Below are positions 1-64,000 of a stretch of DNA of 64,000 nt, piece by piece (positions within the stretch are counted from its first letter, which is position 1; the number at the start of each line of letters is the position of its first letter). The notes under the pieces were generated by a model. That model had not been told where the DNA came from and did not search any database. It saw only the letters and a program-made list of their open reading frames with translations. Made by a program: the position numbers and the translations under genes. Location of the stretch: IMG/VR virus record IMGVR_UViG_3300031787_007614, positions 124,001-188,000 of that record. One strand, given 5' to 3'.

Positions 1-218
1 ACAAGCCCCGTAAGTCCAATTGCTACACTTACAAGATTCACAAACATCTGTGGTTTATTTGCAACACGGATGCACCATATCAGAAACAGTATGGTTCCTA
101 TAAAAAATGTAAGGATATTGTAGGGATAGGCCGCGGGCCCGATAGCGTTGAGGCTGTGCCCTGCTACAATAAACACGGCACCTGCCCACTGCAAAATTTC
201 GTTAGTATCTAATTTCAT
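1..218 (-). CDS. Small membrane protein, truncated by window start (not in ORF track)
   Basis: Hand translation MKLDTNEILQWAGAVFIVAGHSLNAIGPAAYPYNILTFFIGTILFLIW... is open to base 1 and hydrophobic. ATG is 6 nt after TATAAT. Confidence 0.75.
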   Translation of the reverse strand, partial: MKLDTNEILQWAGAVFIVAGHSLNAIGPAAYPYNILTFFIGTILFLIWCIRVANKPQMFVNLVSVAIGLTGL

Positions 219-224
219 ACCTTA

Positions 225-253
225 ATTATAGCAGTTTGGGCATTATTGGTCAA
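225..253 (-). promoter_or_regulatory. sigma70-type promoter TTGACC-17-TATAAT
   Basis: -35 at 253-248, -10 at 230-225. Confidence 0.85.
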
Positions 254-255
254 CC

Positions 256-286
256 AAAAAGTAGTACTTTTGTAGTACTACTTTTT
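256..286. repeat. Perfect 12-bp inverted repeat AAAAAGTAGTAC-N7-GTACTACTTTTT (terminator or operator)
   Basis: Arms 256-267 and 275-286, overlapping the stop of the 278..484 gene and just upstream of the -35 at 248-253. Confidence 0.7.
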
Positions 287-484
287 GAGGATTTCGTAAA
301 ATTGCTGGTTGAGCGCATCCATTTCCGCCTGACTCACGTAGAAGTCAGTACGGGGGTCATAGTAGGCACCCTCTTTGTTGTCATAATACAACACTCTGCC
401 TGAGAAGTTGAACGGGCCTTCTAGCCCGGCACGAGCACTGTATTTTTCGCGCATGTTGTCAACTTCAAAGACTTTGTAACCCAT
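278..484 (-). CDS. Hypothetical early protein (68 aa)
   Basis: ORF-track frame; start moved to MGYKVF, which has an AAGGAG SD downstream of the promoter. Confidence 0.75.
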   Translation of the reverse strand: MGYKVFEVDNMREKYSARAGLEGPFNFSGRVLYYDNKEGAYYDPRTDFYVSQAEMDALNQQFYEILKK

Positions 485-514
485 TGCCAGCTCCTTTTGT
501 GTCTGTATGCCCAA

Positions 515-543
515 ATTATAGCAAATTGGGAATTATTGGTCAA
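515..543 (-). promoter_or_regulatory. sigma70-type promoter TTGACC-17-TATAAT
   Basis: -35 at 543-538, -10 at 520-515; spacer nearly identical to those at 225 and 30597. Confidence 0.85.
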
Positions 544-607
544 CCAGGCCGTTATATATTAGTAGAAACCATTAGTACTAGTGGTAAATACTGAGAAGGA
601 GAAAACC

Positions 608-775
608 ATGTCAGAACTAATGCAAAAATTAGTAGAACGCTTGGCCGAGATGTTTCCAGGCTCGGGCTACCAATCCCGATTGGAAGCATACATTGCCGGC
701 AGACGTCCATGTGACGTATTTGATGTTGAACGATTCCAAAAAGAGTTCAGCCAAGAATTTAAAGGATTTTTATGA
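608..775 (+). CDS. Hypothetical protein (55 aa)
   Basis: TAAATA at 585-590, AAGGAG SD, start MSELMQ. Confidence 0.65.
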   Translation: MSELMQKLVERLAEMFPGSGYQSRLEAYIAGRRPCDVFDVERFQKEFSQEFKGFL

Positions 776-876
776 TTGCTAAATTTTTTAATCGTGTGTT
801 TGAACTGTTGGTAGCCTGGGGCGACACTGTGCATGAGTACAGAATGAGCCGCGCCAGTCGTACCTGGTACTATTAA
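772..876 (+). CDS. Small hypothetical protein (34 aa, [34 protein letters not shown])
   Basis: ATGA overlap with the upstream stop; hand translation. Confidence 0.55.
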
Positions 877-1460
877 TCTCGTTTGATTAATATTTTATCA
901 GCAAGGCCATATTCAACTGCTTCGCCAGCAGTCATGAAATTGTCACGTTCCATATCAGCTTTGAGTTGTTTGTGGGGTTTGCCAGTGTGTTTGACATAGA
1001 TATCAGTCAACACAGTTTTCCAACGCAATAGTTCTCGAGCTTGAATTTCCACGTCTGTGGCCTGACCCGATGCGCCGCCCAGGGGTTGATGGATCATGTG
1101 GCGTGCATTGGGCAGGATGTAGCGATTGCCCTTGTCGCCAGCAGCGGCCAACAACGAGCCCATGCTGGCAGCCTGCCCCATCACAATAGTGTGAATTTTG
1201 GGCTTGATAAAGTTCATGGTATCGTAAATGGCCATACCTGCTGTGACTGATCCGCCGGGTGAGTTGATGTACAAGCTGATGGCTTTGTCGGGGTTGTCAC
1301 TTTCCAAAAACAATAACTGCGCACAGATCAAGCTGGCTGTGTGTTGGGTGACTTCTCCGTCCAGCATGATCACACGATCTTTGAGCAAGCGGCTGTAAAG
1401 GTCGTAACTGCGTTCGCCTCGGGAAGTGTTTTCGATAACAATTGGCACTAGATTTGACAT
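873..1460 (-). CDS. clpP: ATP-dependent Clp protease proteolytic subunit
   Basis: [24 protein letters not shown] (Ser), MIHQP (His), MERDNF (Asp); AGGAG SD before MSNLVP. Confidence 0.97.
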
Positions 1461-1511
1461 GGGGTCTCCTGGTTGATTGCATAAGTATAGCATTATTCTC
1501 GGAAGAAAACA

Positions 1512-3092
1512 ATGCGTGATCTACTCAATTTACTCGACAACATACTGACTGAAGAAGTCAACGCTCAATTTGCCCCTGAACTTGAAGGCATGAAAGACGT
1601 GATTTCTAGAAGAATCAAGGATCTTCCAGACGACCCTGCTACTGCAAAAGCTCTTAAAGAAATTGAAGATCTGCTGTCGCATATTTCACATGGTGGAAGA
1701 ATGGGATCAATCAGTAAAGAAATTGAAGCTGTGCAAGATCAAGCTGTGCAAGATGCTAAAAAAGTTCTGGCAAGACTAGCAATGAACATCATGGAAGAAG
1801 TTGGTGCCACGCCGTTGCAACGTGCTGATTTTTTCAATACCTGGAAAAGCGATCGGTTGGTCAACACCCAGGCCCTGCTGAGCAATGAAAAAGTTGACTT
1901 TCCTGTGGTATTCACTGGTTATACTGAAAATCCAGTCACAAAAGAATTTGTTGACGAAGTTATGATGATCCAGGAATTAGGCATGGGACGAGGCGAATTT
2001 GGATTGAACGTACTGAGCAAAAGTATTACTGTGGCAGGCAAAAGTTCAAAACAAGACAATGACGAGGACAGCGGATCTAAAAAGGGTGACTTACAAATCA
2101 AGTCAGGTGGTAAAGTTTACCAAGTAGAATTAAAAACTGAAATGGGTGGTGCTGCCAGATTTGGAGATCAAGAAGTTAGGCCAGCAGAAGGATTTGAAGC
2201 ATCCGCAGTGACGTTGAATAATTTTGTGAAATCTCACAAGGCATACAAAAATCTCAAACGCAAATTGTCCGGCAGCGGCATGAATTTGAACCAGGCCATA
2301 GACTTTAACAAACTTCTTTCTCCAGCAGACAGTGATAAATTCCTGGCACTGACTCAACGGTGTATATCTCTCATATTTGGCAATATCAAAGGCAGTAGAA
2401 AAGAGTATGCCACAAGATTGAAAAAAAATATAAATGGCATTATGACAGCTATCGAAACTGGCGACAGCGGATCGGCTGCACAACAATGGAGTCAGGCCAG
2501 TTTCAATTATTACATGAGCAAAAAAGAAGACGACGGCGTGCTCTATCTTAACTTGAACAGCAAAGTATTCATATACTACAATGATGCAGAACAATTACTG
2601 GCACAAGGACTGAGATTCCACGCCAGTACTCCATACATTAGTGCCACAAAAGATCCTGTTAGATCAGTGTATCCACAGATTGGAGTTCAACAAACATCAT
2701 TTGGTGGTGACGCGGCTCGACAAGGATTGACACAGTTGTCCAAAGGAAAAAATCCTATGGCAGCTTCAACATTCAATTCTGCGTTGACTGATTGGGTCAT
2801 GACATTGGCAGGCAGACGTGGCATCAACAATCAAAAGTTAATAGCGCAAATTGCCAAGTCAACCTTGAACATGATAGCTAACAAAACACCAAAAGAGCAA
2901 ATTATTCCTGCACTAGAACGCCAATTTCCACAGTTGGTTCCAAGAGGGGCCGTGCAGCCAGTGGCACCTGCTGTGGCACCTGCTGTGGCGCCTGTTGGTA
3001 GACTCACAGGTCCGGGCGTGAAAACAGCTAGAAACCCAGCACAACCTCAGGTGACTGCTGAAGTGTTGGGCAGAGAACGCAGACGTAATTAA
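1512..3092 (+). CDS. 526-aa protein with a possible PD-(D/E)XK nuclease-like motif
   Basis: GDLQI...VELK motif preceded by GMGRGEFG; Pro/Ala/Val low-complexity tail. Confidence 0.55.
2961..2996 (+). repeat. 12-bp tandem repeat x3 (VAPA linker)
   Basis: gtggcacctgct gtggcacctgct gtggcgcctgtt. Confidence 0.85.
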
Positions 3093-3664
3093 CGAGTCAC
3101 TTGGCTGATGTGATCACAGATACCCAGCCGCAGGGCATCATCCGCACCCAAATAAACGTCATGCGGTGGCAACAGATGTTGCTTGATTTGGTCTTCGCTT
3201 AGACCTGTACAATCTATATAATGCTGTACCATGCGTTTTTGTGTGAGCTCAAACTCTTTAATTGTGGCCAATAGTTCATGATGTTTGCCATCACTGCCCC
3301 AGGCATACTGGTGACTCATGATTGACGTATTAGGAGTGAGTGTTCTGCGTCCTGGTGTTCCTGCCAAAAAGATCAACAATCCGGCACTGGCAATTTGCCC
3401 CAGCCCCACAGCTTTGATTGGAATGACCGAACTGCGCATGACATCAATCAAGGCAAATGCTGAACTCATGTCTCCACCTTCTGAGCAAATCATTAGCAAG
3501 AGTTCTTTGCGTTTTTTCTTGGCCACAAAGTTCTCGTGCAGGATCCATTCAATTATGGGTTTGATGTTATCATCATCAACCTCGCCCATAAAAACATACA
3601 TTCCAGCGTCGGCCAAGGCTTGGGTGTGAGTCTGCTCAATTTGTAGGGAGTTATCTGTGGTCAT
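3089..3664 (-). CDS. clpP: Divergent second ClpP-family protease
   Basis: CSEGGD, GLGQIASAG (Ser), MSHQY (His), HDVYL (Asp) are colinear with ClpP. Confidence 0.85.
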   Translation of the reverse strand: MTTDNSLQIEQTHTQALADAGMYVFMGEVDDDNIKPIIEWILHENFVAKKKRKELLLMICSEGGDMSSAFALIDVMRSSVIPIKAVGLGQIASAGLLIFLAGTPGRRTLTPNTSIMSHQYAWGSDGKHHELLATIKEFELTQKRMVQHYIDCTGLSEDQIKQHLLPPHDVYLGADDALRLGICDHISQVTR

Positions 3665-3678
3665 AATTTGAATGTAGG

Positions 3679-3700
3679 AAAAGGCAGCCGAAGCTGCCTT
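3679..3700 (-). terminator. Intrinsic terminator AAGGCAGC-TTCG-GCTGCCTT followed by TT
   Basis: 8-bp perfect stem, UUCG loop, short U tract, 14 nt after the lipoprotein stop. Confidence 0.8.
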
Positions 3701-3708
3701 TATTTATA
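3701..3708 (-). promoter_or_regulatory. T4-like late promoter TATAAATA abutting the hairpin
   Basis: Exact T4 late consensus upstream of the second clpP. Confidence 0.7.
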
Positions 3709-3714
3709 CGCCGT

Positions 3715-4554
3715 TTATTGCAGGGTAATTTGTCCAACCACTGCATTAGGCTTGGCCAATGCTTCTGCTCGTTTGCGCTTGTATTCCTCATTGTCCACGT
3801 CCAGTAATTTTAGTTCACCTTGTGTGGTGCTTACTACACTAGGAGCCGGTTTTGGTTCCGTTTCCACTTTTACAGGTTCAATTCGACTTTGCGGAACCAA
3901 GCTACGTTCAAGATTGGCATCAGTATCTTGCTGAGTTTTGCGCTCAACTGCTTCGTTACGATCCATGTTTTGTTCAGCGGCCCGACTGCGGATTTCAAGT
4001 TCGCGTGTCAACTGAGTTTGTTCTCGTCGAGTTTGAATTGTGTTTGCGGCTCCAAGGGGCAGACGCAACAACACATAGACCTTGTAGTACTGCCCGTCAT
4101 GGGTGGCTTGACTGTCTACCCGTTGAGCTCCACTCAACTCACCATTGGCATTCTTGCGAGTGACCTGCTGGAAGTTTTCAACCAGAGCTTGGCCACGATC
4201 AGATCTAAAGTTATTGGTCTGTGTGGTAATACGAGCATACATCTGCTCAATCAACTTGCGTTCAGCTGCCATACGAGCTTTGTCGTAGGCCATTTGTTCG
4301 TCTGTGCTGACTGCTGTACCAGCCGCAAAGGTCATCTCTGCGGTATCTTCAGGCAGGCGTACAAACCATTCTGGCGCACGGGGTATCACACGCTGAGGCT
4401 GGGCTGGCATGGCATACGGATGTACCGGGGCTTGATACACTTGTGGTGCTGGTTGTGCTACCACCTGTGGCACGGGCACTTCGGCTTTTTGAGCACTGGC
4501 ACAAGCCACAAGACCGGCACTGATTGCCACAACAGAAAGTTTAACGAGTTTCAT
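3715..4554 (-). CDS. Lipoprotein (LPP20-like) with coiled-coil C-terminus
   Basis: Signal peptide and lipobox GLVAC; AAAGG SD before MKLVKL. Confidence 0.75.
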   Translation of the reverse strand: MKLVKLSVVAISAGLVACASAQKAEVPVPQVVAQPAPQVYQAPVHPYAMPAQPQRVIPRAPEWFVRLPEDTAEMTFAAGTAVSTDEQMAYDKARMAAERKLIEQMYARITTQTNNFRSDRGQALVENFQQVTRKNANGELSGAQRVDSQATHDGQYYKVYVLLRLPLGAANTIQTRREQTQLTRELEIRSRAAEQNMDRNEAVERKTQQDTDANLERSLVPQSRIEPVKVETEPKPAPSVVSTTQGELKLLDVDNEEYKRKRAEALAKPNAVVGQITLQ

Positions 4555-4586
4555 ACACACCTTTCAGGTTAGTTAACGGATAAAGC

Positions 4587-4615
4587 ATTGTAGCAGATTG
4601 ATTAAAATTTGTCAA
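4587..4615 (-). promoter_or_regulatory. sigma70-type promoter TTGACA-17-TACAAT
   Basis: -35 at 4615-4610, -10 at 4592-4587. Confidence 0.8.
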
Positions 4616-5162
4616 CCACTATCCACTTTGCATCTTGCATTTGGCAAATGATTCCTTGTACCACAGCAATGTCTTGTGCTTGGAATTCAGTATCCAAAAA
4701 CCAACGGCACCGAGCGCCGTTGTGCCAAAACTCTCTATTGCGGTCTGGATGCGGTCTAAACTGGCTTACCAGGCCCACTGTGCCCACTGTGGTCTTTCGA
4801 ATTGTTTGGTGTTCGGGTCTATCCGAACACACCACAACGGATTCTGTAGCTACAGACGTTTGTCCGCTTCGACTTTGCACTTCTGCTTCTGCTCGAGTTA
4901 GTGCAATATTGCATGCTGACTGTTCGGATTGAGAAAGATCAAAAGACTGGTCACCGTGAGCAGTAAGCCACTGGTTTCCAATCCTTGCACGGAAACTCAC
5001 AATGCATCGTTTCTTTCCATTAATTTCTGGAGTTACAGTCTGTGTCAACGCAGATCTCTCAAGTATCTGCGCACGACCATTAGTGGCTGTTTTGCTTTGT
5101 AAAACGCATTCACCGGCTGCTACTGCCGCAGGTAACATGAGAGCAATGACTAGTTTTTTCAT
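4602..5162 (-). CDS. Secreted Cys-rich hypothetical protein
   Basis: Signal-like MKKLVIALMLPAAVAAG; ATGA overlap with the upstream gene; six Cys in the mature region. Confidence 0.75.
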   Translation of the reverse strand: MKKLVIALMLPAAVAAGECVLQSKTATNGRAQILERSALTQTVTPEINGKKRCIVSFRARIGNQWLTAHGDQSFDLSQSEQSACNIALTRAEAEVQSRSGQTSVATESVVVCSDRPEHQTIRKTTVGTVGLVSQFRPHPDRNREFWHNGARCRWFLDTEFQAQDIAVVQGIICQMQDAKWIVVDKF

Positions 5163-5515
5163 GAGCAGTGTTTTAAATGTTGCAGATTCCAATTTATCTG
5201 TTTGTTTATGGCACCAGATGCAATTTCTTGTCTGCGTTGATAGCCGTCTGGGTCAGTTATTTGTGTCCAAAAATTGCCAATGTTTCCTAGTCCAGCAAAC
5301 AGCATCTCATCTTCTGATTGCCTCATGCTTTGCAACATCGCAATCTGTTGTTCTTTGATACGACAGTTGGGCTGGAAAAAATTTAGATCACGCTCGGACA
5401 TGGGCATGCGACTGACATTGGTAACGGCGCACCCACTACACAGGCTGACAATTGTAACGCAGAGTCCAAAGACGGTGGCGAATTTGCGATCGCTGACGTG
5501 CATAATCTTGCTCAC
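5159..5515 (-). CDS. Putative lipoprotein
   Basis: Hydrophobic stretch ending LCSGC. Confidence 0.7.
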   Translation of the reverse strand: MSKIMHVSDRKFATVFGLCVTIVSLCSGCAVTNVSRMPMSERDLNFFQPNCRIKEQQIAMLQSMRQSEDEMLFAGLGNIGNFWTQITDPDGYQRRQEIASGAINKQINWNLQHLKHCS

Positions 5516-5687
5516 TTTGAAATGATTGACGAGGAATTAAATCTTGACTTTCGATCCACCTGGCAATGGCAGACCTATTGGCACAGTCATCTGGCATGAT
5601 GGCCACATCTATTGGCATGGGTCTAGGTGCTGATGCACACCCTATCAATGTGATCAATAGCAAAGGTGCCAGATGTTTAGTGTTCAT
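5436..5687 (-). CDS. Putative lipoprotein
   Basis: LLLITLIGC lipobox. Confidence 0.7.
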   Translation of the reverse strand: MNTKHLAPLLLITLIGCASAPRPMPIDVAIMPDDCANRSAIARWIESQDLIPRQSFQSEQDYARQRSQIRHRLWTLRYNCQPV

Positions 5688-5829
5688 CGCGCTGACGGTG
5701 TTTGATTTTGCGAGTGTACGCCACCCGCAACCTTTCTACTTTGAGTCTGAAAGGGGTATCGCGTGAGTACAACTCCACCGCACGACGGCGCTGGCGAGGT
5801 ATTTCGAGCTTGAAACTTAGTGTCTTCAT
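5677..5829 (-). CDS. 50-aa basic peptide resembling alternative ribosome-rescue factor ArfA (not in ORF track)
   Basis: MKTLSFKLEIPRQRRRAVELYSRDTPFRLKVERLRVAYTRKIKHRQRDEH; FRLKVE...AYTRKIKH vs E. coli ArfA FRQRVE...SYMRKGKH; leaderless behind its own promoter. Confidence 0.6.
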   Translation of the reverse strand: MKTLSFKLEIPRQRRRAVELYSRDTPFRLKVERLRVAYTRKIKHRQRDEH

Positions 5830-5835
5830 GATGTA

Positions 5836-5864
5836 ATTATAGCAGATTGGCTTTTATTGGTCAA
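5836..5864 (-). promoter_or_regulatory. sigma70-type promoter TTGACC-17-TATAAT
   Basis: The -35 contains the TGA stop of the upstream gene; ATG 6 nt after the -10. Confidence 0.85.
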
Positions 5865-6187
5865 TCGGCACGTGAGCTCATGTATGCATTGATACCAAAA
5901 CTGCGCAGAACGTCAGCATAGGCTTGGGCGCCTGCTTCTTTGATGTCCATGCTCTGGGTGCCTGAACCACCGGGGTTCCACAGATCCAGGCCACCGTGGT
6001 AGCTCTTGCGGAAGCCCACACTTTTGAGCGCACGACCCAACTTGGTCGAAGCCTTTTCGCTCACATGCACCCAGGCAAAACCACAGTAACCAGGTTCACC
6101 GTGTTGGGCACGGAAGTCTGCTTCGGCACGTTCTGCGGCGGCGGTAGCAGTGTTATGGACAGATTCAATATTGTCTAGTGCAAGCAT
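5861..6187 (-). CDS. Hypothetical early protein (108 aa)
   Basis: AAGGAG SD before MLALDN; the ORF-track start abuts the -10 and is unlikely. Confidence 0.8.
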   Translation of the reverse strand: MLALDNIESVHNTATAAAERAEADFRAQHGEPGYCGFAWVHVSEKASTKLGRALKSVGFRKSYHGGLDLWNPGGSGTQSMDIKEAGAQAYADVLRSFGINAYMSSRAD

Positions 6188-6217
6188 TTTGGGCTCCTTT
6201 TGCGTTAACATGTCCAT

Positions 6218-6246
6218 AGTATAGCAGATCGAGAATTTCCGGTCAA
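6218..6246 (-). promoter_or_regulatory. sigma70-type promoter TTGACC-17-TATACT
   Basis: -35 at 6246-6241, -10 at 6223-6218. Confidence 0.8.
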
Positions 6247-6249
6247 CCC

Positions 6250-6277
6250 AAAAAAAAGCCCTACATGCAGTAGGGCT
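6250..6277 (-). terminator. Intrinsic terminator after the phasin-like gene
   Basis: AGCCCTAC-TGCAT-GTAGGGCT followed by a T run on the minus strand. Confidence 0.9.
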
Positions 6278-6294
6278 ATTGTAATACTTGAGTA

Positions 6295-6567
6295 TTACTT
6301 TTTAGAAGTTGCTGTGTAAGCCTTCATGATGCCTTCGCCAAATTTCACATAGTCAAATTTGGTGGTTTCTTGCACGGCTTTGACAGTTTCGCTGGCAACA
6401 GTGGTTGCGGCGTCTGTGGTAGCTTTGAATGCTTTCTTGGTGTATTCGGCTTGATTGTCAATGAACTTGATCATTGCGTCTTTTACCAATTCGTTTGTGA
6501 CGAAAGTGTTAACCCAAGTTCTTTTCCCGGTTTGTACGGTGTCGATGAATGCGTCTGCTGTAAACAT
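6295..6567 (-). CDS. Phasin-like (PHA granule-associated) protein
   Basis: Small amphipathic helical Ala/Thr/Lys-rich protein (FIDNQAEYTKKAFKATTDAA); PhaR-like box upstream. Confidence 0.6.
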   Translation of the reverse strand: MFTADAFIDTVQTGKRTWVNTFVTNELVKDAMIKFIDNQAEYTKKAFKATTDAATTVASETVKAVQETTKFDYVKFGEGIMKAYTATSKK

Positions 6568-6572
6568 AGTGT

Positions 6573-6623
6573 TCTCCTTAATTAAGCAAGTTGCGATAGG
6601 ACCCGGCCTATCCAGCGTCCTAT
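6573..6623 (-). promoter_or_regulatory. Structured 5' leader: hairpin plus ROSE-like CUUGCUU/AAGGAG SD stem
   Basis: ATAGGAC/GTCCTAT stem (6596-6602 with 6617-6623), then CTTGCTT-AATT-AAGGAG. Confidence 0.6.
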
Positions 6624-6628
6624 GTGCT

Positions 6629-6660
6629 ATTATATATGATAATTATGTTGCATTGCAACA
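6629..6660 (-). promoter_or_regulatory. Promoter TTGCAA-18-TATAAT overlapped by palindrome TGTTGCA-T-TGCAACA (PhaR-like operator)
   Basis: Perfect 7-1-7 inverted repeat at 6646-6660; -10 at 6634-6629. Confidence 0.6.
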
Positions 6661-6732
6661 ATTATTTCTAGTGGATGGTCACTAAAAACCAAATCCAAAA
6701 ACGGCATACTAAATACAACATAGGAGATTGAA

Positions 6733-7002
6733 ATGTTAAAAGCTATTTTTAATTGGTTTACCAGCAAGCCAGTTCCAGGCACAGAAGCACCTGTTGTAAA
6801 AGCTGAATCTGCACCTTACAAAGTTGAACCACCACCAGTTGTTAAAGTGAGTGAACCAGCACCTGTTGGTGACCATGTAAGGGTAGAAGCCACTGCACCA
6901 GTTGAGTCAGCACCAAAAGCCAAACGAGCTCCTGCTGTAAAGAAGGCTGTTGCACCCAAGGCACCTGCTAAACCTAGGGCAAAAAAAGCACCTAAACAAT
7001 AA
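6733..7002 (+). CDS. Pro/Ala/Lys-rich histone-H1-like small protein
   Basis: C-terminus APKAKRAPAVKKAVAPKAPAKPRAKKAPKQ; TAAATA and AGGAG upstream. Confidence 0.7.
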   Translation: MLKAIFNWFTSKPVPGTEAPVVKAESAPYKVEPPPVVKVSEPAPVGDHVRVEATAPVESAPKAKRAPAVKKAVAPKAPAKPRAKKAPKQ

Positions 7003-7023
7003 ACTCGCGTTATATTATCATAG

Positions 7024-7054
7024 AAGCCCCGTGTAAATACTATATGGGGCTTTT
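7024..7054 (+). terminator. Hairpin AAGCCCC/GGGGCTT+TT with TAAATA promoter motif in its loop
   Basis: Arms 7024-7030 and 7046-7052; TAAATA at 7034-7039; csgF ATG at 7057. Confidence 0.65.
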
Positions 7055-7056
7055 CT

Positions 7057-7497
7057 ATGAAAACAACAATAACAACATTAGCCTTGATGCTGGTTACAGC
7101 TGGAGCCACCGCCACTGAACTAGTACATCAATTTAATTCGCCGTCGTTCAGTGGTATCGGTTACAGTAGTCACGTCCTTACAATCGAACAACTAGAGGCA
7201 ACACGCCGTCAGAAACTACGAGAAGAAGAAGCAAGCAGGATAGCCAAAGCCGAGCTTGCTGCCAAACAAACCAATATAGCTAAATTTCTAGTCAACGTAG
7301 AAAGTCGCATCTACGCTCAGTTGAGCAAACAGTTGGCAGACTCGCTGTTCAGCGGTGGGGGCACCACAGGCAGCATGGATTTCCAAGGCACCAACATCAG
7401 TTGGGTCAAAACTTCTACTGATGTAACCATGACCATTCTAGAAAGCAATGGCAATCGCACAGAGATCACTGTGCCACTAGCGAGTTTTGCATTTTGA
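7057..7497 (+). CDS. csgF: Curli assembly protein CsgF-like
   Basis: Signal peptide, then ELVHQFNSPSFSG (CsgF N-terminal F..PSF.G motif). Confidence 0.85.
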   Translation: MKTTITTLALMLVTAGATATELVHQFNSPSFSGIGYSSHVLTIEQLEATRRQKLREEEASRIAKAELAAKQTNIAKFLVNVESRIYAQLSKQLADSLFSGGGTTGSMDFQGTNISWVKTSTDVTMTILESNGNRTEITVPLASFAF

Positions 7498-8321
7498 TGA
7501 AAGCACTGTTTTTATCATTGCTGTTGGCTGTGTCTGGGTGTGCCAGTTTGGATCAAACTCAATTTGATGTACAGCCACCTCAATTGGTGCCACGACAAAA
7601 TTTGTTGGCTGTGTTGCCCGAGTTAGATGGTCCAAGAATACCTGTTGCTGTATATGGATTCATGGACAAGACTGGTCAGAAAAAAAACAACGACAAGCTG
7701 GCGTTATTTTCTACAGCGGTAACACAAGGTGCTGAAGTGTTTTTGATCAAGGCCTTGCAAGACACCCCAAACTGGTTCACAGTGGTTGAACGTGTAGGCC
7801 TGGACAACTTGATCAAAGAGCGTCAACTGATTCGCAATCAACGTGAAGTGTACGAAGGCAAAGATGCCAAGCCGCTCAAGCCTTTGTTGGTAGCTGGACT
7901 CATGATTGAAGGTGGCATCATTGGTTATGACACCAACATAACGTCTGGTGGTCGAGGAGCCAGAGTGCTAGGCATTGGTGCCAGTACTCAATATCGTGTG
8001 GACGAGATTGTGATATCCATGCGAGTGATTTCAGTCAACACTGGAGAAGTGTTGCTGAATACGGCTGTGAGCAAGACGGTGTTTAGCACAGCTCACAATC
8101 AAGGTGTTCTCAAATTTGTTGACCTTGGCACAACCAGTGTTGAACTTGAGAACGGGGCTGCTATTAACGAGCCCACCACATACGCTGTTCGAATAGCCAT
8201 CGAGCAAGCGGTGTACGAAATGATCCAAGAAGGAGCAAAACGGAAACTTTGGTCATACAAAAAGGGCACAAGCCCAAGGAGTGCGGATGAGGATAGTAAC
8301 TTGCCCACAAAACAAAAATGA
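7494..8321 (+). CDS. csgG: Curli secretion pore lipoprotein CsgG
   Basis: Lipobox VSGC; AVYGFMDKTGQ, FSTAVTQGA, WFTVVERVGLDNLIKERQLIR, EGGIIGYD. Confidence 0.95.
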   Translation: MMKALFLSLLLAVSGCASLDQTQFDVQPPQLVPRQNLLAVLPELDGPRIPVAVYGFMDKTGQKKNNDKLALFSTAVTQGAEVFLIKALQDTPNWFTVVERVGLDNLIKERQLIRNQREVYEGKDAKPLKPLLVAGLMIEGGIIGYDTNITSGGRGARVLGIGASTQYRVDEIVISMRVISVNTGEVLLNTAVSKTVFSTAHNQGVLKFVDLGTTSVELENGAAINEPTTYAVRIAIEQAVYEMIQEGAKRKLWSYKKGTSPRSADEDSNLPTKQK

Positions 8322-8944
8322 AAATAACAAGATCTCTCAAAGGGACAATATTTGCATTGAGCATGATGGCTTTATCGCATGTTCAAGCTTCAAATGAAAT
8401 TTACATAGAGCAAGTTGGTGATAATGCCACAGTGACTTTAAAACAAGCAGGCAGCAACAATACCATTGGCTCTGCCCTAGCACCGGCCTTTATTGGTGGC
8501 GGCCAAAACGTAGTTTACGTTGAACAATCTGGCAGTAGCAATCAACTGGCCATGTTGGTCAACGGCGCTGGCACTAATGTGACGTTAACAATCACAGGCG
8601 ACAGCAACCAACAGACCATCACATGCGGAACCAGCATCAGCGCCAGCTGTAGCGGATCTGCAATCACGCATACCATAACAGGTGACAACAATGATGTGCA
8701 AAGTATCCTAGGTACCAATGGTGGAGCGCATACCAGTAACATCACAGTGCTAGGTGACTACAACCATGTGACTCATAGCAGTTCAGGATCAGGCGCCAAC
8801 TCAGCCACAATCAATGTTACTGGGTCAGGCTCAGGTGCTACCCCAAATGCAATCACTGTATCACAGAGTGGTATGAATACTCAAAGTGCAACCGTCAATG
8901 CTTCGGGCAATAACATTAATATCAGTATTATTCAGTCTGACTAA
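8318..8944 (+). CDS. Curlin-repeat (CsgA/CsgB-like) secreted protein
   Basis: Signal peptide; repeated I/V-x-Q-x-G-x-x-N units (EQVGDN, KQAGSNN, EQSGSSN, ITGDSN, ITGDNN, SQSGMN). Confidence 0.75.
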   Translation: MKITRSLKGTIFALSMMALSHVQASNEIYIEQVGDNATVTLKQAGSNNTIGSALAPAFIGGGQNVVYVEQSGSSNQLAMLVNGAGTNVTLTITGDSNQQTITCGTSISASCSGSAITHTITGDNNDVQSILGTNGGAHTSNITVLGDYNHVTHSSSGSGANSATINVTGSGSGATPNAITVSQSGMNTQSATVNASGNNINISIIQSD

Positions 8945-9974
8945 TACTTGGGCTGGAGTAGGCAAGGTCACTGAACAAACTGGCCCTACTGAAATAGTAC
9001 GGGCTCGAAAAAGCATATCCAGTGCTGTAAATACCGCAGTGGAAATGAATGACACCATTGTCACAGCCCGATCCCGAGCTGAACTTACATTTGATGATGC
9101 TACCAAAGTCAAAATTACTGAACAGTCAAAGCTGATAATTGATGACTTTGTGTATGACCCAAAGTCAGGCACAGGCAAGTTGGCCATGAAAGTGGCTCTG
9201 GGCACGGCTAGATATGCATCAGGACAGATTGCCAAGAACTCTCCACAACAGGTTGCAGTCAGCACACCCACAGCTTCTATTGCTGTGCGTGGCACAGACT
9301 TTTCAATGACCGTGGACGAGCTTGGGCGCAGTCTAATAATGCTGTTGCCCAGTTGTGATGACAAAACATGTGTAACAGGTGCTATTGAAGTATCCAATCA
9401 ATCTGGTAGCATACTAATGACACAGGCCTATCAAGCTACTTTAGTTTCCACAGTAGATACACCGCCAACCAGACCAGTTGTGTTGACCATTGATCAGGCC
9501 AACATCAACAACATGCTGATCATCAGCCGGCCCCGAGAAATTAGCGAAGAACATAGAGACAACAAAAAAGATGTTCGAACAGCGTTAGACGTTAACTTTC
9601 TTGATCGAGACTTTTTAAAACCTGCAGATTTAGACAATCGGTTGGATGCATTCAACCGACTGGATCGCAATGAACTAGAAGATGAGCTGTTGCCCAATGT
9701 GTTGGATGCCGTAAATGCAGCCTTGTCGGCCACGCAAGAAGCCATGTCAACTACACTGAGCATGCTGCCAGGCTATGACGCTGGCTCAGGATTAAAATGG
9801 CGGGTAGATGATCAAGAACAGCTGGGTTTAACCAGATACAGCACTCATATTTTTGAACTAACTGTTCCCAAAGAGCAAGGGGCAATACTGGATCTCCAAC
9901 AGGACGGCATTCCTGTATATCAAAAAATCAACACAGGTGGAACCACCACAATTACCATTGTCCAAAGTCAATAA
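8898..9974 (+). CDS. FecR-domain periplasmic protein
   Basis: Signal peptide; DTIVT, AELTFDDATKVKITEQS, STPTASIAVRGTDF FecR motifs. Confidence 0.88.
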   Translation: MLRAITLISVLFSLTNTWAGVGKVTEQTGPTEIVRARKSISSAVNTAVEMNDTIVTARSRAELTFDDATKVKITEQSKLIIDDFVYDPKSGTGKLAMKVALGTARYASGQIAKNSPQQVAVSTPTASIAVRGTDFSMTVDELGRSLIMLLPSCDDKTCVTGAIEVSNQSGSILMTQAYQATLVSTVDTPPTRPVVLTIDQANINNMLIISRPREISEEHRDNKKDVRTALDVNFLDRDFLKPADLDNRLDAFNRLDRNELEDELLPNVLDAVNAALSATQEAMSTTLSMLPGYDAGSGLKWRVDDQEQLGLTRYSTHIFELTVPKEQGAILDLQQDGIPVYQKINTGGTTTITIVQSQ

Positions 9975-10001
9975 ATACTACTATAAAAATAAGGAGCCAA
10001 C

Positions 10002-10283
10002 ATGGGGGACATCTTCAAGTTAATTGGTGATCTAGGATTTCCAATAGCAGTGGCATTAGCAGGTGGATACTTTGTTTATCTCACAATCAAACTGTTGTTA
10101 GCCGGTGTACTAAGTGCAATCAAAGGCATGGCTGGCATCATCACAGCACTCGACAATCGCGTAAAGACCATGAATCATGATGTGGTTCGCATTGATACCA
10201 TTGTGTCAAATGCGCTGGGCCTCAAACCCGATGTGGATCGTATTGCACGAGCAGATGGTAAGAATGATGCAAGGAGAGATTGA
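10002..10283 (+). CDS. Small membrane/coiled-coil protein (YvrJ/holin-like), paralog of 10465..10806
   Basis: LIGDLGFPIAVA N-terminus; TAAATA at 9972-9977 and AAGGAG SD. Confidence 0.65.
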   Translation: MGDIFKLIGDLGFPIAVALAGGYFVYLTIKLLLAGVLSAIKGMAGIITALDNRVKTMNHDVVRIDTIVSNALGLKPDVDRIARADGKNDARRD

Positions 10284-10468
10284 TGTTACATCTTGATTAC
10301 AACTGGGACCTGGGCCCTGGATATATTGTGCCAGACAAAGAATTAGACACTGAAAGACTGGGCTGGAAGCCTGGACAGTTCTGGCAGATGATTGAAGTCA
10401 ATGGAAAAATAAGATTACACCAGGTGGATCCCATGGTCCAATTTGTATTGGAAGGATCTGTCAAATGA
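10280..10468 (+). CDS. Hypothetical protein
   Basis: Coupled overlaps with both neighbours. Confidence 0.65.
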   Translation: MMLHLDYNWDLGPGYIVPDKELDTERLGWKPGQFWQMIEVNGKIRLHQVDPMVQFVLEGSVK

Positions 10469-10806
10469 GCGAAGTAGTTGAACTAGTAAACAAATATGGC
10501 TTTCCTATTGTGATGGCTGTGGGCATGGGCTACATCATCAAGTATGTTTGGGAATGGGCCACAAAAGAAGTCAAACCTGTTATCAATGATGCCAACACTG
10601 TGTTGATTGCTCTCATTGACCGCGTTAGAATGTTGGACAATGATCTTATTCGTTTGAATCAAAAGGTCAACACAGTGTTGCACCTACGTGGCAAGATGAT
10701 TGAAAGTGATCGTGTGATGGAAGCACACAAAGTAGATCATGAAGCTGAAAAAACGTTCAAGAGTGTAGTGCAAGATAAAACTACTACCAAGCCAGGCGGA
10801 AGTTAA
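10465..10806 (+). CDS. Small membrane/coiled-coil protein, paralog of 10002..10283
   Basis: LVNKYGFPIVMA; ALIDRVRMLDNDLIR vs ALDNRVKTMNHDVVR. Confidence 0.65.
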   Translation: MSEVVELVNKYGFPIVMAVGMGYIIKYVWEWATKEVKPVINDANTVLIALIDRVRMLDNDLIRLNQKVNTVLHLRGKMIESDRVMEAHKVDHEAEKTFKSVVQDKTTTKPGGS

Positions 10807-10814
10807 GTACTTTA

Positions 10815-11519
10815 ATGACAGAACTAATAGCAACCCTGGTAATGACACACATTACCATAGTTTGCGTCACTTTGTATTTGCATCGTGGACAAGCTCATCG
10901 AAGTATAGAATTTCATCCCATACTCGAACACTTTATGCGAGCCTGGTTATGGCTCACAACAGGCATGGTTACCAAGCAATGGGTGGCTATACATCGCAAG
11001 CATCATAGGCACAGTGATCAACCAGGTGATCCACACAGCCCACATGTGTATGGCATCAAGAGAGTTTTCTTTAAAGGAGCAGGATTATATCATGAAGCAT
11101 CAAAAGATAAAATCATGGTTGACGCATACGGTGTTGGTACTCCTGCTGATTGGGTGGAGCTTCACTTATACACTCCTCACAGTAGACTTGGCATTGGCAT
11201 TCTCTTTGTGCTCAACACCTTGATATTTGGTTGGTGGGGCATCTTAATCTGGGGCATACAAATGATCTGGATTCCATTCTGGGCTGCAGGGGTAATCAAC
11301 GGTCTAGGTCACTGGTGGGGATATAGAAATGGTGAAACTAAAGATCACAGCAGAAACATTGTTCCTTGGGATATTATTGTTGGTGGGGAATGCCTGCATA
11401 ATAACCATCATCTGGATCCTGCTAACGCTCGACTGAGTCGTCGTTGGTTTGAGTTTGATGCAGGATGGATGTGGCTCACAGTGTTTAGAGCACTGTATCT
11501 TGCCAAATTAAGAACTTAA
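10815..11519 (+). CDS. Membrane fatty-acid desaturase (delta-9/DesC-like)
   Basis: His boxes HRGQAH, HRKHH, HNNHH. Confidence 0.92.
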   Translation: MTELIATLVMTHITIVCVTLYLHRGQAHRSIEFHPILEHFMRAWLWLTTGMVTKQWVAIHRKHHRHSDQPGDPHSPHVYGIKRVFFKGAGLYHEASKDKIMVDAYGVGTPADWVELHLYTPHSRLGIGILFVLNTLIFGWWGILIWGIQMIWIPFWAAGVINGLGHWWGYRNGETKDHSRNIVPWDIIVGGECLHNNHHLDPANARLSRRWFEFDAGWMWLTVFRALYLAKLRT

Positions 11520-11520
11520 A

Positions 11521-13569
11521 TTACTTTTCATGGGCAACAAACTCACCGTTCCAGTTGTCGCCTAGGTCCTGTTGCTTCATGAACGCACAACGTTCAATCC
11601 ACATTTTATAGTACTTGTCCATTTGCCCACCAAACTTGCCGTGCAATTCTTCACACAAGATAACAGCCGCATCAAACTGTTTTTCTTTGTATAAGGCATG
11701 CATTTTGTTGTGCGTAGCACGTTCTTTAGTATAATCCTCACCACGAGTGCGTAGCACGGTGTAGATCAAGTCTGCTACTGTTTTGCCTTTGGGTTGTAAG
11801 TTATCTAATAGCAAGTAGAAGAAGTCATCTCGAGTTCTGTTGTATGTCTCAGCACCAACAATGGCCAACACACCATAAGCCTTACAACGTGCTTCTAGTC
11901 GTGCGGCTGTTGACACCATGTCACCCAAGATGTCATAACTGTGTCGTTCTGTTGAACCCATCTCACCAATAAAGCCGACGCCTGTGTTACAGCCCCAACC
12001 CATTGCAGCTGGTGGTAAGCCCTGAGCTTCCATCTCTTTAGTGTAAGCATCTACAGCATCCAACATTTCTAATCCTACTTGAACAATAGTTCTAGCATGG
12101 TTAGGATCTTCAATTGGAGCACCGTGTATGTGCATACTCGCATCACCCACATACTTTATGACCATGCCTTTGTTGTCTAGTATAGGGCGGCTGATGCTGT
12201 CCATGTAGCCGTTCATGTACCGGCCAAGTCCAGCAACATCATCGCCGTAGTGTTCCCCAATTGGTGTAAAACCACGTAAGTCACTGAACATGACACTTAC
12301 GTCTTTACGCACGCCACGCTTGATCAAGTCTGGATCTTTTTGCAGTAGCTCTACAACTTCCTTGGAACAGTAGCCTGCAAATTGTTTTTTGATTGCTTGT
12401 TTTTGGAGGAACTCTGAGACAAACTTGACTCCGTAGGCGTGTAGCCCGACAAGGACAATGCCCGCGACTGGGAGGGTAACGTCAAATAACCAAAGGTAAT
12501 TGACAAAACTAAAGTAACTGCCATACGCAAGTACAGCGCATATTCCAACCAACGAGATAAGACCAACATACACCCACCTTGTAAGAATTAATAATAACAC
12601 GCCTGCTGCCAAGATAACAAGTATTTCAACTCCATCAGCGTAGTCTGGACGCACAATATTGGTGCCTGCTGCCACAGTTTCTAGTACACTGGCTTGCAAG
12701 TAGTGCGGATAGACTTCTCCTCTTGCAGTTGCGACGGGGTTGTTGAGCCCGCGAGCTGTGAGTCCGACAATGACAATTCCACCTTGGAAGTCCTCTGGCA
12801 AATCAGCCAGGGAGTATTCTTGCGGTTGGGATGACCAATCCACCCAAACTCTACCGTAACTGTCTGTTGGAATTTTTCCAAACTGTGGAATTCTAACTGC
12901 TTCAACGCTTCCGTCATTGACTCGGACCTGGAAGCTGGGATCTCCGGCAAGGACTCTAAGCGTTTCAAGACTGATGGAGGGATAGACTTGTTCTCCAACT
13001 GTGACGACTTGGGGGACTCGGCGTACAACGCCGTCGATTTCAGGCAAAGTGTTAACAATGCCAATGCCGCTTGCTGTTTCATTTAATGACCTCACGTTGG
13101 GTTGAATACTTTGATACGCTATGCCCGGCAAACCAGTGCCTATTACAGACACACCAGGTCTGTAAGGTGCGTACTTGGACACAGTGTTTTCGTTGGTGGC
13201 CATGTGTGGCAACACTACTAAACTCTCTTTGAGTTGCCGAGACAGTGCAGAGTCTTGCCCAAAACGATCCACATCGGGCATGAATATGTTAAACACAATC
13301 ACACCTGCATTGCGATCTTCTAACTGACGAATAATGTCAGCATACTGATTTCTGGGAAAAGGAAACTGCCCACGTTGAGCAATAGCACGGTCGTCAATGT
13401 TGACCACATGAATTTGCTCACTTGTTGTAACAGCACGATCAGTGATCAGCATGTCAAAGTAACGTAGTCTTATACTTTCTACAAAGCTAGGATCAGCAAT
13501 TCTTATACTTAAAATAAGTGCCAATGTAATTAGAGCAGTCCATGGACTTAGTAGAATTTTTTTCAACAT
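11521..13569 (-). CDS. CHASE2-domain class III adenylate/guanylate cyclase
   Basis: N-terminal TM, CHASE2 (VVNID, QFPFPR, DGVVRRVP), three TMs, cyclase FSDLRGFT / KYVGDA / GDMVSTAARLE. Confidence 0.93.
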   Translation of the reverse strand: MLKKILLSPWTALITLALILSIRIADPSFVESIRLRYFDMLITDRAVTTSEQIHVVNIDDRAIAQRGQFPFPRNQYADIIRQLEDRNAGVIVFNIFMPDVDRFGQDSALSRQLKESLVVLPHMATNENTVSKYAPYRPGVSVIGTGLPGIAYQSIQPNVRSLNETASGIGIVNTLPEIDGVVRRVPQVVTVGEQVYPSISLETLRVLAGDPSFQVRVNDGSVEAVRIPQFGKIPTDSYGRVWVDWSSQPQEYSLADLPEDFQGGIVIVGLTARGLNNPVATARGEVYPHYLQASVLETVAAGTNIVRPDYADGVEILVILAAGVLLLILTRWVYVGLISLVGICAVLAYGSYFSFVNYLWLFDVTLPVAGIVLVGLHAYGVKFVSEFLQKQAIKKQFAGYCSKEVVELLQKDPDLIKRGVRKDVSVMFSDLRGFTPIGEHYGDDVAGLGRYMNGYMDSISRPILDNKGMVIKYVGDASMHIHGAPIEDPNHARTIVQVGLEMLDAVDAYTKEMEAQGLPPAAMGWGCNTGVGFIGEMGSTERHSYDILGDMVSTAARLEARCKAYGVLAIVGAETYNRTRDDFFYLLLDNLQPKGKTVADLIYTVLRTRGEDYTKERATHNKMHALYKEKQFDAAVILCEELHGKFGGQMDKYYKMWIERCAFMKQQDLGDNWNGEFVAHEK

Positions 13570-13572
13570 CAA

Positions 13573-13707
13573 TTATTTATTGGGGGGGTTTGGAGCAGAT
13601 TCTTTGGCTTTTTGTTTAGCTTTTTCTGAAGCCGGGCTTGATCTGTGCGGAGTAGTGGGGCGGGGGGTCGAAGGATATCGGGGCGGTTTGTGCTTGAACC
13701 AACTCAT
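13573..13707 (-). CDS. 44-aa Pro/Lys-rich peptide (not in ORF track)
   Basis: MSWFKHKPPRYPSTPRPTTPHRSSPASEKAKQKAKESAPNPPNK; TAAATA at 13732-13727 and AAAGGA SD. Confidence 0.6.
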   Translation of the reverse strand: MSWFKHKPPRYPSTPRPTTPHRSSPASEKAKQKAKESAPNPPNK

Positions 13708-13762
13708 AGGCTGTGTCCTTTTGAAGTATTTAATTGAGCTCAAACATGATAAAGTTAATTGT

Positions 13763-13993
13763 TTATTTTTTGTTATAGTTCCAGACCAGTCTGCGCTGTT
13801 CTTTGCGCACCCAATGCATACAATCTTCTTTCAGTGACAGATTTTTGATTTTATCACAGTGATGAATACTTACTGTTGCTTGAGCCATGCACATGGCATT
13901 TTGCTCAGGATCTTTGATCTTGGTGCAATCATTTAGGTTTACGGCCCATGATTGCATGGGCGCAAACACAAGCATAAACATTGTGGGCCACAT
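13763..13993 (-). CDS. Small secreted Cys-rich protein
   Basis: Signal peptide and four Cys; TAAATA 4 nt upstream of ATG. Confidence 0.7.
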   Translation of the reverse strand: MWPTMFMLVFAPMQSWAVNLNDCTKIKDPEQNAMCMAQATVSIHHCDKIKNLSLKEDCMHWVRKEQRRLVWNYNKK

Positions 13994-14008
13994 GCCTTAT
14001 TTACAGCC

Positions 14009-14036
14009 AAAATAATAGGACTGTGTAGTCCTATTA
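14009..14036 (-). terminator. Intrinsic terminator after pstS
   Basis: 10-bp stem TAATAGGACT/AGTCCTATTA followed by TTTT. Confidence 0.75.
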
Positions 14037-14083
14037 TGCTGGTTACGAGTTCCAGCACCTCTCAATCGTTGAGGTCGGTTTGT

Positions 14084-15088
14084 TTACTTAATCTGACTCC
14101 ACACACGCTCGCGAATTTGCTTGGTCAACACATCAGGCAAACTCACATAGTCCAGTTCTTCAGCCATCTTCTTGCCATTCTTGAATGACCAGTTAAAGAA
14201 CTTTAGTACTTCAGCCGATGCTTTTTTATCAGCTGGGTCCTTGTACATGATAATAAAACTAGCAGTGGTCACAGGCCACACTGTGTCGCCCTTTTGGTCC
14301 ACAATACTAATGCCCATACCTGGCACTGAGAACCAGTCAGCGCCTGCAGCCGCGGCAGCAAAAGTCAAGTCATCTGGACTGACAAATTTGCCTGACTTGT
14401 TTTGCAACTGCATGAATGTCATGTTGTTCTTTTTAACATAAGCATACTCAACATATCCAATGGCACCTTTCACACGATTCACATTGGCTGCAACACCTTC
14501 GTTGCCTTTGCCGCCCACTGATGATGCAGCCGGCCATTTTACTGCGGCACCACGGCCCACTCGGCTGGCCCATTCAGGACTGACAGTTGTGAGATAGTCT
14601 GTCCAGTTAAATGTTGTGCCTGATCCATCTGCACGATGCACTACAGTGATGTTGGCATCAGGTAACTTTTTGCCGGGATTCAACGCCGCTAATTTTGGGT
14701 CGTTCCACTTCACAATGTTGCCCATAAACACTTCTGCCATCACTGCACCTGTGATTTGCAATTCACCGGGGCGGAATCCTTCCAAGTTGATCACCGGCAC
14801 TGTGCCACCAATAACAGCAGGAAATTGCACTTGTCCTAGTCGATCCAAATCTTCACCTTTTACTGGTGCATCAGTTGCACCAAAGGCCACTGTTTTGTTG
14901 TTGATCTGGCGAATGCCGCCTGATGAACCAATTGATTGATAATTAAGTCCCACGCCAGTTTCTTTCTTGTAGGCTTCAGCCCATTTAGCGTAGATAGGAT
15001 AAGGGAAAGTTGCACCTGCCCCTGTGATGTCGGCTGCTTGTGCTGTAACCGTGAAAGCGGTCAGTAGTGTCAGTAAGTGTTTGAACAT
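14084..15088 (-). CDS. pstS: Phosphate ABC transporter substrate-binding protein
   Basis: ITGAGATFPYP, YQSIGSSGG, HRADGSGTT, GKGNEGVA; AAAGGAG SD. Confidence 0.97.
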   Translation of the reverse strand: MFKHLLTLLTAFTVTAQAADITGAGATFPYPIYAKWAEAYKKETGVGLNYQSIGSSGGIRQINNKTVAFGATDAPVKGEDLDRLGQVQFPAVIGGTVPVINLEGFRPGELQITGAVMAEVFMGNIVKWNDPKLAALNPGKKLPDANITVVHRADGSGTTFNWTDYLTTVSPEWASRVGRGAAVKWPAASSVGGKGNEGVAANVNRVKGAIGYVEYAYVKKNNMTFMQLQNKSGKFVSPDDLTFAAAAAGADWFSVPGMGISIVDQKGDTVWPVTTASFIIMYKDPADKKASAEVLKFFNWSFKNGKKMAEELDYVSLPDVLTKQIRERVWSQIK

Positions 15089-15129
15089 GATTTCTCCTTT
15101 GTAGTTCACAACTATTTAGGCCGAATCAC

Positions 15130-15147
15130 ATTACAATTTTGTTACAA
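15130..15147 (-). promoter_or_regulatory. Pho-box-like direct repeat TTGTAAC-AAAA-TTGTAAT
   Basis: 11-bp periodicity and A-rich spacer as in the PhoB consensus CTGTCAT-A(A/T)A(A/T)-CTGT(C/A)A(C/T); directly upstream of pstS. Confidence 0.55.
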
Positions 15148-15432
15148 TGTCAACATTCGGATCAACGCAATGGTGTCAATAGTCGTGAGCAACACATAGT
15201 TAGCCAACATCCCAAAACTTCTGCGAGTCCAAGCAGCCCAGGCATAGATAGCACAACCAGTGATCCACACAGGGTAAAGAGCCAGTAAGGGTGGAGTTGG
15301 TACAGTGGCTGCCATTGCAACACTGCAACCAATGCTGATAGCCCAAGCCAATACTTCCATGACAAACCTAAAAGGGTGGGTCTTGTAATCACTTTTGATC
15401 CATTCAAAGATGCCAGTTAAAATGTTGTTCAT
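15142..15432 (-). CDS. Small inner-membrane protein
   Basis: Three hydrophobic segments; ATGA overlap with the uvsE stop. Confidence 0.75.
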   Translation of the reverse strand: MNNILTGIFEWIKSDYKTHPFRFVMEVLAWAISIGCSVAMAATVPTPPLLALYPVWITGCAIYAWAAWTRRSFGMLANYVLLTTIDTIALIRMLTL

Positions 15433-16466
15433 CGAGTGGCCAGCCATTGCTGGTACAATTGATCTCGGGCCAAGTTCTTGCCTTTGGCCTCGCACTGAAT
15501 GTTGAATTGATCAGCAAATGTCAAGGCCCAGTCATTCACTGCTTCGTTCCAATAAAAGTCACTATGGGCTCGCAGTTTTTGCTTTTTGTAGCCCTGTGCC
15601 AACAGCGCACTCAAGTCAGGCTTTACTGTGCGAGAGTGGTCAACAAGGCAGTCTTCACGACTAACTGAGTAGTGTAGTGTAGGACGCACACCACGCCAAG
15701 ACTCACGAACCCGTTGCGCACGTGGGTCCGTAGGTTGGATGTATTCGCCGGTGTTGATCCAGTGGTGATGGATATCCAGCACAAGAGCCACATGATCAGC
15801 CACGGCAAGAGTAACGTCAAGTCCATTTGTAAGTTCGTCATTTTCTATAGTTATGAGATTGCGAGCCTCTGGAGACAATCTGCCCAAGGTTCGAAGAAAC
15901 TTTGCAGGGCCGCCCTTGCCCGAGAGATGTACGTTGATCTTGAATCCGTGATCATGATACGTGTTTCCATACCCCATCCACCGGGCCATATCTGCATGAT
16001 ACTCGAATTCCAGAATGGATCGTTCAACGATTTCATCCGATTCGCTTGCCAGCACACAAAATTGTCCTGGATGAAAGGAAAGCCGAACACCCAGACGCCG
16101 AGCAGCGTTGCCAACCGGCGCAAATATGCGTTCGCAATGATCTTGAATTTCACGTCGTTGCCACCAATTGATCCAAGAGGGTTCTGTATAGCCCTGTAAC
16201 ATTTCTGATCCCAAACGAACCATTCTGCGCTCGGGTTCCATTGCGCCCACACGCTCAATCATTTTTAACGCCGCGGCAGCGTTATGGTTCATGATGTCCC
16301 ACTGACGCTGGTCAGCTTCGGCGGCATGCTCACGGAGCCAGCGCATGGTGGTTGATCTTCCGTTTATATCACGGTCCACAGCATTGACTTTCATGCCCCC
16401 AGTTTCCTCGGGGTCATTGAGCCATTTGCAACAAAAGCCAAAACGCGAATGTGTAAGTGTAGTCAT
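15429..16466 (-). CDS. uvsE: UV-damage endonuclease
   Basis: RLSFHPGQF, INVH, TIENDE, VLDIHHH, RAHSD, QCEAK. Confidence 0.93.
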   Translation of the reverse strand: MTTLTHSRFGFCCKWLNDPEETGGMKVNAVDRDINGRSTTMRWLREHAAEADQRQWDIMNHNAAAALKMIERVGAMEPERRMVRLGSEMLQGYTEPSWINWWQRREIQDHCERIFAPVGNAARRLGVRLSFHPGQFCVLASESDEIVERSILEFEYHADMARWMGYGNTYHDHGFKINVHLSGKGGPAKFLRTLGRLSPEARNLITIENDELTNGLDVTLAVADHVALVLDIHHHWINTGEYIQPTDPRAQRVRESWRGVRPTLHYSVSREDCLVDHSRTVKPDLSALLAQGYKKQKLRAHSDFYWNEAVNDWALTFADQFNIQCEAKGKNLARDQLYQQWLATR

Positions 16467-16472
16467 ACATGT

Positions 16473-16501
16473 ATTATACGACTACTTTATTAAAAAGTCA
16501 A
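16473..16501 (-). promoter_or_regulatory. sigma70-type promoter TTGACT-17-TATAAT (leaderless uvsE)
   Basis: The -35 contains the upstream TGA; ATG 6 nt after the -10. Confidence 0.85.
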
Positions 16502-17415
16502 TTGGTTTGACGATTTAGATCCAATGTTACACAATGAAACCCACCACCCAATGTTCGGCTGTGGCGCAGTTCCAACGGTATCACTTCAAATCGGTAACTC
16601 TTTAGTGTTTTGATCAATTCGGTTTGGTGTCGGTCCACAATCACAGTGTTTGGATCCACAGTGAGCATGTTCATTGCTATCCATTTTGAAGCATAAGGAT
16701 ATTGGTAAAAGTCCTGTGGCACCACTTCGTTTACCCAAATTTTCTGCCAGCCATCAAACACTCGGGGCACTGTATCAAACCCAACTCTGCTACCGTTTAA
16801 CATGACCAAACCTTCGCGCAAGGCCACAATGGTTGAGTCAATGTGTACGCCAGCATAAAAATTACACAGTTCTATTTCAACATCAGGGAATTGATCACAC
16901 AGCCAATTGTAGGCAGCTCGATTCCCTGATGCTGATTCCAAAAATAGCATTTTGTCGTTGAGTCTTAGTACATTGGCAGCGTCCAGTGTCATGCCTTCAT
17001 TACGTGGCATAAACAAATATTGGTCAGCAGAATCCACAATGTCGTGATAGCATTGCAGTTCCATGTCTCTGCAGGGATACATCATGGCAGGATCCACAAC
17101 AGTTGATCCGTACACAAGGAACCGATCACGCGGGCAGTAATTGTACATGCCATCATGTGCTTGGAAGTTGAGTGGATCTGGGCGCACAACTTCTACACCA
17201 AGGCTGATTAGAGTAGTTGCTAACGTATCTAAGTCTTCATTGGCTTCGTCAATTATGCGTTGTGGCACAGGTCCACGCGGAACGGGTGTTTCTTTCCAGG
17301 TGGTCTTTTCACTCTCCTGAGAGAATACAGGATCGTTTACAGGCCAGTTAGCATTGGTGGCCGAACCTACTACTATACGTTTTAGTGGACTCCACTCGTT
17401 GTAACTTGATATCAT
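16498..17415 (-). CDS. Amidinotransferase (glycine/inosamine-phosphate amidinotransferase family)
   Basis: SYNEWSPLK, YCPRD, DAAN, HIDST, GGGFHCVT (catalytic Cys). Confidence 0.9.
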   Translation of the reverse strand: MISSYNEWSPLKRIVVGSATNANWPVNDPVFSQESEKTTWKETPVPRGPVPQRIIDEANEDLDTLATTLISLGVEVVRPDPLNFQAHDGMYNYCPRDRFLVYGSTVVDPAMMYPCRDMELQCYHDIVDSADQYLFMPRNEGMTLDAANVLRLNDKMLFLESASGNRAAYNWLCDQFPDVEIELCNFYAGVHIDSTIVALREGLVMLNGSRVGFDTVPRVFDGWQKIWVNEVVPQDFYQYPYASKWIAMNMLTVDPNTVIVDRHQTELIKTLKSYRFEVIPLELRHSRTLGGGFHCVTLDLNRQTN

Positions 17416-18329
17416 AATGTTGTCTCTATTTGTTGCAAAAGTGGTTCAATAATTTGTTGCTTGATACAACTCTGTACATATGCTTGATCAAAAAATCTAT
17501 CATGATTATGCTGTAATTTTTCCAACGTAATACGATCATATGGCACCTGTTTAAAGTTGCCAACATTGCTAACCATTGCTTTTAATCGATCAACCGAGTT
17601 AGATATAGCGTCATATGATTCATCAAATAAATTATTAAAAGTTTCAAATCCCAAATTTTTTAAATGTTGCAATGATCCCAATTCTCCCCAAATCAAGAAT
17701 GGATGATAAAACGCCAGGGCCTTGAATGTTTTTTCACTAATCAATAAAGGTGTATTCACTACTGTCATAACTCTAGTTTCTGCAACTATGCTAAAATATG
17801 TATCATCGTACCATCGTGCTTCAAAATGTCGTTGCCCTGGCCAATCTACTACAGGAACATCGAACGGCAATTGTCGACCCATGCCTACATAACTCCAATA
17901 ACACTTGTCAAGGTATGGGGCCATGCGTTCCAATAATTGTGTTCGGTGGTGTTTATGCAAATTCATAGGCATAAGTGCAAGTTTTTTATAAGTTTTCTGT
18001 GGTTGATAAGTGTGATAGTTGTGAGCAATCATTTGCAGACTGTCGTGATACCACATGTAGTCCTGATGGTGCAACACATATCCGTTGCTTGTGGTGAATT
18101 TAATACCGGGTTCGTGTAACCCATCATATACGATTTGAAATCCACGTTCTAAAAACTCATCATGCACACTGGTTTTTTTCAATGCATCAGTATAGTATAA
18201 TGTGGTTTTGGGATCGTAGTTTTTGTCAACCTGATATTGTTCAACGTTAAAATATTCCTGATATAACGGAAGTTCCAAATTAGAATGTATAGTTCCAAGA
18301 TGATCATATATCAAGGTGAATTTTTTCAT
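17412..18329 (-). CDS. Putative glycosyltransferase-like protein
   Basis: SIVAET...ISEKTFKAL..HPF..LGFETF..FDESYD, shared with 20062..21399. Confidence 0.5.
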   Translation of the reverse strand: MKKFTLIYDHLGTIHSNLELPLYQEYFNVEQYQVDKNYDPKTTLYYTDALKKTSVHDEFLERGFQIVYDGLHEPGIKFTTSNGYVLHHQDYMWYHDSLQMIAHNYHTYQPQKTYKKLALMPMNLHKHHRTQLLERMAPYLDKCYWSYVGMGRQLPFDVPVVDWPGQRHFEARWYDDTYFSIVAETRVMTVVNTPLLISEKTFKALAFYHPFLIWGELGSLQHLKNLGFETFNNLFDESYDAISNSVDRLKAMVSNVGNFKQVPYDRITLEKLQHNHDRFFDQAYVQSCIKQQIIEPLLQQIETTL

Positions 18330-18829
18330 AAGTGTCCTGTAATTTGTAATGTGTATCTTGGTTCAAACCCACAGTTGGCAGCCATGTGTGGCGTGTCGTA
18401 CCGCCACTCCACTGTGTCTCCTGCTCGCCAGTTTGTCATTGGTTGATCTTCATATTCGCCGTAGTGTCCAGGTTTCCAGTCTTCAAGGAATACTACTGCT
18501 CGTCTGATATGTTGTTCCTGGCCTTGCAATTTAAACAATTCAATATATTTGACATAGAGATCTTGATGAGTAGGAAGGATTGTGCCTGAACTCATTCTGT
18601 AATAGCTGGTGCCCACATCCTTCCAGCCCATTTCTTCGTAAATTTTTACAAATTGTTTGTTCCAACTGGGTTGCACTGATCGCATGTCGCACATGTCGCC
18701 AGTGAATTTATTGGCAAAGCCTTGCCCTTGCCAGAGTTCTAGATTTTTTGAATCATTGAATGTTTCATTGATATACAATAGCTGTTTAAACTCGTTATCC
18801 CAAAATTTTGGAATGTGGTATTTAAGCAT
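18326..18829 (-). CDS. 2OG-Fe(II) oxygenase-like protein
   Basis: PTHQD and distal PHMA His. Confidence 0.6.
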   Translation of the reverse strand: MLKYHIPKFWDNEFKQLLYINETFNDSKNLELWQGQGFANKFTGDMCDMRSVQPSWNKQFVKIYEEMGWKDVGTSYYRMSSGTILPTHQDLYVKYIELFKLQGQEQHIRRAVVFLEDWKPGHYGEYEDQPMTNWRAGDTVEWRYDTPHMAANCGFEPRYTLQITGHL

Positions 18830-20063
18830 GTCTAGTGTTACCGTAATGCACCACTTCAACGTTGTCTGTAGATTCCAACTTGCGCCATGGGTCAACAATT
18901 ATACTGCCAGGCAAAATGTCACAGTAGGGTTTGGTGTCAGCTTGATCGCCGGTGTACTCATATGTGATCTTGCGATTGTGTGCCCACAAAAAGATTGCAG
19001 GTGTATCAACACCATCTACCACTTTGTCTTTGTTGTCAGCAAGTGGATCAACATACACAACTGATTTACCTTCCATCTCAACGTAGTGCCCAACCAAGGT
19101 TGAGTATGAACCAATACAGTATTCTACGTCAGGCTTGTAGGCCTTGCCGTGAATCACAATGGGCATGTTGTCATTCATCACACTTAAATCAACCAAGAAC
19201 ATGGCCAAGTTCTTAGCTTGAATTTCTCTAGCATGCATCACAGTATCAAACAAGTCATACCCAATGTTGTATTCTTTGGCCAACCAACGCAGTGCAATGT
19301 TATCACGTGGATGGCAAGCACCGGCATCTCCCATGCCTGCTGTCATGTACTTGGGTCCCATGATACGCATGGTTGAACGTGCAAGAGCATTTGTGACAAC
19401 GTCTACATTGATATTGCCAATTCGCATGGCAAAGTCTTGGACCATGTTTACAAGGCCCACTTTGGCCGAAATAAATGTGTTGTAAAAAATCTTAATGGCT
19501 TCGCATTCGTCCCAGGTACCAATTTCGTAGCGTGGGTCATTTTGCATCACTGTGTCATACAAATCACGAAGTTCACCGGCCAAGGCATTGGGGTTGCCAT
19601 CTTCAGTACCAATCATGATCATTTCAGGGTTCACCATGTCCCACTTTACCGAGCCCATGGCAATCAGGTAAGGATTGTACAAGAACTGATGCTTGGCATC
19701 CAACAACGGAACAAAGTGCTTGCGAGTAGTGCCAGGTAGCACTGTAGAGATCAACACAACCTTCTTGGAGCCAGTCGCGTATTTGTTAACATTTTTAATA
19801 GCATCAATCACAGCCGCATGCCCAAAATCTCGAGGTTCCATGTGTGAGCTTGGCACTGATCCATCATAGCCTTCAGCATGTGGTGTAGGCACAGCAATAA
19901 AAATCCATTCGCTTTCGTTTACTAGTTCTTCAATGTCGCAGACTTTTACTGAGTCACTGACTCTTGGGTAAATATCGTAACCGCGCACTTCGTGCTTTTC
20001 TGCCATGACTTCTGCGCAGTCAAGTCCTAGTTTCCCAATACCAATAAAACCAATTTTCTTCAT
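18822..20063 (-). CDS. ugd: UDP-glucose/GDP-mannose 6-dehydrogenase
   Basis: GFIGIGKLG, IAVPTP, STVLPG, catalytic GACHPRD, GKAYK; AAAGGA SD before MKKIG. Confidence 0.92.
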   Translation of the reverse strand: MKKIGFIGIGKLGLDCAEVMAEKHEVRGYDIYPRVSDSVKVCDIEELVNESEWIFIAVPTPHAEGYDGSVPSSHMEPRDFGHAAVIDAIKNVNKYATGSKKVVLISTVLPGTTRKHFVPLLDAKHQFLYNPYLIAMGSVKWDMVNPEMIMIGTEDGNPNALAGELRDLYDTVMQNDPRYEIGTWDECEAIKIFYNTFISAKVGLVNMVQDFAMRIGNINVDVVTNALARSTMRIMGPKYMTAGMGDAGACHPRDNIALRWLAKEYNIGYDLFDTVMHAREIQAKNLAMFLVDLSVMNDNMPIVIHGKAYKPDVEYCIGSYSTLVGHYVEMEGKSVVYVDPLADNKDKVVDGVDTPAIFLWAHNRKITYEYTGDQADTKPYCDILPGSIIVDPWRKLESTDNVEVVHYGNTRHA

Positions 20064-21399
20064 GAGTGTTCCTTTAGATAGATTATACAATTTTTTGCAA
20101 AGCCTTTGCAACCGAGATATCATAATTTATCGCTGGACGCCACATGGCTCAAGAAATTTAGGCGATCTGACGCCAATAAAAACTATACAATATCAGACAG
20201 ATGTATTATTAACTATCCCCCCAATAATCTGTCATGATCAAGAGCCGTTAAATTACAACTATTGGACTCAACATGATTTTGTACAAAATTCAACATTGAT
20301 TCTTGAAGAGTCAACTATTGTTGCTAACCAGTTTGCCCACTGGCATTTACGTTCAGCTTTACGCCGAAGACACAAAGCACATGTTTTTAAAAATACCTTA
20401 TTATGTCATTCAGAACTTAACAGCAAAGAACTAGACAAATACACACAAAATAACTTCACCGGAGTTTACTACTGGGCACATGGATTGATTGCTAGAGATT
20501 GGTTTAGATTTGCGCAACTAGATCATAGTCTAAAACAAAAAAATATTCAGTCTGATTTTTTGATTTACAACAGAGCATGGTGCGGCACTAGAGAGTATCG
20601 GTTAAAGTTTGCAGAACTTTTGGTAAAAAACAATTTACATCATCACTGTCAGATGGGATTCAATGACACTGATAGCATTCACTACAGTAACCACAAGTTT
20701 AACAATCCTGCCATGCAAATTTCTAGCACAGATCTTGACCAAAACTTCAAAAAAAATAATTCATTGCCAACAGCCAGTGCAGATTATTGCACTCAGGATT
20801 ATCAGCAAACAGCAATTGAAGTTGTGTTAGAAACGCTGTTTGACGACAGTAGATTGCATCTCACTGAGAAGGCTCTACGTCCAATTGCTTGTGGGCAACC
20901 TTTTATATTGGCAGCAACTGCCGGTAGCCTTGGATATCTTAGAAGCTACGGGTTCAAAACATTTGACTCAGTGTTTGACGAATCGTATGATACCATCAGC
21001 GATCCAGTAGAGCGGCTTCATGCTATAGTCGATCTTATGAACAATATCAAAAACAATCCAAGACGTTTGGAAATATATCAACAGTTACAAGATATCGCCG
21101 ACTTCAATCAACAACGATTCTTTAGTGATGAGTTTCATCAACAAATCGTAGACGAATTTAAACAAAATTTTTCTAATGCGTATGTAGAAGTGTTAAACAG
21201 TTGTACTGGAGAATACATGGAACAATACTTAAATGCCGTACAACAAACTCAAGAATATTATACTGCACCAGTATCAAACAATCATCTTCAAAATCTTAGA
21301 AACTGGACAAAATACGTCTATGATTTTATAGATCGGACAACGAGCGAGTCAAACATCCGTTCCAATCTTCCGGCGGCGGAGTGTGTTCATAATCAGTGA
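20062..21399 (+). CDS. Putative glycosyltransferase-like protein
   Basis: VVLET..HLTEKALRPIACGQPF..GFKTF..FDESYD; start uncertain. Confidence 0.5.
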   Translation: MSVPLDRLYNFLQSLCNRDIIIYRWTPHGSRNLGDLTPIKTIQYQTDVLLTIPPIICHDQEPLNYNYWTQHDFVQNSTLILEESTIVANQFAHWHLRSALRRRHKAHVFKNTLLCHSELNSKELDKYTQNNFTGVYYWAHGLIARDWFRFAQLDHSLKQKNIQSDFLIYNRAWCGTREYRLKFAELLVKNNLHHHCQMGFNDTDSIHYSNHKFNNPAMQISSTDLDQNFKKNNSLPTASADYCTQDYQQTAIEVVLETLFDDSRLHLTEKALRPIACGQPFILAATAGSLGYLRSYGFKTFDSVFDESYDTISDPVERLHAIVDLMNNIKNNPRRLEIYQQLQDIADFNQQRFFSDEFHQQIVDEFKQNFSNAYVEVLNSCTGEYMEQYLNAVQQTQEYYTAPVSNNHLQNLRNWTKYVYDFIDRTTSESNIRSNLPAAECVHNQ

Positions 21400-21685
21400 C
21401 TCTGGCCTGCAGATTGTCGTAGAAACTGTCTAATTCTCCATTCCATCGACCGCGCAGGCCTTTGATTGCACTGTTACAATATTCCCAATTGCGGCCTCGA
21501 TAGGCCTGCATCAAGTCACTGTGTACTTTTTTGTAGGCGTCTAGGGTTGGAAAATCTCCCAAGGGAATATTTTCTACCACACACCAAGCAGTTTCTTGCT
21601 TGTTGCCATCTTCAAATGTATCTAGTTCTAGTATGGTAAACTTTTCGGGAATTAGATGAAGTGAGTCTCCAAATATAATGTGCAT
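21326..21685 (-). CDS. Stand-alone homolog of the cyclase C-terminal region
   Basis: HSDLMQAYRGRNW..LRGRWNGELDSFY..R..WNG aligns with HNKMHALYKEKQF..LHGKFGGQMDKYY..R..WNG of 11521..13569. Confidence 0.75.
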   Translation of the reverse strand: MHIIFGDSLHLIPEKFTILELDTFEDGNKQETAWCVVENIPLGDFPTLDAYKKVHSDLMQAYRGRNWEYCNSAIKGLRGRWNGELDSFYDNLQARVTDYEHTPPPEDWNGCLTRSLSDL

Positions 21686-21709
21686 GTTAAATCCTTTTAA
21701 ATATGTATC

Positions 21710-22498
21710 ATGAAAGTTGCTTTTGACCTAATTTCTGATCTCCACATTGACACCTGGAACGAACCCTTTGACTGGACTGATCGAGCCACCAGTCCATACG
21801 CTATTGTTGCCGGTGACATTGCTGAAGATAGAAAATTGTTATCTGACGCATTGACCAATCTAAGTCGCTGTTATCAAGCTGTGTTTTTTATAGACGGCAA
21901 TGACGAGCATGCTAGATATTATCACAGTCTTAGCGACAGCTACAAAGACCTAACCAAACGCATTGCCAAAATATCTAATGTGGTTTATCTCCAGGACAAT
22001 GTGGTGGTAGTTGATGGTATTGGCATATTGGGCACCAATGGATGGTGGGGATTTGATTTTGAACTCAGCATTGATCCTACTCAAAGTTCTTTGTGGTGGC
22101 AAGAAAAAGAAAATCTCACCAGTGACATTGCTAAAAAGATATCCAGGATGGCTACCAATGATGCGGCGTACATGATAAACTCTGTGAAACGCTTGCAATC
22201 ACACAAGGATGTCAAACACATACTCATGGTCACACATACTGTGCCCTGTCAGCAGTTGATTGAGCATGACATAGATCTTGAAGGCAGCATGCGATTCAAC
22301 ATGATGGGCAACAGAGACATGATGCAGGCTATGGCAGCAGACGACGGGAAAAAGATTCATACCTGGTGTTTTGGACACTATCATGGATCAGTAGACCAAA
22401 TACGCCACGACGTGAGGTTTGTAAACAACTGTCGTGGGCGCAGTGGTTCGCCATGGTCACATCATGTGTACCATCCTCGCAGAATTGAAATTCAGTGA
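21710..22498 (+). CDS. Calcineurin-like metallophosphoesterase
   Basis: ISDLH, AGDI, GNDEH, HTVP, GHYH; TAAATA 6 nt before ATG. Confidence 0.9.
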   Translation: MKVAFDLISDLHIDTWNEPFDWTDRATSPYAIVAGDIAEDRKLLSDALTNLSRCYQAVFFIDGNDEHARYYHSLSDSYKDLTKRIAKISNVVYLQDNVVVVDGIGILGTNGWWGFDFELSIDPTQSSLWWQEKENLTSDIAKKISRMATNDAAYMINSVKRLQSHKDVKHILMVTHTVPCQQLIEHDIDLEGSMRFNMMGNRDMMQAMAADDGKKIHTWCFGHYHGSVDQIRHDVRFVNNCRGRSGSPWSHHVYHPRRIEIQ

Positions 22499-22803
22499 AC
22501 TTCTTCTGGTTCTAATTTGATTTGTAACGGATAACTTTGTGAACGAGCTTGCAAGGTAACTTCGATGCCTTTTTGTTCGGCAATCTCATAAGGTAGCACA
22601 GCAACCACAGCACTTCCAGCTTCGTGAATGTCAACTGTGATTTGTTCAGCAGATTCTGCGGTGTAATCAAAATACTCAACCAAACTACTGACCACAAATT
22701 CCATAGAGGTCTGATTGTCATTGATATAAATCACGCGAAACAACGACGGTGGTCGCACTGCTTCTTGTGTGCGAGTTCGTGATTTCGTTTCAGTTTGAGC
22801 CAT
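22492..22803 (-). CDS. clpS: ATP-dependent Clp protease adaptor
   Basis: RVIYINDNQTSMEFVV, VDIHEAGSAVV, YPLQIKLE. Confidence 0.93.
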   Translation of the reverse strand: MAQTETKSRTRTQEAVRPPSLFRVIYINDNQTSMEFVVSSLVEYFDYTAESAEQITVDIHEAGSAVVAVLPYEIAEQKGIEVTLQARSQSYPLQIKLEPEEVH

Positions 22804-22819
22804 TTTTTATCCTTGTTAG

Positions 22820-22850
22820 CAGTGGCAGCACTGTGCTGCCACTGTATTTA
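22820..22850 (-). promoter_or_regulatory. TAAATA immediately followed by an 11-bp perfect hairpin
   Basis: TAAATA at 22850-22845; CAGTGGCAGCA/TGCTGCCACTG at 22820-22844. Confidence 0.65.
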
Positions 22851-22860
22851 CACAATTATA

Positions 22861-23319
22861 TTAGTTTGTGTAGGTGATCGCAATAGTCTTTGGCTTGGCA
22901 TCTTCGGGCACTTCACGTTTCAAGTGAACGCTTAGAATACCAAGTTCAAGGTGTGCATTACTGATCTCCACATGATCAGCCAACTGAAATTCCCTACGGA
23001 AACTTCTTTCGCTGATGCCTTTGTGCAAATATTTTGTTGTAGTATCCTCATTCTCCACAGTCTCACGACTGTGCTTACCTTCAACAATCAAGAATTTTTT
23101 GTCCTTGGTTACTGTGAGGTTATCATGCCCAAAGCCAGCCACGGCCATGCTGATCATGTACTCATCTTCATTGATTTGTACAATGTCATAGGGTGGGTAG
23201 TTGGTAGAGGATTGTTGAGCACTCACACGCATGAGTTCATCAAACATGCTATCGAAACCGATACCAAATTTGGTGAGTGTGGGAATGTCGAAACTACGAA
23301 GGGTGAGAGTTTTTGTCAT
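22861..23319 (-). CDS. Small heat-shock protein (Hsp20/IbpA-like)
   Basis: NYPPYDI, AVAGF, YLHKGISERSFRREF, A.L..GILSV. Confidence 0.95.
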   Translation of the reverse strand: MTKTLTLRSFDIPTLTKFGIGFDSMFDELMRVSAQQSSTNYPPYDIVQINEDEYMISMAVAGFGHDNLTVTKDKKFLIVEGKHSRETVENEDTTTKYLHKGISERSFRREFQLADHVEISNAHLELGILSVHLKREVPEDAKPKTIAITYTN

Positions 23320-23326
23320 TTGTTTT

Positions 23327-23394
23327 CTCCTTTATATAAGCAAGATGACTTGTAATGTAGCCCCACTATGGGCACTACAACATTATTTATTATA
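23327..23394 (-). promoter_or_regulatory. hsp20 leader: promoter motifs, hairpin and ROSE-like thermometer
   Basis: Overlapping TATAAT/TAAATA at 23394-23384; TGTAG/CTACA hairpin; CTTGCTT-ATATA-AAGGAG. Confidence 0.65.
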
Positions 23395-23406
23395 CACGAA
23401 GAAAAA

Positions 23407-23634
23407 CTATATTTTATTATTTAGGTCAGTTATCAAGCGGTAACTTGTCCATTCTGGATGTTCTGGATGTGGCACCCAGGTCATTGCAAACAGTGTGTAA
23501 GATTCGTCTGAATCAAATGTAACCCGCAAGGTGTATTTGAATACTTTAGTACGGTATTTGATATTGTATTTTGCTGCCCATGCACTCAGTTTGTTTCGAA
23601 CAAAGTCTGAGGACAACCGAAACTCAATGTACAT
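23407..23634 (-). CDS. Hypothetical protein
   Basis: ORF coupled to rpsU. Confidence 0.7.
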   Translation of the reverse strand: MYIEFRLSSDFVRNKLSAWAAKYNIKYRTKVFKYTLRVTFDSDESYTLFAMTWVPHPEHPEWTSYRLITDLNNKI

Positions 23635-23858
23635 CAGTACAGTTTTTTAGGTAGTGCTTGCTCGGCTAGTTGTTTGCGCCAGCGATTTTTGGCAGCACTG
23701 CGTTTGAGTTTGCGAGCAGTAGTGGGCTTGATGTAGTGCTCTTTTTCACGGAGATCATTGAGTATGTTTGACGCTTGAATTTTTTTCTTGAGTTTTCTCA
23801 GCGCACGTTCAATATTGTTGTCCTGAACCAACACTGATCTACCATGTAATTTACCCAT
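23634..23858 (-). CDS. rpsU: Ribosomal protein bS21
   Basis: IERALRKLKKK, LREKEHYIKPTTARKLKR, C-terminal LY as in E. coli S21. Confidence 0.9.
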   Translation of the reverse strand: MGKLHGRSVLVQDNNIERALRKLKKKIQASNILNDLREKEHYIKPTTARKLKRSAAKNRWRKQLAEQALPKKLY

Positions 23859-25056
23859 TGACTTTCTTTAACTCCTCGGGAGTATTTACCATGTTTTCGT
23901 CAATTTCTACATGGGCGATGTTTTGTTTAGTATACTCGCCTAGCTTGTACATGTGTGGCAGTAGCACACGTTCCAGTTCACTGTGTAGTCCACGAGCACC
24001 AGTTTTGTTCTTGATGGTATTGTCGGCAATTTTGACCAGGGCCTCTGGGGTAAAATCCAACACAATCTTGTCTTGGTCAAACAGCCATTTGTACTGTTCT
24101 ATATAACTGTGTTTGATATCAATCAATATCCTAATGAGATCATCTCTAGTTAAATCTTGCAATGCTACCCAGGTTGGGAAACGACCAACAAATTCTGGAA
24201 TCATACCAAAGCGAATCAAATCGTCAGGTGTGACTTGGTCTAGGTGCGTGGTGGTATCCGAGTTTACTTTGGCACCAAACCCTATGCTGGTTCCACGCAC
24301 TCGACTTTTTACAATGTTATCCAGGCCCACAAATGCGCCGCCTGCAATGAACAGGATATTGGTGGTGTCAATTTCAACTGTTTCACCTGATGGATGTTTG
24401 CGCCCACCTTGTGGAACAATTCTACACTTGGTTCCTTCGACTAGCTTGAGCAGAGCCTGTTGTACACCTTCACCTGATACATCTCTTGTGATGGATGCTG
24501 ATTCCGAACGACGAGAAATTTTATCAACTTCATCTAAAAACACAATGCCACGTTGGCATCGATCAACGTCATTACCAGCAGCCGCAAACAGTCTACTAAT
24601 CAAACTTTCCACATCATCGCCAACATAGCCTGCTTCAGTAAGACTGGTGGCGTCAGCAATCACAAACGGCACGTCAAGATATCGTGCTACCGATCTTGCC
24701 AACAGAGTTTTTCCCGAACCAGTGGGCCCAAGCATGAGAATGTTGACTTTTTCAATTTCGGTATGTTTGTCATGATTGTTGATGCGTTTGTAATGATTGG
24801 CAATTGCCACGCTCAACACAATCTTGGCTTGATCCTGACCAATTACGTATTGATCAAGATGTGTTTTGATCTCAATTGGATTCAATGTAGGGGATGTTTT
24901 TGTTTCTTTAACTATTAGTTCTTCTTTGAGAAGAGTTTCACATAAATCCACACATTCATTGCAAATTGCAACACCTTCGCCCACAATTAGTTTGGCCACT
25001 GCGTCTTTATGTTTGTTACAAAAACTGCAGGTGTCAATGGTTTCAGTCTGTTTCAT
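23851..25056 (-). CDS. clpX: Clp protease ATPase subunit
   Basis: Zn finger CSFC..CNEC, GPTGSGKT, GYVG, LDEVDK, RDVSGEGVQ, IGF loop. Confidence 0.97.
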   Translation of the reverse strand: MKQTETIDTCSFCNKHKDAVAKLIVGEGVAICNECVDLCETLLKEELIVKETKTSPTLNPIEIKTHLDQYVIGQDQAKIVLSVAIANHYKRINNHDKHTEIEKVNILMLGPTGSGKTLLARSVARYLDVPFVIADATSLTEAGYVGDDVESLISRLFAAAGNDVDRCQRGIVFLDEVDKISRRSESASITRDVSGEGVQQALLKLVEGTKCRIVPQGGRKHPSGETVEIDTTNILFIAGGAFVGLDNIVKSRVRGTSIGFGAKVNSDTTTHLDQVTPDDLIRFGMIPEFVGRFPTWVALQDLTRDDLIRILIDIKHSYIEQYKWLFDQDKIVLDFTPEALVKIADNTIKNKTGARGLHSELERVLLPHMYKLGEYTKQNIAHVEIDENMVNTPEELKKVNG

Positions 25057-26558
25057 AAGTTATTGGTTTGTTTAAGACGTTCTGCAACTTGTTCACGTTC
25101 AATGTCACTCAACAAGTCCGGATCATACTCACCGGTTGCAATTTTGTCAATGAGGTGATCAATGTATGCTGTATCGTAAGTATAGTTATCTGTAGAATTT
25201 TTGTCAATAATAATCCACTCGTTGCCATTGAATTTGTAAACCTTGCTGGGCAATTGATCTACTCTAACAAAAGTATCGCCTTTTGAAGGACTGTCAGGGA
25301 ATCGTATTCCAAAGCTGGAGTTTGATTGTCTAGGTTGGTCATTGTCAGGCACCAACTTCATCCAAGGTAATTCGTCAATTTCTCCACGATATAATTTACG
25401 TCTTTCTTCCTTGAGTGTTCGATCAGGGTTTGCAGTTTTCCATGCTTTGACTGCTGCCTTGACATTTGCAGGCTCATCTTCTTCTTGATCAAAGTTAGGC
25501 ATGTCCACAAACACTGGCGAGCTTGGTGTTTCAGGTTGTGTAAAACTAATCGTGGCACCAGAAGTAGAGTCAAACACATCGCACTGTTTGTTTGGACAGA
25601 AAAGACCTATACCAGGAGCATCTACTAGTTCCGTGCCACACTTGTAGCAATTGATTGGGTCTGGCTTGTCAAACATCCACCCCGGCGGATGTGGATCTTT
25701 CGGCAATTCCACACTGGCTTGTATTTGTTCTATTTGGTCATCGGTGAGTGGCCCATCGTCGGGCTCATATTTAGGTTCGTCATGTATGAATCCACCTGTG
25801 CCTTGCCGTGCCCATTCAAACTGTTTGTTGGCGGCTAGGATAAGTGTGAGAGCAAGAGGATCAAACACCAGCACAATCATTATGATCATCCAACGCACTG
25901 CCCGTTCCAACAGATTGGCATCAGGATTGTCTCCGTACAACAGGGCCGCAATGTATTTTATCGGTCCGACTTCTGCGTCAACTTTGCGTACTTCGGCGGC
26001 AATAGGCGCACGGGCATCATTAAGTTCTGCGATAGACTTTTGCGACTGTGATATTTCAGCTTGAAGGCGAGTACGCTCTTTCTGCTGGGCTCTTCGCATA
26101 GCCACAGCTTTTTCGGCACCCGTTTCTGTTGTTGAGCGGCCCAGTACTTGGTCCACTCCCTCATCCATCTGTTTAAGTGCCTTACGGTTTGCTTCAATAT
26201 TCTCTTTTTCGGTCTTGATCTTTTCATCATATATTGCAATCTTGCTAACAACGTCGCCGGACACAAGATTTTGATCAGAGTGTGCCTTTGACAAATAACC
26301 AAAGATACCCATACTGGTCAGTATCATTAGGAATGCTATGGCTGGTACCAGGTACAGTTTGAACACAATACCGGCACGTTTCCAGTTGTTGTGCAACCAC
26401 ACAGTGGCCACAATCTTGCCCAGTTCTAGTGAACCACCCATGATGATCACAGGCACCACAGCCGCTGAAAATATAGCAGTAAGGCCGGCCACTGAGTACC
26501 AGGCAGCCACGGCGCTTAGGAGTAATGCGGTGGCGAGAATTCCAAATCCAAATATCAT
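25053..26558 (-). CDS. Multi-pass membrane coiled-coil protein
   Basis: N-terminal TMs, long coiled coil, further TM, acidic/Pro region with CYKC..CPNKQC. Confidence 0.75.
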   Translation of the reverse strand: MIFGFGILATALLLSAVAAWYSVAGLTAIFSAAVVPVIIMGGSLELGKIVATVWLHNNWKRAGIVFKLYLVPAIAFLMILTSMGIFGYLSKAHSDQNLVSGDVVSKIAIYDEKIKTEKENIEANRKALKQMDEGVDQVLGRSTTETGAEKAVAMRRAQQKERTRLQAEISQSQKSIAELNDARAPIAAEVRKVDAEVGPIKYIAALLYGDNPDANLLERAVRWMIIMIVLVFDPLALTLILAANKQFEWARQGTGGFIHDEPKYEPDDGPLTDDQIEQIQASVELPKDPHPPGWMFDKPDPINCYKCGTELVDAPGIGLFCPNKQCDVFDSTSGATISFTQPETPSSPVFVDMPNFDQEEDEPANVKAAVKAWKTANPDRTLKEERRKLYRGEIDELPWMKLVPDNDQPRQSNSSFGIRFPDSPSKGDTFVRVDQLPSKVYKFNGNEWIIIDKNSTDNYTYDTAYIDHLIDKIATGEYDPDLLSDIEREQVAERLKQTNNL

Positions 26559-26563
26559 AAAAA

Positions 26564-26887
26564 TTATTTACCGGGTAGCGGCAAAGAGATCACCGCATGC
26601 TTTACTGCCACCCATGTAGCAAAGGTCTGATCTGGCACTTCAAACCATACAGGCACTGTTTGAGCGGGACTTAGCCCCCAGAGATTATTGTGCTCTAGTC
26701 TGCGTTTTACCCGGCTTTGAGTGCGCCAGTTTTTACCAAACATAACACGAGCCTCGTTCATAACTGCATACCATTCTTTAGTAGAATGCAATTGGAACCA
26801 AATACGGTGCATGACCAAAGGCGTTATTTCAAGCGAGTCAAGTGACTCAGGGATACTCAACGCAGAGCCCTCAATTTTGACAGTCAT
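26564..26887 (-). CDS. Hypothetical protein
   Basis: ORF with GAAAGG SD. Confidence 0.7.
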   Translation of the reverse strand: MTVKIEGSALSIPESLDSLEITPLVMHRIWFQLHSTKEWYAVMNEARVMFGKNWRTQSRVKRRLEHNNLWGLSPAQTVPVWFEVPDQTFATWVAVKHAVISLPLPGK

Positions 26888-26899
26888 TTCTAACCTTTC

Positions 26900-27068
26900 C
26901 AGATTTATCCTCTCGGCATACTCCCAGGGTACCAGCCCAGGTTTTGATCTTACAATCGAGGTCCTTGTCGCAACCTACAGGATTTACGTCCACTTGCCAC
27001 GGTCTGAGCAGGCCTAGGTTATCGATTCACCCCGCCCTACCATTAGACTACCCAATCTCTTTGATCAT
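26900..27068 (-). ncRNA. Candidate structured non-coding RNA or long leader
   Basis: No ORF longer than about 10 codons from the ATGs; follows a consensus promoter; several stems with GNRA-type loops. Confidence 0.4.
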
Positions 27069-27069
27069 G

Positions 27070-27105
27070 CACAGTAATTATAACTGTGTATGTTGAGATT
27101 GTCAA
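27070..27105 (-). promoter_or_regulatory. Perfect sigma70 promoter TTGACA-17-TATAAT, with the -10 flanked by CACAGT/ACTGTG inverted repeat
   Basis: -35 at 27105-27100 (contains the upstream TGA), -10 at 27082-27077; inverted repeat at 27070-27088. Confidence 0.9.
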
Positions 27106-27563
27106 GTGTTTTGTTTTTGTTTGACAAGATTGCACACAGTTTGAAACTGCTCGTATGCATCACGCACAGCCGGATGACTCATCAGTTTGTCTGCTTCGGC
27201 AATCATGGCGTTGACACCTGCTTCGGCATGATCTCGAGCACTGCCCATGGTCAGTGCGGCCAGACCATCACCAAACTCTTTTGCCAATTTTTCCCAGGCT
27301 TTCTTTTGTCCAGGAGTAATAGGTGTACGCTGTGGCCGCATCTCGCTAGATTTTCTAAGAGCATCACAGATGGCATCTTCCGCTACACGGCCTGCGGCAA
27401 TCATCGGAGCATAAGCGGGATCAATATTATAGTAGCGAGACCTGCCTCCGGGGTATACTGACACCAGGTGATTGCCTTTTGTAAAGCTATCCAAAAAGTC
27501 GCTGTCGTATTCTGTCACAGGCACATACCGACGTCCAATTTTTTCATAGTAAATTTTCTTCAT
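27102..27563 (-). CDS. Hypothetical protein
   Basis: ORF track; coupled operon. Confidence 0.8.
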   Translation of the reverse strand: MKKIYYEKIGRRYVPVTEYDSDFLDSFTKGNHLVSVYPGGRSRYYNIDPAYAPMIAAGRVAEDAICDALRKSSEMRPQRTPITPGQKKAWEKLAKEFGDGLAALTMGSARDHAEAGVNAMIAEADKLMSHPAVRDAYEQFQTVCNLVKQKQNT

Positions 27564-27790
27564 TTGCCAAAATACTTAATAACTGTGTTCAGTGCTTCCA
27601 CCAAACGAGTGTTACCTGCTACATCTTCGGGGTGCAACCAATATCCGTCTGGATTGGTTTCTGACCGAGGATTCTTTTTCCAATCACTGAGTTCTTTCTT
27701 GAGATAGGCTCTCTGCTCCTTGAGAGTTAGTACAGTGATGCAATCAGCGGCTTCGCCGTCCAGGGTAATAGGTCCAACTCTTTTGTTCAT
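27560..27790 (-). CDS. Hypothetical protein
   Basis: ORF track; coupled operon. Confidence 0.75.
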   Translation of the reverse strand: MNKRVGPITLDGEAADCITVLTLKEQRAYLKKELSDWKKNPRSETNPDGYWLHPEDVAGNTRLVEALNTVIKYFGK

Positions 27791-28215
27791 TAGCGATACT
27801 CCCGATCTAGTTTAACACTGGTCAATCCAGCAACCATTTGAAATTTGTCCCAGGCATCTTTCACTGCCGGGCGAGATTCAAGTTCACTGTCCGGCAATAC
27901 TGTTTCCAACCAGTATTCTGATCGGCGGCTTGGATGTGTGCCAAACTTGCGTGGCTGGTGTAGTCGACCAGTTTCCCAAAGTTCAATGCTAACACTGCGG
28001 AACTTGTCTTCATCTTCTTTACTGTTGAAATCATAGGCACTCCATTCTGCTCGGCTGCCGCCACCATAGCAGTATCCCGCCCAGATGCCTGCCCACTGTT
28101 CGTCATCTCTGGGATCAAAATCTGTACGAGTAATCAGCACCAACACATCGTCCATGTTCACACTACCTTCCACAATGTCTCGAACGCAACGGCTGTAACT
28201 GAGTCCAATTTTCAT
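27790..28215 (-). CDS. Hypothetical protein
   Basis: ORF track; coupled operon. Confidence 0.8.
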   Translation of the reverse strand: MKIGLSYSRCVRDIVEGSVNMDDVLVLITRTDFDPRDDEQWAGIWAGYCYGGGSRAEWSAYDFNSKEDEDKFRSVSIELWETGRLHQPRKFGTHPSRRSEYWLETVLPDSELESRPAVKDAWDKFQMVAGLTSVKLDREYR

Positions 28216-29585
28216 ACTTTTTCACCTGCTTCAAAGTCACGGAATCTCAAGAACCGGGGGAATCGGAGACTGTATGTTCCGTCTTGGTTTTGGGTGACTG
28301 CGTCCGCTTGGACTTCAACCAAGTGACCAAGTAGCTGATCCCTACTGGCCCAATACTCATCGCGAAGAGTATCACTAAACCCACTACCAACATTAACATG
28401 AATTCTACGGTCATTATCATCTCCTTCACAGATTATAGCACCCAACCGGTTTTCGTTCCTACCAGTTCCTTCTTCAAAACCCACAATGTTCAAATCAACT
28501 GTGATGGTGGGTTTCCATTTCATCCACGAGTCCGAACGTTTGCATTGGTATGGTGCGTCCAGGCTCTTGATCATGATGCCTTCAAAGCCACCTTCCACAG
28601 CAGCTTCCGCATAACGTTGCATGATGTCATGTCCTTCGGCTGTGTCCAGGTTCACATCCAAGCCTGGCATGATGCGCAGACACGTAGTCTCTTCCAATCC
28701 AGCGCGGGCTGACTCTAGCCATTCCAGACGTTTGTACTGCCCTGCATTCCAGTGCCCTTCTTGAAAAGCTTCAAGTGGGATGATATCAAAGATGTGATAC
28801 ACCATGCCGGTGGTTTCGGCGTTTGATTTGCGATGTGCTTGGCGCATGAGTTGCTGGAAACTTTCGCCCACAATCTCACCATCCAACACATAATGGCCAC
28901 CGGTACCACGTCCATATTGGAAGTGCTTGCGAGCATCTTCAATGGCATCGGCAACCTGCGGAAAGTTTTCAAATTCTTTGCCATTGCGACTGTATAGTGT
29001 GACTGTGGATCCACTAACCACTGCCAACACACGCACACCATCCAGTTTGCATTCCAGGCGCTTGATGCCTTTCATTTTCTTGGGATGATCTGTTGAGTCT
29101 TGTGCCAGCTGGCACGAGAAAATTGGTATCTTGTATTCGGTCTTGCCCACAACCTTGTTGATGGTCTTTTCTGAAATGCCGCATCGAAGGTCTTTGATCA
29201 ACACACGGCGGGCTAACATGTTCCATTCTTCCGAGTCAAACTGCTGGCTCATTTGTTCAACTGCTTCTCTAGCACGATTGCCTGTGATGTACCTAGTGCG
29301 TAGAGCTTCTAGCATGGCCCAGAACTGTGTCCAAGGATTGGCACGACCAGTCAGTCCCTCAGTCTCAGGCACCTGGCGGATGCCAAACACATAGAACGGA
29401 TTGTAGGCTTGGTAGCAATTGAACAAAAAACACTGTGCATCGGCACTGCCAAGCCGAGCAGCCATGAGAGCCTTTTCAATCACTTTTTCTTTGTGAATGC
29501 GACTGTCAGAGCTTTCTAGGTCTCGGATCCATCCTGCGGCCATTATGGCATCAAACCTTGAGTAGCTGTAATCGGTTTCATTCAT
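28212..29585 (-). CDS. lig: ATP-dependent DNA ligase
   Basis: KLDGVR (motif I), VLDGEI, FDII, EGIMIK, WMKWK, OB fold SLRFPRF. Confidence 0.95.
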   Translation of the reverse strand: MNETDYSYSRFDAIMAAGWIRDLESSDSRIHKEKVIEKALMAARLGSADAQCFLFNCYQAYNPFYVFGIRQVPETEGLTGRANPWTQFWAMLEALRTRYITGNRAREAVEQMSQQFDSEEWNMLARRVLIKDLRCGISEKTINKVVGKTEYKIPIFSCQLAQDSTDHPKKMKGIKRLECKLDGVRVLAVVSGSTVTLYSRNGKEFENFPQVADAIEDARKHFQYGRGTGGHYVLDGEIVGESFQQLMRQAHRKSNAETTGMVYHIFDIIPLEAFQEGHWNAGQYKRLEWLESARAGLEETTCLRIMPGLDVNLDTAEGHDIMQRYAEAAVEGGFEGIMIKSLDAPYQCKRSDSWMKWKPTITVDLNIVGFEEGTGRNENRLGAIICEGDDNDRRIHVNVGSGFSDTLRDEYWASRDQLLGHLVEVQADAVTQNQDGTYSLRFPRFLRFRDFEAGEKV

Positions 29586-29597
29586 ATACTTAACGCC

Positions 29598-30011
29598 TTA
29601 CCATGATGAGTTATAAAACACTTTCAAACCCATGAACATCTCTGTTCTAGCGGCTTTGATAAAGGCCAGGTCACTGTCATAGTAGTGCTGGTCTGAATTG
29701 TTGCCAAAGAAGAATCCCGATGTGGCTGGCAGTTGACGCTTTTTAACATCGCGTTCAAGGGCATCCAAGTCCTCAGCAGTGAGTTCCATTTCCACGCCGT
29801 TGAAAGAATCATATTTCAACTTCTTTTGCTCGGCTAATGTTTCCATCCATCCATGCAGGTTAGGATGCTTGCGCCAGTAGGCAATCTCACGCGGCTTGTT
29901 TACCTTTGTGTTCACATAATCTTTGGCGTCGTCGTTCCATTCGGAACCTTCGTAGTAGTCGCGGTGCTGGCCTTCACGGGTGGCCACATAAGCATACATA
30001 TCAAGACCCAT
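29598..30011 (-). CDS. Conserved phage hypothetical protein
   Basis: MGLDMYAY...EIAYWRKHPNLHGWM; AAGGAG SD. Confidence 0.8.
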   Translation of the reverse strand: MGLDMYAYVATREGQHRDYYEGSEWNDDAKDYVNTKVNKPREIAYWRKHPNLHGWMETLAEQKKLKYDSFNGVEMELTAEDLDALERDVKKRQLPATSGFFFGNNSDQHYYDSDLAFIKAARTEMFMGLKVFYNSSW

Positions 30012-30168
30012 TTGGTACTCCTTGTTGATGACGGTATTCGCGTTTGAGCCAATATTTGTATTTGGCAAAATAATCTGACATTGGATAAGTTGGCATGCGG
30101 CCAGTCCATTCTTCTATTTCAAGGCAGTGAGCATACCACTGCTGTTGCAACCAGCGTCGAAATGTCAT
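30001..30168 (-). CDS. Small hypothetical protein (55 aa)
   Basis: Start MTFRRW in an ATGA overlap. Confidence 0.65.
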   Translation of the reverse strand: MTFRRWLQQQWYAHCLEIEEWTGRMPTYPMSDYFAKYKYWLKREYRHQQGVPNGS

Positions 30169-30284
30169 GTCATTACCCATGTAATTGCTCGGGGATTCAT
30201 TGCTTGACGAGCTTGCCAGTAAGGCAGAGCCCAAGCCACATTGGTTTCTACCACAATCAGTCGTTTGTTGAAATAGACTTTCAT
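30165..30284 (-). CDS. Small hypothetical protein (39 aa; not in ORF track)
   Basis: MKVYFNKRLIVVETNVAWALPYWQARQAMNPRAITWVMT; ATGA overlaps at both ends. Confidence 0.6.
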   Translation of the reverse strand: MKVYFNKRLIVVETNVAWALPYWQARQAMNPRAITWVMT

Positions 30285-30565
30285 GCTGCCTCCAACATGT
30301 TAGCAGGCACTTTCCACAAGCCTTGCTGGGTGCTCACTGTCACATACTTGATAGCAATCTTGCTCACAGTACCTTGCATGGTCATGCCACGTTTGGTGCT
30401 GTGAAACTTCACTGTGTCACCTTTGGCAAATTGTCGGATATTGTGTTTACGCAGATTTGCCTTGGCAAATTGCACTGCACTGATGATGCTGTCAAGCTCA
30501 GTGTTTGAAAACTCACCAAACATGATTGCAGAGTTGACTTGCTGGATCTTGGACATCTGGGTCAT
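30281..30565 (-). CDS. Hypothetical early protein (SH3/KOW-like C-terminus)
   Basis: GDTVKF..GTVSKI..YVTV..WKVPANML; AAGGAG SD. Confidence 0.75.
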   Translation of the reverse strand: MTQMSKIQQVNSAIMFGEFSNTELDSIISAVQFAKANLRKHNIRQFAKGDTVKFHSTKRGMTMQGTVSKIAIKYVTVSTQQGLWKVPANMLEAA

Positions 30566-30570
30566 TTGGG

Positions 30571-30625
30571 GCTCCTTTGTTGCTTACTATGCCTAAATTA
30601 TAACAGATTGGGAATTATTGGTCAA
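30571..30625 (-). promoter_or_regulatory. Promoter TTGACC-17-TATAAT plus leader cassette copy 1
   Basis: -35 at 30625-30620 contains the upstream TGA; 30571-30602 is identical to 30944-30975. Confidence 0.85.
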
Positions 30626-30939
30626 GCCAATTCTAGTTCTTTGGCAGGAAAACGGATCTGGCCTTCGTAGTCCAGTTGGCTTTGTTCAAACTCTGTGAGG
30701 TAGTCATCGGCCTCTACTGACCAGTCAATGATGTGCTCACGGAAGTACTCTGAGTCTGACTCAACTTTGGGACGAATCAAGTCCACAATCACGCCAGGGG
30801 CATAACGCAAGGGATCAAAATCACGGATCACATAGTCAGAACCGCCCTTGGCTTTCCAGTAAGAAGGGCACTCACCTGCACCGTCCCAATCGTGGGCACC
30901 GTAGTTTTCATAAACTTGGGTGGTGATCAGCAGTTTCAT
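30622..30939 (-). CDS. Hypothetical early protein
   Basis: ORF with AAGGAG SD. Confidence 0.8.
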   Translation of the reverse strand: MKLLITTQVYENYGAHDWDGAGECPSYWKAKGGSDYVIRDFDPLRYAPGVIVDLIRPKVESDSEYFREHIIDWSVEADDYLTEFEQSQLDYEGQIRFPAKELELA

Positions 30940-30943
30940 TGTG

Positions 30944-30998
30944 GCTCCTTTGTTGCTTACTATGCCTAAATTATAGCAAAAACGGCTTTTCTAGTCAA
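30944..30998 (-). promoter_or_regulatory. Promoter TTGACT-17-TATAAT plus leader cassette copy 2
   Basis: -35 at 30998-30993, -10 at 30975-30970. Confidence 0.85.
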
Positions 30999-31112
30999 CC
31001 AAAATAATAACCCTACAATCACTAGGAGTTCTACTACCGTAAAATTAGTACGATAGTAGTACTGTAATACTTTCTGTTTAAGTACTACCAGTTGGGTTTT
31101 TAGTGGTTTCAT
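30966..31112 (-). CDS. 48-aa membrane peptide with a pilin-like FTVVELLVIV segment (not in ORF track)
   Basis: MKPLKTQLVVLKQKVLQYYYRTNFTVVELLVIVGLLFWLTRKAVFAII; leaderless. Confidence 0.6.
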   Translation of the reverse strand: MKPLKTQLVVLKQKVLQYYYRTNFTVVELLVIVGLLFWLTRKAVFAII

Positions 31113-31118
31113 GCCCTG

Positions 31119-31147
31119 ATTATAGCAGTTTGGGCATTATTTGTCAA
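31119..31147 (-). promoter_or_regulatory. Perfect sigma70 promoter TTGACA-17-TATAAT
   Basis: -35 at 31147-31142, -10 at 31124-31119; ATG 6 nt later. Confidence 0.9.
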
Positions 31148-31155
31148 TGTATACT

Positions 31156-33273
31156 TTAGTTTGCAATTTCTACGCCGCATGCTGGCGGCACAGGCGGTGC
31201 TGGATCTGGTTTTATGTCTGCGCCACTGAGCTTGTTTTCAGCCAGTTTCATTTGGTTCTCGCCTTCGCGTAAACTGCCAATCATGGCTTGACCGGCTAAT
31301 GTTGTGGTGTCAGCTATGTTTTGTAAGAAATCATATGGACCGCAAGTTTGGCATTCTCTGCCGTACTGTGACAGCATTTGAGAAAACGCCACAATTGAAT
31401 TTTGCTCACCTGACACCAAAGCAAAATAGTCAATACCAGCTTTGACTTGATAGGTTTTCTCTTTGTTGAGATATGTGGCAATGGCAATCCATGCAGTGTT
31501 CAATGTGCCGACTGTGGCAGTGTATGTGGGATTGGCATACAGTGTTGCTATGGCCGAGTTGGCATTGGTAATTTGTGTTAGCACCGCGGCATCGTTAGCT
31601 GCAACCAAAATATTAGTATAGGCGGTATTCAATGTGGCCAACGCTCCGGCAGTTTGTAGTGTTTGAACTGCTGCCGACGCTATGTCAAATTGCGCTGCCA
31701 GATTGTTGTAATCAATTGCTGTGCCCAACACATCACACATGGTAATATTGCCGTCTGTGCCTGATCCAGTGGCCACAGAATTATTGATGTAATTAGTAGT
31801 TGCGGCGGCAACAGGATTGGTCAATGCTTCAATTTGGTCCAGACCAGTCATGGTGTTTAGTCCACCAAGTGTGATTGGTTCCCAGTAGGTTGTGTTGTTG
31901 ATATTGGTACCAGCCGGAACATCATCTATGGCCTGATAAAACACAGTAGCGGGACTTAACACTGCCAGTGGAGGCTGCAATGTGCTGTTAGGATTGACTG
32001 GAGCAGCCGCCACAATGTCGTTGGCCAAGTAGTCACTGTTCACGTCCCAGGGATTGCGATCAAAGCCTTGTATGGTTTGTGCCAGTTCTGGCCAAGTGGC
32101 TAATGGAATATTTGTAATCTGTTGCACAGCCGCTTGTGTGGACTTGTTGGCCACAGCTTGATCTGGGGGAATAATTTTTGCCAACTCATCACACCCAGAT
32201 GGAGCAGGTAAAAATGCACCCACGGTCTCGGCTAGGTTCATGTTGACTGCACCATTGGTCTGGTAAATTGGCACAGGACCTGCTGGTGACGGTGTTAGTA
32301 AATTGGTATAACTGTTTGGAAACATCACAGCTGGATTTAACAAATCTGCCATGGTTGAAACATTAGGTGTGGTCACTCCCAGTATGTCTAATACATCTTG
32401 TAAGGCAGCGTCTGTGATACTGACCAATGCTGGGTATGCTTTTTTCTGTAGTTTATCAAATTCGTTTGGGGTGAGACCACTGGGATTGAACAATGACACT
32501 TTGTTGATGTTCACTAGGTTTGATATGTCTTGTAATGTCAGTCCTTGGTCCTGTAATGCATCACGAACAGCAGGCAACGTACCATTGATGGTGTTGCTTA
32601 CCTTTGACAACTGCGCCAGCAATGCAGCCGGTGTGCCGTATTCATTTAGTGTTTGTGTATTTGTTAACAATCCTTGATTGGCAATATCAGTGGCCAGTCT
32701 GCCCAATGCGCCGGGGCTATCATCCACTAGGCTTGCAATGTTATTGCTTACCAAGTTGCTCATGTTTGTAAATGTAGGGCCCAAATACGTTGCGGCGTTG
32801 CGTGTGCTGTTGATCAACGAATTGGTGGTGGTGATGTACCCTTGCATTGCCATGAATCCTTGACAAAATTTTCCAAGGTCTCTAGTGTCATTGTAGATGC
32901 CTAGATATGCATTACCAGTTTGTTGTACCAAGTCAGCAAATCCGTATGGATCCAATGTGGAAGCATCGCTTTGAGTAGGCAGGTATTCTTGAGTCAAGTA
33001 AGGAAAATTTGCCAATGGCAGTGCAGGAATGGCATCGCCTAGTGCTGGAATTGTGCTGGCACCAATACTCAACAACAAATCTAGTGTGCTTTGAGTTTTG
33101 AATGTCTGAGCTTGGTAATAGTTTACTGCGGCCAACCAATTCACTATCACTGTTTTACCATTGAATGTAGCAATTGCTGTGGTCAGTGCTGTTGGTAAAC
33201 TTTTGACGCCTTGATTGTTCATCAATCCGGCAGCAGCGTTTATTTCTAATGGAGTTAATACACCATTGGCCAT
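31156..33273 (-). CDS. Large putative virion (tail/baseplate) protein
   Basis: Ala/Thr/Asn-rich 705 aa; TAATG coupling to the PAAR gene. Confidence 0.65.
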   Translation of the reverse strand: MANGVLTPLEINAAAGLMNNQGVKSLPTALTTAIATFNGKTVIVNWLAAVNYYQAQTFKTQSTLDLLLSIGASTIPALGDAIPALPLANFPYLTQEYLPTQSDASTLDPYGFADLVQQTGNAYLGIYNDTRDLGKFCQGFMAMQGYITTTNSLINSTRNAATYLGPTFTNMSNLVSNNIASLVDDSPGALGRLATDIANQGLLTNTQTLNEYGTPAALLAQLSKVSNTINGTLPAVRDALQDQGLTLQDISNLVNINKVSLFNPSGLTPNEFDKLQKKAYPALVSITDAALQDVLDILGVTTPNVSTMADLLNPAVMFPNSYTNLLTPSPAGPVPIYQTNGAVNMNLAETVGAFLPAPSGCDELAKIIPPDQAVANKSTQAAVQQITNIPLATWPELAQTIQGFDRNPWDVNSDYLANDIVAAAPVNPNSTLQPPLAVLSPATVFYQAIDDVPAGTNINNTTYWEPITLGGLNTMTGLDQIEALTNPVAAATTNYINNSVATGSGTDGNITMCDVLGTAIDYNNLAAQFDIASAAVQTLQTAGALATLNTAYTNILVAANDAAVLTQITNANSAIATLYANPTYTATVGTLNTAWIAIATYLNKEKTYQVKAGIDYFALVSGEQNSIVAFSQMLSQYGRECQTCGPYDFLQNIADTTTLAGQAMIGSLREGENQMKLAENKLSGADIKPDPAPPVPPACGVEIAN

Positions 33274-33560
33274 TATCCTGCCCTTACATCGCCACTGCCA
33301 CCGGCTCGAGCATGACCACAAGTGTCTGCATCTCCAGTTAGGCTTACTGCTATTCCACCAGCTCGTACTGTGCCCGAACCGCCTGCGGTTGAGGGTCCGC
33401 AATGTATGCCAGGACATCCTCTTCGTCCACAACAAGGATGGGCGCTGACACCTTGCCCAGTTGTGGCAATTGGTCTTCCGTTTATGCGTACCGAACCAAT
33501 ACCCGATGTAATCACACCGCCTGCTCCGTTTGCATCACCCACTCGTTGTATTCCTGGCAT
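33273..33560 (-). CDS. PAAR-domain spike tip protein
   Basis: RVGD, VRINGRPIA, HPCC..H, VRAGG, GDADTCGH. Confidence 0.9.
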   Translation of the reverse strand: MPGIQRVGDANGAGGVITSGIGSVRINGRPIATTGQGVSAHPCCGRRGCPGIHCGPSTAGGSGTVRAGGIAVSLTGDADTCGHARAGGSGDVRAG

Positions 33561-33561
33561 G

Positions 33562-33855
33562 TTATCCTACTAAGATTTTCTTTTCTGGCACCTTTATGCC
33601 TGTAGTTGCTTCGATGTATTTCATACGCACATTTTCATCCGTCAATGAATGAATAGCAACACAGCTCATATTTAGCCGGGGATTTTTGTCAGGATCTGCG
33701 GTAAACATACTCGGCACAAGTCCCATGCCTTGTGGACCTGGGGCCACGCTTACAGGATCCTGTAAGATAGCATAGCCCGACTCCATGTCCACAAGTTTGG
33801 CAATCATTTCTTCGCCAGAGTTCAGTTTGAATGTGTAAACTTTTCCAATTTCCAT
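33562..33855 (-). CDS. Conserved Sm-like/hypothetical phage protein
   Basis: TFKLNSGEEMIAKL. Confidence 0.7.
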   Translation of the reverse strand: MEIGKVYTFKLNSGEEMIAKLVDMESGYAILQDPVSVAPGPQGMGLVPSMFTADPDKNPRLNMSCVAIHSLTDENVRMKYIEATTGIKVPEKKILVG

Positions 33856-34085
33856 TATTTGCTTTCTGTTAGTTTTGTTCTGAGTTCGGTGAACCCGCCT
33901 ACCAGTTGATCATCTAAAAAGATCTGTGGTACTGTACGAGCATTTGGTACTGCTTCTAGTAGTTGTTCTCGTGTCCAACCATGCATAATATTGCGTTCTT
34001 CAAATTCAATGTTACGTGATTTCAACAACGCCTTGGCTTGGTCGCAGTAGGGGCATTGGTCTTTTGACCATACAATTGCTTTCAT
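33855..34085 (-). CDS. grx: Glutaredoxin
   Basis: CPYC, TVPQIF, GGF. Confidence 0.95.
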   Translation of the reverse strand: MKAIVWSKDQCPYCDQAKALLKSRNIEFEERNIMHGWTREQLLEAVPNARTVPQIFLDDQLVGGFTELRTKLTESK

Positions 34086-34086
34086 T

Positions 34087-34497
34087 TTATTTTCCTTCTT
34101 TTGATTTGTCGTAAGTCTTGGCAAAGATATCTGTTTTTACAACACCGTAGTCACCAGGACCATGTCGAACAATGTAGTCATTGCCACGAGTGTATTCTAA
34201 GTTGCCCCATGATGCTCGAACAACACCGTCATGGTCAGCAAGACGAGCAACCTTCATGATCTTCTTGGGCGTAGCAGTGCCATCTTGATTATCATCGTAG
34301 TAGGCAGCAAACTTGATAGGACTCACAGGATACCGTTCGCCCTTGGGTCCTGTAATAATCTTAAAACCAACTGTGTAGGCAACAGGACCTTCGAGGGTTT
34401 CTATAGTTCCGTTGTCTGTGGCAGTTTCATACTTGATAGGTGTTGGATGCTTGTAGGTTTCAAATCCACCTTGTTGGAACCATTCGTCGTTGATCAT
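34087..34497 (-). CDS. PGDYG-family protein
   Basis: TLEG, GPKGERYP, PGDYGVVKTDIF. Confidence 0.8.
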   Translation of the reverse strand: MINDEWFQQGGFETYKHPTPIKYETATDNGTIETLEGPVAYTVGFKIITGPKGERYPVSPIKFAAYYDDNQDGTATPKKIMKVARLADHDGVVRASWGNLEYTRGNDYIVRHGPGDYGVVKTDIFAKTYDKSKEGK

Positions 34498-35594
34498 AGG
34501 TTTGGTAACTCGTCGTAGTCAATGGCATCGCCCATCACGCCAATAACATAATTGGTTGATTCATTTTCCTGCAAGGCAGTTTGCTTCTTGCTGGTGTCCA
34601 CATGCTTGTTGAACCATGGAATGGGTGTGGAGCGTGGTGCTGGTTCTAGATACTTGATGCCAATTTCTTTCAAGGCATTGGCTGCTGTGTAATCTACAAA
34701 GTCTTTTAAGATTTGTGCGTTAAGGCCAATCACTGGTCCCTTGTTGAACAAGTAATCAGCCCACTCTTTTTCTTCACGGATCACATCCAGGTACAGTTGA
34801 TACACTTCTGCTTCACATTCTTGTTTGGCTTGAGCAAAGCGAGGGTCTTCTTTCACCACTTGATTGATGATCCACCCTGTCCATTCCTTGTGCAGGATTT
34901 CATCTTGCAGGATCAACTGAATGATGTTGCCATTGCCAATGAAGATGCGATTTTCTACCATGGCCAAACTGGTAGCAAAGCTAACCATAAAGCGGAATGC
35001 CTCCAATGCGTAACTGGCATTGAGAGCCAACCAAATTGCTTTAACGTGGCCGTGATCTTTGACAGGAACTTCTAGTTCTTTTTCGCAGTTGACCATGTGC
35101 AAGTGATCGTAATACTTGCCCACGCTTGACGCCATGTCCACAATCTCTTTGGTGTCGTGGATGGTGTTGAACACATCCTTGGGCACATTGTAGATGTTGC
35201 GAATGATGTGACTGTAACTGCGTGAATGAATATTGGTTTCAAAGAAACTCCAGTTGTACATCAATGCTTCTAATTCTGGAATACTAATTACAGGAGTAAA
35301 CACCTGTGCTGGACCACGGCCTTGCAATGAGTCTAGTGCTGTTTGGCGCAATAAATTTGCAGTAAAGATATGCTTGACTGTGTCTGACGCTTCTTTGAAG
35401 TCATTGGCATCTTTGCTTAGACTAATCTCTTCTGGAACCCAAAAGAAACCGCGAGCTTCTTGTTCGTACTTGGCCAGTTTGTTGTATTTGACTTCTTCAA
35501 ATCGCTGAATGGTTACAGGACCTGCAGGATCCAGAAACATCTTGCGATGCAGGTAATCTGTTTTGGTTGATAAGTTGTATTGTGCTTGACTCAT
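34494..35594 (-). CDS. nrdB: Ribonucleotide reductase class Ia beta subunit
   Basis: FFWVPEE, ETNIHSRSY (radical Tyr), LEAFRF, DEILH. Confidence 0.97.
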   Translation of the reverse strand: MSQAQYNLSTKTDYLHRKMFLDPAGPVTIQRFEEVKYNKLAKYEQEARGFFWVPEEISLSKDANDFKEASDTVKHIFTANLLRQTALDSLQGRGPAQVFTPVISIPELEALMYNWSFFETNIHSRSYSHIIRNIYNVPKDVFNTIHDTKEIVDMASSVGKYYDHLHMVNCEKELEVPVKDHGHVKAIWLALNASYALEAFRFMVSFATSLAMVENRIFIGNGNIIQLILQDEILHKEWTGWIINQVVKEDPRFAQAKQECEAEVYQLYLDVIREEKEWADYLFNKGPVIGLNAQILKDFVDYTAANALKEIGIKYLEPAPRSTPIPWFNKHVDTSKKQTALQENESTNYVIGVMGDAIDYDELPNL

Positions 35595-35609
35595 TTTGTT
35601 ATTTTCCTG

Positions 35610-36245
35610 TTATTCATTTTTTTCTTCTATGGTATAAAACCAATCATCTCCAGCTGACCACTTGCGTGTGCCATCCACTGTAAAAATAGTCTGTGCAGCC
35701 TTAAAGTCTGGAAACTTAACATTACCTGAAATTAAACTTTGGTCGTACCACAAACATCGGTTGTTGGGTTGGCAAGCAAACTGACCGTTTTCCAATCTAA
35801 TAAAGTTGAAACTTTTGTGCTCTTCGGCAACCTCAGTAAAGCCTGTGTCCACGTCCATACCATCTGCACAAAAGTCCACAGTGAACAAATAAGTTCCGTG
35901 GTGCCATTCCTTGTCTTTACCCAGAAACTTTACACCTAGATTACGCAGGCCTATTTTTTCAATGATAGTAAAACGATAGCCCATACAGTCCCAAAGTTGC
36001 AAGGTGTCTATAGGCAGCTGGCCTGTGTGATTTTCTTGCCACACATAAGCATGGATGGGCAGTTTGTCATACAGTGCTCCGTAGTTGGGCAACAAGGACT
36101 CGATACGAAACACCTGCCCACGTAGTGCTTTAAGGCTAACCCATATTGCGGGTTCTAATTCTCCGTGACCTTTTTCAAAGTTGTAGAGAAATTCTCTTTT
36201 GACAAAGCATTTGATCGGTGGAAGAGATCCTACAATGTAGCTCAT
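35610..36245 (-). CDS. Conserved hypothetical protein
   Basis: ORF within the nrd operon. Confidence 0.8.
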   Translation of the reverse strand: MSYIVGSLPPIKCFVKREFLYNFEKGHGELEPAIWVSLKALRGQVFRIESLLPNYGALYDKLPIHAYVWQENHTGQLPIDTLQLWDCMGYRFTIIEKIGLRNLGVKFLGKDKEWHHGTYLFTVDFCADGMDVDTGFTEVAEEHKSFNFIRLENGQFACQPNNRCLWYDQSLISGNVKFPDFKAAQTIFTVDGTRKWSAGDDWFYTIEEKNE

Positions 36246-36896
36246 TTAGTATTTTCCCGATGCAAGAACTATCTTACAAATGTGTTCTAATCTTTCAATG
36301 TGCTCATAAGCACGCCATGGAGTGACATCAATGGCCACAACTCCGTGACCTTTGATTCCCACAATATCAAATTTGATATTGCCTGCTGAATCCAATCCTA
36401 AATTACGGTGACATGCATCAGCAAGTTCTTGGCTGATAGGTGCTACATCTCCCACATTGGGTGCTACTTTAGTGTATCGATTGAGTTCTGGAAATGAATC
36501 ACTAATAGTGCTCAGATCAATACCGGCATGCATGGCCGCAATACAATAGGTTGGATGAACATGAACAACAACTCTAACATCATTGCTGTGTTGACCCATT
36601 TCCATTTGTAGGCCAAAGTGCAGGGGAATTTCACCGCTGGGCTTGAGGTTGGCACTGATGTCAGTATAGTGATCTTCTTGCCAGAATTTTGTTAAAAACG
36701 GAGGAATTGGATTGATATGATCAACTAATTTAATTTTTTTAAACTGATCAGGTTGTAGCGTTTGCTTGCGCACACCTGATGGTGTGATATAAAAGTGATC
36801 ACGGTCGTGATGACGAATAGAGATGTTGCCATCTCTACTGGTTATCCAATTGCGTTTGTACGCATCTACTAATATATCACAACAGGTTTCTAGCAT
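36246..36896 (-). CDS. Class II aldolase/adducin family protein
   Basis: GNISIR, ITPSG, PSGE, HVHP, GHG. Confidence 0.88.
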   Translation of the reverse strand: MLETCCDILVDAYKRNWITSRDGNISIRHHDRDHFYITPSGVRKQTLQPDQFKKIKLVDHINPIPPFLTKFWQEDHYTDISANLKPSGEIPLHFGLQMEMGQHSNDVRVVVHVHPTYCIAAMHAGIDLSTISDSFPELNRYTKVAPNVGDVAPISQELADACHRNLGLDSAGNIKFDIVGIKGHGVVAIDVTPWRAYEHIERLEHICKIVLASGKY

Positions 36897-37837
36897 TTTA
36901 ATTGTTCCAGTGAGTATGTAATTAGCCCAGTTTTTACACTGTGCTCAACAACTAAATTTGTTTGTGGGTTTGATAAAATTATAGGGTTTTCTCCTGGCCC
37001 CCAATGTCCGGTATCCAAATACAATCGATCATTGTCTTGTGCCATACCCATGCGCGGCACGATCAACACAGTTTTGTCACGCCAGTGTTCAGTAGGCACC
37101 GTTAACACAAAATGTTCACGATCATCACGGCACTGTGTAACATAACTAGCAACCACAGAACCAGCTTGAACTGCTCGCATGTATGGTATCCAGTTCCACA
37201 CTGTGCTAACTTGTCGATCAAACTGCATGATGCCCGGGGTCAGATGTAGCAACGGCATAGGATCATATGTACAATCAGCAGTTTCACAAATAAGTTCATT
37301 TACAGTTTGAACAAATTTATGATCCACATCTACTCCCGGGGCAAAAACTCTATTGGTTTGTTCTTGTACTCCAATGCCTTGCGCAAATGTGTCAGGAATA
37401 ACCAGTGCCCACAGCTCTAAAAAATATTCTCCAGGTAAGAAAATAGATTTGTTGTCTTGAGGCAAGCTATTCCACAAACCTTCCCACCATAAATTACCAT
37501 TCACAGTTTCTGTAAATGTAACTGGTGTGGGTCGATAACTGTTGTCATAACGCTCATTGATAAGTTCTATCTTGTTGTCTAAACCAAGGCGTTGTATGAT
37601 TTCACGTCCCAGCAGATATCTATCATGATCAATTTCAAATGCCCTAACATGATCTGCACCATGCTTTAATGCCAACATTGACAACAGGCCTGTGCCAAAT
37701 CCAATGTCAGTGCAACGTTGGTTGGCAACATAACGAGCAAGAATTCTGTCGTAGAATTGGTTACGCATGAAGTCGTTGATCATGCCTAGATTCACACCAT
37801 CATGGTTGAACCAATCAATCCTACTCAAAAAACTCAT
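36890..37837 (-). CDS. SAM-dependent methyltransferase (PrmA/PRMT-like)
   Basis: MINDFMRNQFY, DIGFGTGLLS, AFE. Confidence 0.8.
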   Translation of the reverse strand: MSFLSRIDWFNHDGVNLGMINDFMRNQFYDRILARYVANQRCTDIGFGTGLLSMLALKHGADHVRAFEIDHDRYLLGREIIQRLGLDNKIELINERYDNSYRPTPVTFTETVNGNLWWEGLWNSLPQDNKSIFLPGEYFLELWALVIPDTFAQGIGVQEQTNRVFAPGVDVDHKFVQTVNELICETADCTYDPMPLLHLTPGIMQFDRQVSTVWNWIPYMRAVQAGSVVASYVTQCRDDREHFVLTVPTEHWRDKTVLIVPRMGMAQDNDRLYLDTGHWGPGENPIILSNPQTNLVVEHSVKTGLITYSLEQLKC

Positions 37838-38028
37838 TACCAGTGCCTTATTGTATTTGCTATGATGAACCCACAGGTCACAACATGTATTATAACCCAA
37901 AAGGTCTTGAAGAACAAGGCCAATCGGGCTTCTCGCAAGGTTAAAATGGGCACATCAGGACGGTCATCGTCTGTGTGCCCCATTAGGTGGCCTGTGGCTC
38001 TAGCCCAAACTTTTTCTAGGCTGTTCAT
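37837..38028 (-). CDS. Small membrane protein
   Basis: WARATG; C-terminal TM. Confidence 0.7.
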   Translation of the reverse strand: MNSLEKVWARATGHLMGHTDDDRPDVPILTLREARLALFFKTFWVIIHVVTCGFIIANTIRHW

Positions 38029-38755
38029 TCTTTTCCTCTGAAATTGTTAATAAACCAAGCATTGAAAATATTTTAGCGTAAACATATCCAATATCAACTT
38101 CAAACCACCTATGTCTATAATTAGGTCTATATGGCATATTATGGTGATTGTTGTGAAGCTCTTCGCCGCCTAGTAGGATTCCAATTGGAAACAAATTCTT
38201 TGATTTGTCATTTAAATTTTTATGTCCAGCATAGTCAAACCCAAATTTATGAAAAGCATAGTTGCCAATGAATACACCTAGCCAATTTTTAGTTAATAAA
38301 TGTAATACCAATGATAATACTGCTCCAAGATATCCAAACAAAATGCCTGCAACTAGATGTTGCACCCAGGGACCTGCAAACCTATATTTTTCATGCAATG
38401 TTTTTTGCATCCAGTCATCTGGTGTTTGAATGTCAGGACAATACTTTTTAACTTCATCCTGGTCAGCCTTCCACGGTTGACACATTTGTTTAAGTGTTAG
38501 ATGATGTGGGCTCTGATCGTCATTTTTTGTATCGCTGGTTGCATGATGTTTACGATGTCTACTGGTGTAAGTCTCTGCCCAATTTGGCCCCAACGTGCCA
38601 GAAATCCATAACACAATTCTAAAAAAATATCCCAATGGGTTAGATATTAAAAAATGTCTGTGTGCAACAGATCTATGAACATAGATAGAAAAACACGTGG
38701 TAAAAATATGCAGTTGTACCAGCCAAAAAATCCAAAAATATTGCAACTCAAACAT
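38000..38755 (-). CDS. Second fatty-acid desaturase
   Basis: HRSVAH, HRKHH, HNNHH. Confidence 0.88.
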   Translation of the reverse strand: MFELQYFWIFWLVQLHIFTTCFSIYVHRSVAHRHFLISNPLGYFFRIVLWISGTLGPNWAETYTSRHRKHHATSDTKNDDQSPHHLTLKQMCQPWKADQDEVKKYCPDIQTPDDWMQKTLHEKYRFAGPWVQHLVAGILFGYLGAVLSLVLHLLTKNWLGVFIGNYAFHKFGFDYAGHKNLNDKSKNLFPIGILLGGEELHNNHHNMPYRPNYRHRWFEVDIGYVYAKIFSMLGLLTISEEKNEQPRKSLG

Positions 38756-38763
38756 TTGATAAC

Positions 38764-41076
38764 TTAAAGTTTACACGCTTCACAATCTTCTTCAAGATCA
38801 AAATCAATAATCTCAAGAGGTTCTTCCACTTTCATTTTGCTACCAGCTTTGTTGATAAGACTGTAGTAGAATGTTTTGATACCCCAATGATGTGCTTGCA
38901 TTAGATTGCGAGCAATCAGTGTGGTAGGTACTTTTCTATCAGGCCAGTGTGCTGGGTTATAAAACGTATTGGTCGAAATTGACTGGTCAATATAAGCAGC
39001 CAAAACCGCTGCTGTTTTTAGATATCCGTCACAGTCTTTTTGTGCCCACATCAGTTGATATTTGTTTTTCAACTTGTGATACTCGGGTACAACTTGTGTC
39101 AATGATCCAGCCTTGCTTTCTTTAACTGAGATCAGGCTCATGGGCATTTCAATGCCGTTGGTTGAGTTAATTACAACTGAACTTGATTCCACAGGCGCCA
39201 CTGCCATAAGTGTGGCATTGCGTACCCCGTGAGCTTTCATCTGTTCACGCAAGGGTTCCCAGTCTAGTTCTGGTGCAAAATTCGCAAGTTCGTTAACTCC
39301 GTTAGCTCGTCGTTCCCACGGAAACACACCACGACCATACCAGGTGCGGTCCGAATCTTTGCAACGGCCACGTTCTTTAGCAAGCTCAACTGTGGCTTCT
39401 GTGAGATAATAGGCTTGGTGCTCCATCCAAGATTTGACTTCGGCCAAAGCATCTGTATCACCGTATAGGAGGCCGCGCTTGGCATGCCAGTAAGCCAAGT
39501 TAGTAATACCGATGCCAAGCGGCTGGATTTCGTCATTTGATAATTTTGATTGGATCGATAGGAAGTCTTGGTAGTCAAGGATATTACACAAGGATCTCTG
39601 CAGAATTCTACAAGCTCTGCGCATGTCTTCAGGATTCCGGAATGCACCCCAGTTAATACTTCCAAGCGTACAGAGCGCGATTCGCCCATCAGCGTCATCC
39701 AGGCGCTTAAACGGTTTAGTTGGTAAGAGAATTTCACAGCAAAGGTTACTCTGATAAATGGTATGATACTCAGGATCAAATGGTCCTTGGTTCATCACAT
39801 TGTCAATAAACACTAGATAGATACGACCAGTGTCTGTTCGTTCTTTAAGTATGCCTGATTTGAACACCTCTTCAGCAGACATAGTTTTTGTCCGGAGGTC
39901 AGATCTAGCTTCATATTTGACATAAAGATCTTCAAAAAGGTTAATGTCTTTGTAGAATGCCTCGTAAAGTTCCGGTACTTCGTTAGGGTCAAAAAACGTG
40001 ATGTTTTGTTTGTGTTTAAATCTACGCCAGAAAAAAGCAGAAAGCACCACCCCGTAGTCCATGTGTCGGACACGGGTTTCTTCGGTTCCTTGATTGTTCT
40101 TGAGCACAATAAGATCATCGAATTGATGATGCCAGATGGGATAAAAAACAGTGGCACTTGCATTTCGAATACCTCCTTGTGAACATGACCGTAAATCACC
40201 AAACCATTTTTTCAGGAATGGTATCATGCCTGTGTGCATGATCTCACCACCACGAATGGGTGAGCCCAATGGACGTAGACGTCCTATCTCCAGGCCAATA
40301 CCAGCACGTTTGCTGGCATACTTGGCCATCATTTCTCCTGAAGCAAAGATGCTATCAAGATCATCATCTGAACGAATAAGCACACAACTACTAAATTGCT
40401 TAGTTGGAGTACCAAGGCCGGCCAGAACAGGAGTTGCAAGAGTAAAGAGCCCATCGCTAGCCGCGTTGTAGTATTCTTTAATATAACGCATCCTAGCTGT
40501 GTTAGGTTCTTCTTTGTGAAACACTGTGGCAGCGGCCACCATGTATCTAACTTGCGGAGTTTCATAAATTTCCTTTGTGGAGCGATTGCGTACCAAATAT
40601 TTTTCAATCAATTGCTCAATGGCTGCATATGAATATTGTTCATCCTTAGCATGATCAATTATGTCGTTCATGCGGTTCCAGTCATCCTCTGAGTACCATT
40701 CCAACAGTTCAGGAGTGTACAAGCCGGTGGCTACATTGCGTTTCACAATCTCATACAAGTGTGGAGGCTGATAAGAACCATAGACATCTTTGCGCAACAT
40801 AGAGAGCCGTTGTTTGCCTGCCACATGTTGATAGTTGGTATGGCCCACATCAGGGTTTTGCTCTACATCAATGAGATCTACTATGGCTCGCAGTGTAATG
40901 CCATCAATTTCTTTGGTAGTAATACCATCATAAAAGTGTAGCTGTGTGCGTATCTCTATCATGCTTTGACTTACGTCTGCTATGCCTGCGCATACTTTGG
41001 CAATTTGCGTTTGCCACTTTTCCAAAGCCAATGGCTCTCGGGTGCCATCTCTTTTAAGAACTGTAATTATTTTCAT
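38764..41076 (-). CDS. nrdA: Ribonucleotide reductase class Ia alpha subunit
   Basis: ATP cone KRDG, SSCVL, SNLCCEI, C-terminal CEAC. Confidence 0.97.
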   Translation of the reverse strand: MKIITVLKRDGTREPLALEKWQTQIAKVCAGIADVSQSMIEIRTQLHFYDGITTKEIDGITLRAIVDLIDVEQNPDVGHTNYQHVAGKQRLSMLRKDVYGSYQPPHLYEIVKRNVATGLYTPELLEWYSEDDWNRMNDIIDHAKDEQYSYAAIEQLIEKYLVRNRSTKEIYETPQVRYMVAAATVFHKEEPNTARMRYIKEYYNAASDGLFTLATPVLAGLGTPTKQFSSCVLIRSDDDLDSIFASGEMMAKYASKRAGIGLEIGRLRPLGSPIRGGEIMHTGMIPFLKKWFGDLRSCSQGGIRNASATVFYPIWHHQFDDLIVLKNNQGTEETRVRHMDYGVVLSAFFWRRFKHKQNITFFDPNEVPELYEAFYKDINLFEDLYVKYEARSDLRTKTMSAEEVFKSGILKERTDTGRIYLVFIDNVMNQGPFDPEYHTIYQSNLCCEILLPTKPFKRLDDADGRIALCTLGSINWGAFRNPEDMRRACRILQRSLCNILDYQDFLSIQSKLSNDEIQPLGIGITNLAYWHAKRGLLYGDTDALAEVKSWMEHQAYYLTEATVELAKERGRCKDSDRTWYGRGVFPWERRANGVNELANFAPELDWEPLREQMKAHGVRNATLMAVAPVESSSVVINSTNGIEMPMSLISVKESKAGSLTQVVPEYHKLKNKYQLMWAQKDCDGYLKTAAVLAAYIDQSISTNTFYNPAHWPDRKVPTTLIARNLMQAHHWGIKTFYYSLINKAGSKMKVEEPLEIIDFDLEEDCEACKL

Positions 41077-41079
41077 TTT

Positions 41080-41508
41080 TTAACCAATTTTTTGTTGTAT
41101 TTGTTGCTGACTAACACGGTGCCGAGGGTTTTCTGGTCCTGGAGTGATATTTACGATTGTGTCCTTGTCCCAATTCAGTATATATTTCTTTTGAGGCGCA
41201 TGGACTAAATTGTCACTACCATGATCGGCTAACCAGCATTTTTGCAAGTCTTCACGATCAATTATTGTTATAGTATACAGGATTCCTAGCCCACGAGCAA
41301 GCCCACAGAACAAATTGTCATCTAATAGTTGCCAGGGATCAGGCCAATTGTCACGATCGTCCCAGTGTAAATGATAAGGAATCCAAGGAGTAGAAAACCA
41401 CCATTGATTAATGGTGGTCAAGGCTGATTCAACATCAGCAGTGGCAGCTTGATTTCTCAGTGCGTTCCAAGACTCAAGCCTATCAGCAAAAGTTCTAGGC
41501 CACATCAA
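41080..41508 (-). CDS. Hypothetical protein (possible transglutaminase-like)
   Basis: WPDPWQLL..FCGLARGLG. Confidence 0.65.
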   Translation of the reverse strand: MMWPRTFADRLESWNALRNQAATADVESALTTINQWWFSTPWIPYHLHWDDRDNWPDPWQLLDDNLFCGLARGLGILYTITIIDREDLQKCWLADHGSDNLVHAPQKKYILNWDKDTIVNITPGPENPRHRVSQQQIQQKIG

Positions 41509-43277
41509 ATGCCAAAGTTTGCTACAGAATACCTAATTGAAGCATTTGCACCAGTACTGGTACAAGTGTAACCCACTGAAAGTTCGGTGCCGCTGTCTGC
41601 TGGTGTAAGTGTTACACCAGTTGAGCCATTTTCTGTAAAGTTGTCAACATAACTGAAACCAGTGGTGGTAGCAGCTTGACCACCTGTTACTGTGATTGTG
41701 CCTCTGCGTCTGGTGTCAGATCTAGTGATCACATAATCAAAACTAAATGAAGTGATAGCAGTTTTATCAATCACCACAAGATTGCCGCTGCCATTGTCTA
41801 CCAGTGTGTCTGATATTCCTGCTGATCGTTTCAGCGTTCCAAGATCCAGGCTCATTCCAACGTTAGTGGTGGTTGCTTGCGATTGATAAAACACCATGTC
41901 TCGAGTGTTCTGACTCATTGCAATGGAGTTTGTGGTAGCAAGACTGATTCTAGGATAGGTGCCGCTTTGACTGTCATTGCGCTGAAACAAGTCGCCAACA
42001 GAAATATTGTTGTTGGCATCAATGCTGATGATAGGCGCTGCTGGTAGTGAAGCGCCATTGAAGTGATTGGCCACATCATAAAACACATTGTAACCAGTAG
42101 CATTCAAACTGCATTCTTGAATGATGATACCTTCGCCGTAGATATTATCAAACACATTATGCAACACCTTGAATCCGCTTGGCCCACCATCTACTGGTGT
42201 GGCACTGCCCAACACCACACCCTGATATAGCACATCAAACCATCCGTTGCTGACAGTTACTCCGGCAGTTTGATGGTCAGTGTTAATACCATAAGTCATG
42301 CCAGTGAATTTACATTTGTCCATGGTAATTTCTGTGCAAGGCAATGCAGTAGTTGAACTGAACAAAACACCGCTTACGTCTTCCACAGCATCTTGCAACT
42401 GCACTGTGGTAAGATTGCTGGCAAAGGTCACATTGTCCATACTGACTTTTTGAGCCTTTTCAATCAAACACACATTATGACTGCCTGACTCGGTGGTCTG
42501 GAATGACATGCTGGACACTTCAATGTTTTGTGGAGGGCTTGCGCCACCCACTCCAATGTTGACTCCAGTTTGTTGTTGACTATCGGCAGTTCTAACAACC
42601 AGTTCTGGCAGTGTGGTAGATTCCCAGTAACTTGCGTTGGATAACAAAATACCAGTGGCAGGCACTGCGGCAATACTACGGTAGTAACTGCCTGAACTTT
42701 TGACCAACACACCATCGGCATAGGCAGTGTTGGCAGCCCAAGTTTGCACAGTAAAATAAATAATACTGGAATCAGCGCCTTCGCCGTACAGTTTGGCCCA
42801 GGGCGGAATCAGTATGGTGTCTGTGACAATGTACGTGCCAGCTGGGAAAAACAAACTTCGGCGTATTTGTGTGTTGTTTTGCACACAGAACAATTGGAAC
42901 AGTGCTCGGTTGATAGCATCAGTGTCATCAGTGCTGCCGTCGCCTGTGGCGCCAAAGTCCGTGACAACAGCGTAACTGTCCAGTCTGCTTTGTATGCTTT
43001 GGCTGACAGGATCGCCAGACGTAGCGCCTGTTTGCACTGTATAGCCAGCGGCTGCGCCTTGATAGGTATACGCAGTGGTAAAACTGAGAATGTCTGAGAA
43101 CTCTGTAAGAACTTCGGTATTTCCCACTATTGGAGCACCGTCAGCAATTGAGCCGTTACCAATGTAGAGTTTGCGCTGATCAATTGCCCAGCCAAATTCG
43201 GCTCCAGCTAAGGGTTGAGGCAGGTCTGTCTCGAGTCCGGTTCGTTGGGTTATTCTAGATACTTGTACTATTGCCAC
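41505..43277 (-). CDS. Tail fibre/tailspike with pectin-lyase-like beta-helix
   Basis: VTDFGATGDGSTDDTDAI, FFPAGTY; GTG start with AAGGA SD. Confidence 0.85.
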   Translation of the reverse strand: MAIVQVSRITQRTGLETDLPQPLAGAEFGWAIDQRKLYIGNGSIADGAPIVGNTEVLTEFSDILSFTTAYTYQGAAAGYTVQTGATSGDPVSQSIQSRLDSYAVVTDFGATGDGSTDDTDAINRALFQLFCVQNNTQIRRSLFFPAGTYIVTDTILIPPWAKLYGEGADSSIIYFTVQTWAANTAYADGVLVKSSGSYYRSIAAVPATGILLSNASYWESTTLPELVVRTADSQQQTGVNIGVGGASPPQNIEVSSMSFQTTESGSHNVCLIEKAQKVSMDNVTFASNLTTVQLQDAVEDVSGVLFSSTTALPCTEITMDKCKFTGMTYGINTDHQTAGVTVSNGWFDVLYQGVVLGSATPVDGGPSGFKVLHNVFDNIYGEGIIIQECSLNATGYNVFYDVANHFNGASLPAAPIISIDANNNISVGDLFQRNDSQSGTYPRISLATTNSIAMSQNTRDMVFYQSQATTTNVGMSLDLGTLKRSAGISDTLVDNGSGNLVVIDKTAITSFSFDYVITRSDTRRRGTITVTGGQAATTTGFSYVDNFTENGSTGVTLTPADSGTELSVGYTCTSTGANASIRYSVANFGI

Positions 43278-43279
43278 AG

Positions 43280-43307
43280 TGTGATTCCTTGAGGTATCAC
43301 ATATTTA
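43280..43307 (-). promoter_or_regulatory. TAAATA followed by an SD-sequestering hairpin
   Basis: TAAATA at 43307-43302; TGTGATACC-TCAA-GGAATCACA (8 of 9 pairs) includes the AAGGA SD. Confidence 0.65.
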
Positions 43308-44013
43308 GCATGTAGTACTGTTCGACCTTTTTCCACCAGATGGTGCGATATTTTTCAAATTCCGCACCTTCCAGCACAAATTCCTGATATTTGGGCTGTC
43401 CTACAATATTGTGTTGCTCATCTAGATCAGGCTTAACACACATCAAAACTACGCCTTTTCGGATACGTGTGCCATGTATTTCGTTATGAGCTTCTGCGTA
43501 TGCGCACAACTGAACAAAGTAATCGTCAATCCATTCACGCTTTTTGGGCTTGTTAGTTTGCTTGTAGTCTAGGATGGATTCTTCATTTAAATGAATACCT
43601 GCACCGTCTGTTGTGCCTGCATACACGCCGGGAAAGTACAAGGGTACTTCAATACCCCAAAATTCCGTAACATTGACCAGGCCTTTATTGACAACTTCTT
43701 CTGCCATAATATGGCTAGGCCAACTGAATGGATTTGATCCACGAGCAGGTATAGCACCTTCTCGAATGTACTTTTCAAGATAGGTATGCATTCTAGTGCC
43801 GCGATTGGCAGCTTCAGTAGTAATAGCTTGTGCTCGTTCTGCGCCTACTGCACGCCGCCAGTTGTGCAAGGCAGCCTTGCTTTCTTCACTTTTGGTTCGG
43901 TCTAATATGGTAGTTACGCTAGGTAATTTGTTGCCATCTGGCGTGGCGTAAAATCGTTTGCCGTCTACAGTAACTCTGGGTATAGGTTGATAGTTAAATT
44001 TTGGATTGTACAT
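43297..44013 (-). CDS. PD-(D/E)XK exonuclease (RecB/lambda-exo-like)
   Basis: PSVTTIL, RGTRMH, AGTTDG, LDYKQT, QLCAYA. Confidence 0.85.
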   Translation of the reverse strand: MYNPKFNYQPIPRVTVDGKRFYATPDGNKLPSVTTILDRTKSEESKAALHNWRRAVGAERAQAITTEAANRGTRMHTYLEKYIREGAIPARGSNPFSWPSHIMAEEVVNKGLVNVTEFWGIEVPLYFPGVYAGTTDGAGIHLNEESILDYKQTNKPKKREWIDDYFVQLCAYAEAHNEIHGTRIRKGVVLMCVKPDLDEQHNIVGQPKYQEFVLEGAEFEKYRTIWWKKVEQYYMLNM

Positions 44014-44837
44014 TATGATAAACAACTTGCAATGTGTTGATACAGTGATGTTGGCCACTTTGCAAACAATGACACTCGCGGATTGTGTTCAGTAAGGCTG
44101 TTTTCAGCGTATCCTACACCATGTAATTTGTTTATGTTCAACAAAGTTGGATGTGGATAGATTTCAACTTGATCAACATAAGAAAATGTATCTGGCGGTG
44201 GCGTGGCATTAACACCTTTTTTAAATCTATCAGCATGTGCTGGCTGTATTCTAGTTATTGAAAAAAAATTCACCGTGCTGTGACTGGCTGCTAATTCTGC
44301 CTGACAATATTCAGGTAGATTCACAATACTTGCCGGAGTCTCGCATGGTGGCCAAGATGGATCTTTGATATTGGCATAGTGTTCTTGCCAAAGTTTTATG
44401 TCTTCTGAAAATTCGTAGAACTGAGTAAAACAGTTCTTGTGATTGTCTACTGGAAAAATCAAACTGGTTGTTTTTGTTATATCCACATGCACAGGAATCA
44501 TACTACCGCCACAAACAATCTGAAGCCTAATTATCGGTTGATCGTCAAACTCTGTTAAAAATGTCCATTGAGATCGAATTTCTTGTTCAATCTCAGCAGG
44601 TAACTCAAAGTTAAACATAGTTCCTATTAACTCATTTTTAGGTCCATAAAACGATTGATACTGGGATCGTAAATCTTCTGGAACTCCCATACTTGTATTA
44701 TACTCTAAATCATGCCAATTTAAATTTTCATAAATGTCTTTTTTAGCCATGCGTTGCCAAGGAAGGTTTTTTACCGCGGCCACAATGTCATTTGACAAAC
44801 TGATGTTTGGCAATGTTTGATAGTAAAAAGATCTCAT
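44013..44837 (-). CDS. Putative 2OG-Fe(II) oxygenase-like protein with an internal insertion
   Basis: PVHVD ... LHGV; insert YANIKDPSWPPCET. Confidence 0.5.
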   Translation of the reverse strand: MRSFYYQTLPNISLSNDIVAAVKNLPWQRMAKKDIYENLNWHDLEYNTSMGVPEDLRSQYQSFYGPKNELIGTMFNFELPAEIEQEIRSQWTFLTEFDDQPIIRLQIVCGGSMIPVHVDITKTTSLIFPVDNHKNCFTQFYEFSEDIKLWQEHYANIKDPSWPPCETPASIVNLPEYCQAELAASHSTVNFFSITRIQPAHADRFKKGVNATPPPDTFSYVDQVEIYPHPTLLNINKLHGVGYAENSLTEHNPRVSLFAKWPTSLYQHIASCLS

Positions 44838-45157
44838 ACTCTAAAACTTTCTCCGCAGCCGCAGCGATCGCGTTCATTGGGATTGAGGAATTCAAAACCT
44901 TCATTAAGGCCCTGTCGCACATAGTCTACAGTGACGCCTCTAAGATACACTTCATTTTTCTTATCAACCAATACCACAAAATCTGCTTGGGCATAGTTGA
45001 TGTCTGATTCTGAAGGCGTATACTCTTGCACGTATTCTAACACATACGCTAGGCCTGAGCAACCTGTAGTTTTTACCCCAAGACGAATGCCAGCATAGTT
45101 TTTGGCTTGCAGTAGTCTCTTTACTTTGGTATAGGCCTGATCAGTTATGGAGATCAT
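44834..45157 (-). CDS. iscA: Fe-S cluster assembly A-type carrier
   Basis: GCSGLAY, NPNERDRCGCGESF. Confidence 0.95.
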   Translation of the reverse strand: MISITDQAYTKVKRLLQAKNYAGIRLGVKTTGCSGLAYVLEYVQEYTPSESDINYAQADFVVLVDKKNEVYLRGVTVDYVRQGLNEGFEFLNPNERDRCGCGESFRV

Positions 45158-45527
45158 GCTTTTTGCGATAATCTTCTACAGCAGCCTTTATAGCATCTTC
45201 AGCAAGAATAGAACAATGAATCTTGACTGGTGGCAGCGCGAGTTCTTCAGCAATCTCTGAATTTTTAAGAGCTGCCGCTTGGTCAAGCGTTCGTCCTTTA
45301 ACCCACTCGGTAACAAGAGAGGATGAGGCAATCGCACTGCCGCATCCGTATGTTTTAAACCTTGCGTCTGTGATGATGCCATCTTGTACCTTGATTTGCA
45401 ATTTCATTACGTCGCCGCAAGCAGGTGCGCCAACCATGCCAGTACCAATATCAGTATCACTCTTGTCAAAAGAGCCGACATTCCGGGGATTTTCATAATG
45501 ATCAATAACTTTGTCTGAGTATGCCAT
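45141..45527 (-). CDS. iscU: Fe-S cluster scaffold
   Basis: PACGDVM, GCGSA, LPPVKIHCS. Confidence 0.97.
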   Translation of the reverse strand: MAYSDKVIDHYENPRNVGSFDKSDTDIGTGMVGAPACGDVMKLQIKVQDGIITDARFKTYGCGSAIASSSLVTEWVKGRTLDQAAALKNSEIAEELALPPVKIHCSILAEDAIKAAVEDYRKKHDLHN

Positions 45528-45528
45528 G

Positions 45529-45831
45529 TTACATTCTTACCAATACTTCTTGATAGTATCCGTTGTGCAACACCAACTGCTTGCGATAAGGCACGCCGTC
45601 GATATAAACAACATCACTAGGGCTCTGAGACATCACTGGTGGTTGTTGCACTACCAGGGGTCTGGTGATAGCATAAACCACAACGCCTCCAACCACAGCA
45701 GGGGCCACCCATCCCCAACCTCCGCCATGATGGCGATGATGTGGTGTGTGTAATGCAGATCCGTGATATCCGTTAGGTCCAGCAAATGCGCTGGAGGTAA
45801 CAAAAGTTAAAATGGTTAGAAGTCGTTTCAT
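45529..45831 (-). CDS. Secreted/membrane Gly-His-rich protein
   Basis: Signal peptide, HHRHHGGGWGW, TM; AAGGAGG SD. Confidence 0.75.
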   Translation of the reverse strand: MKRLLTILTFVTSSAFAGPNGYHGSALHTPHHRHHGGGWGWVAPAVVGGVVVYAITRPLVVQQPPVMSQSPSDVVYIDGVPYRKQLVLHNGYYQEVLVRM

Positions 45832-45851
45832 AGCAGCCTCCTTATGTAAGC

Positions 45852-45880
45852 AGTATACTGTATTTAACGCCTTGTGTCAA
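45852..45880 (-). promoter_or_regulatory. sigma70 promoter TTGACA-17-TATACT with TAAATA nested in the spacer
   Basis: -35 at 45880-45875, TAAATA at 45866-45861, -10 at 45857-45852. Confidence 0.8.
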
Positions 45881-45894
45881 CCAATGGTTGACTG

Positions 45895-46254
45895 TTACAT
45901 TGGACGTTTCATGGCCGATTTGGCCATTTTGTCTACCACTTGTTGTGCTTGAGGAACTGACATTTTGGGTTGTACCGTTTGTTCAGCACCGCCTTTGAAC
46001 ACAATGGGATCAGTTGAGCCGGGTTGGATGGGTTCTAACACATTGCTCAGTGGAGGCTGTCCAACTAGATCCATAATGTTTCTTTGATTGACAGGTACGT
46101 CAAGACTTTGTGCAATAGAGATAAAAGCATCTTGACTGATTTGTTTTTGACTGTTGGTGTCGTCTGCACGACCATTAAGAAAATCTACTAGGCCCAGAAG
46201 TTTGTCTGGGTCAGGTGTTGCACCAGCAAAGGTATCAACTTCAAAGATTTTCAT
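45895..46254 (-). CDS. Hypothetical (putative head-associated) protein
   Basis: N-terminus MKIFEV. Confidence 0.7.
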   Translation of the reverse strand: MKIFEVDTFAGATPDPDKLLGLVDFLNGRADDTNSQKQISQDAFISIAQSLDVPVNQRNIMDLVGQPPLSNVLEPIQPGSTDPIVFKGGAEQTVQPKMSVPQAQQVVDKMAKSAMKRPM

Positions 46255-47159
46255 TATCTACGGCCACGACCCAGTGCGCCTGCTGTGCCCACCGGCTCTT
46301 CAGCAGGAGCGGCCATGTCAGCACCTGCATCGGTAGCAGCAGCATCAAGATCAGCACCTACATCGGCACCCATGTCAGCGCCAGCGGCCATGTCAGCACC
46401 CATGTCAGCGCCAAGTTCGGCACCTAAGTCTGCACCAGCTGTGCTGGGTGCGGCTTGGCCAGTTACCACGCCAAGTGCTTGATCAAGTTGTTGTTTGGCA
46501 CCTTGTAGATTTTGCACTAGGCCAGTGAGTGCGGCTGTGGCGTCTGCGTTGAATTGCGAAGCTTGGTCAATGCCTACTTGATTCTTGATTGAATCAACTA
46601 GAGCAGGCAGTTCTTTAAATTGCATTTCGCTGGCATCTTCCAACATTGATTGCATTTTGTCAACCATGTCTTGTGCAGCCAACACCACTTGAGCTTGTTG
46701 CACTTCAGATTCTTTCAACATGCGATAAGCATTGCGCAAGCGGCTTTCGGCTTTCATCAATGCTGCACCTGCAACAAGTTTTTGTTCATCGGGATTCAAT
46801 GTTTGACCTGCGGCACTCTTTTTAAGAGCAGCAGCCAACTTAGGATCTTTTACTTGTGCGGCTGGTTGAACAGCGCCAGCAGTTGGTTGAGCACCAGGCA
46901 CTGGAACATCCATCTCTTTAAGACGTGTGGCCAAGGCCTGTTCCATCATCATGAGTTTGAGATAAGTTGGATTGCGTTCGCTGGTGTGGCGTGCCATTGA
47001 GCCTTTGTGCTCACCAAGCAGGCCTTGCACCTTGCGAAGCATTTGACGAGTTTGACCAGCGTTGAGACGTTCAACGCTGATGCGTGAGCCAAAATAACTT
47101 TCAAACGTCTTGGTAATCAGACGAGTTTTTTTAGGTGTGGCTAGTTCTTGCAGTTTCAT
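46254..47159 (-). CDS. Putative prohead scaffold/core-like protein
   Basis: Coiled coil and acidic GAD(M/L/V) repeat tail; TAAATA and GAGG SD. Confidence 0.55.
   Translation of the reverse strand: MKLQELATPKKTRLITKTFESYFGSRISVERLNAGQTRQMLRKVQGLLGEHKGSMARHTSERNPTYLKLMMMEQALATRLKEMDVPVPGAQPTAGAVQPAAQVKDPKLAAALKKSAAGQTLNPDEQKLVAGAALMKAESRLRNAYRMLKESEVQQAQVVLAAQDMVDKMQSMLEDASEMQFKELPALVDSIKNQVGIDQASQFNADATAALTGLVQNLQGAKQQLDQALGVVTGQAAPSTAGADLGAELGADMGADMAAGADMGADVGADLDAAATDAGADMAAPAEEPVGTAGALGRGRR
46312..46440 (-). repeat. Degenerate 12-bp repeats encoding GAD(M/L/V)
   Basis: Recurring catgtcagc(a/g)cc on the + strand. Confidence 0.75.
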
Positions 47160-47607
47160 TTGAGAATCCTCTAAGTTGTATATATTTAGCCGAAGATATA
47201 CATTTTTCAAGTTCGGCTGTGACAGCAGAATTTAGAGAAACTTTGGGTTCAAGTTTGGTTTTCACCATTTCTCTAAATTCTGCAGATCTACTGAGTTTGC
47301 CTAGACCACTGCGACAAGCAATGTCATTGTCTAAGAATTGTTTTTTAAAGTCCAACACTTTGATCTGTTGCGATAATGAAGCTTGGTTGTTTTTATCGGC
47401 AATGCACCAAGAAATTGCTGATCGTTTGCTGCCAAAGGATCCCACAAAGTTTGCATAATGCCAAACATTAAACACTTGCTGCTCTGGTGTGATGTGATAT
47501 TTTCCAAACACCACCCATCCACCTGAGTTGTCATCCAAAATCATTTTGTCAATGCTGTGGCGCAGTTCACGCTCGGCCCAGCGTTCAAGTTTTTGTTCTC
47601 GAGTCAT
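47131..47607 (-). CDS. Hypothetical protein
   Basis: ORF track. Confidence 0.75.
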   Translation of the reverse strand: MTREQKLERWAERELRHSIDKMILDDNSGGWVVFGKYHITPEQQVFNVWHYANFVGSFGSKRSAISWCIADKNNQASLSQQIKVLDFKKQFLDNDIACRSGLGKLSRSAEFREMVKTKLEPKVSLNSAVTAELEKCISSAKYIQLRGFSNETARTSHT

Positions 47608-47867
47608 TTGAGTACGTAGTGCGAGACCAGCCAGCCAACTGTGCCGGCTAAAAATGTTATGATTCCCACGCCCCAGGAAATCAATTGATTGTTGCGTTTT
47701 TCAGACATGGCATGCACAATTTCATGCACTTCTTTGACCACTGCCTTGACATCGTCGATGTCTTTTTGCACTGAACTGATTTGCAGTTCCAGTGCTTTGT
47801 ATCGCTCGGCACACAGTTCAACGTGGGCTTCGAGACTTTTCTTTTCAATATCAGTGGTGTCTGCCAT
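47604..47867 (-). CDS. Coiled-coil protein with C-terminal TM
   Basis: TAAATA 7 nt before ATG. Confidence 0.75.
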   Translation of the reverse strand: MADTTDIEKKSLEAHVELCAERYKALELQISSVQKDIDDVKAVVKEVHEIVHAMSEKRNNQLISWGVGIITFLAGTVGWLVSHYVLK

Positions 47868-47869
47868 AA

Positions 47870-48283
47870 TCAGTTATTTACCGTTTCAAACCAAATGTTC
47901 TGGTCAGGGCGCAGTACTGTTTCTACAACTTCCTGCTCGTCTAGCCCAGTTAGCATGGGCACTCCATTGCAGTCTTGGTGCAGTGCCGCAAAAGGATCAT
48001 GATTTCCCGAAATACCAAATGTGCTTTCTGCTTCAACTTCAAAGCTAAAACTCCACACACCTTTGTCACAGCGCGGGGCCTGAATGCGCTCTGGTTGGCT
48101 GCGCAGACTGATTATTTGAATCAATGTTTCAAAGTTTCGCTGTTGATTTCTTGCTCTGTTCCAGTCATTGATGCTGTTGATTGCTTGACCAACTTGATCT
48201 TCAAAGGGAATTTGACCTATGCGAAAATGCCCAGTAATTCCAGTAGGCGAGCAGTCAAAGAGGGTTTTGCACATATACTTCAT
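47870..48283 (-). CDS. Hypothetical protein
   Basis: TAAATA 7 nt before ATG. Confidence 0.75.
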   Translation of the reverse strand: MKYMCKTLFDCSPTGITGHFRIGQIPFEDQVGQAINSINDWNRARNQQRNFETLIQIISLRSQPERIQAPRCDKGVWSFSFEVEAESTFGISGNHDPFAALHQDCNGVPMLTGLDEQEVVETVLRPDQNIWFETVNN

Positions 48284-48300
48284 CGTGTGATATTTACGGC

Positions 48301-48333
48301 AAAAAAATACCCCGGAGTTTTTAATCCCGGGGT
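48301..48333 (-). terminator. Intrinsic terminator
   Basis: ACCCCGG/CCGGGGT stem and T7 tract on the minus strand. Confidence 0.8.
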
Positions 48334-48354
48334 GGTTTAGAACAAGTCTAAAAA

Positions 48355-48744
48355 TTAAGCAGACAGTTTGAAGCCGTTAGCTGTTGCGCTGTCCAACTGA
48401 TAACCAGTGAAGGTAATGTTGGCAGCAGCCAATGCTGTAGCAGCGTTGGCAAAAGCGCCAGTTGGGTAGTAAGCAATTGACAAAGCAGTTGTGTCAACTT
48501 GATACATAGCTACTGTGCAAGTTTGTTGCAGAGCTTGAATAACGTTAGCAACGTATTCTTGCACGCCTGACTGTGTAGCCATGCTGTTGTTGGCAACAAA
48601 GCGAACAAAGTCCAGTTTAGGACCAGCTGGTTGAACTGTAGCAGTAGCGCCAGTAGTGCTTGTAGAAGCAGCGATAGGACCGTTTTGTACGTCTAGTGCA
48701 AATACAGGTTGTGCATCACCATTTACGGGGGTAAGATAAGCCAT
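48355..48744 (-). CDS. Putative abundant virion (decoration-like) protein
   Basis: Ala/Thr-rich; own TAAATA, AAGGA SD and terminator. Confidence 0.55.
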   Translation of the reverse strand: MAYLTPVNGDAQPVFALDVQNGPIAASTSTTGATATVQPAGPKLDFVRFVANNSMATQSGVQEYVANVIQALQQTCTVAMYQVDTTALSIAYYPTGAFANAATALAAANITFTGYQLDSATANGFKLSA

Positions 48745-48807
48745 GATAAATTTCCTTTAAGTTAGTGGTCCTGGTGGACCTGCTTTTATTTAGTCTTTTG
48801 GCAAAAA

Positions 48808-50742
48808 TTATGCCTGTTGCGGATTGTTTTGGGCACGATTTCTAGCAGTAAAATCAAAGCGATTGACTGCTTTGGCATAGCCTGCAGGCGTGGCCATTAC
48901 CCAACCTTCGTGTCCAGGATCTTTCAAATCCAAATTACGTAGTATGTCTAGCTTTAGATCGTGTAACAGAATAAACAGGGTAAATGCAGCAGCCAGACCT
49001 TCTGTGTTTGATGCAGGGCTTTTTAGATATTCAATGATGTTGGCAAATTTTCTTGGGGTGACTTCGGATTGCAACCATTCACCAAACCCTGCCAACAAGT
49101 TGTCAAAGTTGCCTGATCCAATTCTAAAATTAATGTAGTCCACACACAGTTTGGCCAAGTCTGTGATTTGCATGGCTCGCAGTTCGCCAGGATTAAACAA
49201 GGTATCGATGGCAGCACCTTTACTGCGGCGTATTTGTTTGATTTGTTTGATCAAGGCAGTTTGTCCCTTAGATTGTGCAGCGTCTTGAGGTGTAATACCT
49301 TTGCCATAAATTGGCTCAATCAAAAACAATCCTGGTACTTCATTAAATGACACTCTGCTGAGTGGCTGCTTGGGTTCACCTTGATCAGCATACATTGTGT
49401 GCATGGCAATACCTGTGGTGCTGTTGCGAATTCTTTGTCCCAGGGCGCTCTTGGCGGGTATGCGATATTGCACTGTGTTGGGCTTGAACACAAGATTACC
49501 AGCTTCTTCTGTCCATGGCTGTTCGGGGTAGTACAACAAGTCGCCTTTGACATAGCCACGGAAGTTTGTGGGCACAGCCGCTTCTAACTGTGGCCAAAGG
49601 TCAGCATACAATTGTATCAACTTCGCACGTTCACCTTTGCGTGTGCTTTGTATCTGTGCCATCATTCGGGGACTAGTAGCAAGTCCATCGTAGCCTTTGG
49701 CGTCAAACCCTGACCCATCTGTAAGCACAAACTCACCTGTGGCAGGCTTGCGGCCAAATATCACAGCAGGCTTGCCGTCCCACTTCACACTGGTGGTCTT
49801 TTGTGGTGCATCTGCGGCATGCTGGATAATGGCCAGTGCTTCATCCACGCCGCGTGAACCTTTGCGAAACACAAGATCTTCCAGGTGTTCGATGCCTTTG
49901 GCCCGGCCACCCACGCCTGGTTCTTCAGCTTCATAAATTTGATATGGGTTGGCTGTTTCTGTTTCAATCAATGGTGTCATGCCTTGATTTACAATTCTGT
50001 CGCGCAACTTGGCTAGAAAATTCACTTCAGTGTTTTCATTCACAGCACCTGGCTCTTGTAGGCCTTCACGGCCCAGGTATTCACGGAAGTCTGCCAGCTT
50101 GGCATCTCGGTTTTTGTCTCCGGCCAGAGCAGCATAAATGCTTTCCACGTTCTTGAGATTTGCTCTAGTGGCCTTGGGTCCTAGCAGTGTTTTGGCCACG
50201 TAGTCAGGATCCATGCCACCATCTACCAGTTGGTTTGTGGTGCGACTGAACATGCCATTAGCACCCACTTTGAGTCCCTGTTGTTTGGCAATTGAACTCA
50301 TCAACACATTGCGATTCATGCCTTTGTAGGCCGAATCATCTGCACCACCATAGTAAAACTGTCCCCAGTCCAGATTGGGAAAGAACATGAAGTCTGTTTG
50401 CACATAACCATTTTCTGGACGACCATTAATAGGTGTACGTAAGTGTACTTCGCCGCTTTTCTTTACCCAGGCTTTAGGGTCTTCACCGTGACTGGTTGCC
50501 CATTGTGTTAGTTTTGCTGCCAATTGTTCTTTGGATATTTCGCTGGCATCCACTGCCATGTCCATGTCGCCTGATGTAGGTTTACGTCCGGTTGATCCCA
50601 GCCAACGCTCGCGTGGGAATTCTAATCCTGTGAGTGTTTCTAGCCATTGTACTGTGGCTGCTACATCGCTTTGGTTGATACGCCCAGTAAGTGGTTTACC
50701 ATCAGCATCTTTGAATACATTGCCGCCTTCTAATAGTCTCAT
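48808..50742 (-). CDS. Two-domain protein: pol-beta-type nucleotidyltransferase plus KWDG ligase-like domain
   Basis: LGSTGRKPTSGDMDM and VQTDF; VKWDGKPAV and VKGDLLY. Confidence 0.6.
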   Translation of the reverse strand: MRLLEGGNVFKDADGKPLTGRINQSDVAATVQWLETLTGLEFPRERWLGSTGRKPTSGDMDMAVDASEISKEQLAAKLTQWATSHGEDPKAWVKKSGEVHLRTPINGRPENGYVQTDFMFFPNLDWGQFYYGGADDSAYKGMNRNVLMSSIAKQQGLKVGANGMFSRTTNQLVDGGMDPDYVAKTLLGPKATRANLKNVESIYAALAGDKNRDAKLADFREYLGREGLQEPGAVNENTEVNFLAKLRDRIVNQGMTPLIETETANPYQIYEAEEPGVGGRAKGIEHLEDLVFRKGSRGVDEALAIIQHAADAPQKTTSVKWDGKPAVIFGRKPATGEFVLTDGSGFDAKGYDGLATSPRMMAQIQSTRKGERAKLIQLYADLWPQLEAAVPTNFRGYVKGDLLYYPEQPWTEEAGNLVFKPNTVQYRIPAKSALGQRIRNSTTGIAMHTMYADQGEPKQPLSRVSFNEVPGLFLIEPIYGKGITPQDAAQSKGQTALIKQIKQIRRSKGAAIDTLFNPGELRAMQITDLAKLCVDYINFRIGSGNFDNLLAGFGEWLQSEVTPRKFANIIEYLKSPASNTEGLAAAFTLFILLHDLKLDILRNLDLKDPGHEGWVMATPAGYAKAVNRFDFTARNRAQNNPQQA

Positions 50743-51572
50743 TTTTTTGCCTCGGCCACGGCCATTTGTTGTTGTTGTGGGGCACCTTGCAACAGGCCCA
50801 TACTGGCCAGCACCTTGTTTAGTGCTGGATCACGTTGCTGTGGAACCTTGGCAGTAATTCCTAGTTGTTGCGCTGTGAGGCCAGCTCGTTGCGCTGCCTG
50901 TGCCAACTGCGGTTCAGCTGCATTTTTATTTGTGCTGGCTGCGCCAGATACTGGATTGAATTCAACTTCGTTGGCAATGCCATAGCTCATTTTAGCAATG
51001 GAATTCCACAAGTCAGCCAATTTTTTTGCATTGACTCTAGTGGGTTCAGTTATCAACAGTGCGTCAATGGCTTTGTCAATGGTGGCACTCATGTCTCCGA
51101 CCATGTTTCGCAACTGACCTTGATTGGCATCTTTGTCCACCAAACTGGCAGCATTTTTATAGTCGCTGACTGAACGACCGCTCATTCTTTGAAGATTACC
51201 GTTTACCAAACTGATTAATGCTCGTTGCATTTCAATTGGCTGAATGTCCTTGATGCTTTGAACTCCAGCTCGACCAGTTATGGGATTTTTGGCCTGTTGC
51301 ATCATTTGTGTCACTGTGTCTGACCATTGTGCCTGCAGAGTTTTGGCTAGCGCAGCCACAGCAGGTGCCGAAGCAGCCGCGGCTGCGCCGCTTGCTTGTC
51401 CTGGAACAACGCTGGCGCCAGGCGCGGCGTCTGTATTACCACCTGCAGGGATCATGGCTTTGGCTAGATTTTGCCCCACGCCTCCCAAGAATGAACCTGC
51501 CTGTGAACCGGCGCCGCCAGGAGCAAAAACTTCTTGCATGCGGCGGCCATTGGTAATTTCATATATCTGCAT
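50739..51572 (-). CDS. Hypothetical Ala/Gln-rich (putative internal virion) protein
   Basis: N-terminus MQIYEI. Confidence 0.7.
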   Translation of the reverse strand: MQIYEITNGRRMQEVFAPGGAGSQAGSFLGGVGQNLAKAMIPAGGNTDAAPGASVVPGQASGAAAAASAPAVAALAKTLQAQWSDTVTQMMQQAKNPITGRAGVQSIKDIQPIEMQRALISLVNGNLQRMSGRSVSDYKNAASLVDKDANQGQLRNMVGDMSATIDKAIDALLITEPTRVNAKKLADLWNSIAKMSYGIANEVEFNPVSGAASTNKNAAEPQLAQAAQRAGLTAQQLGITAKVPQQRDPALNKVLASMGLLQGAPQQQQMAVAEAKK

Positions 51573-51807
51573 GAGTTCTCCTTACAGATCTAGCAAACTT
51601 TGTGGAATCTTTAAGACGTATGGCATTGAGCAATTTTCTAGTGAGATTTTCAGCCTGATCAGCAGTGTATTCTGTTTCAATTTGCTCTAGCAAACGAATA
51701 GCAGATTCTATCACATTGTTGGCTCTATTTTCAATTATTAGACGACGATCGCGTTCCACATACATGGAATCCAATTCTTCTAACAAGCTACGAGTTTTCT
51801 TTTGCAT
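51559..51807 (-). CDS. Hypothetical protein
   Basis: TAAATA upstream. Confidence 0.75.
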   Translation of the reverse strand: MQKKTRSLLEELDSMYVERDRRLIIENRANNVIESAIRLLEQIETEYTADQAENLTRKLLNAIRLKDSTKFARSVRRTHADI

Positions 51808-51880
51808 TTGCTCGGGGACCTTTGGATTATTTAGCGAAATCTGGTTAGCAATAAATATCTATAACAATCAAGGATTCGCA

Positions 51881-52810
51881 ATGACCAGTCAAATCAACCC
51901 TAACAACATCGACGGAAACTATCCAGTAGCCGGCGTTCCCAACAACACACAAGGGTTTCGGGACAATTTCACAAACACTAGCACTAATTTTCAATATGCA
52001 GCAGACGAAATAACTGCACTGCAAACCAACGCAGTTTTTAAATCTGCACTAACTGGTGCTACACTTGACAACAACATGAATGACAATCTCATTTATGCTG
52101 TAAAATTGCAAGATGTCAGCTATACCTATGTGCCAATTACCACAACTTCTGGCTCAGTCAGCGTGGACTATTCTGCAGGACAATATCAATACGTCAGCAC
52201 AACTGGCAGTATCAGTTTAAACTTTAGCAATTTTCCCACCAGCGGCAGTGCTGGTATAGTACAGCTGGCCATCAACATCACCAATACAGCTTACACTGTT
52301 ACATTGCCGGCTGCTGTGACTTTGGGCATTGTAGGCATTCAAGGCATTAGTTCAAATGTGATCACATTTGCCGCCACAGGAACTTATCAGTTTCAATTTA
52401 CCACTACAGACGGCGGCACCACCGTAACTGTTTACGATCTAAATCGCCCATTGCTGGGCAGCGCAGAATCTGCTGTGGGATACAGCACCGGTACTGGCGG
52501 CACTGTCACACAGGCCACCAGTAAATCAACTGGTGTAACACTCAACAAACGCTGTGGACAAATCACCATGAACAATGCTGCGTTGTCGGCAGCGGCTGAA
52601 GTGAGTTTTACTTTTACCAACAGCACTATTGCAGCCACTGATGTGGTTGTTACTGCTATCAGTTCAGGTGCCACAGCTGGCGCCTACAACACTCACGTTG
52701 ATGCAATTGCCGCAGGCAGTTGTAGAATTAGTATAACCAATTTTTCAGCTGGTCCCCTGTCTGAAGCCATAGTACTAAACTTTGTTGTGATCAAAGCGGT
52801 AAACGCTTAA
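51881..52810 (+). CDS. Putative tail/fibre-associated structural protein
   Basis: TAAATA and AAGGA SD before MTSQIN; Thr/Ser-rich; C-terminal GGTVTQATSKSTGVTLN domain. Confidence 0.7.
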   Translation: MTSQINPNNIDGNYPVAGVPNNTQGFRDNFTNTSTNFQYAADEITALQTNAVFKSALTGATLDNNMNDNLIYAVKLQDVSYTYVPITTTSGSVSVDYSAGQYQYVSTTGSISLNFSNFPTSGSAGIVQLAINITNTAYTVTLPAAVTLGIVGIQGISSNVITFAATGTYQFQFTTTDGGTTVTVYDLNRPLLGSAESAVGYSTGTGGTVTQATSKSTGVTLNKRCGQITMNNAALSAAAEVSFTFTNSTIAATDVVVTAISSGATAGAYNTHVDAIAAGSCRISITNFSAGPLSEAIVLNFVVIKAVNA

Positions 52811-54249
52811 TTACTTTTGATCTGTCCCAGCAGTTGTTTTAGTTTTGAACTTTGAACATCTGCTGTTACTTTAGGCCCCTGCTCCCATGCAGGGGTTCCT
52901 GTGGGTCGGTCCCATTTTGATGGCGAGCTTTCTTCTGGGGCGTCAGCAGCCTTGACCTGGCTGCGGGCCTTGATTGAATCCATAATGGAACTTTGTGGTT
53001 TGTTGTATCCTGTTCCCTCGTCTCCACCTTCATCAGTAATGCGCATGGTTTCAATGTTGTACTCCAAATCAATCTTTTGACCAACGCCGGTCGAGCTTCG
53101 AGACTTCATACACTGGATTTGATACTTGCCACGTTCTTTCATTGCACGACTTGTAAAGATACCAAACACATTATCTGCTGTGTTAATTTTAGAGATACCA
53201 CCTGATATGTGTGAGTGATCAAATTCAATTTCTTCCACAGCTGATCTATTCAACTGCGACGCTGTGACCATCAAGATGCCTAGCTCTTTGGCCAAGTTGC
53301 GCAGTTCTTCTGAAACATACTTGTCTTTCACAAACAAGTCATTGGGGCTGACCTTTGCACTCACAGGCATCAGCAAGTCTAAATAGTCAATCATCACAAA
53401 GTCTACCCGCTTGCCTGTTTGAATTTGATACTCTTTCAAATAAGCACGGATGTCGTTGATATTGCTTTGTGCTGGCAAGCCTTTCACTTGATAGTTGCCT
53501 GACTTCTTGGATACCAGCTTGACCTTAAGTTCAGTGGTGTCTATGTCCTTGCGGATATCTTTTGTTGACATATTGGTCAACATAGCATCAGTACGCAATG
53601 ACGTAAGTTCTTCTGAAAGTTCTAGTGTAATATACACACCACTAAGTCCTTGCTGTAGCCAGTTTAGAGCAATGTTCATCATCACAAGTGATTTGCCTGA
53701 TCCGGATCCACCTGCAAAGATGTTGAGTTCGCCTCTTGAGAATCCACCATACAACAATCTATCCAGTTGTGGCCAACCTGTGCTTACTTGTCCACCCGAG
53801 TTGAAGTACTTCTCAATACGACTCTTAGGATCAGCAAAGTAGTCTGTGCCCATGTCCTTGGTAAGTGATATCTGTACTGCATCTTTGATGAGTTTTTCAA
53901 CTGGATCATACTCGCCTTTTTCCAGTAAGTCTGCGGCTTTTAAGATAGCACGTTCTAGTTCTTGACGTCGAGTAAATGCTTCAAACTCGCCCATGAACCA
54001 ATCAAAGTGCCCTTCGTTTAAATCCGGCACGGCTGCTAATTTAACGCCAGTGGTTGCAGAAATCTGTGTACGTTCCGGCAGGGTCTTGTGTTTGTCTGAG
54101 TGTTCTTTAATAAACTCAGCCGCAGGTCTCAAACTCTTGTCAAAGTTCTGCGGGTTGTAGATGTTTTGAACACGCACATAACTCTGTGCGTCCTCCAACA
54201 TCATTTCTAGAAATAGTCGTTGGACATCAAGTCCGTATTCTTTTAACAA
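52807..54249 (-). CDS. Replicative helicase (DnaB/T4 gp41-like)
   Basis: GGSGSGKS, IDYLDL, TASQLNR, MKSRSS. Confidence 0.95.
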   Translation of the reverse strand: MLKEYGLDVQRLFLEMMLEDAQSYVRVQNIYNPQNFDKSLRPAAEFIKEHSDKHKTLPERTQISATTGVKLAAVPDLNEGHFDWFMGEFEAFTRRQELERAILKAADLLEKGEYDPVEKLIKDAVQISLTKDMGTDYFADPKSRIEKYFNSGGQVSTGWPQLDRLLYGGFSRGELNIFAGGSGSGKSLVMMNIALNWLQQGLSGVYITLELSEELTSLRTDAMLTNMSTKDIRKDIDTTELKVKLVSKKSGNYQVKGLPAQSNINDIRAYLKEYQIQTGKRVDFVMIDYLDLLMPVSAKVSPNDLFVKDKYVSEELRNLAKELGILMVTASQLNRSAVEEIEFDHSHISGGISKINTADNVFGIFTSRAMKERGKYQIQCMKSRSSTGVGQKIDLEYNIETMRITDEGGDEGTGYNKPQSSIMDSIKARSQVKAADAPEESSPSKWDRPTGTPAWEQGPKVTADVQSSKLKQLLGQIKSN

Positions 54250-54956
54250 AGTTTGTCCTTTACGCTTGTTTCAAAAAAATGTCGGTTGCCAGCAGGTCCG
54301 TGGTGCCCGTGCCAACCAAAATTGTCATAGTCTGCCGGCCGATTGATATTTAAGTTGACATCATACATGGAGCCATCAAACAATTTACATCTGTTGTGAT
54401 TTACACAATAATCTAGTATGTATTGGCTTGGTCCCCAGTGATTGTTTGGATCTAAATTTTTACTGAGATTTACAATAATGTAGTTAGCGTCGCAAGAATC
54501 CAACCACTGAGTTATTAAAAATATTTGTCGTAGCACCTGAGTTTCAATCCAACTACGATCACTGATCAACACCGACAATCGATCAAGTTCCTTGTACTGC
54601 AAATTTACCAATCCATGATGACTTGCAACATTACTGGGTTGTGCCTGCCAGGTTTTTGTATCAAATACGGAACTTACCAACGCTGTGTCTTTGTAATCGT
54701 CAAATATAGTAATTCTTTCTAATGGTGGCAGACCAATGACAAAAAAGTCTTGCTCAAAGTTGTATCTTTGCTGTTCACCTATTAGCATTTGACACACACT
54801 GTCAAAACTTATTTTAGATCTGCTACAGTTAATCACAGTACCAACACCCAACTCAGAAGCAGTTAGCCCCCAAAAACTTTCTTGTGGGGAAACACAAACA
54901 TCTGGTGTGCTATAACTGTCGCCAAACACCCAAAGCCTATTGTATTTTTTTAACAA
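54243..54956 (-). CDS. SGNH/GDSL-like hydrolase
   Basis: VFGDSYS; C-terminal GHHGPAGN. Confidence 0.55.
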   Translation of the reverse strand: MLKKYNRLWVFGDSYSTPDVCVSPQESFWGLTASELGVGTVINCSRSKISFDSVCQMLIGEQQRYNFEQDFFVIGLPPLERITIFDDYKDTALVSSVFDTKTWQAQPSNVASHHGLVNLQYKELDRLSVLISDRSWIETQVLRQIFLITQWLDSCDANYIIVNLSKNLDPNNHWGPSQYILDYCVNHNRCKLFDGSMYDVNLNINRPADYDNFGWHGHHGPAGNRHFFETSVKDKLC

Positions 54957-55920
54957 GTTGTCGTTTCCTTATCTCTATTTTGATTTTACTAGTTTCTCTG
55001 GCTGCCATTATAGTTAGCAAGGTGCCCACACGCCCCATGGCAATCACAGCATTATTGACATCTTTGCAGCCTTTGGGCCAGTCGGGTATACTTACCGCCC
55101 ATCCCAGTTCCACAGCACGATCTACCAGTTCTACACCTGCTAGGTCTTGATCAGGCACCACAGTTATGTCTCGACCCAGATTGCGTATCAGTCGGGCCTG
55201 TGCATCACTCACTGTGTTGTGCATCACAGCCACACCACCAATACTCAATGCATCAAATATGCCTTCTGTCACTATCACATTGGTCCAGTCTTTGTGCTGT
55301 AAATCTGTGCCAAACACATAACCTGGTTGGCTGTCTGAAATAAACTTGGGTTGACGGTTGTCTAAAAATCTACAAGTGTATCCTACAATTTTATTTTCGT
55401 ATGTAAACGGAATCACCACATGTGGGCGTGTCCAATGAATACCATCATTCTCTATCTGTACCATAGCAGGAAAATCTTCAGGCACATGTCTACCACGCAC
55501 ATAATCCCAATATGGCCCATGTTCGGGCATCAACAACTCAGCATGTGGTGGCAGGTCTCGTTCTTCAAATGTGAAGCCAGCTAGTTGATTCCAGGCCTGT
55601 TGTCTATCTTCTAGTATGCCATGTATGCTACGATGCCGCAGACTTTCCAAATTGAGCATTTCAATTTCGTTGTCTGGCACACCCATCCATCCTAGTAGTC
55701 TGCGAGCTTTAACACTTAGGGTCCGACCCATAATAAAACTGGCTGTATAGGCGCAATTGAAACAGTGATAACTCCATCCTGCTTCAATAGCTTTGAGCCC
55801 AGCCCGACCTCTTGTGTCTCTGGTGCTGCCATTGTGCTGACAGCAAACCGCATTGAAACTCAACCAACCAGATGGTGTGGGTTTTCTTTTTGCAGGTAGA
55901 TACGCAAGGATGTCAAGCAT
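54937..55920 (-). CDS. DNA primase (T4 gp61-like)
   Basis: Zn finger CC.H..CFNC; TOPRIM TEGIFDA, VPDQD, KDVN. Confidence 0.92.
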   Translation of the reverse strand: MLDILAYLPAKRKPTPSGWLSFNAVCCQHNGSTRDTRGRAGLKAIEAGWSYHCFNCAYTASFIMGRTLSVKARRLLGWMGVPDNEIEMLNLESLRHRSIHGILEDRQQAWNQLAGFTFEERDLPPHAELLMPEHGPYWDYVRGRHVPEDFPAMVQIENDGIHWTRPHVVIPFTYENKIVGYTCRFLDNRQPKFISDSQPGYVFGTDLQHKDWTNVIVTEGIFDALSIGGVAVMHNTVSDAQARLIRNLGRDITVVPDQDLAGVELVDRAVELGWAVSIPDWPKGCKDVNNAVIAMGRVGTLLTIMAARETSKIKIEIRKRQLVKKIQ

Positions 55921-55926
55921 CTATAC

Positions 55927-55955
55927 AGTATAGCAGATCAGCCGGGCTAAATCAA
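55927..55955 (-). promoter_or_regulatory. sigma70 promoter TTGATT-17-TATACT (leaderless primase)
   Basis: The -35 contains the upstream TGA; ATG 6 nt after the -10. Confidence 0.75.
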
Positions 55956-57025
55956 CGATATTGGAGATTGTCAATATATCCAGTGGTAATCATTACCGTG
56001 GCCTGTTGTGTGCCTTGGTATTGAATTGGCAAGTAACCTGAACCGCCATTGGTCACTACAATGGTTGCAATTTGGCCGTCGGCCCCAATGGTGGCTATAG
56101 CTTCTGCGCCAGATCCATTTCCCAAGATTTGAACTTTGGGTGCAGCCACATAATTCTTGCCAGCATTGCTCAAGCTGATTCCTGTGACCACACCCTCAGG
56201 TGAAACCTGTGCTGTTGCTTGCCCGCCAAATCCTTGACTGTTGTTAAAAGCTGCTCGAATCAAGGGATAAAATCCTACCACGTTGAAATACTGTGTGGAA
56301 GTTTCATCAAAAAAGCTATAACTGTCAGTTACATTGTACCAGATAGATTCGTAATCTTGTGCGGCCTGAAATTTCACAGTGCCTGTAAAGTGATCCAGAT
56401 CCATCTTGACTGTTGTCAAACTCTGATGAGATGTGTCAATAAAACTGCTGTAGAATTCAGTAAGTTGCGTGGTATTTACTGGAGGAGGTGTTAGCGCCCA
56501 GTCGGGATAGTTGGTCGGTCCGGGTGTTAGTTGTTGTGCTTTGCCATAAATTGTGGGAATAGTGAGTTCATGACTGGGCACAAACTGCGGTAGCACAGAA
56601 TCCACAATGTTACAGTCACCACGTGCTTGGCTGTTGGCGTCCACATACACTGCTTGTATGTAATCACCAGAAGTGCGCTGTATTGAATAACTAGCTGGTT
56701 GTGCAACTAGATTAATGGTGTCTTCGATGTCCAGCACCACTTTTACTCGTCCTAGTGAATTGCTAAGACTTGTCATGTCTTTTTCCACCAGTACTCTGTC
56801 TCCGTTTTGGCTCATCAAACGAAACACAAATGCAGAGCCAGTGATGTTTACCGGTTTCTGTTCTTGATTGATAAATTCAAAGAGTAGAACATTATCTACA
56901 CCTTTGTTTACAGTTAATTGTTTTGCATACACTGGGTCGTACCTCGCTGTGAAATATCCACCACTGGTGTCAACTAACAAGACTTTGGTAATTTGCTGGT
57001 ATAAGTAAACGGTGGTTGAATACAT
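55952..57025 (-). CDS. Putative baseplate/structural protein
   Basis: BppU-like N-terminus; C-terminal beta repeats (VTGISLSNAGKNY..P, IVVTNGGSGY). Confidence 0.6.
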   Translation of the reverse strand: MYSTTVYLYQQITKVLLVDTSGGYFTARYDPVYAKQLTVNKGVDNVLLFEFINQEQKPVNITGSAFVFRLMSQNGDRVLVEKDMTSLSNSLGRVKVVLDIEDTINLVAQPASYSIQRTSGDYIQAVYVDANSQARGDCNIVDSVLPQFVPSHELTIPTIYGKAQQLTPGPTNYPDWALTPPPVNTTQLTEFYSSFIDTSHQSLTTVKMDLDHFTGTVKFQAAQDYESIWYNVTDSYSFFDETSTQYFNVVGFYPLIRAAFNNSQGFGGQATAQVSPEGVVTGISLSNAGKNYVAAPKVQILGNGSGAEAIATIGADGQIATIVVTNGGSGYLPIQYQGTQQATVMITTGYIDNLQYR

Positions 57026-57045
57026 AGGATCCTCGAACAATATTT

Positions 57046-57423
57046 ATGGGCAATACAATCTTCGATAAGCTGGCAGAAAAATACCCGTTTATTACTCTTT
57101 GCAGTTATGCAAACGCAGAATACGTGGGCATTATACAAAACAGAGATGACAGCGTGACTACCATCTACGACTTTGGATCTGTAGTTGACCAACAAGACAA
57201 AATGTTGTTTTTAGAACTGGCCAATCAGTGGTGGTGGGAAAGCAATAGATCCATCCCCATCAACATATTCCTTCGCCAAGATTGGGACAAATTTAGATTT
57301 ACGTTGCGCACATTTTCCAACAAAGATCTTGAAGTTTTACACGGTCCAGTGTGCAGTTTGATGGACATTGCTCGCAAGAAAAGCAAGCGAAAATCAATCA
57401 CACTTGTGCGGCGTCTTGATTGA
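57046..57423 (+). CDS. Conserved hypothetical protein
   Basis: WWWESNRSIPINIFL. Confidence 0.75.
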   Translation: MGNTIFDKLAEKYPFITLCSYANAEYVGIIQNRDDSVTTIYDFGSVVDQQDKMLFLELANQWWWESNRSIPINIFLRQDWDKFRFTLRTFSNKDLEVLHGPVCSLMDIARKKSKRKSITLVRRLD

Positions 57424-57976
57424 GTAGATTCATGTGTAGTGCGACCAAAGCCGCGTAACTTATACTGTGCGACTTTTTGAATGTGTAACCTTTAGAATCA
57501 TCTCCGTTCCACACTTCGGCAAACACTTCTGTCCACGGGCGATTTTGTAAGTGTGCTTTGCCCGGGCGAATAACTGAGATAAACGCTGCCATTCTGGGTA
57601 TTGAATCTGGCCGCATTGACAGCATCAAGTCTGTGTAATTGCCCACATGAACCAACTGACTAGCCCAAGCAGTATCAGTCCACAGTCTCTGCCATGGTGG
57701 CACGGCTGCCAACATTTCAGCATAGTGTGCAGGGTCACGAATCAACTGATACACACTCATGTTCAACAGATCTATCTTGAAGTATCCACGCTGTTCTGCT
57801 GACTCATAGTCTATGGCTGCACAGCCATTGGGTATGTCTCTAGGAATGTCTGTGACATAGATGCCTGAATTGTGTTTACGCACTTGACCTTGATGCAGTT
57901 GCCGTGCGGCAGTGTGCTGGATTAATTTCAGCACAGCCGTTCTATCCGGCACATCAATGTCAATGTCTGCGCTCAT
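57398..57976 (-). CDS. Miniature DnaE (family C polymerase) catalytic-core protein
   Basis: DIDID, HNSG, GYFKIDLL, RPDS..IRPG, YTFKKSHSISYA are colinear with DnaE. Confidence 0.8.
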   Translation of the reverse strand: MSADIDIDVPDRTAVLKLIQHTAARQLHQGQVRKHNSGIYVTDIPRDIPNGCAAIDYESAEQRGYFKIDLLNMSVYQLIRDPAHYAEMLAAVPPWQRLWTDTAWASQLVHVGNYTDLMLSMRPDSIPRMAAFISVIRPGKAHLQNRPWTEVFAEVWNGDDSKGYTFKKSHSISYAALVALHMNLLNQDAAQV

Positions 57977-58376
57977 AAGTTTCCAAGTATTGTACAGCAG
58001 ATTGCAGTCTTTGTAAATTGTCAGCGAAGTTTCCTAGCCCTAAATTGCATTTATGACACAACCAATTTCTAAATTCGCCAGTAATATGATCATGGTCTGC
58101 ACACCATACTGTTTTCTTTTTTACACTGTATCCGTGTGCTTCTTCTTCATTGCGATTGCATATAGGACATCGATAATTTAATGGCACTGCCGGAGCTGTT
58201 TTTTTTAATTTTGCAACCAATTTACTTTGAGCTCTTGCGCATTCTTTGCATTCATATCTTCTATATTTGGCACCGCCATCAAATCCAAAACATCCAATAG
58301 GTTTTTCGTTACGGCACATCCCACAAATTTTTGTTTGTGTGTTAGCACCTTCAAATAACTTTTGAAAATTATTCAC
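57960..58376 (-). CDS. Endonuclease VII-family (likely free-standing homing) endonuclease
   Basis: CPIC, DHDH.TG, LCHKCNLGLG; N-terminal CGMC..CKEC. Confidence 0.88.
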   Translation of the reverse strand: MNNFQKLFEGANTQTKICGMCRNEKPIGCFGFDGGAKYRRYECKECARAQSKLVAKLKKTAPAVPLNYRCPICNRNEEEAHGYSVKKKTVWCADHDHITGEFRNWLCHKCNLGLGNFADNLQRLQSAVQYLETYERRH

Positions 58377-58732
58377 TTGCTGTCAGTATCGCAAAGTGCA
58401 GTCACCACCTGCAGTTTTTCTTTGGCCAGTTGCACTGCTGCCAATGCATCTGCCACTGTGGGATGTTGTGCTGCCAGGTGCGCAATGCGCCATTCTTCAT
58501 CACGCTTGGCTCGTGCCCAATCTAACAGGGTTTCAGCGTCTGTTGTGAGAGTGATCATAGGATGTGCCGAGTGAATCTGCTGCCACGAATTGCCATCGTT
58601 TACCTCCATACAGTTCATGCCGGAGTTCCATCTCAACATGCCTGCGCCGCTTGCACCTGGACTGATGTATGGATTGGTGAACGTGCCGCCCGACACTTGA
58701 ATGTATTTGCTGCCGCTAATAGATCTAATCAT
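58373..58732 (-). CDS. Hypothetical protein
   Basis: Coupled ORF. Confidence 0.75.
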   Translation of the reverse strand: MIRSISGSKYIQVSGGTFTNPYISPGASGAGMLRWNSGMNCMEVNDGNSWQQIHSAHPMITLTTDAETLLDWARAKRDEEWRIAHLAAQHPTVADALAAVQLAKEKLQVVTALCDTDSK

Positions 58733-59097
58733 AATGCAATTATAGCCACAAGGCCAATGTAAGTCAACTGATGTGCCATCTGATCCAGGCCCAAGTGTGC
58801 CCAGAAGCTGGGATTTTGAAGGTCTCTATTGCCCCAGTTCATTTTGGCCCAGTCAATGTGATAGTGAACCACAGCATCTATCACGCCCATCATGATGCTG
58901 GCGGCCCAGTACACAGGACCTAGCACACATCCAACACACAAGGCTGTGCCAATGCCGTGTTTGAGACTGTGCCGCATGCCCAACCAATGTCCGTATTGGC
59001 CTTTGTGGTTGACTTCCGCCATGCTTTGATCCACAAAGTCAATGTACCAGTGTTTGATCTGTAAAAGTATTAGGGTTAAAAATATCACCGTTTCCAT
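58729..59097 (-). CDS. DUF3307-like membrane protein
   Basis: KHWYIDF, HSLKHG, HYHIDWAK, LGLDQMAHQ. Confidence 0.8.
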   Translation of the reverse strand: METVIFLTLILLQIKHWYIDFVDQSMAEVNHKGQYGHWLGMRHSLKHGIGTALCVGCVLGPVYWAASIMMGVIDAVVHYHIDWAKMNWGNRDLQNPSFWAHLGLDQMAHQLTYIGLVAIIAL

Positions 59098-59098
59098 G

Positions 59099-59770
59099 TC
59101 ACCAACCTGCCTTGCTTAATATATCTTTTGCGTATTCTTGATCAGCTGGATAGTTGTGAAACTTTTTTTGCCACACATCTGAGTCAATGTAGGGCCATAC
59201 CATGCTGATTTGATCAGGAGAGAGTTCACCCAAGAACTGTTGTCCTGACTCTGAATTGTAAATTACCCAAGGTGATATCCTACCTGTTGTGACTGCATAG
59301 CACATGGCCGGTGTGCTGCCATATCGCAAACAGTCCTGTGGCTGTGCTGAATTTTTCTCTGCCCAGTCCATGCCAAACTCTACAGCTCGTGCTAGAGCAT
59401 CTGCCACATTCTCTAATGGCAAGTATTGTATGAGATATTCTGTGTACAGTTGATCACTTGCCCAACGATCGATCTTTTTGTTGTTTTTCAACAGCCACTC
59501 AAGAAACTGTTTGGGATTGATAGTTCTTGTGCTCACACAATAGCGTCCAAACTTCACAAACGCACGATAGTAAGGCGAGTCAGCAAAGTCGTCAAATGTC
59601 TTGAGCCGAGCCGAACCTTGGCTCATTTCATAAAAGCGTATGTAGGCTTGAAAACCCAGTTCCACACCACGCTCCGCTCGTTCCTGTCTGCGCCGTTTGG
59701 GTTCACACACATGCACTGCCAAAGAAGTTTCTTTGATAAAATCTTTCTTGCAGTACTGACACTGGGTCAT
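59099..59770 (-). CDS. Zn-finger-containing replication-region protein
   Basis: CQYC..HVC; ATGA overlap. Confidence 0.7.
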   Translation of the reverse strand: MTQCQYCKKDFIKETSLAVHVCEPKRRRQERAERGVELGFQAYIRFYEMSQGSARLKTFDDFADSPYYRAFVKFGRYCVSTRTINPKQFLEWLLKNNKKIDRWASDQLYTEYLIQYLPLENVADALARAVEFGMDWAEKNSAQPQDCLRYGSTPAMCYAVTTGRISPWVIYNSESGQQFLGELSPDQISMVWPYIDSDVWQKKFHNYPADQEYAKDILSKAGW

Positions 59771-60489
59771 TTTAGTAGATTGTTGTTGTTGATCCATGCA
59801 GTCAAAAACATGTTTAGTTCTTGATGAAATCCTGGTTGCCGATGTGCTATTTCTGGAGGCACATACTGAAGAGCTCCTGGACCATAATCTGTTGCTGGAA
59901 CTCCTCGTTCATGTTGCCATGGTATGGCACGCCACTTGTATCCTTCAACTATTTCAGGTTCACTGTGAAACAATTTTAGTCTTGGTGAATCTAAATAAGA
60001 TTCATATAAATTATCAGCCTGCTGGAAAACTATCACAGCATGGCCTCTAGATTTTAAACTGTGTATCATAGCAAGTATACGATACATGAGATCTTCTGCA
60101 CGATCCAGTATGCTATTCAATTCCCATTTGAGTTTGAGTTCAATCATTGCATCAGTATCTGCTTGTGTCCAGGGAGCATCCCATCGCGAACTCCAGCTTT
60201 GATTTTGAAAATTAGTCCATCGACCTTCAAAATCACTGCTGGCTTGCAAAATTGGCAATTCTTCTCTGCTGACAAATGTCATTCCCAACACATACAACGT
60301 GGGCTGTAGCGTGATGTAACTGTGCTTGAGCGTGGTTCGAATAATACGCGAATTGGCGCTGCCCCCAATGGCCAAACTTATGGCCTGGGGAATTGACAAT
60401 CGTTCTGCTAATTCTTGATGGCCAAATCCGCTGGCATAGCTCTCCATGTAACTACACCCATTAACCACCAGCTGTTGATATTTCATCAT
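59767..60489 (-). CDS. SGNH/GDSL-like hydrolase
   Basis: VNGCSY, AIGGSANSRI, late His (AHRQP). Confidence 0.55.
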   Translation of the reverse strand: MMKYQQLVVNGCSYMESYASGFGHQELAERLSIPQAISLAIGGSANSRIIRTTLKHSYITLQPTLYVLGMTFVSREELPILQASSDFEGRWTNFQNQSWSSRWDAPWTQADTDAMIELKLKWELNSILDRAEDLMYRILAMIHSLKSRGHAVIVFQQADNLYESYLDSPRLKLFHSEPEIVEGYKWRAIPWQHERGVPATDYGPGALQYVPPEIAHRQPGFHQELNMFLTAWINNNNLLK

Positions 60490-60935
60490 GATCCTTCACC
60501 AAATTTTTTGAGATACTCGTTTATTTCTTTTTGTGATGTGATTCCGGCCAGCACACTAATTTCATCATCTTTGAGATGTGGGTAAATTTCTGCCAGTTGT
60601 TTTCGCTTGCCGGTAAGTGTGGCATCTTTTTTCTTGGGAGCAATCCAGTTGTGTCGTTGAGCACCCAGGCCAGGACTCACAGTAGTGGCCAGTAACCATT
60701 GAAGTTTTTTGTGTTTGGTCGTGCTGATGTTAAAAAAATGTTTGTTCAATCGTTCGTTGGTGGCAATCACATAAAACTCTTGAAGCTCTCGAGATCCTTC
60801 CACCGCAGAACCCCAACGTATCATCAAAAAAGGGCTAAACTTTTTGCGTTCTTCATCAGACAATTGATCATAGAACGCTCTGTTCTTGCGATCAAATTGT
60901 TGCATCTCGTTGCCGATGGACAGGTTATCATTCAT
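60486..60935 (-). CDS. Clamp-loader small subunit (T4 gp62-like)
   Basis: KKFSPFLMIRW, NERLN, HKKLQW, WIAPKK. Confidence 0.7.
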   Translation of the reverse strand: MNDNLSIGNEMQQFDRKNRAFYDQLSDEERKKFSPFLMIRWGSAVEGSRELQEFYVIATNERLNKHFFNISTTKHKKLQWLLATTVSPGLGAQRHNWIAPKKKDATLTGKRKQLAEIYPHLKDDEISVLAGITSQKEINEYLKKFGEGS

Positions 60936-61228
60936 TCGGTTTTGGTTAGTTTATAAATCATTATAGCACGTTCTAGTGCGTCTTGTAAAGTGGGATTGGT
61001 ACGAGCTTCTCGCCGAATTTCGCCCCACATCTTGTCTTCCATTAGGTGATCAAACAATGGTCGGCCGTCGCTGGTTCGTTTATCGTAGGATATTTGATGT
61101 CCAGTCATAGGATCATATCCATATCCAACCAGCACACGAGTAGAAGGATCAGCACCTGACTCACGAGCATACACCTCATTACCGTTGCGCTCGTAGATGT
61201 ATGTGGCACCTGGTTTAAGGGTTCCCAT
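60932..61228 (-). CDS. Hypothetical protein
   Basis: Coupled ORF. Confidence 0.75.
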   Translation of the reverse strand: MGTLKPGATYIYERNGNEVYARESGADPSTRVLVGYGYDPMTGHQISYDKRTSDGRPLFDHLMEDKMWGEIRREARTNPTLQDALERAIMIYKLTKTE

Positions 61229-61361
61229 ATTGATAACCGTATTGTAAATGTGCCCAACGCAGGAAACGTTCTAAGCCTTCACGGTCGTCGGGGTAACTTT
61301 CCAGATACACTCTGGCCAAGCGATTGATAATTTCAAATATTTCTGGTTCAGTATAGGGCAT
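61215..61361 (-). CDS. 48-aa hypothetical protein (not in ORF track)
   Basis: MPYTEPEIFEIINRLARVYLESYPDDREGLERFLRWAHLQYGYQYGNP; TAATG coupling. Confidence 0.65.
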   Translation of the reverse strand: MPYTEPEIFEIINRLARVYLESYPDDREGLERFLRWAHLQYGYQYGNP

Positions 61362-61861
61362 TACCAGGCCTTGTTGTAGTCTACAATTTCACAATTGCGA
61401 CTGATGTCCTTTACAAAGTACACACAGTCAGGTTCCGGATCATTATTCAAAGGCACAGCCAACATTTGCCCATTTTTGAGTTTGGGTGCAAACCAGCTGA
61501 CTTCATGATAGACATCTAGTATTTCAATGTCAGGAAAACTAGGCCTATAACTGGTCAGTGGGTTGAATTGAAACACTCTAAAGCCTCGATCATTGATTGA
61601 TGTCAAGGGCAACACTTCCAAGTCACCAATGTCAGGTTCACCTATTAGGATTTGCCAGTCCATGGGCATTTTGAGTGTGATATCACCTATGCGTAAAACC
61701 AAAGCAGGAGCGTTAAAACTCTCCAAGAAGATCAATGGAATAAAGTGATAGTCTGGGTCTGCAGGATTGGAGTTATCTAAAATTGCAAATCTCAAGTCAT
61801 CAATTTCTTCTGGCAAGTGATCCAAGTCGTAGTAAGTGTTATCTAAAGTTAGTATTCTCAT
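61361..61861 (-). CDS. Conserved hypothetical protein
   Basis: ORF track. Confidence 0.8.
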   Translation of the reverse strand: MRILTLDNTYYDLDHLPEEIDDLRFAILDNSNPADPDYHFIPLIFLESFNAPALVLRIGDITLKMPMDWQILIGEPDIGDLEVLPLTSINDRGFRVFQFNPLTSYRPSFPDIEILDVYHEVSWFAPKLKNGQMLAVPLNNDPEPDCVYFVKDISRNCEIVDYNKAW

Positions 61862-61869
61862 ATGTTATC

Positions 61870-61898
61870 AGTATACAGAATTTAATTGACGTTGTCAA
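61870..61898 (-). promoter_or_regulatory. sigma70 promoter TTGACA-17-TATACT
   Basis: -35 at 61898-61893, -10 at 61875-61870; ATG 8 nt later. Confidence 0.8.
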
Positions 61899-62472
61899 GT
61901 TTTTTCATGATCACACCACAATCTAAAGTTTGGTGTACCACAGTCCATCCCAGCGACTGCAAATAAACCACTGCTGGACCGCACTTGCCAATCCAACAGT
62001 CGTTTACGCAATAGGTATCGTCAAATGCTACCACAGCATCGGGACTCAACAAGGGTGTTAATGCAACCATTTGCCGCATGTGCTCAATTTGACAATGTTG
62101 ATTGCTCATTACAATTCCTTGTCCAGCATAGTCATGCATTTGTTGGCGGATGGCTGCACTCACACTATCAATATCCCAGATGTAATCAAAGTTATCCAAA
62201 TATAACACAGCAATGTCGGTGTGGGTATTAGCAAATTCTCTAGCCCAGACAGATCCAGATGCCACAACAAAGTCAGTGTTTGATAACGTGTGAGACAATC
62301 TACTCTGCGCTTTGCTGGAAATGTCCACAGTGATCAAACGAGTGTTGTGTTGTTGAGCCACTTCAGCCAGAGTTTGAGTACTCCCTTCTCCACGGTCGCT
62401 GCCAATTTCCACAAACACTCCACGTGGAGTTTGCGGCAGAAAGTTATTGATGTCTTTGTATATTTTGCCCAT
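61882..62472 (-). CDS. SAM-dependent methyltransferase (Methyltransf_24-like)
   Basis: VEIGSDRGEGST, LYLD, AFDD, GKCG. Confidence 0.75.
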   Translation of the reverse strand: MGKIYKDINNFLPQTPRGVFVEIGSDRGEGSTQTLAEVAQQHNTRLITVDISSKAQSRLSHTLSNTDFVVASGSVWAREFANTHTDIAVLYLDNFDYIWDIDSVSAAIRQQMHDYAGQGIVMSNQHCQIEHMRQMVALTPLLSPDAVVAFDDTYCVNDCWIGKCGPAVVYLQSLGWTVVHQTLDCGVIMKKLDNVN

Positions 62473-63145
62473 GTATTATTTGGTGTATGTTGTTGGCAAC
62501 TGTTTGCTGAGTTGCACGATCCGTGTGAAACGGTGTGTCGACGTTGGGATTGTTGCCACTGAAATCATAAGCGACTTTTCCCACATTATCATTGTTGAAA
62601 AAAACAGGCAGTACACCTGCATCCAAGATCTTGTTGTGCCAAAATTCAAACAACCATCCATCAATGGTGTCTTGAAAATTGTAGTTCATAAAATACTTCA
62701 TGTACAGGTCAACAGCAACAAGTTGTTCTTTGGTAAAATCAAAAAATGGACTGTTTTCTAAATTCTGCCACACAGTGGAAAAAATTGCAGCCTTGCTATC
62801 GCCCACATGCGGCGAACCAGTGCTGGGCATGTGCGGATTAGAATAGATAAAATTCTTTAGGCCTTGAGACGGCTCAAAGTTGTCATGCATGGACAAGTTT
62901 ATTCTGCTGGCCCATGTGCGATTGTAGACCACAACATCAGCTCCAAGCTCAAGGGCTTTTTGCATTTGAAAAAATATTCCAGCATTGCTAAATCCGCCAT
63001 GCGCTAGATGGATAACTTGATAGCCATATTGGTCTTCAAGCATCTGACTAAAATGCGCTCGCAGTCCCACCTCTTTGAGATCAACAGTTGATGCAGTACA
63101 AAAACTGTCTCCGCACACTGCAACAGTTATTTTATTTTCATCCAT
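62444..63145 (-). CDS. SGNH/GDSL-like hydrolase
   Basis: VCGDSF, LAHGGFSN, DTPFH. Confidence 0.55.
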   Translation of the reverse strand: MDENKITVAVCGDSFCTASTVDLKEVGLRAHFSQMLEDQYGYQVIHLAHGGFSNAGIFFQMQKALELGADVVVYNRTWASRINLSMHDNFEPSQGLKNFIYSNPHMPSTGSPHVGDSKAAIFSTVWQNLENSPFFDFTKEQLVAVDLYMKYFMNYNFQDTIDGWLFEFWHNKILDAGVLPVFFNNDNVGKVAYDFSGNNPNVDTPFHTDRATQQTVANNIHQIIHGQNIQRHQ

Positions 63146-64000
63146 TCTAATTTTTCCTGAGTAAAGGGATAGTTAGCTTCTTTATAAAATTGCTTGCGTT
63201 TGGTCAAGTGTCGTTTTGCAAATTTGCATGTTGAAGTTATGTCCCAGATTTGAACATGCTCTTTGTCTTCGGCTTTTCTTATGCCGCGTCCAATGCTTTG
63301 GATAACGCGGACAAAACTTTTCCCGGGTTCCACAAGAACCAAATTAAAAATCCTAGGGATATTAATACCCACAGCGGCAACACCATAGGTAGCCACAATA
63401 ATCTTATCAGTGCTGTCCGCCACTTCGTCATATTCGTCTTGTCTATCTTTTGCTTTGGTTGCACCTGACACAAACACCGCACGTTCGCCCAGTCGTTCTA
63501 CCAATTGTCTACCACATTCGGTGCGATCAACCAGTACCAGAGTGTTGCCTGTTTCATTTACATGGCGTATGAGTTCGGCCATGGCATCCAGTCTGCCTGA
63601 CTCTTCCAACAAGTATTTAAGCTCGCTTTGGTAGTTGGCGTACTCCACATGGTCCTGCAACTGCACAATGTTCACATGGCACTGCGCCAGCACCCCTTGT
63701 TGTTGTAGTTCATTGGCACTGAGCTTGCTGATCACTGGACCCAGGCTTACCAATAGGGCTTGGCTTTCAAACTTCTCTTTGGGCACAGTACCGGTCAATC
63801 CCCAGCGAATTGGCACTCTAGCCATTACGCTGGTCAGCAGAGTTTTGAGTGCGTCTGCCTTGGCCATGTGTACTTCGTCTACCATTACACATACCACATC
63901 CTCAATAAAGTCCTGTATGGTCACTTCACCAACACCTGCCTTGGTATTCTTCAGCAGTACATTTAAACTCTGCCAAGTGCAGATGGTATGTGTGCGTCCG
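63127..64000 (-). CDS. SF2 helicase (UvsW-like), 5' end outside window
   Basis: TWQSL, VDEVH, GLTGT, GINIP, QSIGRGIR; frame open to the window end. Confidence 0.92.
   Translation of the reverse strand, partial: GRTHTICTWQSLNVLLKNTKAGVGEVTIQDFIEDVVCVMVDEVHMAKADALKTLLTSVMARVPIRWGLTGTVPKEKFESQALLVSLGPVISKLSANELQQQGVLAQCHVNIVQLQDHVEYANYQSELKYLLEESGRLDAMAELIRHVNETGNTLVLVDRTECGRQLVERLGERAVFVSGATKAKDRQDEYDEVADSTDKIIVATYGVAAVGINIPRIFNLVLVEPGKSFVRVIQSIGRGIRKAEDKEHVQIWDITSTCKFAKRHLTKRKQFYKEANYPFTQEKLEWMKIK

What the first reader, a model, noticed from the sequence alone, without database searches (positions are those of the whole stretch)
216..61898. Systematic leaderless initiation on both promoter classes, in a phage that encodes bS21
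Seen: ATG lies exactly 6 nt after a sigma70 -10 at 218, 5829, 16466 (uvsE), 31112 and 55920 (primase), and 8 nt after at 61861. ATG lies 4-7 nt after TAAATA/TAAGTA at 10815, 13569 (cyclase), 13993, 21710, 26558, 47867 and 48283. None has room for an SD, while other genes have strong AAGGAG. Established: bS21 affects anti-SD availability and occurs in large freshwater phages. Inference: two translation regimes that phage bS21 and the ArfA-like peptide could bias over time.
Basis: partly seen in the sequence, partly recalled or inferred. Interest (0 to 1): 0.62.

Follow-up and report, generated by a model that had tools for sequence, protein, structure and literature searches.

The report
Promoters abutting start codons, jumbo phage
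In this 364-kb freshwater jumbo phage and its relatives, both host-type early promoters and T4-type late promoters often sit so close to an ATG that the mRNA should have no leader, and this spacing is conserved; the proposed link to the phage's ribosomal protein bS21 is not supported.

Summary
All 13 claimed sites are real. Six have a -35 hexamer, a 17-bp spacer, a TATAAT or TATACT box, then 6 nt (8 at 61861) and ATG. Seven have TAAATA or TAAGTA, then 4-7 nt and ATG.

The pattern is not chance. Genome-wide, ATG lies 6 nt after TATAAT/TATACT 26 times against 7.4 per other offset. ATG lies 4-7 nt after TAAATA 42 times against 13 expected. TAAATA is the commonest hexamer at that position, ahead of AAGGAG.

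I followed seven gene families through related viral contigs. Flanks and N-termini change, but the spacing holds (76/78, 75/80 and 76/79 loci in the three sets counted). Some relatives carry the same promoter with an SD-bearing leader instead.

The phage encodes a T4 gp55-type late sigma factor. TAAATA heads the portal and virion genes (the terminase has TAAGTA), so it is a late promoter, not a ribosome-binding site.

About 50-60 genes are therefore probably expressed from leaderless or near-leaderless mRNAs. That is roughly a third of early and half of late promoter-proximal genes. No 5'-end data exist.

The bS21 idea fails a comparison. A near-complete relative without detectable bS21 keeps the architecture. 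PA5oct and Phosso carry bS21 but show no TAAATA-ATG excess. No ArfA-like sequence was found.

The parts
216..253 (-). Early sigma70-type promoter (-35 at 253-248, -10 at 230-225) fused to the ATG at 218 of a 77-aa ORF.
   Evidence: In 75 of 80 related loci (60-100% aa identity) a -10 box lies exactly 6 nt before the ATG, with 19 different discriminator sequences.
5827..5864 (-). Early promoter fused to the ATG at 5829 (50-aa ORF).
   Evidence: Close relatives keep TATAAT, 6 nt, ATG. More distant ones have the same -10 followed by a leader of about 32 nt containing GGAG.
16464..16501 (-). Early promoter fused to the ATG at 16466 of the UvdE endonuclease gene (345 aa).
   Evidence: PF03851 E = 5e-29; the PHROG profile aligns from residue 8. 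A relative's contig in an RNA library reads TATAAT, 6 nt, ATG with a different N-terminus.
31110..31147 (-). Early promoter fused to the ATG at 31112 (48-aa ORF).
   Evidence: Relatives keep the ATG 6 nt after TATAAT, while the fifth codon varies (ATG, ATA, GTA, TTA), so the 5'-proximal ATG is the conserved start.
55918..55955 (-). Early promoter (TTGATT, 17 bp, TGcTATACT) fused to the ATG at 55920 of the DNA primase gene (327 aa).
   Evidence: In 76 of 78 related loci the -10 lies exactly 6 nt before the ATG, with 8 discriminator variants. Synonymous changes begin right after the ATG.
58730..58767 (-). Early promoter fused to the ATG at 58732 (119-aa ORF).
   Evidence: 11 of 12 consensus matches.
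61859..61898 (-). Early promoter (TTGACA, 17 bp, TATACT), an 8-nt gap, then the ATG at 61861 (166 aa).
   Evidence: The protein aligns 1-154 to positions 1-154 of phrog_11279, so the N-terminus is right. An A lies 6 nt after the -10, which would give a 2-nt leader.
10804..10817 (+). TAAGTA, 5 nt, then the ATG at 10815 (fatty-acid desaturase-like, 234 aa). Weakest site.
   Evidence: The TAA of the motif is the stop codon of the upstream ORF 10465-10806.
13567..13579 (-). Late-type TAAATA, 4 nt, then the ATG at 13569 (CHASE2-cyclase, 682 aa).
   Evidence: phrog_35576 aligns from residue 2 to profile position 1. The homologs in Melnitz and HTVC008M also start 5 nt after TAAATA.
13991..14030 (-). 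Terminator hairpin, then TAAATA, 4 nt, then the ATG at 13993 (76 aa).
   Evidence: hairpin of -10.9 kcal/mol ending 19 nt before the ATG.
21698..21712 (+). TAAATA, 6 nt, then the ATG at 21710 (metallophosphoesterase, 262 aa).
26556..26570 (-). TAAATA, 6 nt, then the ATG at 26558 (501-aa protein), the first gene of the run 501-aa, ClpX-like, bS21.
   Evidence: 76 of 79 related loci (54-100% identity) have TAAATA 4-7 nt before the ATG.
47865..47880 (-). TAAATA inside the 3' end of the upstream gene, 7 nt, then the ATG at 47867 (87 aa).
   Evidence: The motif is kept in relatives. In L216 and L228 it lies 19-20 nt upstream with a GGAG insert, and in L201, L205 and L217 it lies 15-23 nt upstream with at most a weak GGA-type match.
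48281..48335 (-). Rho-independent terminator, then TAAATA, 7 nt, then the ATG at 48283 (137 aa).
   Evidence: In relatives down to 45% identity the hairpin (with compensatory changes), the T-run, TAAATA and an ATG 6-9 nt later are all kept.
23634..23888 (-). Phage bS21 gene (74 aa) with its own TAAATA (23888-23883) 24 nt upstream and a GAGGAG: a late, SD-led gene.
482..543 (-). Comparison case: the same early promoter family with a 30-nt leader and AAGGAG before the ATG at 484.
   Evidence: The leader has ATA where leaderless copies have ATG.
585..610 (+). Comparison case: TAAATA, a 17-nt leader with AAGGAG, then the ATG at 608.

Best explanation
The window belongs to a 364-kb jumbo phage with terminal repeats and a T4-like replication and late-transcription core. 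It uses two promoter types.

1. Early promoters are recognised by the host sigma70 holoenzyme: TTGACC, 17 bp, TGcTATAAT.
2. Late promoters are T4-like: [G/A]TAAATA, with no conserved -35. They are presumably read by the phage's gp55-type sigma factor.

In each class, part of the promoters lie so that RNA polymerase should start at, or within about 3 nt of, the A of the first gene's ATG. The gap is 6 nt after the -10 hexamer, or 4-7 nt after TAAATA. The first cistron is then a leaderless or near-leaderless mRNA. It would be translated by direct binding of 70S ribosomes and fMet-tRNA to the 5' AUG. Other copies of the same promoters carry 10-35-nt leaders with a strong AAGGAG.

Shown here: the geometry, its excess over chance, its conservation, its interconversion with SD-led forms, the late-sigma gene, and the link of TAAATA to structural genes.

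Inferred: the actual start sites, the 70S-type initiation, and the purpose. I think the likeliest purpose is setting translation level per gene. The portal, terminase, primase and UvdE genes are leaderless. The major capsid protein and the two ORFs just upstream of it are SD-led. A timed switch seems less likely.
For: Geometry and statistics.

Paralogous early promoters:
- Leadered copies keep cATA exactly where leaderless copies have cATG, which marks that A as the start site.
- The base before leaderless ATGs is a pyrimidine in 38 of 43 cases, against 74 of 140 for SD-led starts, P = 1.4e-5. This fits the known preference for starting at a purine that follows a pyrimidine (my own knowledge).

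Conservation:
- Primase 76/78, 77-aa ORF 75/80 and 501-aa gene 76/79 loci keep the spacing while discriminator, spacer and N-terminal codons change.
- The ATG at 48283 keeps terminator, TAAATA and ATG down to 45% identity.

Interconversion: the same promoter carries an SD-bearing leader in some relatives, for both classes.

TAAATA behaves as a promoter:
- Its distances to starts fall in two modes: 3-8 nt without an SD, and 16-25 nt with an SD.
- It follows terminators and lies in short divergent gaps between genes.
- Only 10 of 34 copies overlap an upstream stop codon.
- A gp55 homolog is encoded: phrog_12791 E = 1.5e-75, phrog_234 E = 5.5e-24.
- The T4 late box lies at -13 to -6 (PMC1524935).
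- It heads the portal and virion protein genes; the large terminase has TAAGTA.

N-termini fit PHROG profiles. No alternative SD-led start exists for most of these genes.
Against: No transcript 5' ends are available. The only RNA run holding relatives is stored as contigs and says nothing about starts. One contig runs through a -10 box, which could be read-through or DNA.

The late spacing is loose: 4-7 nt here and up to 9 nt in relatives. Many late transcripts would therefore have 1-4 nt leaders, which lower translation in E. coli (my own knowledge).

Twenty-three of 33 late sites lie 2-18 nt after a co-directional gene, so coupling on read-through transcripts could also serve them.

Three expected features of leaderless genes were not clearly seen:
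- ATG use is 47/52, against 112/139 for SD-led genes, P = 0.13.
- 5' structure is only marginally weaker, P = 0.06.
- There is no excess of A at +4.

Gene calls are home-made, and the host is unknown.
Confidence: 0.72

Rival explanations
1. The motifs are real promoters, but most protein from these genes comes from longer read-through or polycistronic transcripts. Translation would use termination-reinitiation or 70S scanning across the very short gaps. Leaderless transcripts would be a minor by-product of packing promoters into a dense genome.
For: 23 of 33 late sites lie 2-18 nt after a co-directional gene with no terminator. An RNA-library contig crosses the -10 box upstream of a UvdE homolog. 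Late spacing varies from 4 to 9 nt.
Against: The exact 6-nt spacing of the early class is conserved in 75-76 of about 80 loci, which dense packing alone does not explain. Several sites follow strong terminators or lie in divergent gaps of 22-55 nt. The pyrimidine bias at -1 points to initiation at the A.
Confidence: 0.15
2. One reading: the leaderless and SD-led classes are two translation regimes, and phage bS21 (with an ArfA-like peptide) shifts the balance between them during infection.
For: bS21 is present and looks late-expressed, with TAAATA 24 nt upstream. E. coli ribosomes lacking uS2 and bS21 favour the leaderless lambda cI mRNA, and bS21 supports the anti-SD (PMC10491246). Phage bS21 expression is tied to late replication in lake phages (PMC9723584).
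Against: - Relative G003 (estimated 98% complete) has 40 against 10 TAAATA-ATG matches and 10 strict early fusions, but no detectable bS21.
- L153-L155 lack bS21 between the ClpX-like gene and the 75-aa ORF that follows bS21 in this phage, yet keep the fusion.
- PA5oct and Phosso encode bS21 with no TAAATA-ATG excess.
- Both regimes occur in both temporal classes, so there is nothing obvious to switch.
- No ArfA match was found.
Confidence: 0.07
3. TAAATA is not a promoter but a translation signal that replaces the SD, for example an A/U-rich site for protein S1, on polycistronic mRNA.
For: It occupies the position where an SD would sit, and it is never found together with an SD at that distance.
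Against: It also occurs 16-25 nt upstream with an SD between it and the ATG. Relatives insert an SD between the motif and the ATG while keeping the motif. It follows terminators. It matches the T4 late box, and a gp55 homolog is encoded. T4 itself shows no such excess, 16 against 20 in the control.
Confidence: 0.04
4. Chance or mis-assigned start codons: the true starts lie downstream with ordinary SDs.
For: At 6211 an in-frame SD-led ATG lies 24 nt downstream, and the paralogous cassettes do not keep the upstream ATG. Eight genes have an alternative SD-led start.
Against: Statistics. Conserved N-termini with synonymous changes directly after the ATG. PHROG profiles aligning from residues 1-2. 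No SD-led alternative for most genes.
Confidence: 0.02

Closest known systems
Lambda cI mRNA from promoter PRM, the classic leaderless phage mRNA
   Same: A sigma70 promoter placed so that transcription starts at the A of the AUG. There is no SD, and translation is by 70S-type initiation (PMC10491246).
   Different: In lambda this is a single regulatory gene. Here there are dozens of genes, in two promoter classes, in a lytic jumbo phage.
Thermus phage phiYS40: most middle and late mRNAs are leaderless
   Same: A large lytic phage with a genome-wide leaderless programme (review PMC3594737).
   Different: phiYS40 infects Thermus and is reported to shift host IF2 and IF3 levels. Here strong-SD genes coexist with leaderless ones in every class. 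The late class uses a T4-type box with a gp55-type sigma. No effect on initiation factors is known.
T4 late promoters (TATAAATA at -13 to -6) read by gp55
   Same: The motif, the lack of a conserved -35, an encoded gp55 homolog, and the link to head and packaging genes.
   Different: T4 shows no excess of ATG 4-7 nt after TAAATA, 16 against 20 in the control. A BLAST-level search found no gp45 clamp homolog.
Leaderless-rich bacteria (Deinococcus deserti, mycobacteria), and in silico detection of leaderless genes from a -10-like signal just upstream of the start
   Same: The same diagnostic signature: a -10 box a fixed short distance before the start codon (abstracts of PMC4007540 and PMC3160421).
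   Different: Those are cellular genomes. Here the signature belongs to a virus, and to a phage-specific sigma as well.
Freshwater bS21-encoding phages (Chen et al. 2022)
   Same: Large lake phages with a bS21 gene expressed late (PMC9723584).
   Different: In that paper bS21 lies in the structural module and the predicted hosts are Bacteroidetes. Here it follows a ClpX-like gene, and the best matches among solved structures are ordinary bacterial bS21 chains of about 71 aa. That paper does not mention promoters or leaderless mRNAs.

Membership tests
Leaderless mRNA genes | The transcript 5' end coincides with the start codon, or lies within a few nt of it. | tested here: inconclusive
   Only promoter geometry implies it. 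The one RNA run holding relatives is stored as contigs without end information.
Leaderless mRNA genes | A -10 element at a fixed distance of about 6-7 nt upstream of the start codon. | tested here: met
Leaderless mRNA genes | No SD and no room for one. | tested here: met
   The SD score is 0 at all listed early sites, and at all but one of the 45 late sites.
Leaderless mRNA genes | Strong preference for AUG over GUG or UUG. | tested here: inconclusive
   47/52 ATG, against 112/139 in SD-led genes, P = 0.13.
Sigma70-type promoters | TTGACA-like -35, a 16-18 bp spacer, and a TATAAT-like -10. | tested here: met
   Activity was not tested.
T4-type gp55-dependent late promoters | A TATAAATA-like box with no conserved -35. 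| tested here: met
   [G/A]TAAATA is conserved, while the sequence upstream of it is variable or a terminator.
T4-type gp55-dependent late promoters | The phage encodes a gp55-family sigma. | tested here: met
   G000 280975-281871, minus strand: phrog_12791 E = 1.5e-75, phrog_234 E = 5.5e-24.
T4-type gp55-dependent late promoters | A gp45 sliding clamp and gp33 co-activator. | tested here: inconclusive
   T4 gp45 found nothing at E up to 1. gp33 was not searched.
T4-type gp55-dependent late promoters | It drives late and structural genes. | tested here: met
   TAAATA heads the portal and virion protein genes; the large terminase has the TAAGTA variant. It also lies upstream of head-module operons.
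Ribosomal protein bS21 | A match to PF01165 above the curated cut-off. | tested here: met
   63.5 bits against a cut-off of 27. It aligns along the full length of solved bS21 chains.
ArfA ribosome-rescue peptide | A match to PF03889. | tested here: not met
   No six-frame match in the whole genome at E up to 10.

The most novel reading that the evidence does not exclude
This abundant clade of freshwater jumbo phages runs a deliberate two-channel translation programme. Leaderless first cistrons and strong-SD cistrons would be tuned separately by the phage's own translation kit: an initiator-type tRNA-Met, bS21, a two-piece tmRNA and ClpXP-like proteins. The phage could then keep making low-copy proteins when canonical initiation is limited, or escape host shut-down of it.
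Probability: 0.12. Interest if true: 0.8.

Novelty: new variant of a known kind. Interest (0 to 1): 0.55.

Why it matters
Leaderless mRNAs in phages are known mainly from single regulators such as lambda cI, and from one thermophilic phage. I found no report of T4-type gp55 late promoters fused to start codons, or of a clade-wide mix of leaderless and strong-SD genes.

The two jumbo phages with mapped transcript 5' ends show no leaderless transcripts: none were detected in phiKZ, and AR9 has 5' UTRs of 26-491 nt.

If the start sites are confirmed, three things follow:
- Gene callers that rely on SD models will misplace starts in these phages.
- The clade offers natural matched pairs: the same promoter and gene, with and without a leader. 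These allow a direct measure of what a leader is worth.
- It gives a concrete test bed for whether phage-encoded translation parts, above all the initiator tRNA, favour leaderless initiation.

The analysis also removes a tempting but unsupported story about bS21.

Tried and rejected
- RNA evidence. One metatranscriptome held 16% of the sampled words, as contigs from 90-99% identical relatives. It gave no starts, ends or strand.
- Megablast against GenBank phages found no near relative.
- ArfA (Pfam) gave nothing.
- T4 gp45 gave nothing.
- The window has no tRNA and no Rfam family at gathering scores.
- Properties expected of leaderless genes were not clearly seen: ATG exclusivity (P = 0.13), weaker 5' structure (P = 0.06) and A at +4 (51% against 47%).
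- 'TAAATA is just a stop codon plus spacer' is rejected for TAAATA, because only 10 of 34 copies overlap a stop. It remains possible for several TAAGTA sites, including 10815.
- Host identification failed. The closest bS21 in the genome collection (72% identity) lies at the end of a 39-kb contig in a Haliscomenobacter MAG, which may be a mis-binned phage contig. Its nearest protein clusters are viral. Sigma70-type promoters, strong SDs and a tmRNA with a sub-threshold match to the betaproteobacterial model point instead to a proteobacterial host. This is unresolved.
- The generic promoter scan does not discriminate: 37 sites against 31.6 in shuffles. Two of its four best sites are start-codon fusions.
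- A literature search for start-site data on T4-like cyanophages found nothing usable.

Full report
**What the window is.** The window is bases 124001-188000 of a 364,404-bp virus record with direct terminal repeats, rated complete. It has no near relative among GenBank phages. Its primase is about 30% identical to those of the PA5oct, Rak2 and Phosso group of jumbo phages. Its CHASE2-cyclase is 37-47% identical to those of the aquatic T4-like phages Melnitz and HTVC008M. Hundreds of related contigs exist in IMG/VR: 392 primase matches.

**Check of the observation.** All 13 sites are as described.
- The six early sites have a good -35 (TTGACC, TTGACA, TTGACT or TTGATT), a 17-bp spacer, TATAAT or TATACT (four with the extended-10 TG), then 6 nt and ATG. 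The gap is 8 nt at 61861.
- The seven late sites have TAAATA (TAAGTA at 10815), then 4-7 nt and ATG.
- I add 58732, which has the same early geometry.
- I set aside 6211. An SD-led ATG follows it in frame, and the upstream ATG is ATA in a paralogous cassette.

**Is it more than chance?**
- The strict pattern TTGACN, 16-18 nt, TATA(A/C)T, 6 nt, ATG occurs 15 times in the genome and never in the reversed-pattern control.
- Over all TATAAT and TATACT copies, an ATG lies at offset 6 in 26 cases, against a mean of 7.4 at other offsets (P = 8e-8).
- Of 162 TAAATA copies, 42 have an ATG 4-7 nt downstream, against 13 expected (P = 2e-10).
- I called genes with a simple codon-usage model. TAAATA is the single most frequent hexamer ending 4-7 nt before gene ATGs: 32 cases, 68-fold enriched, ahead of AAGGAG with 28. 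TATAAT, TATACT and TAAGTA are also in the top twenty.

**The early class.** The genome carries a family of near-identical early promoters with two kinds of downstream sequence.
- About 30-35 copies have a 24-34-nt leader ending in AAGGAGC, 5-6 nt before the ATG.
- About 16-18 copies have the ATG exactly 6 nt after the -10 box.
- The leadered copies keep the triplet ATA, preceded by C, at exactly that offset. Leaderless copies have ATG there, sometimes after the same discriminator. That conserved A, the seventh base after the -10 hexamer, is where sigma70 holoenzyme most often starts (my own knowledge).
- The base before leaderless ATGs is a pyrimidine in 38 of 43 cases, against 74 of 140 for SD-led starts (P = 1.4e-5). 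That is the expected context for a start site.

**The late class.**
- The phage encodes a homolog of T4 gp55, the late sigma factor: phrog_12791 E = 1.5e-75 and phrog_234 E = 5.5e-24.
- The T4 late box TATAAATA spans -13 to -6 (PMC1524935). A start is therefore expected about 6 nt after TAAATA.
- TAAATA-to-start distances fall in two modes. Forty-one are 3-8 nt with no SD, and 34 of these are ATG. A second group lies at 16-25 nt with an SD in the short leader.
- The motif follows rho-independent terminators, as at 13993 and 48283. It also lies in divergent gaps as short as 22 nt.
- Only 10 of 34 copies overlap the upstream stop codon, so it is not a stop-codon artefact. Several TAAGTA cases, including 10815, are a stop followed by GTA and remain doubtful.
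- Genes headed this way include the portal and virion proteins; the large terminase has TAAGTA. The major capsid protein and the two ORFs just upstream of it are SD-led inside operons.

**Comparative test.** I followed seven gene families through related viral contigs.
- Primase (55920): 76 of 78 loci keep a -10 box exactly 6 nt before the ATG, with 8 different discriminators and divergent spacers. Synonymous changes begin at codon 2.
- 77-aa ORF (218): 75 of 80 loci, with 19 discriminators. The spacing holds even where a codon is added or the N-terminus is replaced.
- 48-aa ORF (31112): the ATG at offset 6 is kept while the fifth codon varies.
- 50-aa ORF (5829): close relatives are leaderless. 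More distant ones have the same -10 box with a leader of about 32 nt carrying GGAG.
- 501-aa gene (26558): 76 of 79 loci, down to 54% identity, have TAAATA 4-7 nt before the ATG. The distances are 6 nt in 38, 7 in 22, 5 in 12 and 4 in 4.
- 137-aa gene (48283): the terminator (with compensatory stem changes), the T-run, TAAATA and an ATG 6-9 nt later are kept down to 45% identity.
- 87-aa gene (47867): TAAATA is always kept. In five relatives it lies 15-23 nt upstream, two of them with a clear GGAG insert.

The fusion is therefore under selection. Leaderless and SD-led states interconvert on the same promoter in both classes. This also excludes the idea that TAAATA is a ribosome-binding signal.

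**Spread of the architecture.**
- Three near-complete relatives of 320-340 kb (G001, G002, G003) show the same excess of the late pattern: 43 against 16, 39 against 12, and 40 against 10 in the control. They have 5, 10 and 10 strict early fusions with none in the control.
- T4 shows none: 16 against 20, and 0 strict early fusions.
- PA5oct shows no late excess (39 against 58) but has three strict early fusions. Phosso shows neither.
- HTVC008M shows a modest late excess (24 against 12). Melnitz has 10 against 7.

- bS21 is real. It lies after a ClpX-like gene, in a run headed by the leaderless 501-aa gene. It also has its own TAAATA 24 nt upstream, followed by GAGGAG, so it looks late and SD-led.
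- The architecture does not track bS21. G003 has it but has no detectable bS21. L153-L155 have the ClpX-like gene followed directly by the 75-aa ORF that lies just downstream of bS21 in this phage, yet keep the fusion.
- PA5oct, Phosso, Melnitz and HTVC008M all encode bS21, with little or no late-pattern excess in the first two.
- Published work says ribosomes lacking uS2 and bS21 favour a leaderless mRNA (PMC10491246). Extra bS21 would, if anything, favour SD-led genes. Both regimes occur in both temporal classes, so no switch is apparent.
- No ArfA-like sequence exists in the genome.
- A more plausible helper for leaderless initiation is the phage's initiator-type tRNA-Met, which has the C1-A72 mismatch. 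Extra fMet-tRNA strongly stimulates leaderless translation (PMC9031893). This is a lead only.

**Limits.**
- No 5'-end data could be obtained.
- Late spacing is loose.
- Most late sites follow a co-directional gene closely, so coupling on read-through RNA may contribute.
- Three sequence properties sometimes linked with leaderless genes were not significant.
- Gene calls are my own, and the host is unknown.

**Verdict.**
- The leaderless reading is probable, at about 0.7.
- The bS21/ArfA reading is not supported.
- Against the literature I could search, the nearest precedents are lambda cI and Thermus phage phiYS40. Of the two jumbo phages with mapped 5' ends, phiKZ has no leaderless transcripts and AR9 has 5' UTRs of 26-491 nt.
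- Start-codon fusion of gp55-type late promoters, together with a clade-wide mixed design, is a new variant of a known kind.

Noticed in passing
G000:C1:2616-3134 (minus strand; outside the window): The phage encodes a permuted two-piece tmRNA with the tag peptide ANDEKFLMAA. Rfam tmRNA_permuted scores 115 bits, and there is a sub-threshold match to the betaproteobacterial model. With the ClpX-like and ClpP-like genes, this would give the phage its own tagging and degradation set.
   Followed up: partly
G000:C1:362109-362183 (minus strand; outside the window): One of three tRNA-Met genes has the C1-A72 mismatch and an acceptor stem like that of E. coli tRNA-fMet, so it is an initiator type. 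The genome holds 30 tRNAs in all. It could favour leaderless initiation.
   Followed up: partly
G000:C1:362284-362748 (minus strand; outside the window): A GOLLD RNA scoring 204 bits (gathering score 150, E = 8e-58), with an embedded tRNA. It lies just upstream of the initiator-type tRNA.
   Followed up: yes
window 873-1460 (-) and 23851-25056 (-): A ClpP-like protease (phrog_94, E = 7.5e-55) and a ClpX-like ATPase with the ClpX zinc finger (PF06689, PF07724). The latter lies directly upstream of bS21.
   Followed up: partly
window 26890-27105 (-): A strong sigma70-type promoter followed by about 180 nt with no ORF. It starts with a tRNA-like stretch and lies upstream of the ATG at 26887. ARAGORN and Rfam find nothing there. 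It may be a structured leader or a small RNA.
   Followed up: partly
Early promoters genome-wide, e.g. window 225-253, 515-543, 5836-5864, 31119-31147: The 17-bp spacer of the early promoter family is itself conserved (AATAAT, one variable base, CCCAAT, one variable base, TGC). This suggests recent spread of a cassette, or a binding site for a regulator.
   Followed up: no
window 11521-13569 (-): A CHASE2 sensor fused to an adenylate/guanylate cyclase domain, shared with Melnitz and HTVC008M. In both of those phages the gene also starts 5 nt after TAAATA.
   Followed up: partly
L123 and L153-L155, compared with L124 and others (related viral contigs): Natural variants of the conserved gene run 501-aa, ClpX-like, bS21, 75-aa ORF that lack bS21. 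They are ready-made comparators for any test of phage bS21 function.
   Followed up: partly
L173 (contig in a Haliscomenobacter sp. MAG): A bS21 72% identical to the phage's lies at the end of a 39-kb contig binned into a Bacteroidota MAG. It is either a mis-binned phage contig or a hint about the host.
   Followed up: no

Follow-up and report, generated by a model that had tools for sequence, protein, structure and literature searches.

Does a 50-amino-acid (aa) open reading frame (ORF) in the genome of a jumbo phage encode a ribosome-rescue peptide of the ArfA type? To our knowledge, all characterized ArfA and BrfA factors are chromosomal back-ups that are made only when trans-translation fails, from their own mRNAs that lack stop codons. 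In bacteria, arfA has a narrow distribution, occurring mainly in Gammaproteobacteria and in few Betaproteobacteria. The ORF considered here lies in a 64,000-nucleotide (nt) stretch of DNA (the window, to which all coordinates refer unless stated otherwise) that corresponds to positions 124001-188000 of the 364,404-bp IMG/VR virus record IMGVR_UViG_3300031787_007614. The record is that of a jumbo phage with 44.5% G+C and direct terminal repeats, and its completeness estimate is complete. A preliminary description of the window had proposed that the ORF encodes a highly basic, ArfA-like peptide and lies under its own consensus, presumably early, promoter. The features concerned are the following.

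5677 to 5829, minus strand: ArfA-like basic ORF of 50 aa, from ATG start to TAA stop (stop included in the coordinates)
5830 to 5835, minus strand: gap between the -10 element and the ATG, six bases (TACATC)
5836 to 5864, minus strand: sigma-70-type promoter with -35 TTGACC (5864-5859), a 17-nt spacer and -10 TATAAT (5841-5836)

The 50-aa ORF is a conserved protein-coding gene

The ORF is present at the place described for it, and its product is indeed highly basic, with 16 lysine plus arginine residues versus 6 aspartate plus glutamate residues and a pI of 11.4. Residues 1-16 comprise hydrophobic residues in alternation, Pro11 and then R14-R16. The gene occurs as a single copy in the phage genome, where a family HMM recovers it with an E value of 1e-22 and the next best frame with one of 0.71. 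The preliminary description had tied its proposal to conservation of the ORF, and a scan of IMG/VR showed that 32 viral contigs encode a relative of 49-51 aa. Three of these loci are identical and the remainder are 58-76% identical, and the reading frame is open for 49-51 codons in all 32. Twenty columns are invariant among the relatives, including the block R14-F27 as well as E32, Y38, R40, K43 and H44. Across 26 distinct nucleotide sequences, the median dN/dS is ~0.15 (median pN 0.21 versus pS 0.68), and synonymous change is abundant within the invariant core; Ser22, for instance, is encoded by TCA, TCT, AGC and AGT, which span both the TCN and the AGY codons. Because dN/dS is this low and several codons are used per invariant residue, we conclude that the 50-aa ORF codes for a protein on which purifying selection acts. 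The reading that it is not a gene is ruled out by dN/dS and by the conservation across loci. Two plus-strand ORFs also lie over the same site (5566-5766 and 5702-5836); the pattern of change by codon position fits the minus-strand frame.

The RNA fold of the ORF region is unremarkable relative to shuffled sequences (z = -0.62); this comparison revealed no hairpin of the RNase III type in the region, and no terminator-like site was found within the ORF on its own strand. An AF2 model of the peptide (pLDDT 82) is extended throughout apart from a single short helix (residues 18-21), a shape that would be compatible with a ribosome-bound peptide. When this model was compared with the PDB by Foldseek, nothing matched, which is unsurprising for a peptide that has no fold. 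Four metatranscriptome RNA runs give only short contigs of relatives (90-99% alike), one of which spans the promoter, and DNA carry-over is possible for all of these contigs.

The promoter and a probably leaderless transcript

The promoter that the preliminary description had assigned to the ORF lies directly upstream, matches the sigma-70 consensus at 11 of 12 positions, is the best-scoring site between positions 3400 and 7100, and has a spacer that ends in TGC, giving an extended -10 element (TGn). It is also conserved in relatives: the -35 and -10 elements and the 6-nt spacing to the ATG are all kept in 13 aligned loci. In a second clade the promoter is of the same type but is followed by a leader of ~30 nt with GGAG, and in four related loci the gene sits behind another ORF instead. 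Because only six bases separate the -10 element from the ATG of the 50-aa ORF, with no Shine-Dalgarno sequence between the two, the transcript is predicted to start at or next to the ATG and is probably leaderless.

This arrangement recurs elsewhere in the phage genome. Of 48 matches to TTGACN-16..18-TATA[AC]T, 47 lie on the minus strand and a single one on the plus strand; most copies share a longer 29-nt consensus, TTGACCAATAAT.CCCAAT.TGCTATAAT, and precede genes. Sixteen of the 48 sites have, 5-8 nt after the -10 element, a start codon that opens an ORF of at least 40 aa, so that this phage may make many leaderless mRNAs. Copies of the 29-nt consensus within the window include those at 5836-5864 and 6218-6246. 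The second of these precedes a gene for a 118-aa protein (5861-6217, minus strand) that belongs to phrog_22149, a family of unknown function, and that has more than 100 relatives in IMG/VR in addition to relatives in Pelagibacter, Roseobacter and Caulobacter phages.

Relationship of the peptide to ArfA

The preliminary description had aligned the peptide with E. coli ArfA by eye and had called for a comparison with ArfA-family profiles. We built profiles from an alignment of 26 close relatives (A1) and from one of 104 diverse members (A2), and at the family level the comparison is positive. Among 177,635 distinct PDB sequences, the six best matches to the A1 profile are E. coli ArfA (E 0.006-0.05), and three weak non-ArfA rows, none of them a rescue factor, appear as well; the A2 profile matches only six entries up to E = 10, all of them ArfA (E 1.6e-4 to 2.3e-3). 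Alignment of A2 with an ArfA alignment (A4; 22 sequences, enterobacterial only) by hhalign gave a probability of 94.9% and an E value of 4.8e-8 over 39 columns. Conversely, when the 6,473 stop-to-stop frames of the phage genome were searched with an HMM built from ArfA residues 1-55, the 50-aa ORF ranked first (E 0.11, with the next frame at 4.2). The Pfam ArfA model (PF03889; gathering score 25.5 bits) gave no match at E <= 1 or 10 to the window protein or to its 25 close relatives, and it matched 9 of the 104 diverse members below threshold, with a best E value of 3.7e-4. The link to ArfA rests on about 40 columns of lysine- and arginine-rich peptide. The PDB profile searches, hhalign and the reverse HMM, together with the names that the JGI pipeline gives to some homologues, support the ArfA-like interpretation, and by these comparisons the phage family has a sequence relationship to ArfA that covers the A-site and tunnel segments.

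In ArfA, residues His21-Glu30 occupy the A site and residues 31-48 the mRNA tunnel (Demo et al., PMC5378476). HMMER and hhalign both reproduce the by-eye alignment, pairing phage residues A17-D48 with ArfA A15-G49 across a single 3-residue gap inside K34-G37. The peptide had been described as lacking the KGKG segment of ArfA; a gap in the tunnel segment is borne out, but three residues are missing rather than four. Within the paired region, family residues F27, K/R28, K/R30, V/I31, Y38, R40, K43 and H44 correspond to ArfA F25, R26, R28, V29, Y39, R41, K44 and H45. The segment R33-R47, with Y38, R40, K41, K43 and H44, carries a tunnel-type sequence motif in a stretch that is three residues shorter than that of ArfA, and its KH pair is a motif that makes conserved mRNA-tunnel contacts in ArfA and BrfA alike (PMC8012679).

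Conservation is not confined to this basic tail but reaches the RF2-contact segment (L20, F/Y21, P26, F27). ArfA L19, L24 and F25 bind RF2 at Trp319, Val198 and Phe217, and a strand of ArfA extends the domain-2 sheet of RF2 (PMC5378476); the equivalents of this L19/L24/F25 patch in the phage peptide are Y21, P26 and F27, followed by R-x-K-V-E. A prediction of the complex with E. coli RF2 gave a median score of 0.02, which is usable neither for nor against an interaction. The length of the peptide, which had been thought to be about that of active ArfA, also agrees with what is known of ArfA. Its end is the equivalent of ArfA residue ~51, slightly beyond the shortest active length and near the end of the natural 54-55-aa product, which is the active form. 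ArfA truncated at Asn47 is still active (PMC5378476, PMC8012679), and ArfA truncated after Met40 is inactive (PMC5378476).

A family found almost only on phage contigs

The close relatives belong to a much larger family. Exhaustive HMMER searching from the profile of 26 sequences recovered 111 cluster representatives at 50% identity (E <= 0.001), nearly all of them 38-64 aa long, and a word-indexed search recovered 213 clusters at 90% identity, which are mostly metagenomic, with few also in NCBI. Four of these 213 clusters carry the JGI pipeline label 'stalled ribosome alternative rescue factor ArfA'. The family motif is L-[FY]-x2-D-[TS]-P-F-[KR]-x-[KR]-[VI], then Y-x-R-[KR]-x-K-H. Among the 104 diverse members, L20 is conserved in 99, F/Y21 in 100, P26 in 97, F27 in 98 and K/R30 in 102, and in the C-terminal half Y38 is conserved in 94, R40 in 102, K43 in 92 and H44 in 82.

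Parts of the family have been collected before. The Pfam family DUF7230 (PF23876) is matched by 47 of the 104 diverse members and by 13 of the 26 close relatives (best E 4e-8), phrog_6310 and phrog_2701 are each matched by 25-26 of the 104, and phrog_18092 and phrog_20887 are matched by fewer; DUF7230 and all four PHROGs are families of unknown function, and their size (about 42-60 aa) and motif are those of the phage peptides. The window protein itself does not match the DUF7230 model (gathering score 27 bits), whereas its relatives do, and one homologue has a precomputed weak DUF7230 match, so that the window protein would be placed in DUF7230 by transitivity only. No NCBIfam model matched the window protein.

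When one genome for each of 185,579 prokaryotic species was searched, no relative of the close clade was found. Repeating the scan of these genomes with a different sub-alignment gave two loci, each on a short contig of a metagenome-assembled genome (MAG).

2484 to 2606 of its locus: family member in a MAG labeled Oxalobacter sp.
4001 to 4123 of its locus: family member in a MAG labeled Oscillospiraceae

Both loci adjoin phage genes, such as those for a clamp loader (phrog_5846) and helicase-like proteins, and because these neighboring genes are of phage type, the two are probably phage contigs that were binned with bacteria. Some distant members of the family are located within a replication module of T4-like type, with sliding clamp, clamp loader and RegA, and others, on a 187-kb contig, stand beside genes for ribonucleotide reductase, PAAR, ClpX, ribosomal protein S21 and ClpS. 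The family is thus found almost only on phage contigs and is phage-restricted. Searches of isolated phage genomes by megablast with the region and by tblastn with the peptide and two distant members found nothing, a weak result given the low-complexity filter and the short queries. A search of HTVC008M, Melnitz, T4, S-PM2 and P-SSM2 with the family HMM likewise found nothing, its first filter passing no candidates; neither of these negative results is evidence of absence. In the literature searched, we found no paper on DUF7230 or on a phage-encoded ArfA.

Proposed function in the context of the phage genome

The phage carries other genes for translation, all of them outside the window.

Record positions 2639 to 3155, minus strand: permuted two-piece tmRNA (RF01850, 111.5 bits; RF04321, 115 bits)
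Record positions 799 to 4090 and 355769 to 362183, minus strand: two clusters close to the ends of the genome, with 30 tRNA genes in total, for nearly all amino acids

The tmRNA is of the betaproteobacterial two-piece type (Rfam RF01850, gathering score 84), which suggests a betaproteobacterial host; it encodes the tag ANDEKFLMAA (ARAGORN) and sits behind its own promoter match at record position 3141. Since arfA is rare in Betaproteobacteria, being present in 37 of 1,000 surveyed genomes (PMC11633108), the phage may bring a rescue route that its likely host lacks. Neither an RF-1-domain protein nor SmpB is encoded in the phage genome, and both rescue routes would therefore rely on the host, for RF2 and SmpB, respectively.

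On balance, by a narrow majority of our belief, we favor the reading that the ORF encodes a constitutive, phage-borne, ArfA-like rescue factor that would use host RF2. The product would be made directly at about the active length of ArfA, from a strong promoter and a probably leaderless mRNA. Its basic C-terminal half (approximately residues 33-47, with the K43-H44 motif) would thread the mRNA tunnel of a ribosome that has run to the 3' end of a truncated mRNA and stalled there, its middle part (D24-E32) would lie in the A site and pair with the beta-sheet of host RF2, and its N-terminal part would help to open RF2, such that the peptidyl-tRNA is hydrolyzed and the ribosome freed. The peptide would not be subject to the tmRNA-dependent repression by which bacteria hold ArfA in check and, together with the phage tmRNA and the 30 tRNAs, could keep ribosomes available during infection, with benefit expected when mRNA decays or when defense nucleases cut mRNA or tRNA. 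Ribosome binding, the recruitment and activation of RF2 and the benefit to the phage are all what we infer from sequence. The peptide is 58-76% identical among relatives versus ~30-55% for the adjacent lipoproteins, which fits a conserved host target.

Alternatively, the peptide could be a mimic that fills the empty mRNA tunnel, and may also keep RF2 closed in the manner of ArfA A18T, with no release being triggered. Such a mimic could bar the host's tmRNA-SmpB, ArfA or ArfB from stalled ribosomes, or sequester ribosomes or RF2, and could serve as a host-shutoff or regulatory device. Although we consider this unlikely, we keep it in play because of the leucine at the position of ArfA Ala18 and the unrelated N-terminus. 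In ArfA, Ala18 packs against C1914 and Ile11, and A18T ArfA still binds RF2 but release is abolished (PMC5378476); 99 of the 104 family members have leucine at the equivalent position, and the N-terminal 16 residues of the phage peptide are unrelated to the ArfA minidomain. A tunnel segment that is three residues shorter and the strong constitutive expression that is predicted would also suit a non-activating mimic. A pure tunnel plug, however, would need no conserved L20, F/Y21, P26 and F27, and blocked rescue would trap ribosomes that the phage needs; moreover, the tmRNA encoded under its own promoter in the same genome indicates that this phage favors rescue. Because conservation reaches the RF2-contact segment and the phage carries a tmRNA, we favor a role that promotes rescue over one that blocks it.

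Somewhat less likely still is that the peptide, as a small basic protein of the phage, has a different target, for example nucleic acid or some other ribosomal site, and that its likeness to ArfA is convergent or compositional. It is short and rich in lysine and arginine, matches neither the Pfam ArfA model nor any NCBIfam model, and has relatives that Pfam places in a separate family, DUF7230. A composition-driven likeness would not be expected, however, to single out ArfA in the PDB up to E = 10 to the exclusion of every other basic protein, or to yield an hhalign probability of 94.9%, and the non-basic matches (F, V, E, Y, H) occur in the same order and spacing in both proteins. The ArfA-exclusive matches and these ordered non-basic residues make a convergent basic peptide less likely than a relative of ArfA.

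Neighboring genes

The 50-aa ORF heads a same-strand string of genes for predicted lipoprotein or envelope proteins (3715-5687).

5436 to 5687, minus strand: 83-aa predicted lipoprotein gene, whose ATG overlaps the end of the 50-aa ORF by 11 nt
5159 to 5515, minus strand: 118-aa gene
4602 to 5192, minus strand: 196-aa gene with a 17-kDa-antigen-like end
3715 to 4560, minus strand: 281-aa LPP20-like gene

In 24 of the 32 related loci the small ORF is followed in order by the 83-, 118- and 196-aa genes, and the 281-aa gene is retained as well in 17 of these 24; the 83-aa gene lies within about 10 nt of the small ORF in 19 of the 32. Given the 11-nt overlap, the 83-aa gene is probably translationally coupled to the 50-aa ORF. 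That the small ORF is a leader whose translation serves mainly to express the lipoprotein genes, as this overlap and the conserved gene string would allow, is very improbable, since selection acts strongly on its amino acid sequence, which has diverged less than the downstream genes, no lipoprotein gene adjoins it in 8 of the 32 related loci, and distant members lie among the replication genes of T4-like and other large phages. We treat the link between the ORF and the lipoprotein string as clade-specific because the string is absent from these 8 loci and from the surroundings of distant members.

Other genes in the window include a group on the plus strand (7057-8944), divergent from the lipoprotein genes, that encodes CsgF (E 1e-14), CsgG (E 4.5e-52) and a weak curlin-repeat protein; the CsgG is 47% identical to the CsgG of Pelagibacter phage HTVC008M and to those of the Methylophilales Melnitz phages. 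A 683-aa protein (11521-13572, minus strand) has a CHASE2 sensor domain together with a catalytic domain of adenylate/guanylate cyclase, an unusual gene product for a phage genome. Genes at 28212-29585, 38764-41076, 41505-43277 and 52807-54249 (all on the minus strand) encode replication and nucleotide-metabolism proteins (ATP-dependent DNA ligase, the large subunit of class I ribonucleotide reductase and a DnaB-like helicase) and a pectate-lyase-like protein.

Comparison with known ribosome-rescue systems

The sequences of this family are already in databases, as DUF7230, as four PHROGs and under a few automatic 'ArfA' labels. What appears to be new is an ArfA-like peptide that is phage-borne, shortened and, judging from its gene, freed from trans-translation control. 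More speculatively, and with considerable doubt, DUF7230 might represent a large, phage-specific class of constitutive rescue peptides that recruit a release factor, and thus the first protein-based ribosome rescue in viruses. If so, these peptides would free ribosomes during the decay of host mRNA or blunt defenses that cut mRNA or tRNA, viruses would manipulate ribosome rescue by means of a protein as well as a tmRNA, and a function would be assigned to DUF7230 and four PHROG families. The family would also provide more than 100 diverged minimal sequences, including ones with leucine where Ala18 was thought to be required, for the study of how RF2 is opened without a stop codon. As a corollary, bacterial arfA may have its origin in this much more diverse family of phages and have come under control when it gained a non-stop regulatory tail.

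Like the phage protein, ArfA (YhdL; PF03889) is a small basic peptide. Over ArfA residues 15-49 the two have in common an A-[IV]-E start, an aspartate, the equivalents of ArfA F25, R26, R28, V29 and E30 and, further on, those of K33, Y39, R41, K42 and the K44-H45 motif, and the site of action, the A site and the vacant mRNA tunnel, is likely the same. They differ in that ArfA Ala18 is replaced by Leu20, which is invariant in the close clade as well as nearly so in the family at large (99 of 104), Leu19 by tyrosine or phenylalanine, Pro23 by threonine or serine and Leu24 by proline. The 16 N-terminal residues of the phage peptide have no counterpart in the minidomain at the ArfA N-terminus, and three residues of the ArfA KGKGS segment are absent from its tunnel segment. 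Whereas arfA is chromosomal, the gene described here is encoded by a phage. Bacterial arfA is expressed from a non-stop mRNA truncated at a hairpin, and trans-translation destroys what it encodes except where tmRNA is in short supply (PMC8012679). Unlike bacterial arfA, the phage gene has a normal TAA at codon 51, no hairpin and no hydrophobic tail, which would place its product outside trans-translation control.

BrfA of Bacillus subtilis and ArfT of Francisella are likewise small, release factor-dependent rescue peptides whose basic tail occupies the mRNA tunnel, and BrfA has the KH motif in common with ArfA; ArfT, which works with either RF1 or RF2, is regarded as having arisen independently (PMC8012679). 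BrfA, unlike the phage peptide, is made from a non-stop mRNA, and its chain (6SZS according to PMC8012679, and expected in the PDB library) was not matched by the A2 profile up to E = 10. The phage-encoded tmRNA is another phage-carried component of ribosome rescue and is present in the same genome. As an RNA, it tags the nascent chain and needs SmpB, whereas the phage peptide would recruit a release factor and free the ribosome without tagging.

Follow-up and report, generated by a model that had tools for sequence, protein, structure and literature searches.

A 364-kb freshwater jumbo phage carries a small, highly conserved gene whose promoter matches the PhaR-controlled promoters of bacterial storage-granule (phasin) genes and whose leader matches a heat-shock RNA thermometer of the ibpA type. 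Judged from sequence comparison alone, the phage seems to read its host's carbon-storage state and temperature before making this protein. A phage cassette plugged into host PhaR control is likely, whereas a granule-binding function of the product is plausible but unproven.

The initial annotation had described a phasin-like gene in a self-contained unit of promoter, leader, gene and terminator, with a PhaR-like palindrome over the -35, and had inferred that the phage may use host PHA sensing to express a phasin only when granules are present. The observation itself was confirmed. Its interpretation is only partly supported: comparative evidence strongly favors the PhaR-like operator, but the phasin assignment has weak support. 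That the leader is a ROSE-like RNA thermometer element had been missed.

The cassette and its palindrome

The window, i.e., the whole stretch of 64,000 nucleotides that was analyzed, covers bases 124,001-188,000 of a 364,404-bp virus record with direct terminal repeats. It encodes a ribonucleotide reductase, a DnaB-type helicase, a DNA ligase and tail-spike-like proteins, and hence, it belongs to a jumbo phage. The promoter and leader lie in a 165-bp gap between divergent genes. The features are as follows, in window coordinates:

6257..6277 (-), predicted intrinsic terminator with an 8-bp GC-rich stem, a 5-nt loop and a T7 run, 18 nt after the stop codon
6295..6567 (-), coding sequence of a 90-aa, basic (pI 8.9), predicted all-helical protein behind an AAGGAG Shine-Dalgarno (SD) sequence
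6574..6590 (-), leader hairpin II, in which the anti-SD CUUGCUU pairs with the SD AAGGAG and leaves a bulged G, a ROSE-type SD mask
6596..6623 (-), leader hairpin I (GGAYGCYG ... CGGGUCC) at the predicted 5' end of the mRNA
6629..6634 (-), -10 hexamer TATAAT, with the predicted transcription start at about 6623-6625
6653..6658 (-), -35 hexamer TTGCAA, inside the palindrome
6645..6661 (no strand), putative PhaR-type operator; the 17-mer has the core TGCA-N-TGCA (TGCA-T-TGCA at 6649-6657), is centered at about -30 and spans about -38 to -22
6669..6684 (no strand), second palindrome of the type TAGTGA-N4-TCACTA, centered about 23.5 nt upstream of the PhaR-type box

The sequence at 6646-6660 reads TGTTGCA-T-TGCAACA, a perfect 7+1+7 palindrome. 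It has no other exact copy in the window or in the phage genome, where TGYTGCNNNGCARCA occurs at this site only. A consensus scan finds the sigma-70 promoter TTGCAA-18-TATAAT on the minus strand at 6658..6629 with 10 of 12 matches. None of the other 45 loose YTGC-N3-GCAR sites in the genome lies 16-19 nt ahead of a good -10. The element is therefore specific to this gene and not a general phage promoter motif. Near-consensus sigma-70 promoters also occur at neighboring small genes, TTGACC-17-TATAAT at 5836-5864 (-) and TTGACC-17-TATACT at 6218-6246 (-), which suggests that the region is read by host RNA polymerase.

To assess conservation, we retrieved 80 related viral loci, which give 62 distinct upstream regions. 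In 39 of the 62 the exact core TGCRNYGCA is present, with the 17-mer ending 9-10 nt before a TATAAT or TACAAT -10, and 45 of the 62 match the half-site ATGTTGCA in at least 13 of 16 positions. Several lineages changed both half-sites symmetrically (TGCG..CGCA), which preserves the dyad. Information content is 1.47 bits per position in the box against 0.46 in the 20 nt upstream. However, a few lineages lack the box, or carry a variant with a two-base spacer or a shifted position, such that the element is common but not universal.

It could be argued that the palindrome arose by chance around a TTGCAA -35, as TTGCA-type -35 elements readily form short dyads, and the scan also scores the site as a weak terminator-like hairpin. 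We consider this very unlikely. Both half-sites are conserved, with symmetric co-changes, across loci whose proteins are only 56-70% identical, while neighboring bases drift, and no plus-strand gene ends upstream of the site that would need a terminator.

The second palindrome, TAGTGA-N4-TCACTA, is present in 37 of the 62 distinct loci, mostly 23.5 or 32.5 nt from the PhaR-type box, and is unique in the phage genome. Tested as a host motif, it was rejected, since genomes of Polynucleobacter (see below) contain 2 sites against 16 for the reversed control. Its binder may be a phage factor.

Comparison with PhaR-type sites of a candidate host genus

Two papers give experimentally anchored PhaR motifs: YGCRNYGCR with AT-rich arms in S. 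meliloti, validated by EMSA (PMC12542648), and YTKNTGCRNYGCANMAR in R. eutropha (PMC12849132). The palindrome has the intact published core TGCRNYGCA with a single-base spacer and matches 16 of 17 positions of the R. eutropha motif on either strand, the single mismatch being at an outermost base. That consensus is degenerate, and nine sites with one mismatch occur in the phage genome against about three expected. The match alone therefore proves little; the weight comes from the intact core, the position on the -35, the conservation in related phages and the likeness to host phasin promoters.

The decisive comparison came from a candidate host genus. A scan of species-representative genomes with the protein profile returned only two contigs, a 70-kb contig in a Haliscomenobacter MAG and a 6-kb contig in a Polynucleobacter MAG. 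Both carry the phage gene with its leader (65% identity; 53.9 bits with leader model R1, see below) and look like mis-binned phage fragments rather than bacterial genes. Taking the Polynucleobacter genome as a center, we examined 31 genomes of this genus. PhaR was found in 28 of the 31 and Phasin_2 genes in all 31. Upstream of the main phasin gene, 20 of 28 loci carry a TGCRNYGCA core with arms ATGTTGC...GCAACAT, 8-9 nt before a TATAAT-like -10, which is the architecture of the phage promoter. At the eight flank positions not used for selection, the phage and host frequency matrices correlate at 0.94. The strict 15-mer occurs 17 times in the 31 genomes against 2 for the reversed control. Eight of the 17 lie directly upstream of Phasin_2 genes, three lie in a conserved coding stretch, and two precede a Crp-family regulator. 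A site was also found between a B12-binding-domain gene and bchF (loci L120 and L127, site at 1501, and L121, site at 1501, for the Crp-family and bchF cases), which hints at a wider PhaR regulon in the genus.

The phage itself has no PhaR-type DNA-binding domain. Our findings support the conclusion that the site is very probably an operator for a host PhaR, and that the phage promoter mimics, or descends from, a host phasin promoter. Compared with PhaR-repressed phasin promoters (phaP1 of C. necator/R. eutropha, phaP1/phaP2 of S. meliloti, and phaP of Polynucleobacter), the palindromic core, the one-base spacer and the extended arms agree, the box overlaps or abuts the -35 of a strong sigma-70 promoter, where binding would exclude RNA polymerase, and it precedes a gene for a small, abundant-type helical protein. 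The phage promoter differs in that it lies in a virus without phaR, phaC or phaZ and carries a single box instead of the two or three boxes of phaP1. Furthermore, the product is not detectably homologous to host PhaP1-type phasins, and the host phasin leaders are unrelated to the phage leader.

Alternatively, the palindrome may be the operator of a phage-encoded regulator or of another host regulator, serving temporal control of an early gene and only resembling a PhaR site. The second, gene-specific palindrome just upstream suggests that phage factors act here, and both the nine one-mismatch sites and the two-base-spacer variants are compatible with this view. We regard it as unlikely, since the box is unique in the phage genome and defines no phage regulon, the phage lacks a PhaR-like DNA-binding domain, and the extended arms, not only the core, match host phasin boxes at the same promoter position.

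The assignment of the host is an inference. Only the mis-binned 6-kb contig, the GC content and the regulatory likeness point to Polynucleobacter, and an attempt to infer the host through the phage CsgG gave no counterpart in the 31 genomes. This CsgG (PF03783) forms, together with CsgF (PF10614) and a weak curlin-repeat protein, a curli-secretion-like operon at 7057-8944 (+), which lies next to the phasin-like gene in only 7 of 82 related loci. Gene neighbors vary between related phages in general. Three small lipoprotein-like genes at 4602-5687 (-) (83, 118 and 196 aa, the last with a weak 17kDa_Anti_2 hit) are the most constant neighbors, present in 26-34 of the 82 loci. The divergent 89-aa ORF at 6733-7002 (+), present in 15 of 82, gave no family hit; its Lys/Ala/Pro-rich tail recalls histone H1, AlgP or the PhaF C-terminus, which may only reflect low complexity.

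The ROSE-like leader

The leader of about 55 nt was the only part of the region with a strong Rfam match; one further sRNA match was borderline (E 0.99). It hit ROSE_3 (RF02523), the short ibpA RNA thermometer, over the full model length with 24.1 bits, and six of ten related loci scored 25.8-36.5 bits at the same position. All of these scores are below the gathering threshold of 43 bits. However, ibpA leaders of the candidate host also reach only 33-35 bits. A search of the phage genome with RF02523 did not list the 24-bit site, which was presumably lost at an initial filtering step.

Covariation supports both hairpins. In hairpin I, RNAalifold finds 6 of 9 pairs with compensatory changes, and 93% of cells are paired over 59 distinct leaders. 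In hairpin II, 87% of cells are paired over the same 59 leaders, with a U-G/C-G switch and CG/UA co-changes. Taken together, 90.8% of cells pair against 83.2% in shuffles, 0 of 500 shuffles reaching the observed value, and slid controls give 40-60%.

We built a covariance model, R1, from the phage leaders. It finds leaders in five Polynucleobacter genomes at 29-40 bits (scores of 38-40 bits are among these), every one in front of an IbpA-type Hsp20 gene with a sigma-32-like promoter, such that matching between phage and Polynucleobacter ibpA leaders is reciprocal. R1 also finds a second copy in the window (23317-23390, 37 bits), in front of a phage hsp20 (22861-23390 (-), including the leader). 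The encoded IbpA-type Hsp20 (PF00011, E 1.5e-16) is 38% identical to Polynucleobacter IbpA, and a ClpX homologue (23851-25056 (-)) lies next to it; together they form a small proteostasis module. Phage-borne hsp20 genes are known as auxiliary genes of cyanophages. The gene under study is not an alpha-crystallin and shares only the leader type with the phage hsp20.

As in ROSE_3, the element consists of two hairpins, the first with GGAUGCC..GGGUCC-like arms and the second pairing UYGCU with the SD around a bulged G, and it starts at the predicted mRNA 5' end and ends at the start codon. In contrast to the ibpA elements, it precedes a non-sHSP gene and follows a sigma-70/PhaR-type rather than a sigma-32 promoter. 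The cassette is thus a mosaic of a phasin-type promoter and operator joined to an ibpA-type leader.

The protein and its possible role

The gene is present in a single copy in the phage genome and belongs to a large virus-only family. More than 1,187 relatives at 60-92% identity were found in metagenomes, nearly all 90-92 aa, many of them on contigs of 140-350 kb. The family comprises more than 1,100 clusters at 90% identity and 370 at 50%. The latter were obtained (E<=1e-3) in a profile search of 1.84 billion cluster representatives, which returned nothing longer or annotated. None of the Polynucleobacter genomes examined encodes a relative. An AlphaFold (AF2) model based on a 50-sequence alignment predicts three helices (4-22, 26-69, 73-88) at pLDDT 87. 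The helices are amphipathic, with hydrophobic moments of 0.33-0.46 and p 0.002-0.06 against shuffles.

A search against phasin families had been named beforehand as a check on the initial annotation, and the protein itself hits no phasin model at E<=1; direct scans against Pfam, NCBIfam and PHROGs gave nothing usable. Searches of GenBank phages by blastn and tblastn found no match, and a profile search of PDB sequences returned only designed helical proteins. Foldseek against the PDB and an atlas shape search gave no specific fold, the fold matches being within the noise expected for helical hairpins. Comparison by hhalign of two alignments, A1 and A2, with 19 Polynucleobacter PhaP1-type phasins gave a probability of 0.5%, although that phasin alignment has low diversity and the test is accordingly weak. 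A local HMM of host phasins against the family gave weak hits in inconsistent registers. As hhalign against PhaR was also negative, a weak HMM hit to the PhaR C-terminal region (E 0.04) and the PHB_acc neighbor mentioned below were dropped as evidence for the idea of a PhaR decoy.

Four weak signals, all below curated or noise thresholds, nevertheless point to phasins. Among 104 distant members, Phasin_2 (PF09361) is the top recurring Pfam hit, with 20 members against 3 or fewer for any other family and a best E of 1.2e-4; the best relative, however, scores 20 bits against a cut-off of 24.9 bits, and two alignment registers are seen. TIGR01841 phasin is the top recurring NCBIfam hit (8 members, best E 0.0044). 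The nearest annotated language-model clusters are Phasin_2, PHB_acc and PHA_synth_III_E, with scores of 0.83-0.87, a level at which they are leads only. Finally, the only solved phasin, PhaP of Aeromonas hydrophila (5ip0), ranks 13 of 48,161 chains, with rmsd 1.9 A over 70 residues and a Z of 7.2, which is within helical noise. The protein resembles phasins in being small, amphipathic and predicted all-helical, but at 90 aa it is half the length of PhaP1-type phasins, and its invariant C-terminal KFDY-x-KFGEGIMKAY motif has no counterpart in the host phasins aligned here. It is not a demonstrable member of Phasin_2, and we consider it about as likely as not that it is a PHA-granule-binding, phasin-like protein.

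In our preferred explanation, held with moderate confidence, a large group of freshwater jumbo phages keeps a self-contained expression cassette that combines two host-type regulatory modules with a phage-specific small protein. Free host PhaR dimer would bind the palindrome and block RNA polymerase, and the promoter would fire when PHB granules sequester PhaR. Translation would be expected to rise with temperature, or with whatever melts the SD-masking hairpin. The product would coat PHB granules or other hydrophobic surfaces and act alongside the phage Hsp20 and ClpX, keeping granule surfaces covered or helping to mobilize the polymer while host gene expression is shut down. Of these steps, the analysis establishes the sequence likeness of the promoters and, by covariation, the structure of the leader; binding by PhaR and its release by granules, thermosensing and the granule-coating role of the product are inferred, the last with weak support. 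That the phage carries no other PHA gene counts against this explanation.

A possible, though less favored, alternative retains the PhaR-type wiring but not the granule protein. In this view, PhaR titration and the thermometer serve only as a read-out of a well-fed or stressed host and gate another small helical factor, e.g., a chaperone-like partner of the phage Hsp20/ClpX set, a host-takeover protein or a structural accessory. The failure to reach any curated phasin threshold, the negative hhalign comparison and the leader shared with hsp20 are in agreement with it, as are the control of many non-PHA genes by S. meliloti PhaR (PMC12542648) and the box preceding a Crp-family regulator in Polynucleobacter. 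On the other hand, the weak annotation signals all point to PHA-granule families and to no other theme, and about half of the strict boxes in the candidate host genus precede phasin genes.

PhaR operators, phasins and ROSE-like thermometers are all known. In the literature library searched we found no report of a phage-borne PhaR-type operator or of a viral phasin, and a host phasin used as query found no record among GenBank phages. A tentative further reading is that a widespread clade of freshwater jumbo phages carries the first virus-borne PhaR operator and a virus-specific phasin-like family, sensing PHB-granule load through titration of the host repressor and temperature through a captured ibpA-type thermometer, and then coating or remodeling the granules during infection, probably to tap or shield the host's carbon reserve. 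If PhaR really controls this promoter, a lytic-type jumbo phage would read a host metabolic-state repressor through operator mimicry, stacked with an RNA thermometer, which gives a testable model of how phages time auxiliary functions to the physiology of the infected cell. It would also link viral infection to the turnover of PHB, a major bacterial carbon store. As the family is very conserved and unannotated, assigning it a role would annotate a core gene of an abundant group of freshwater phages, and the regulatory likeness offers a new kind of host-prediction signal, namely shared operator and leader modules.
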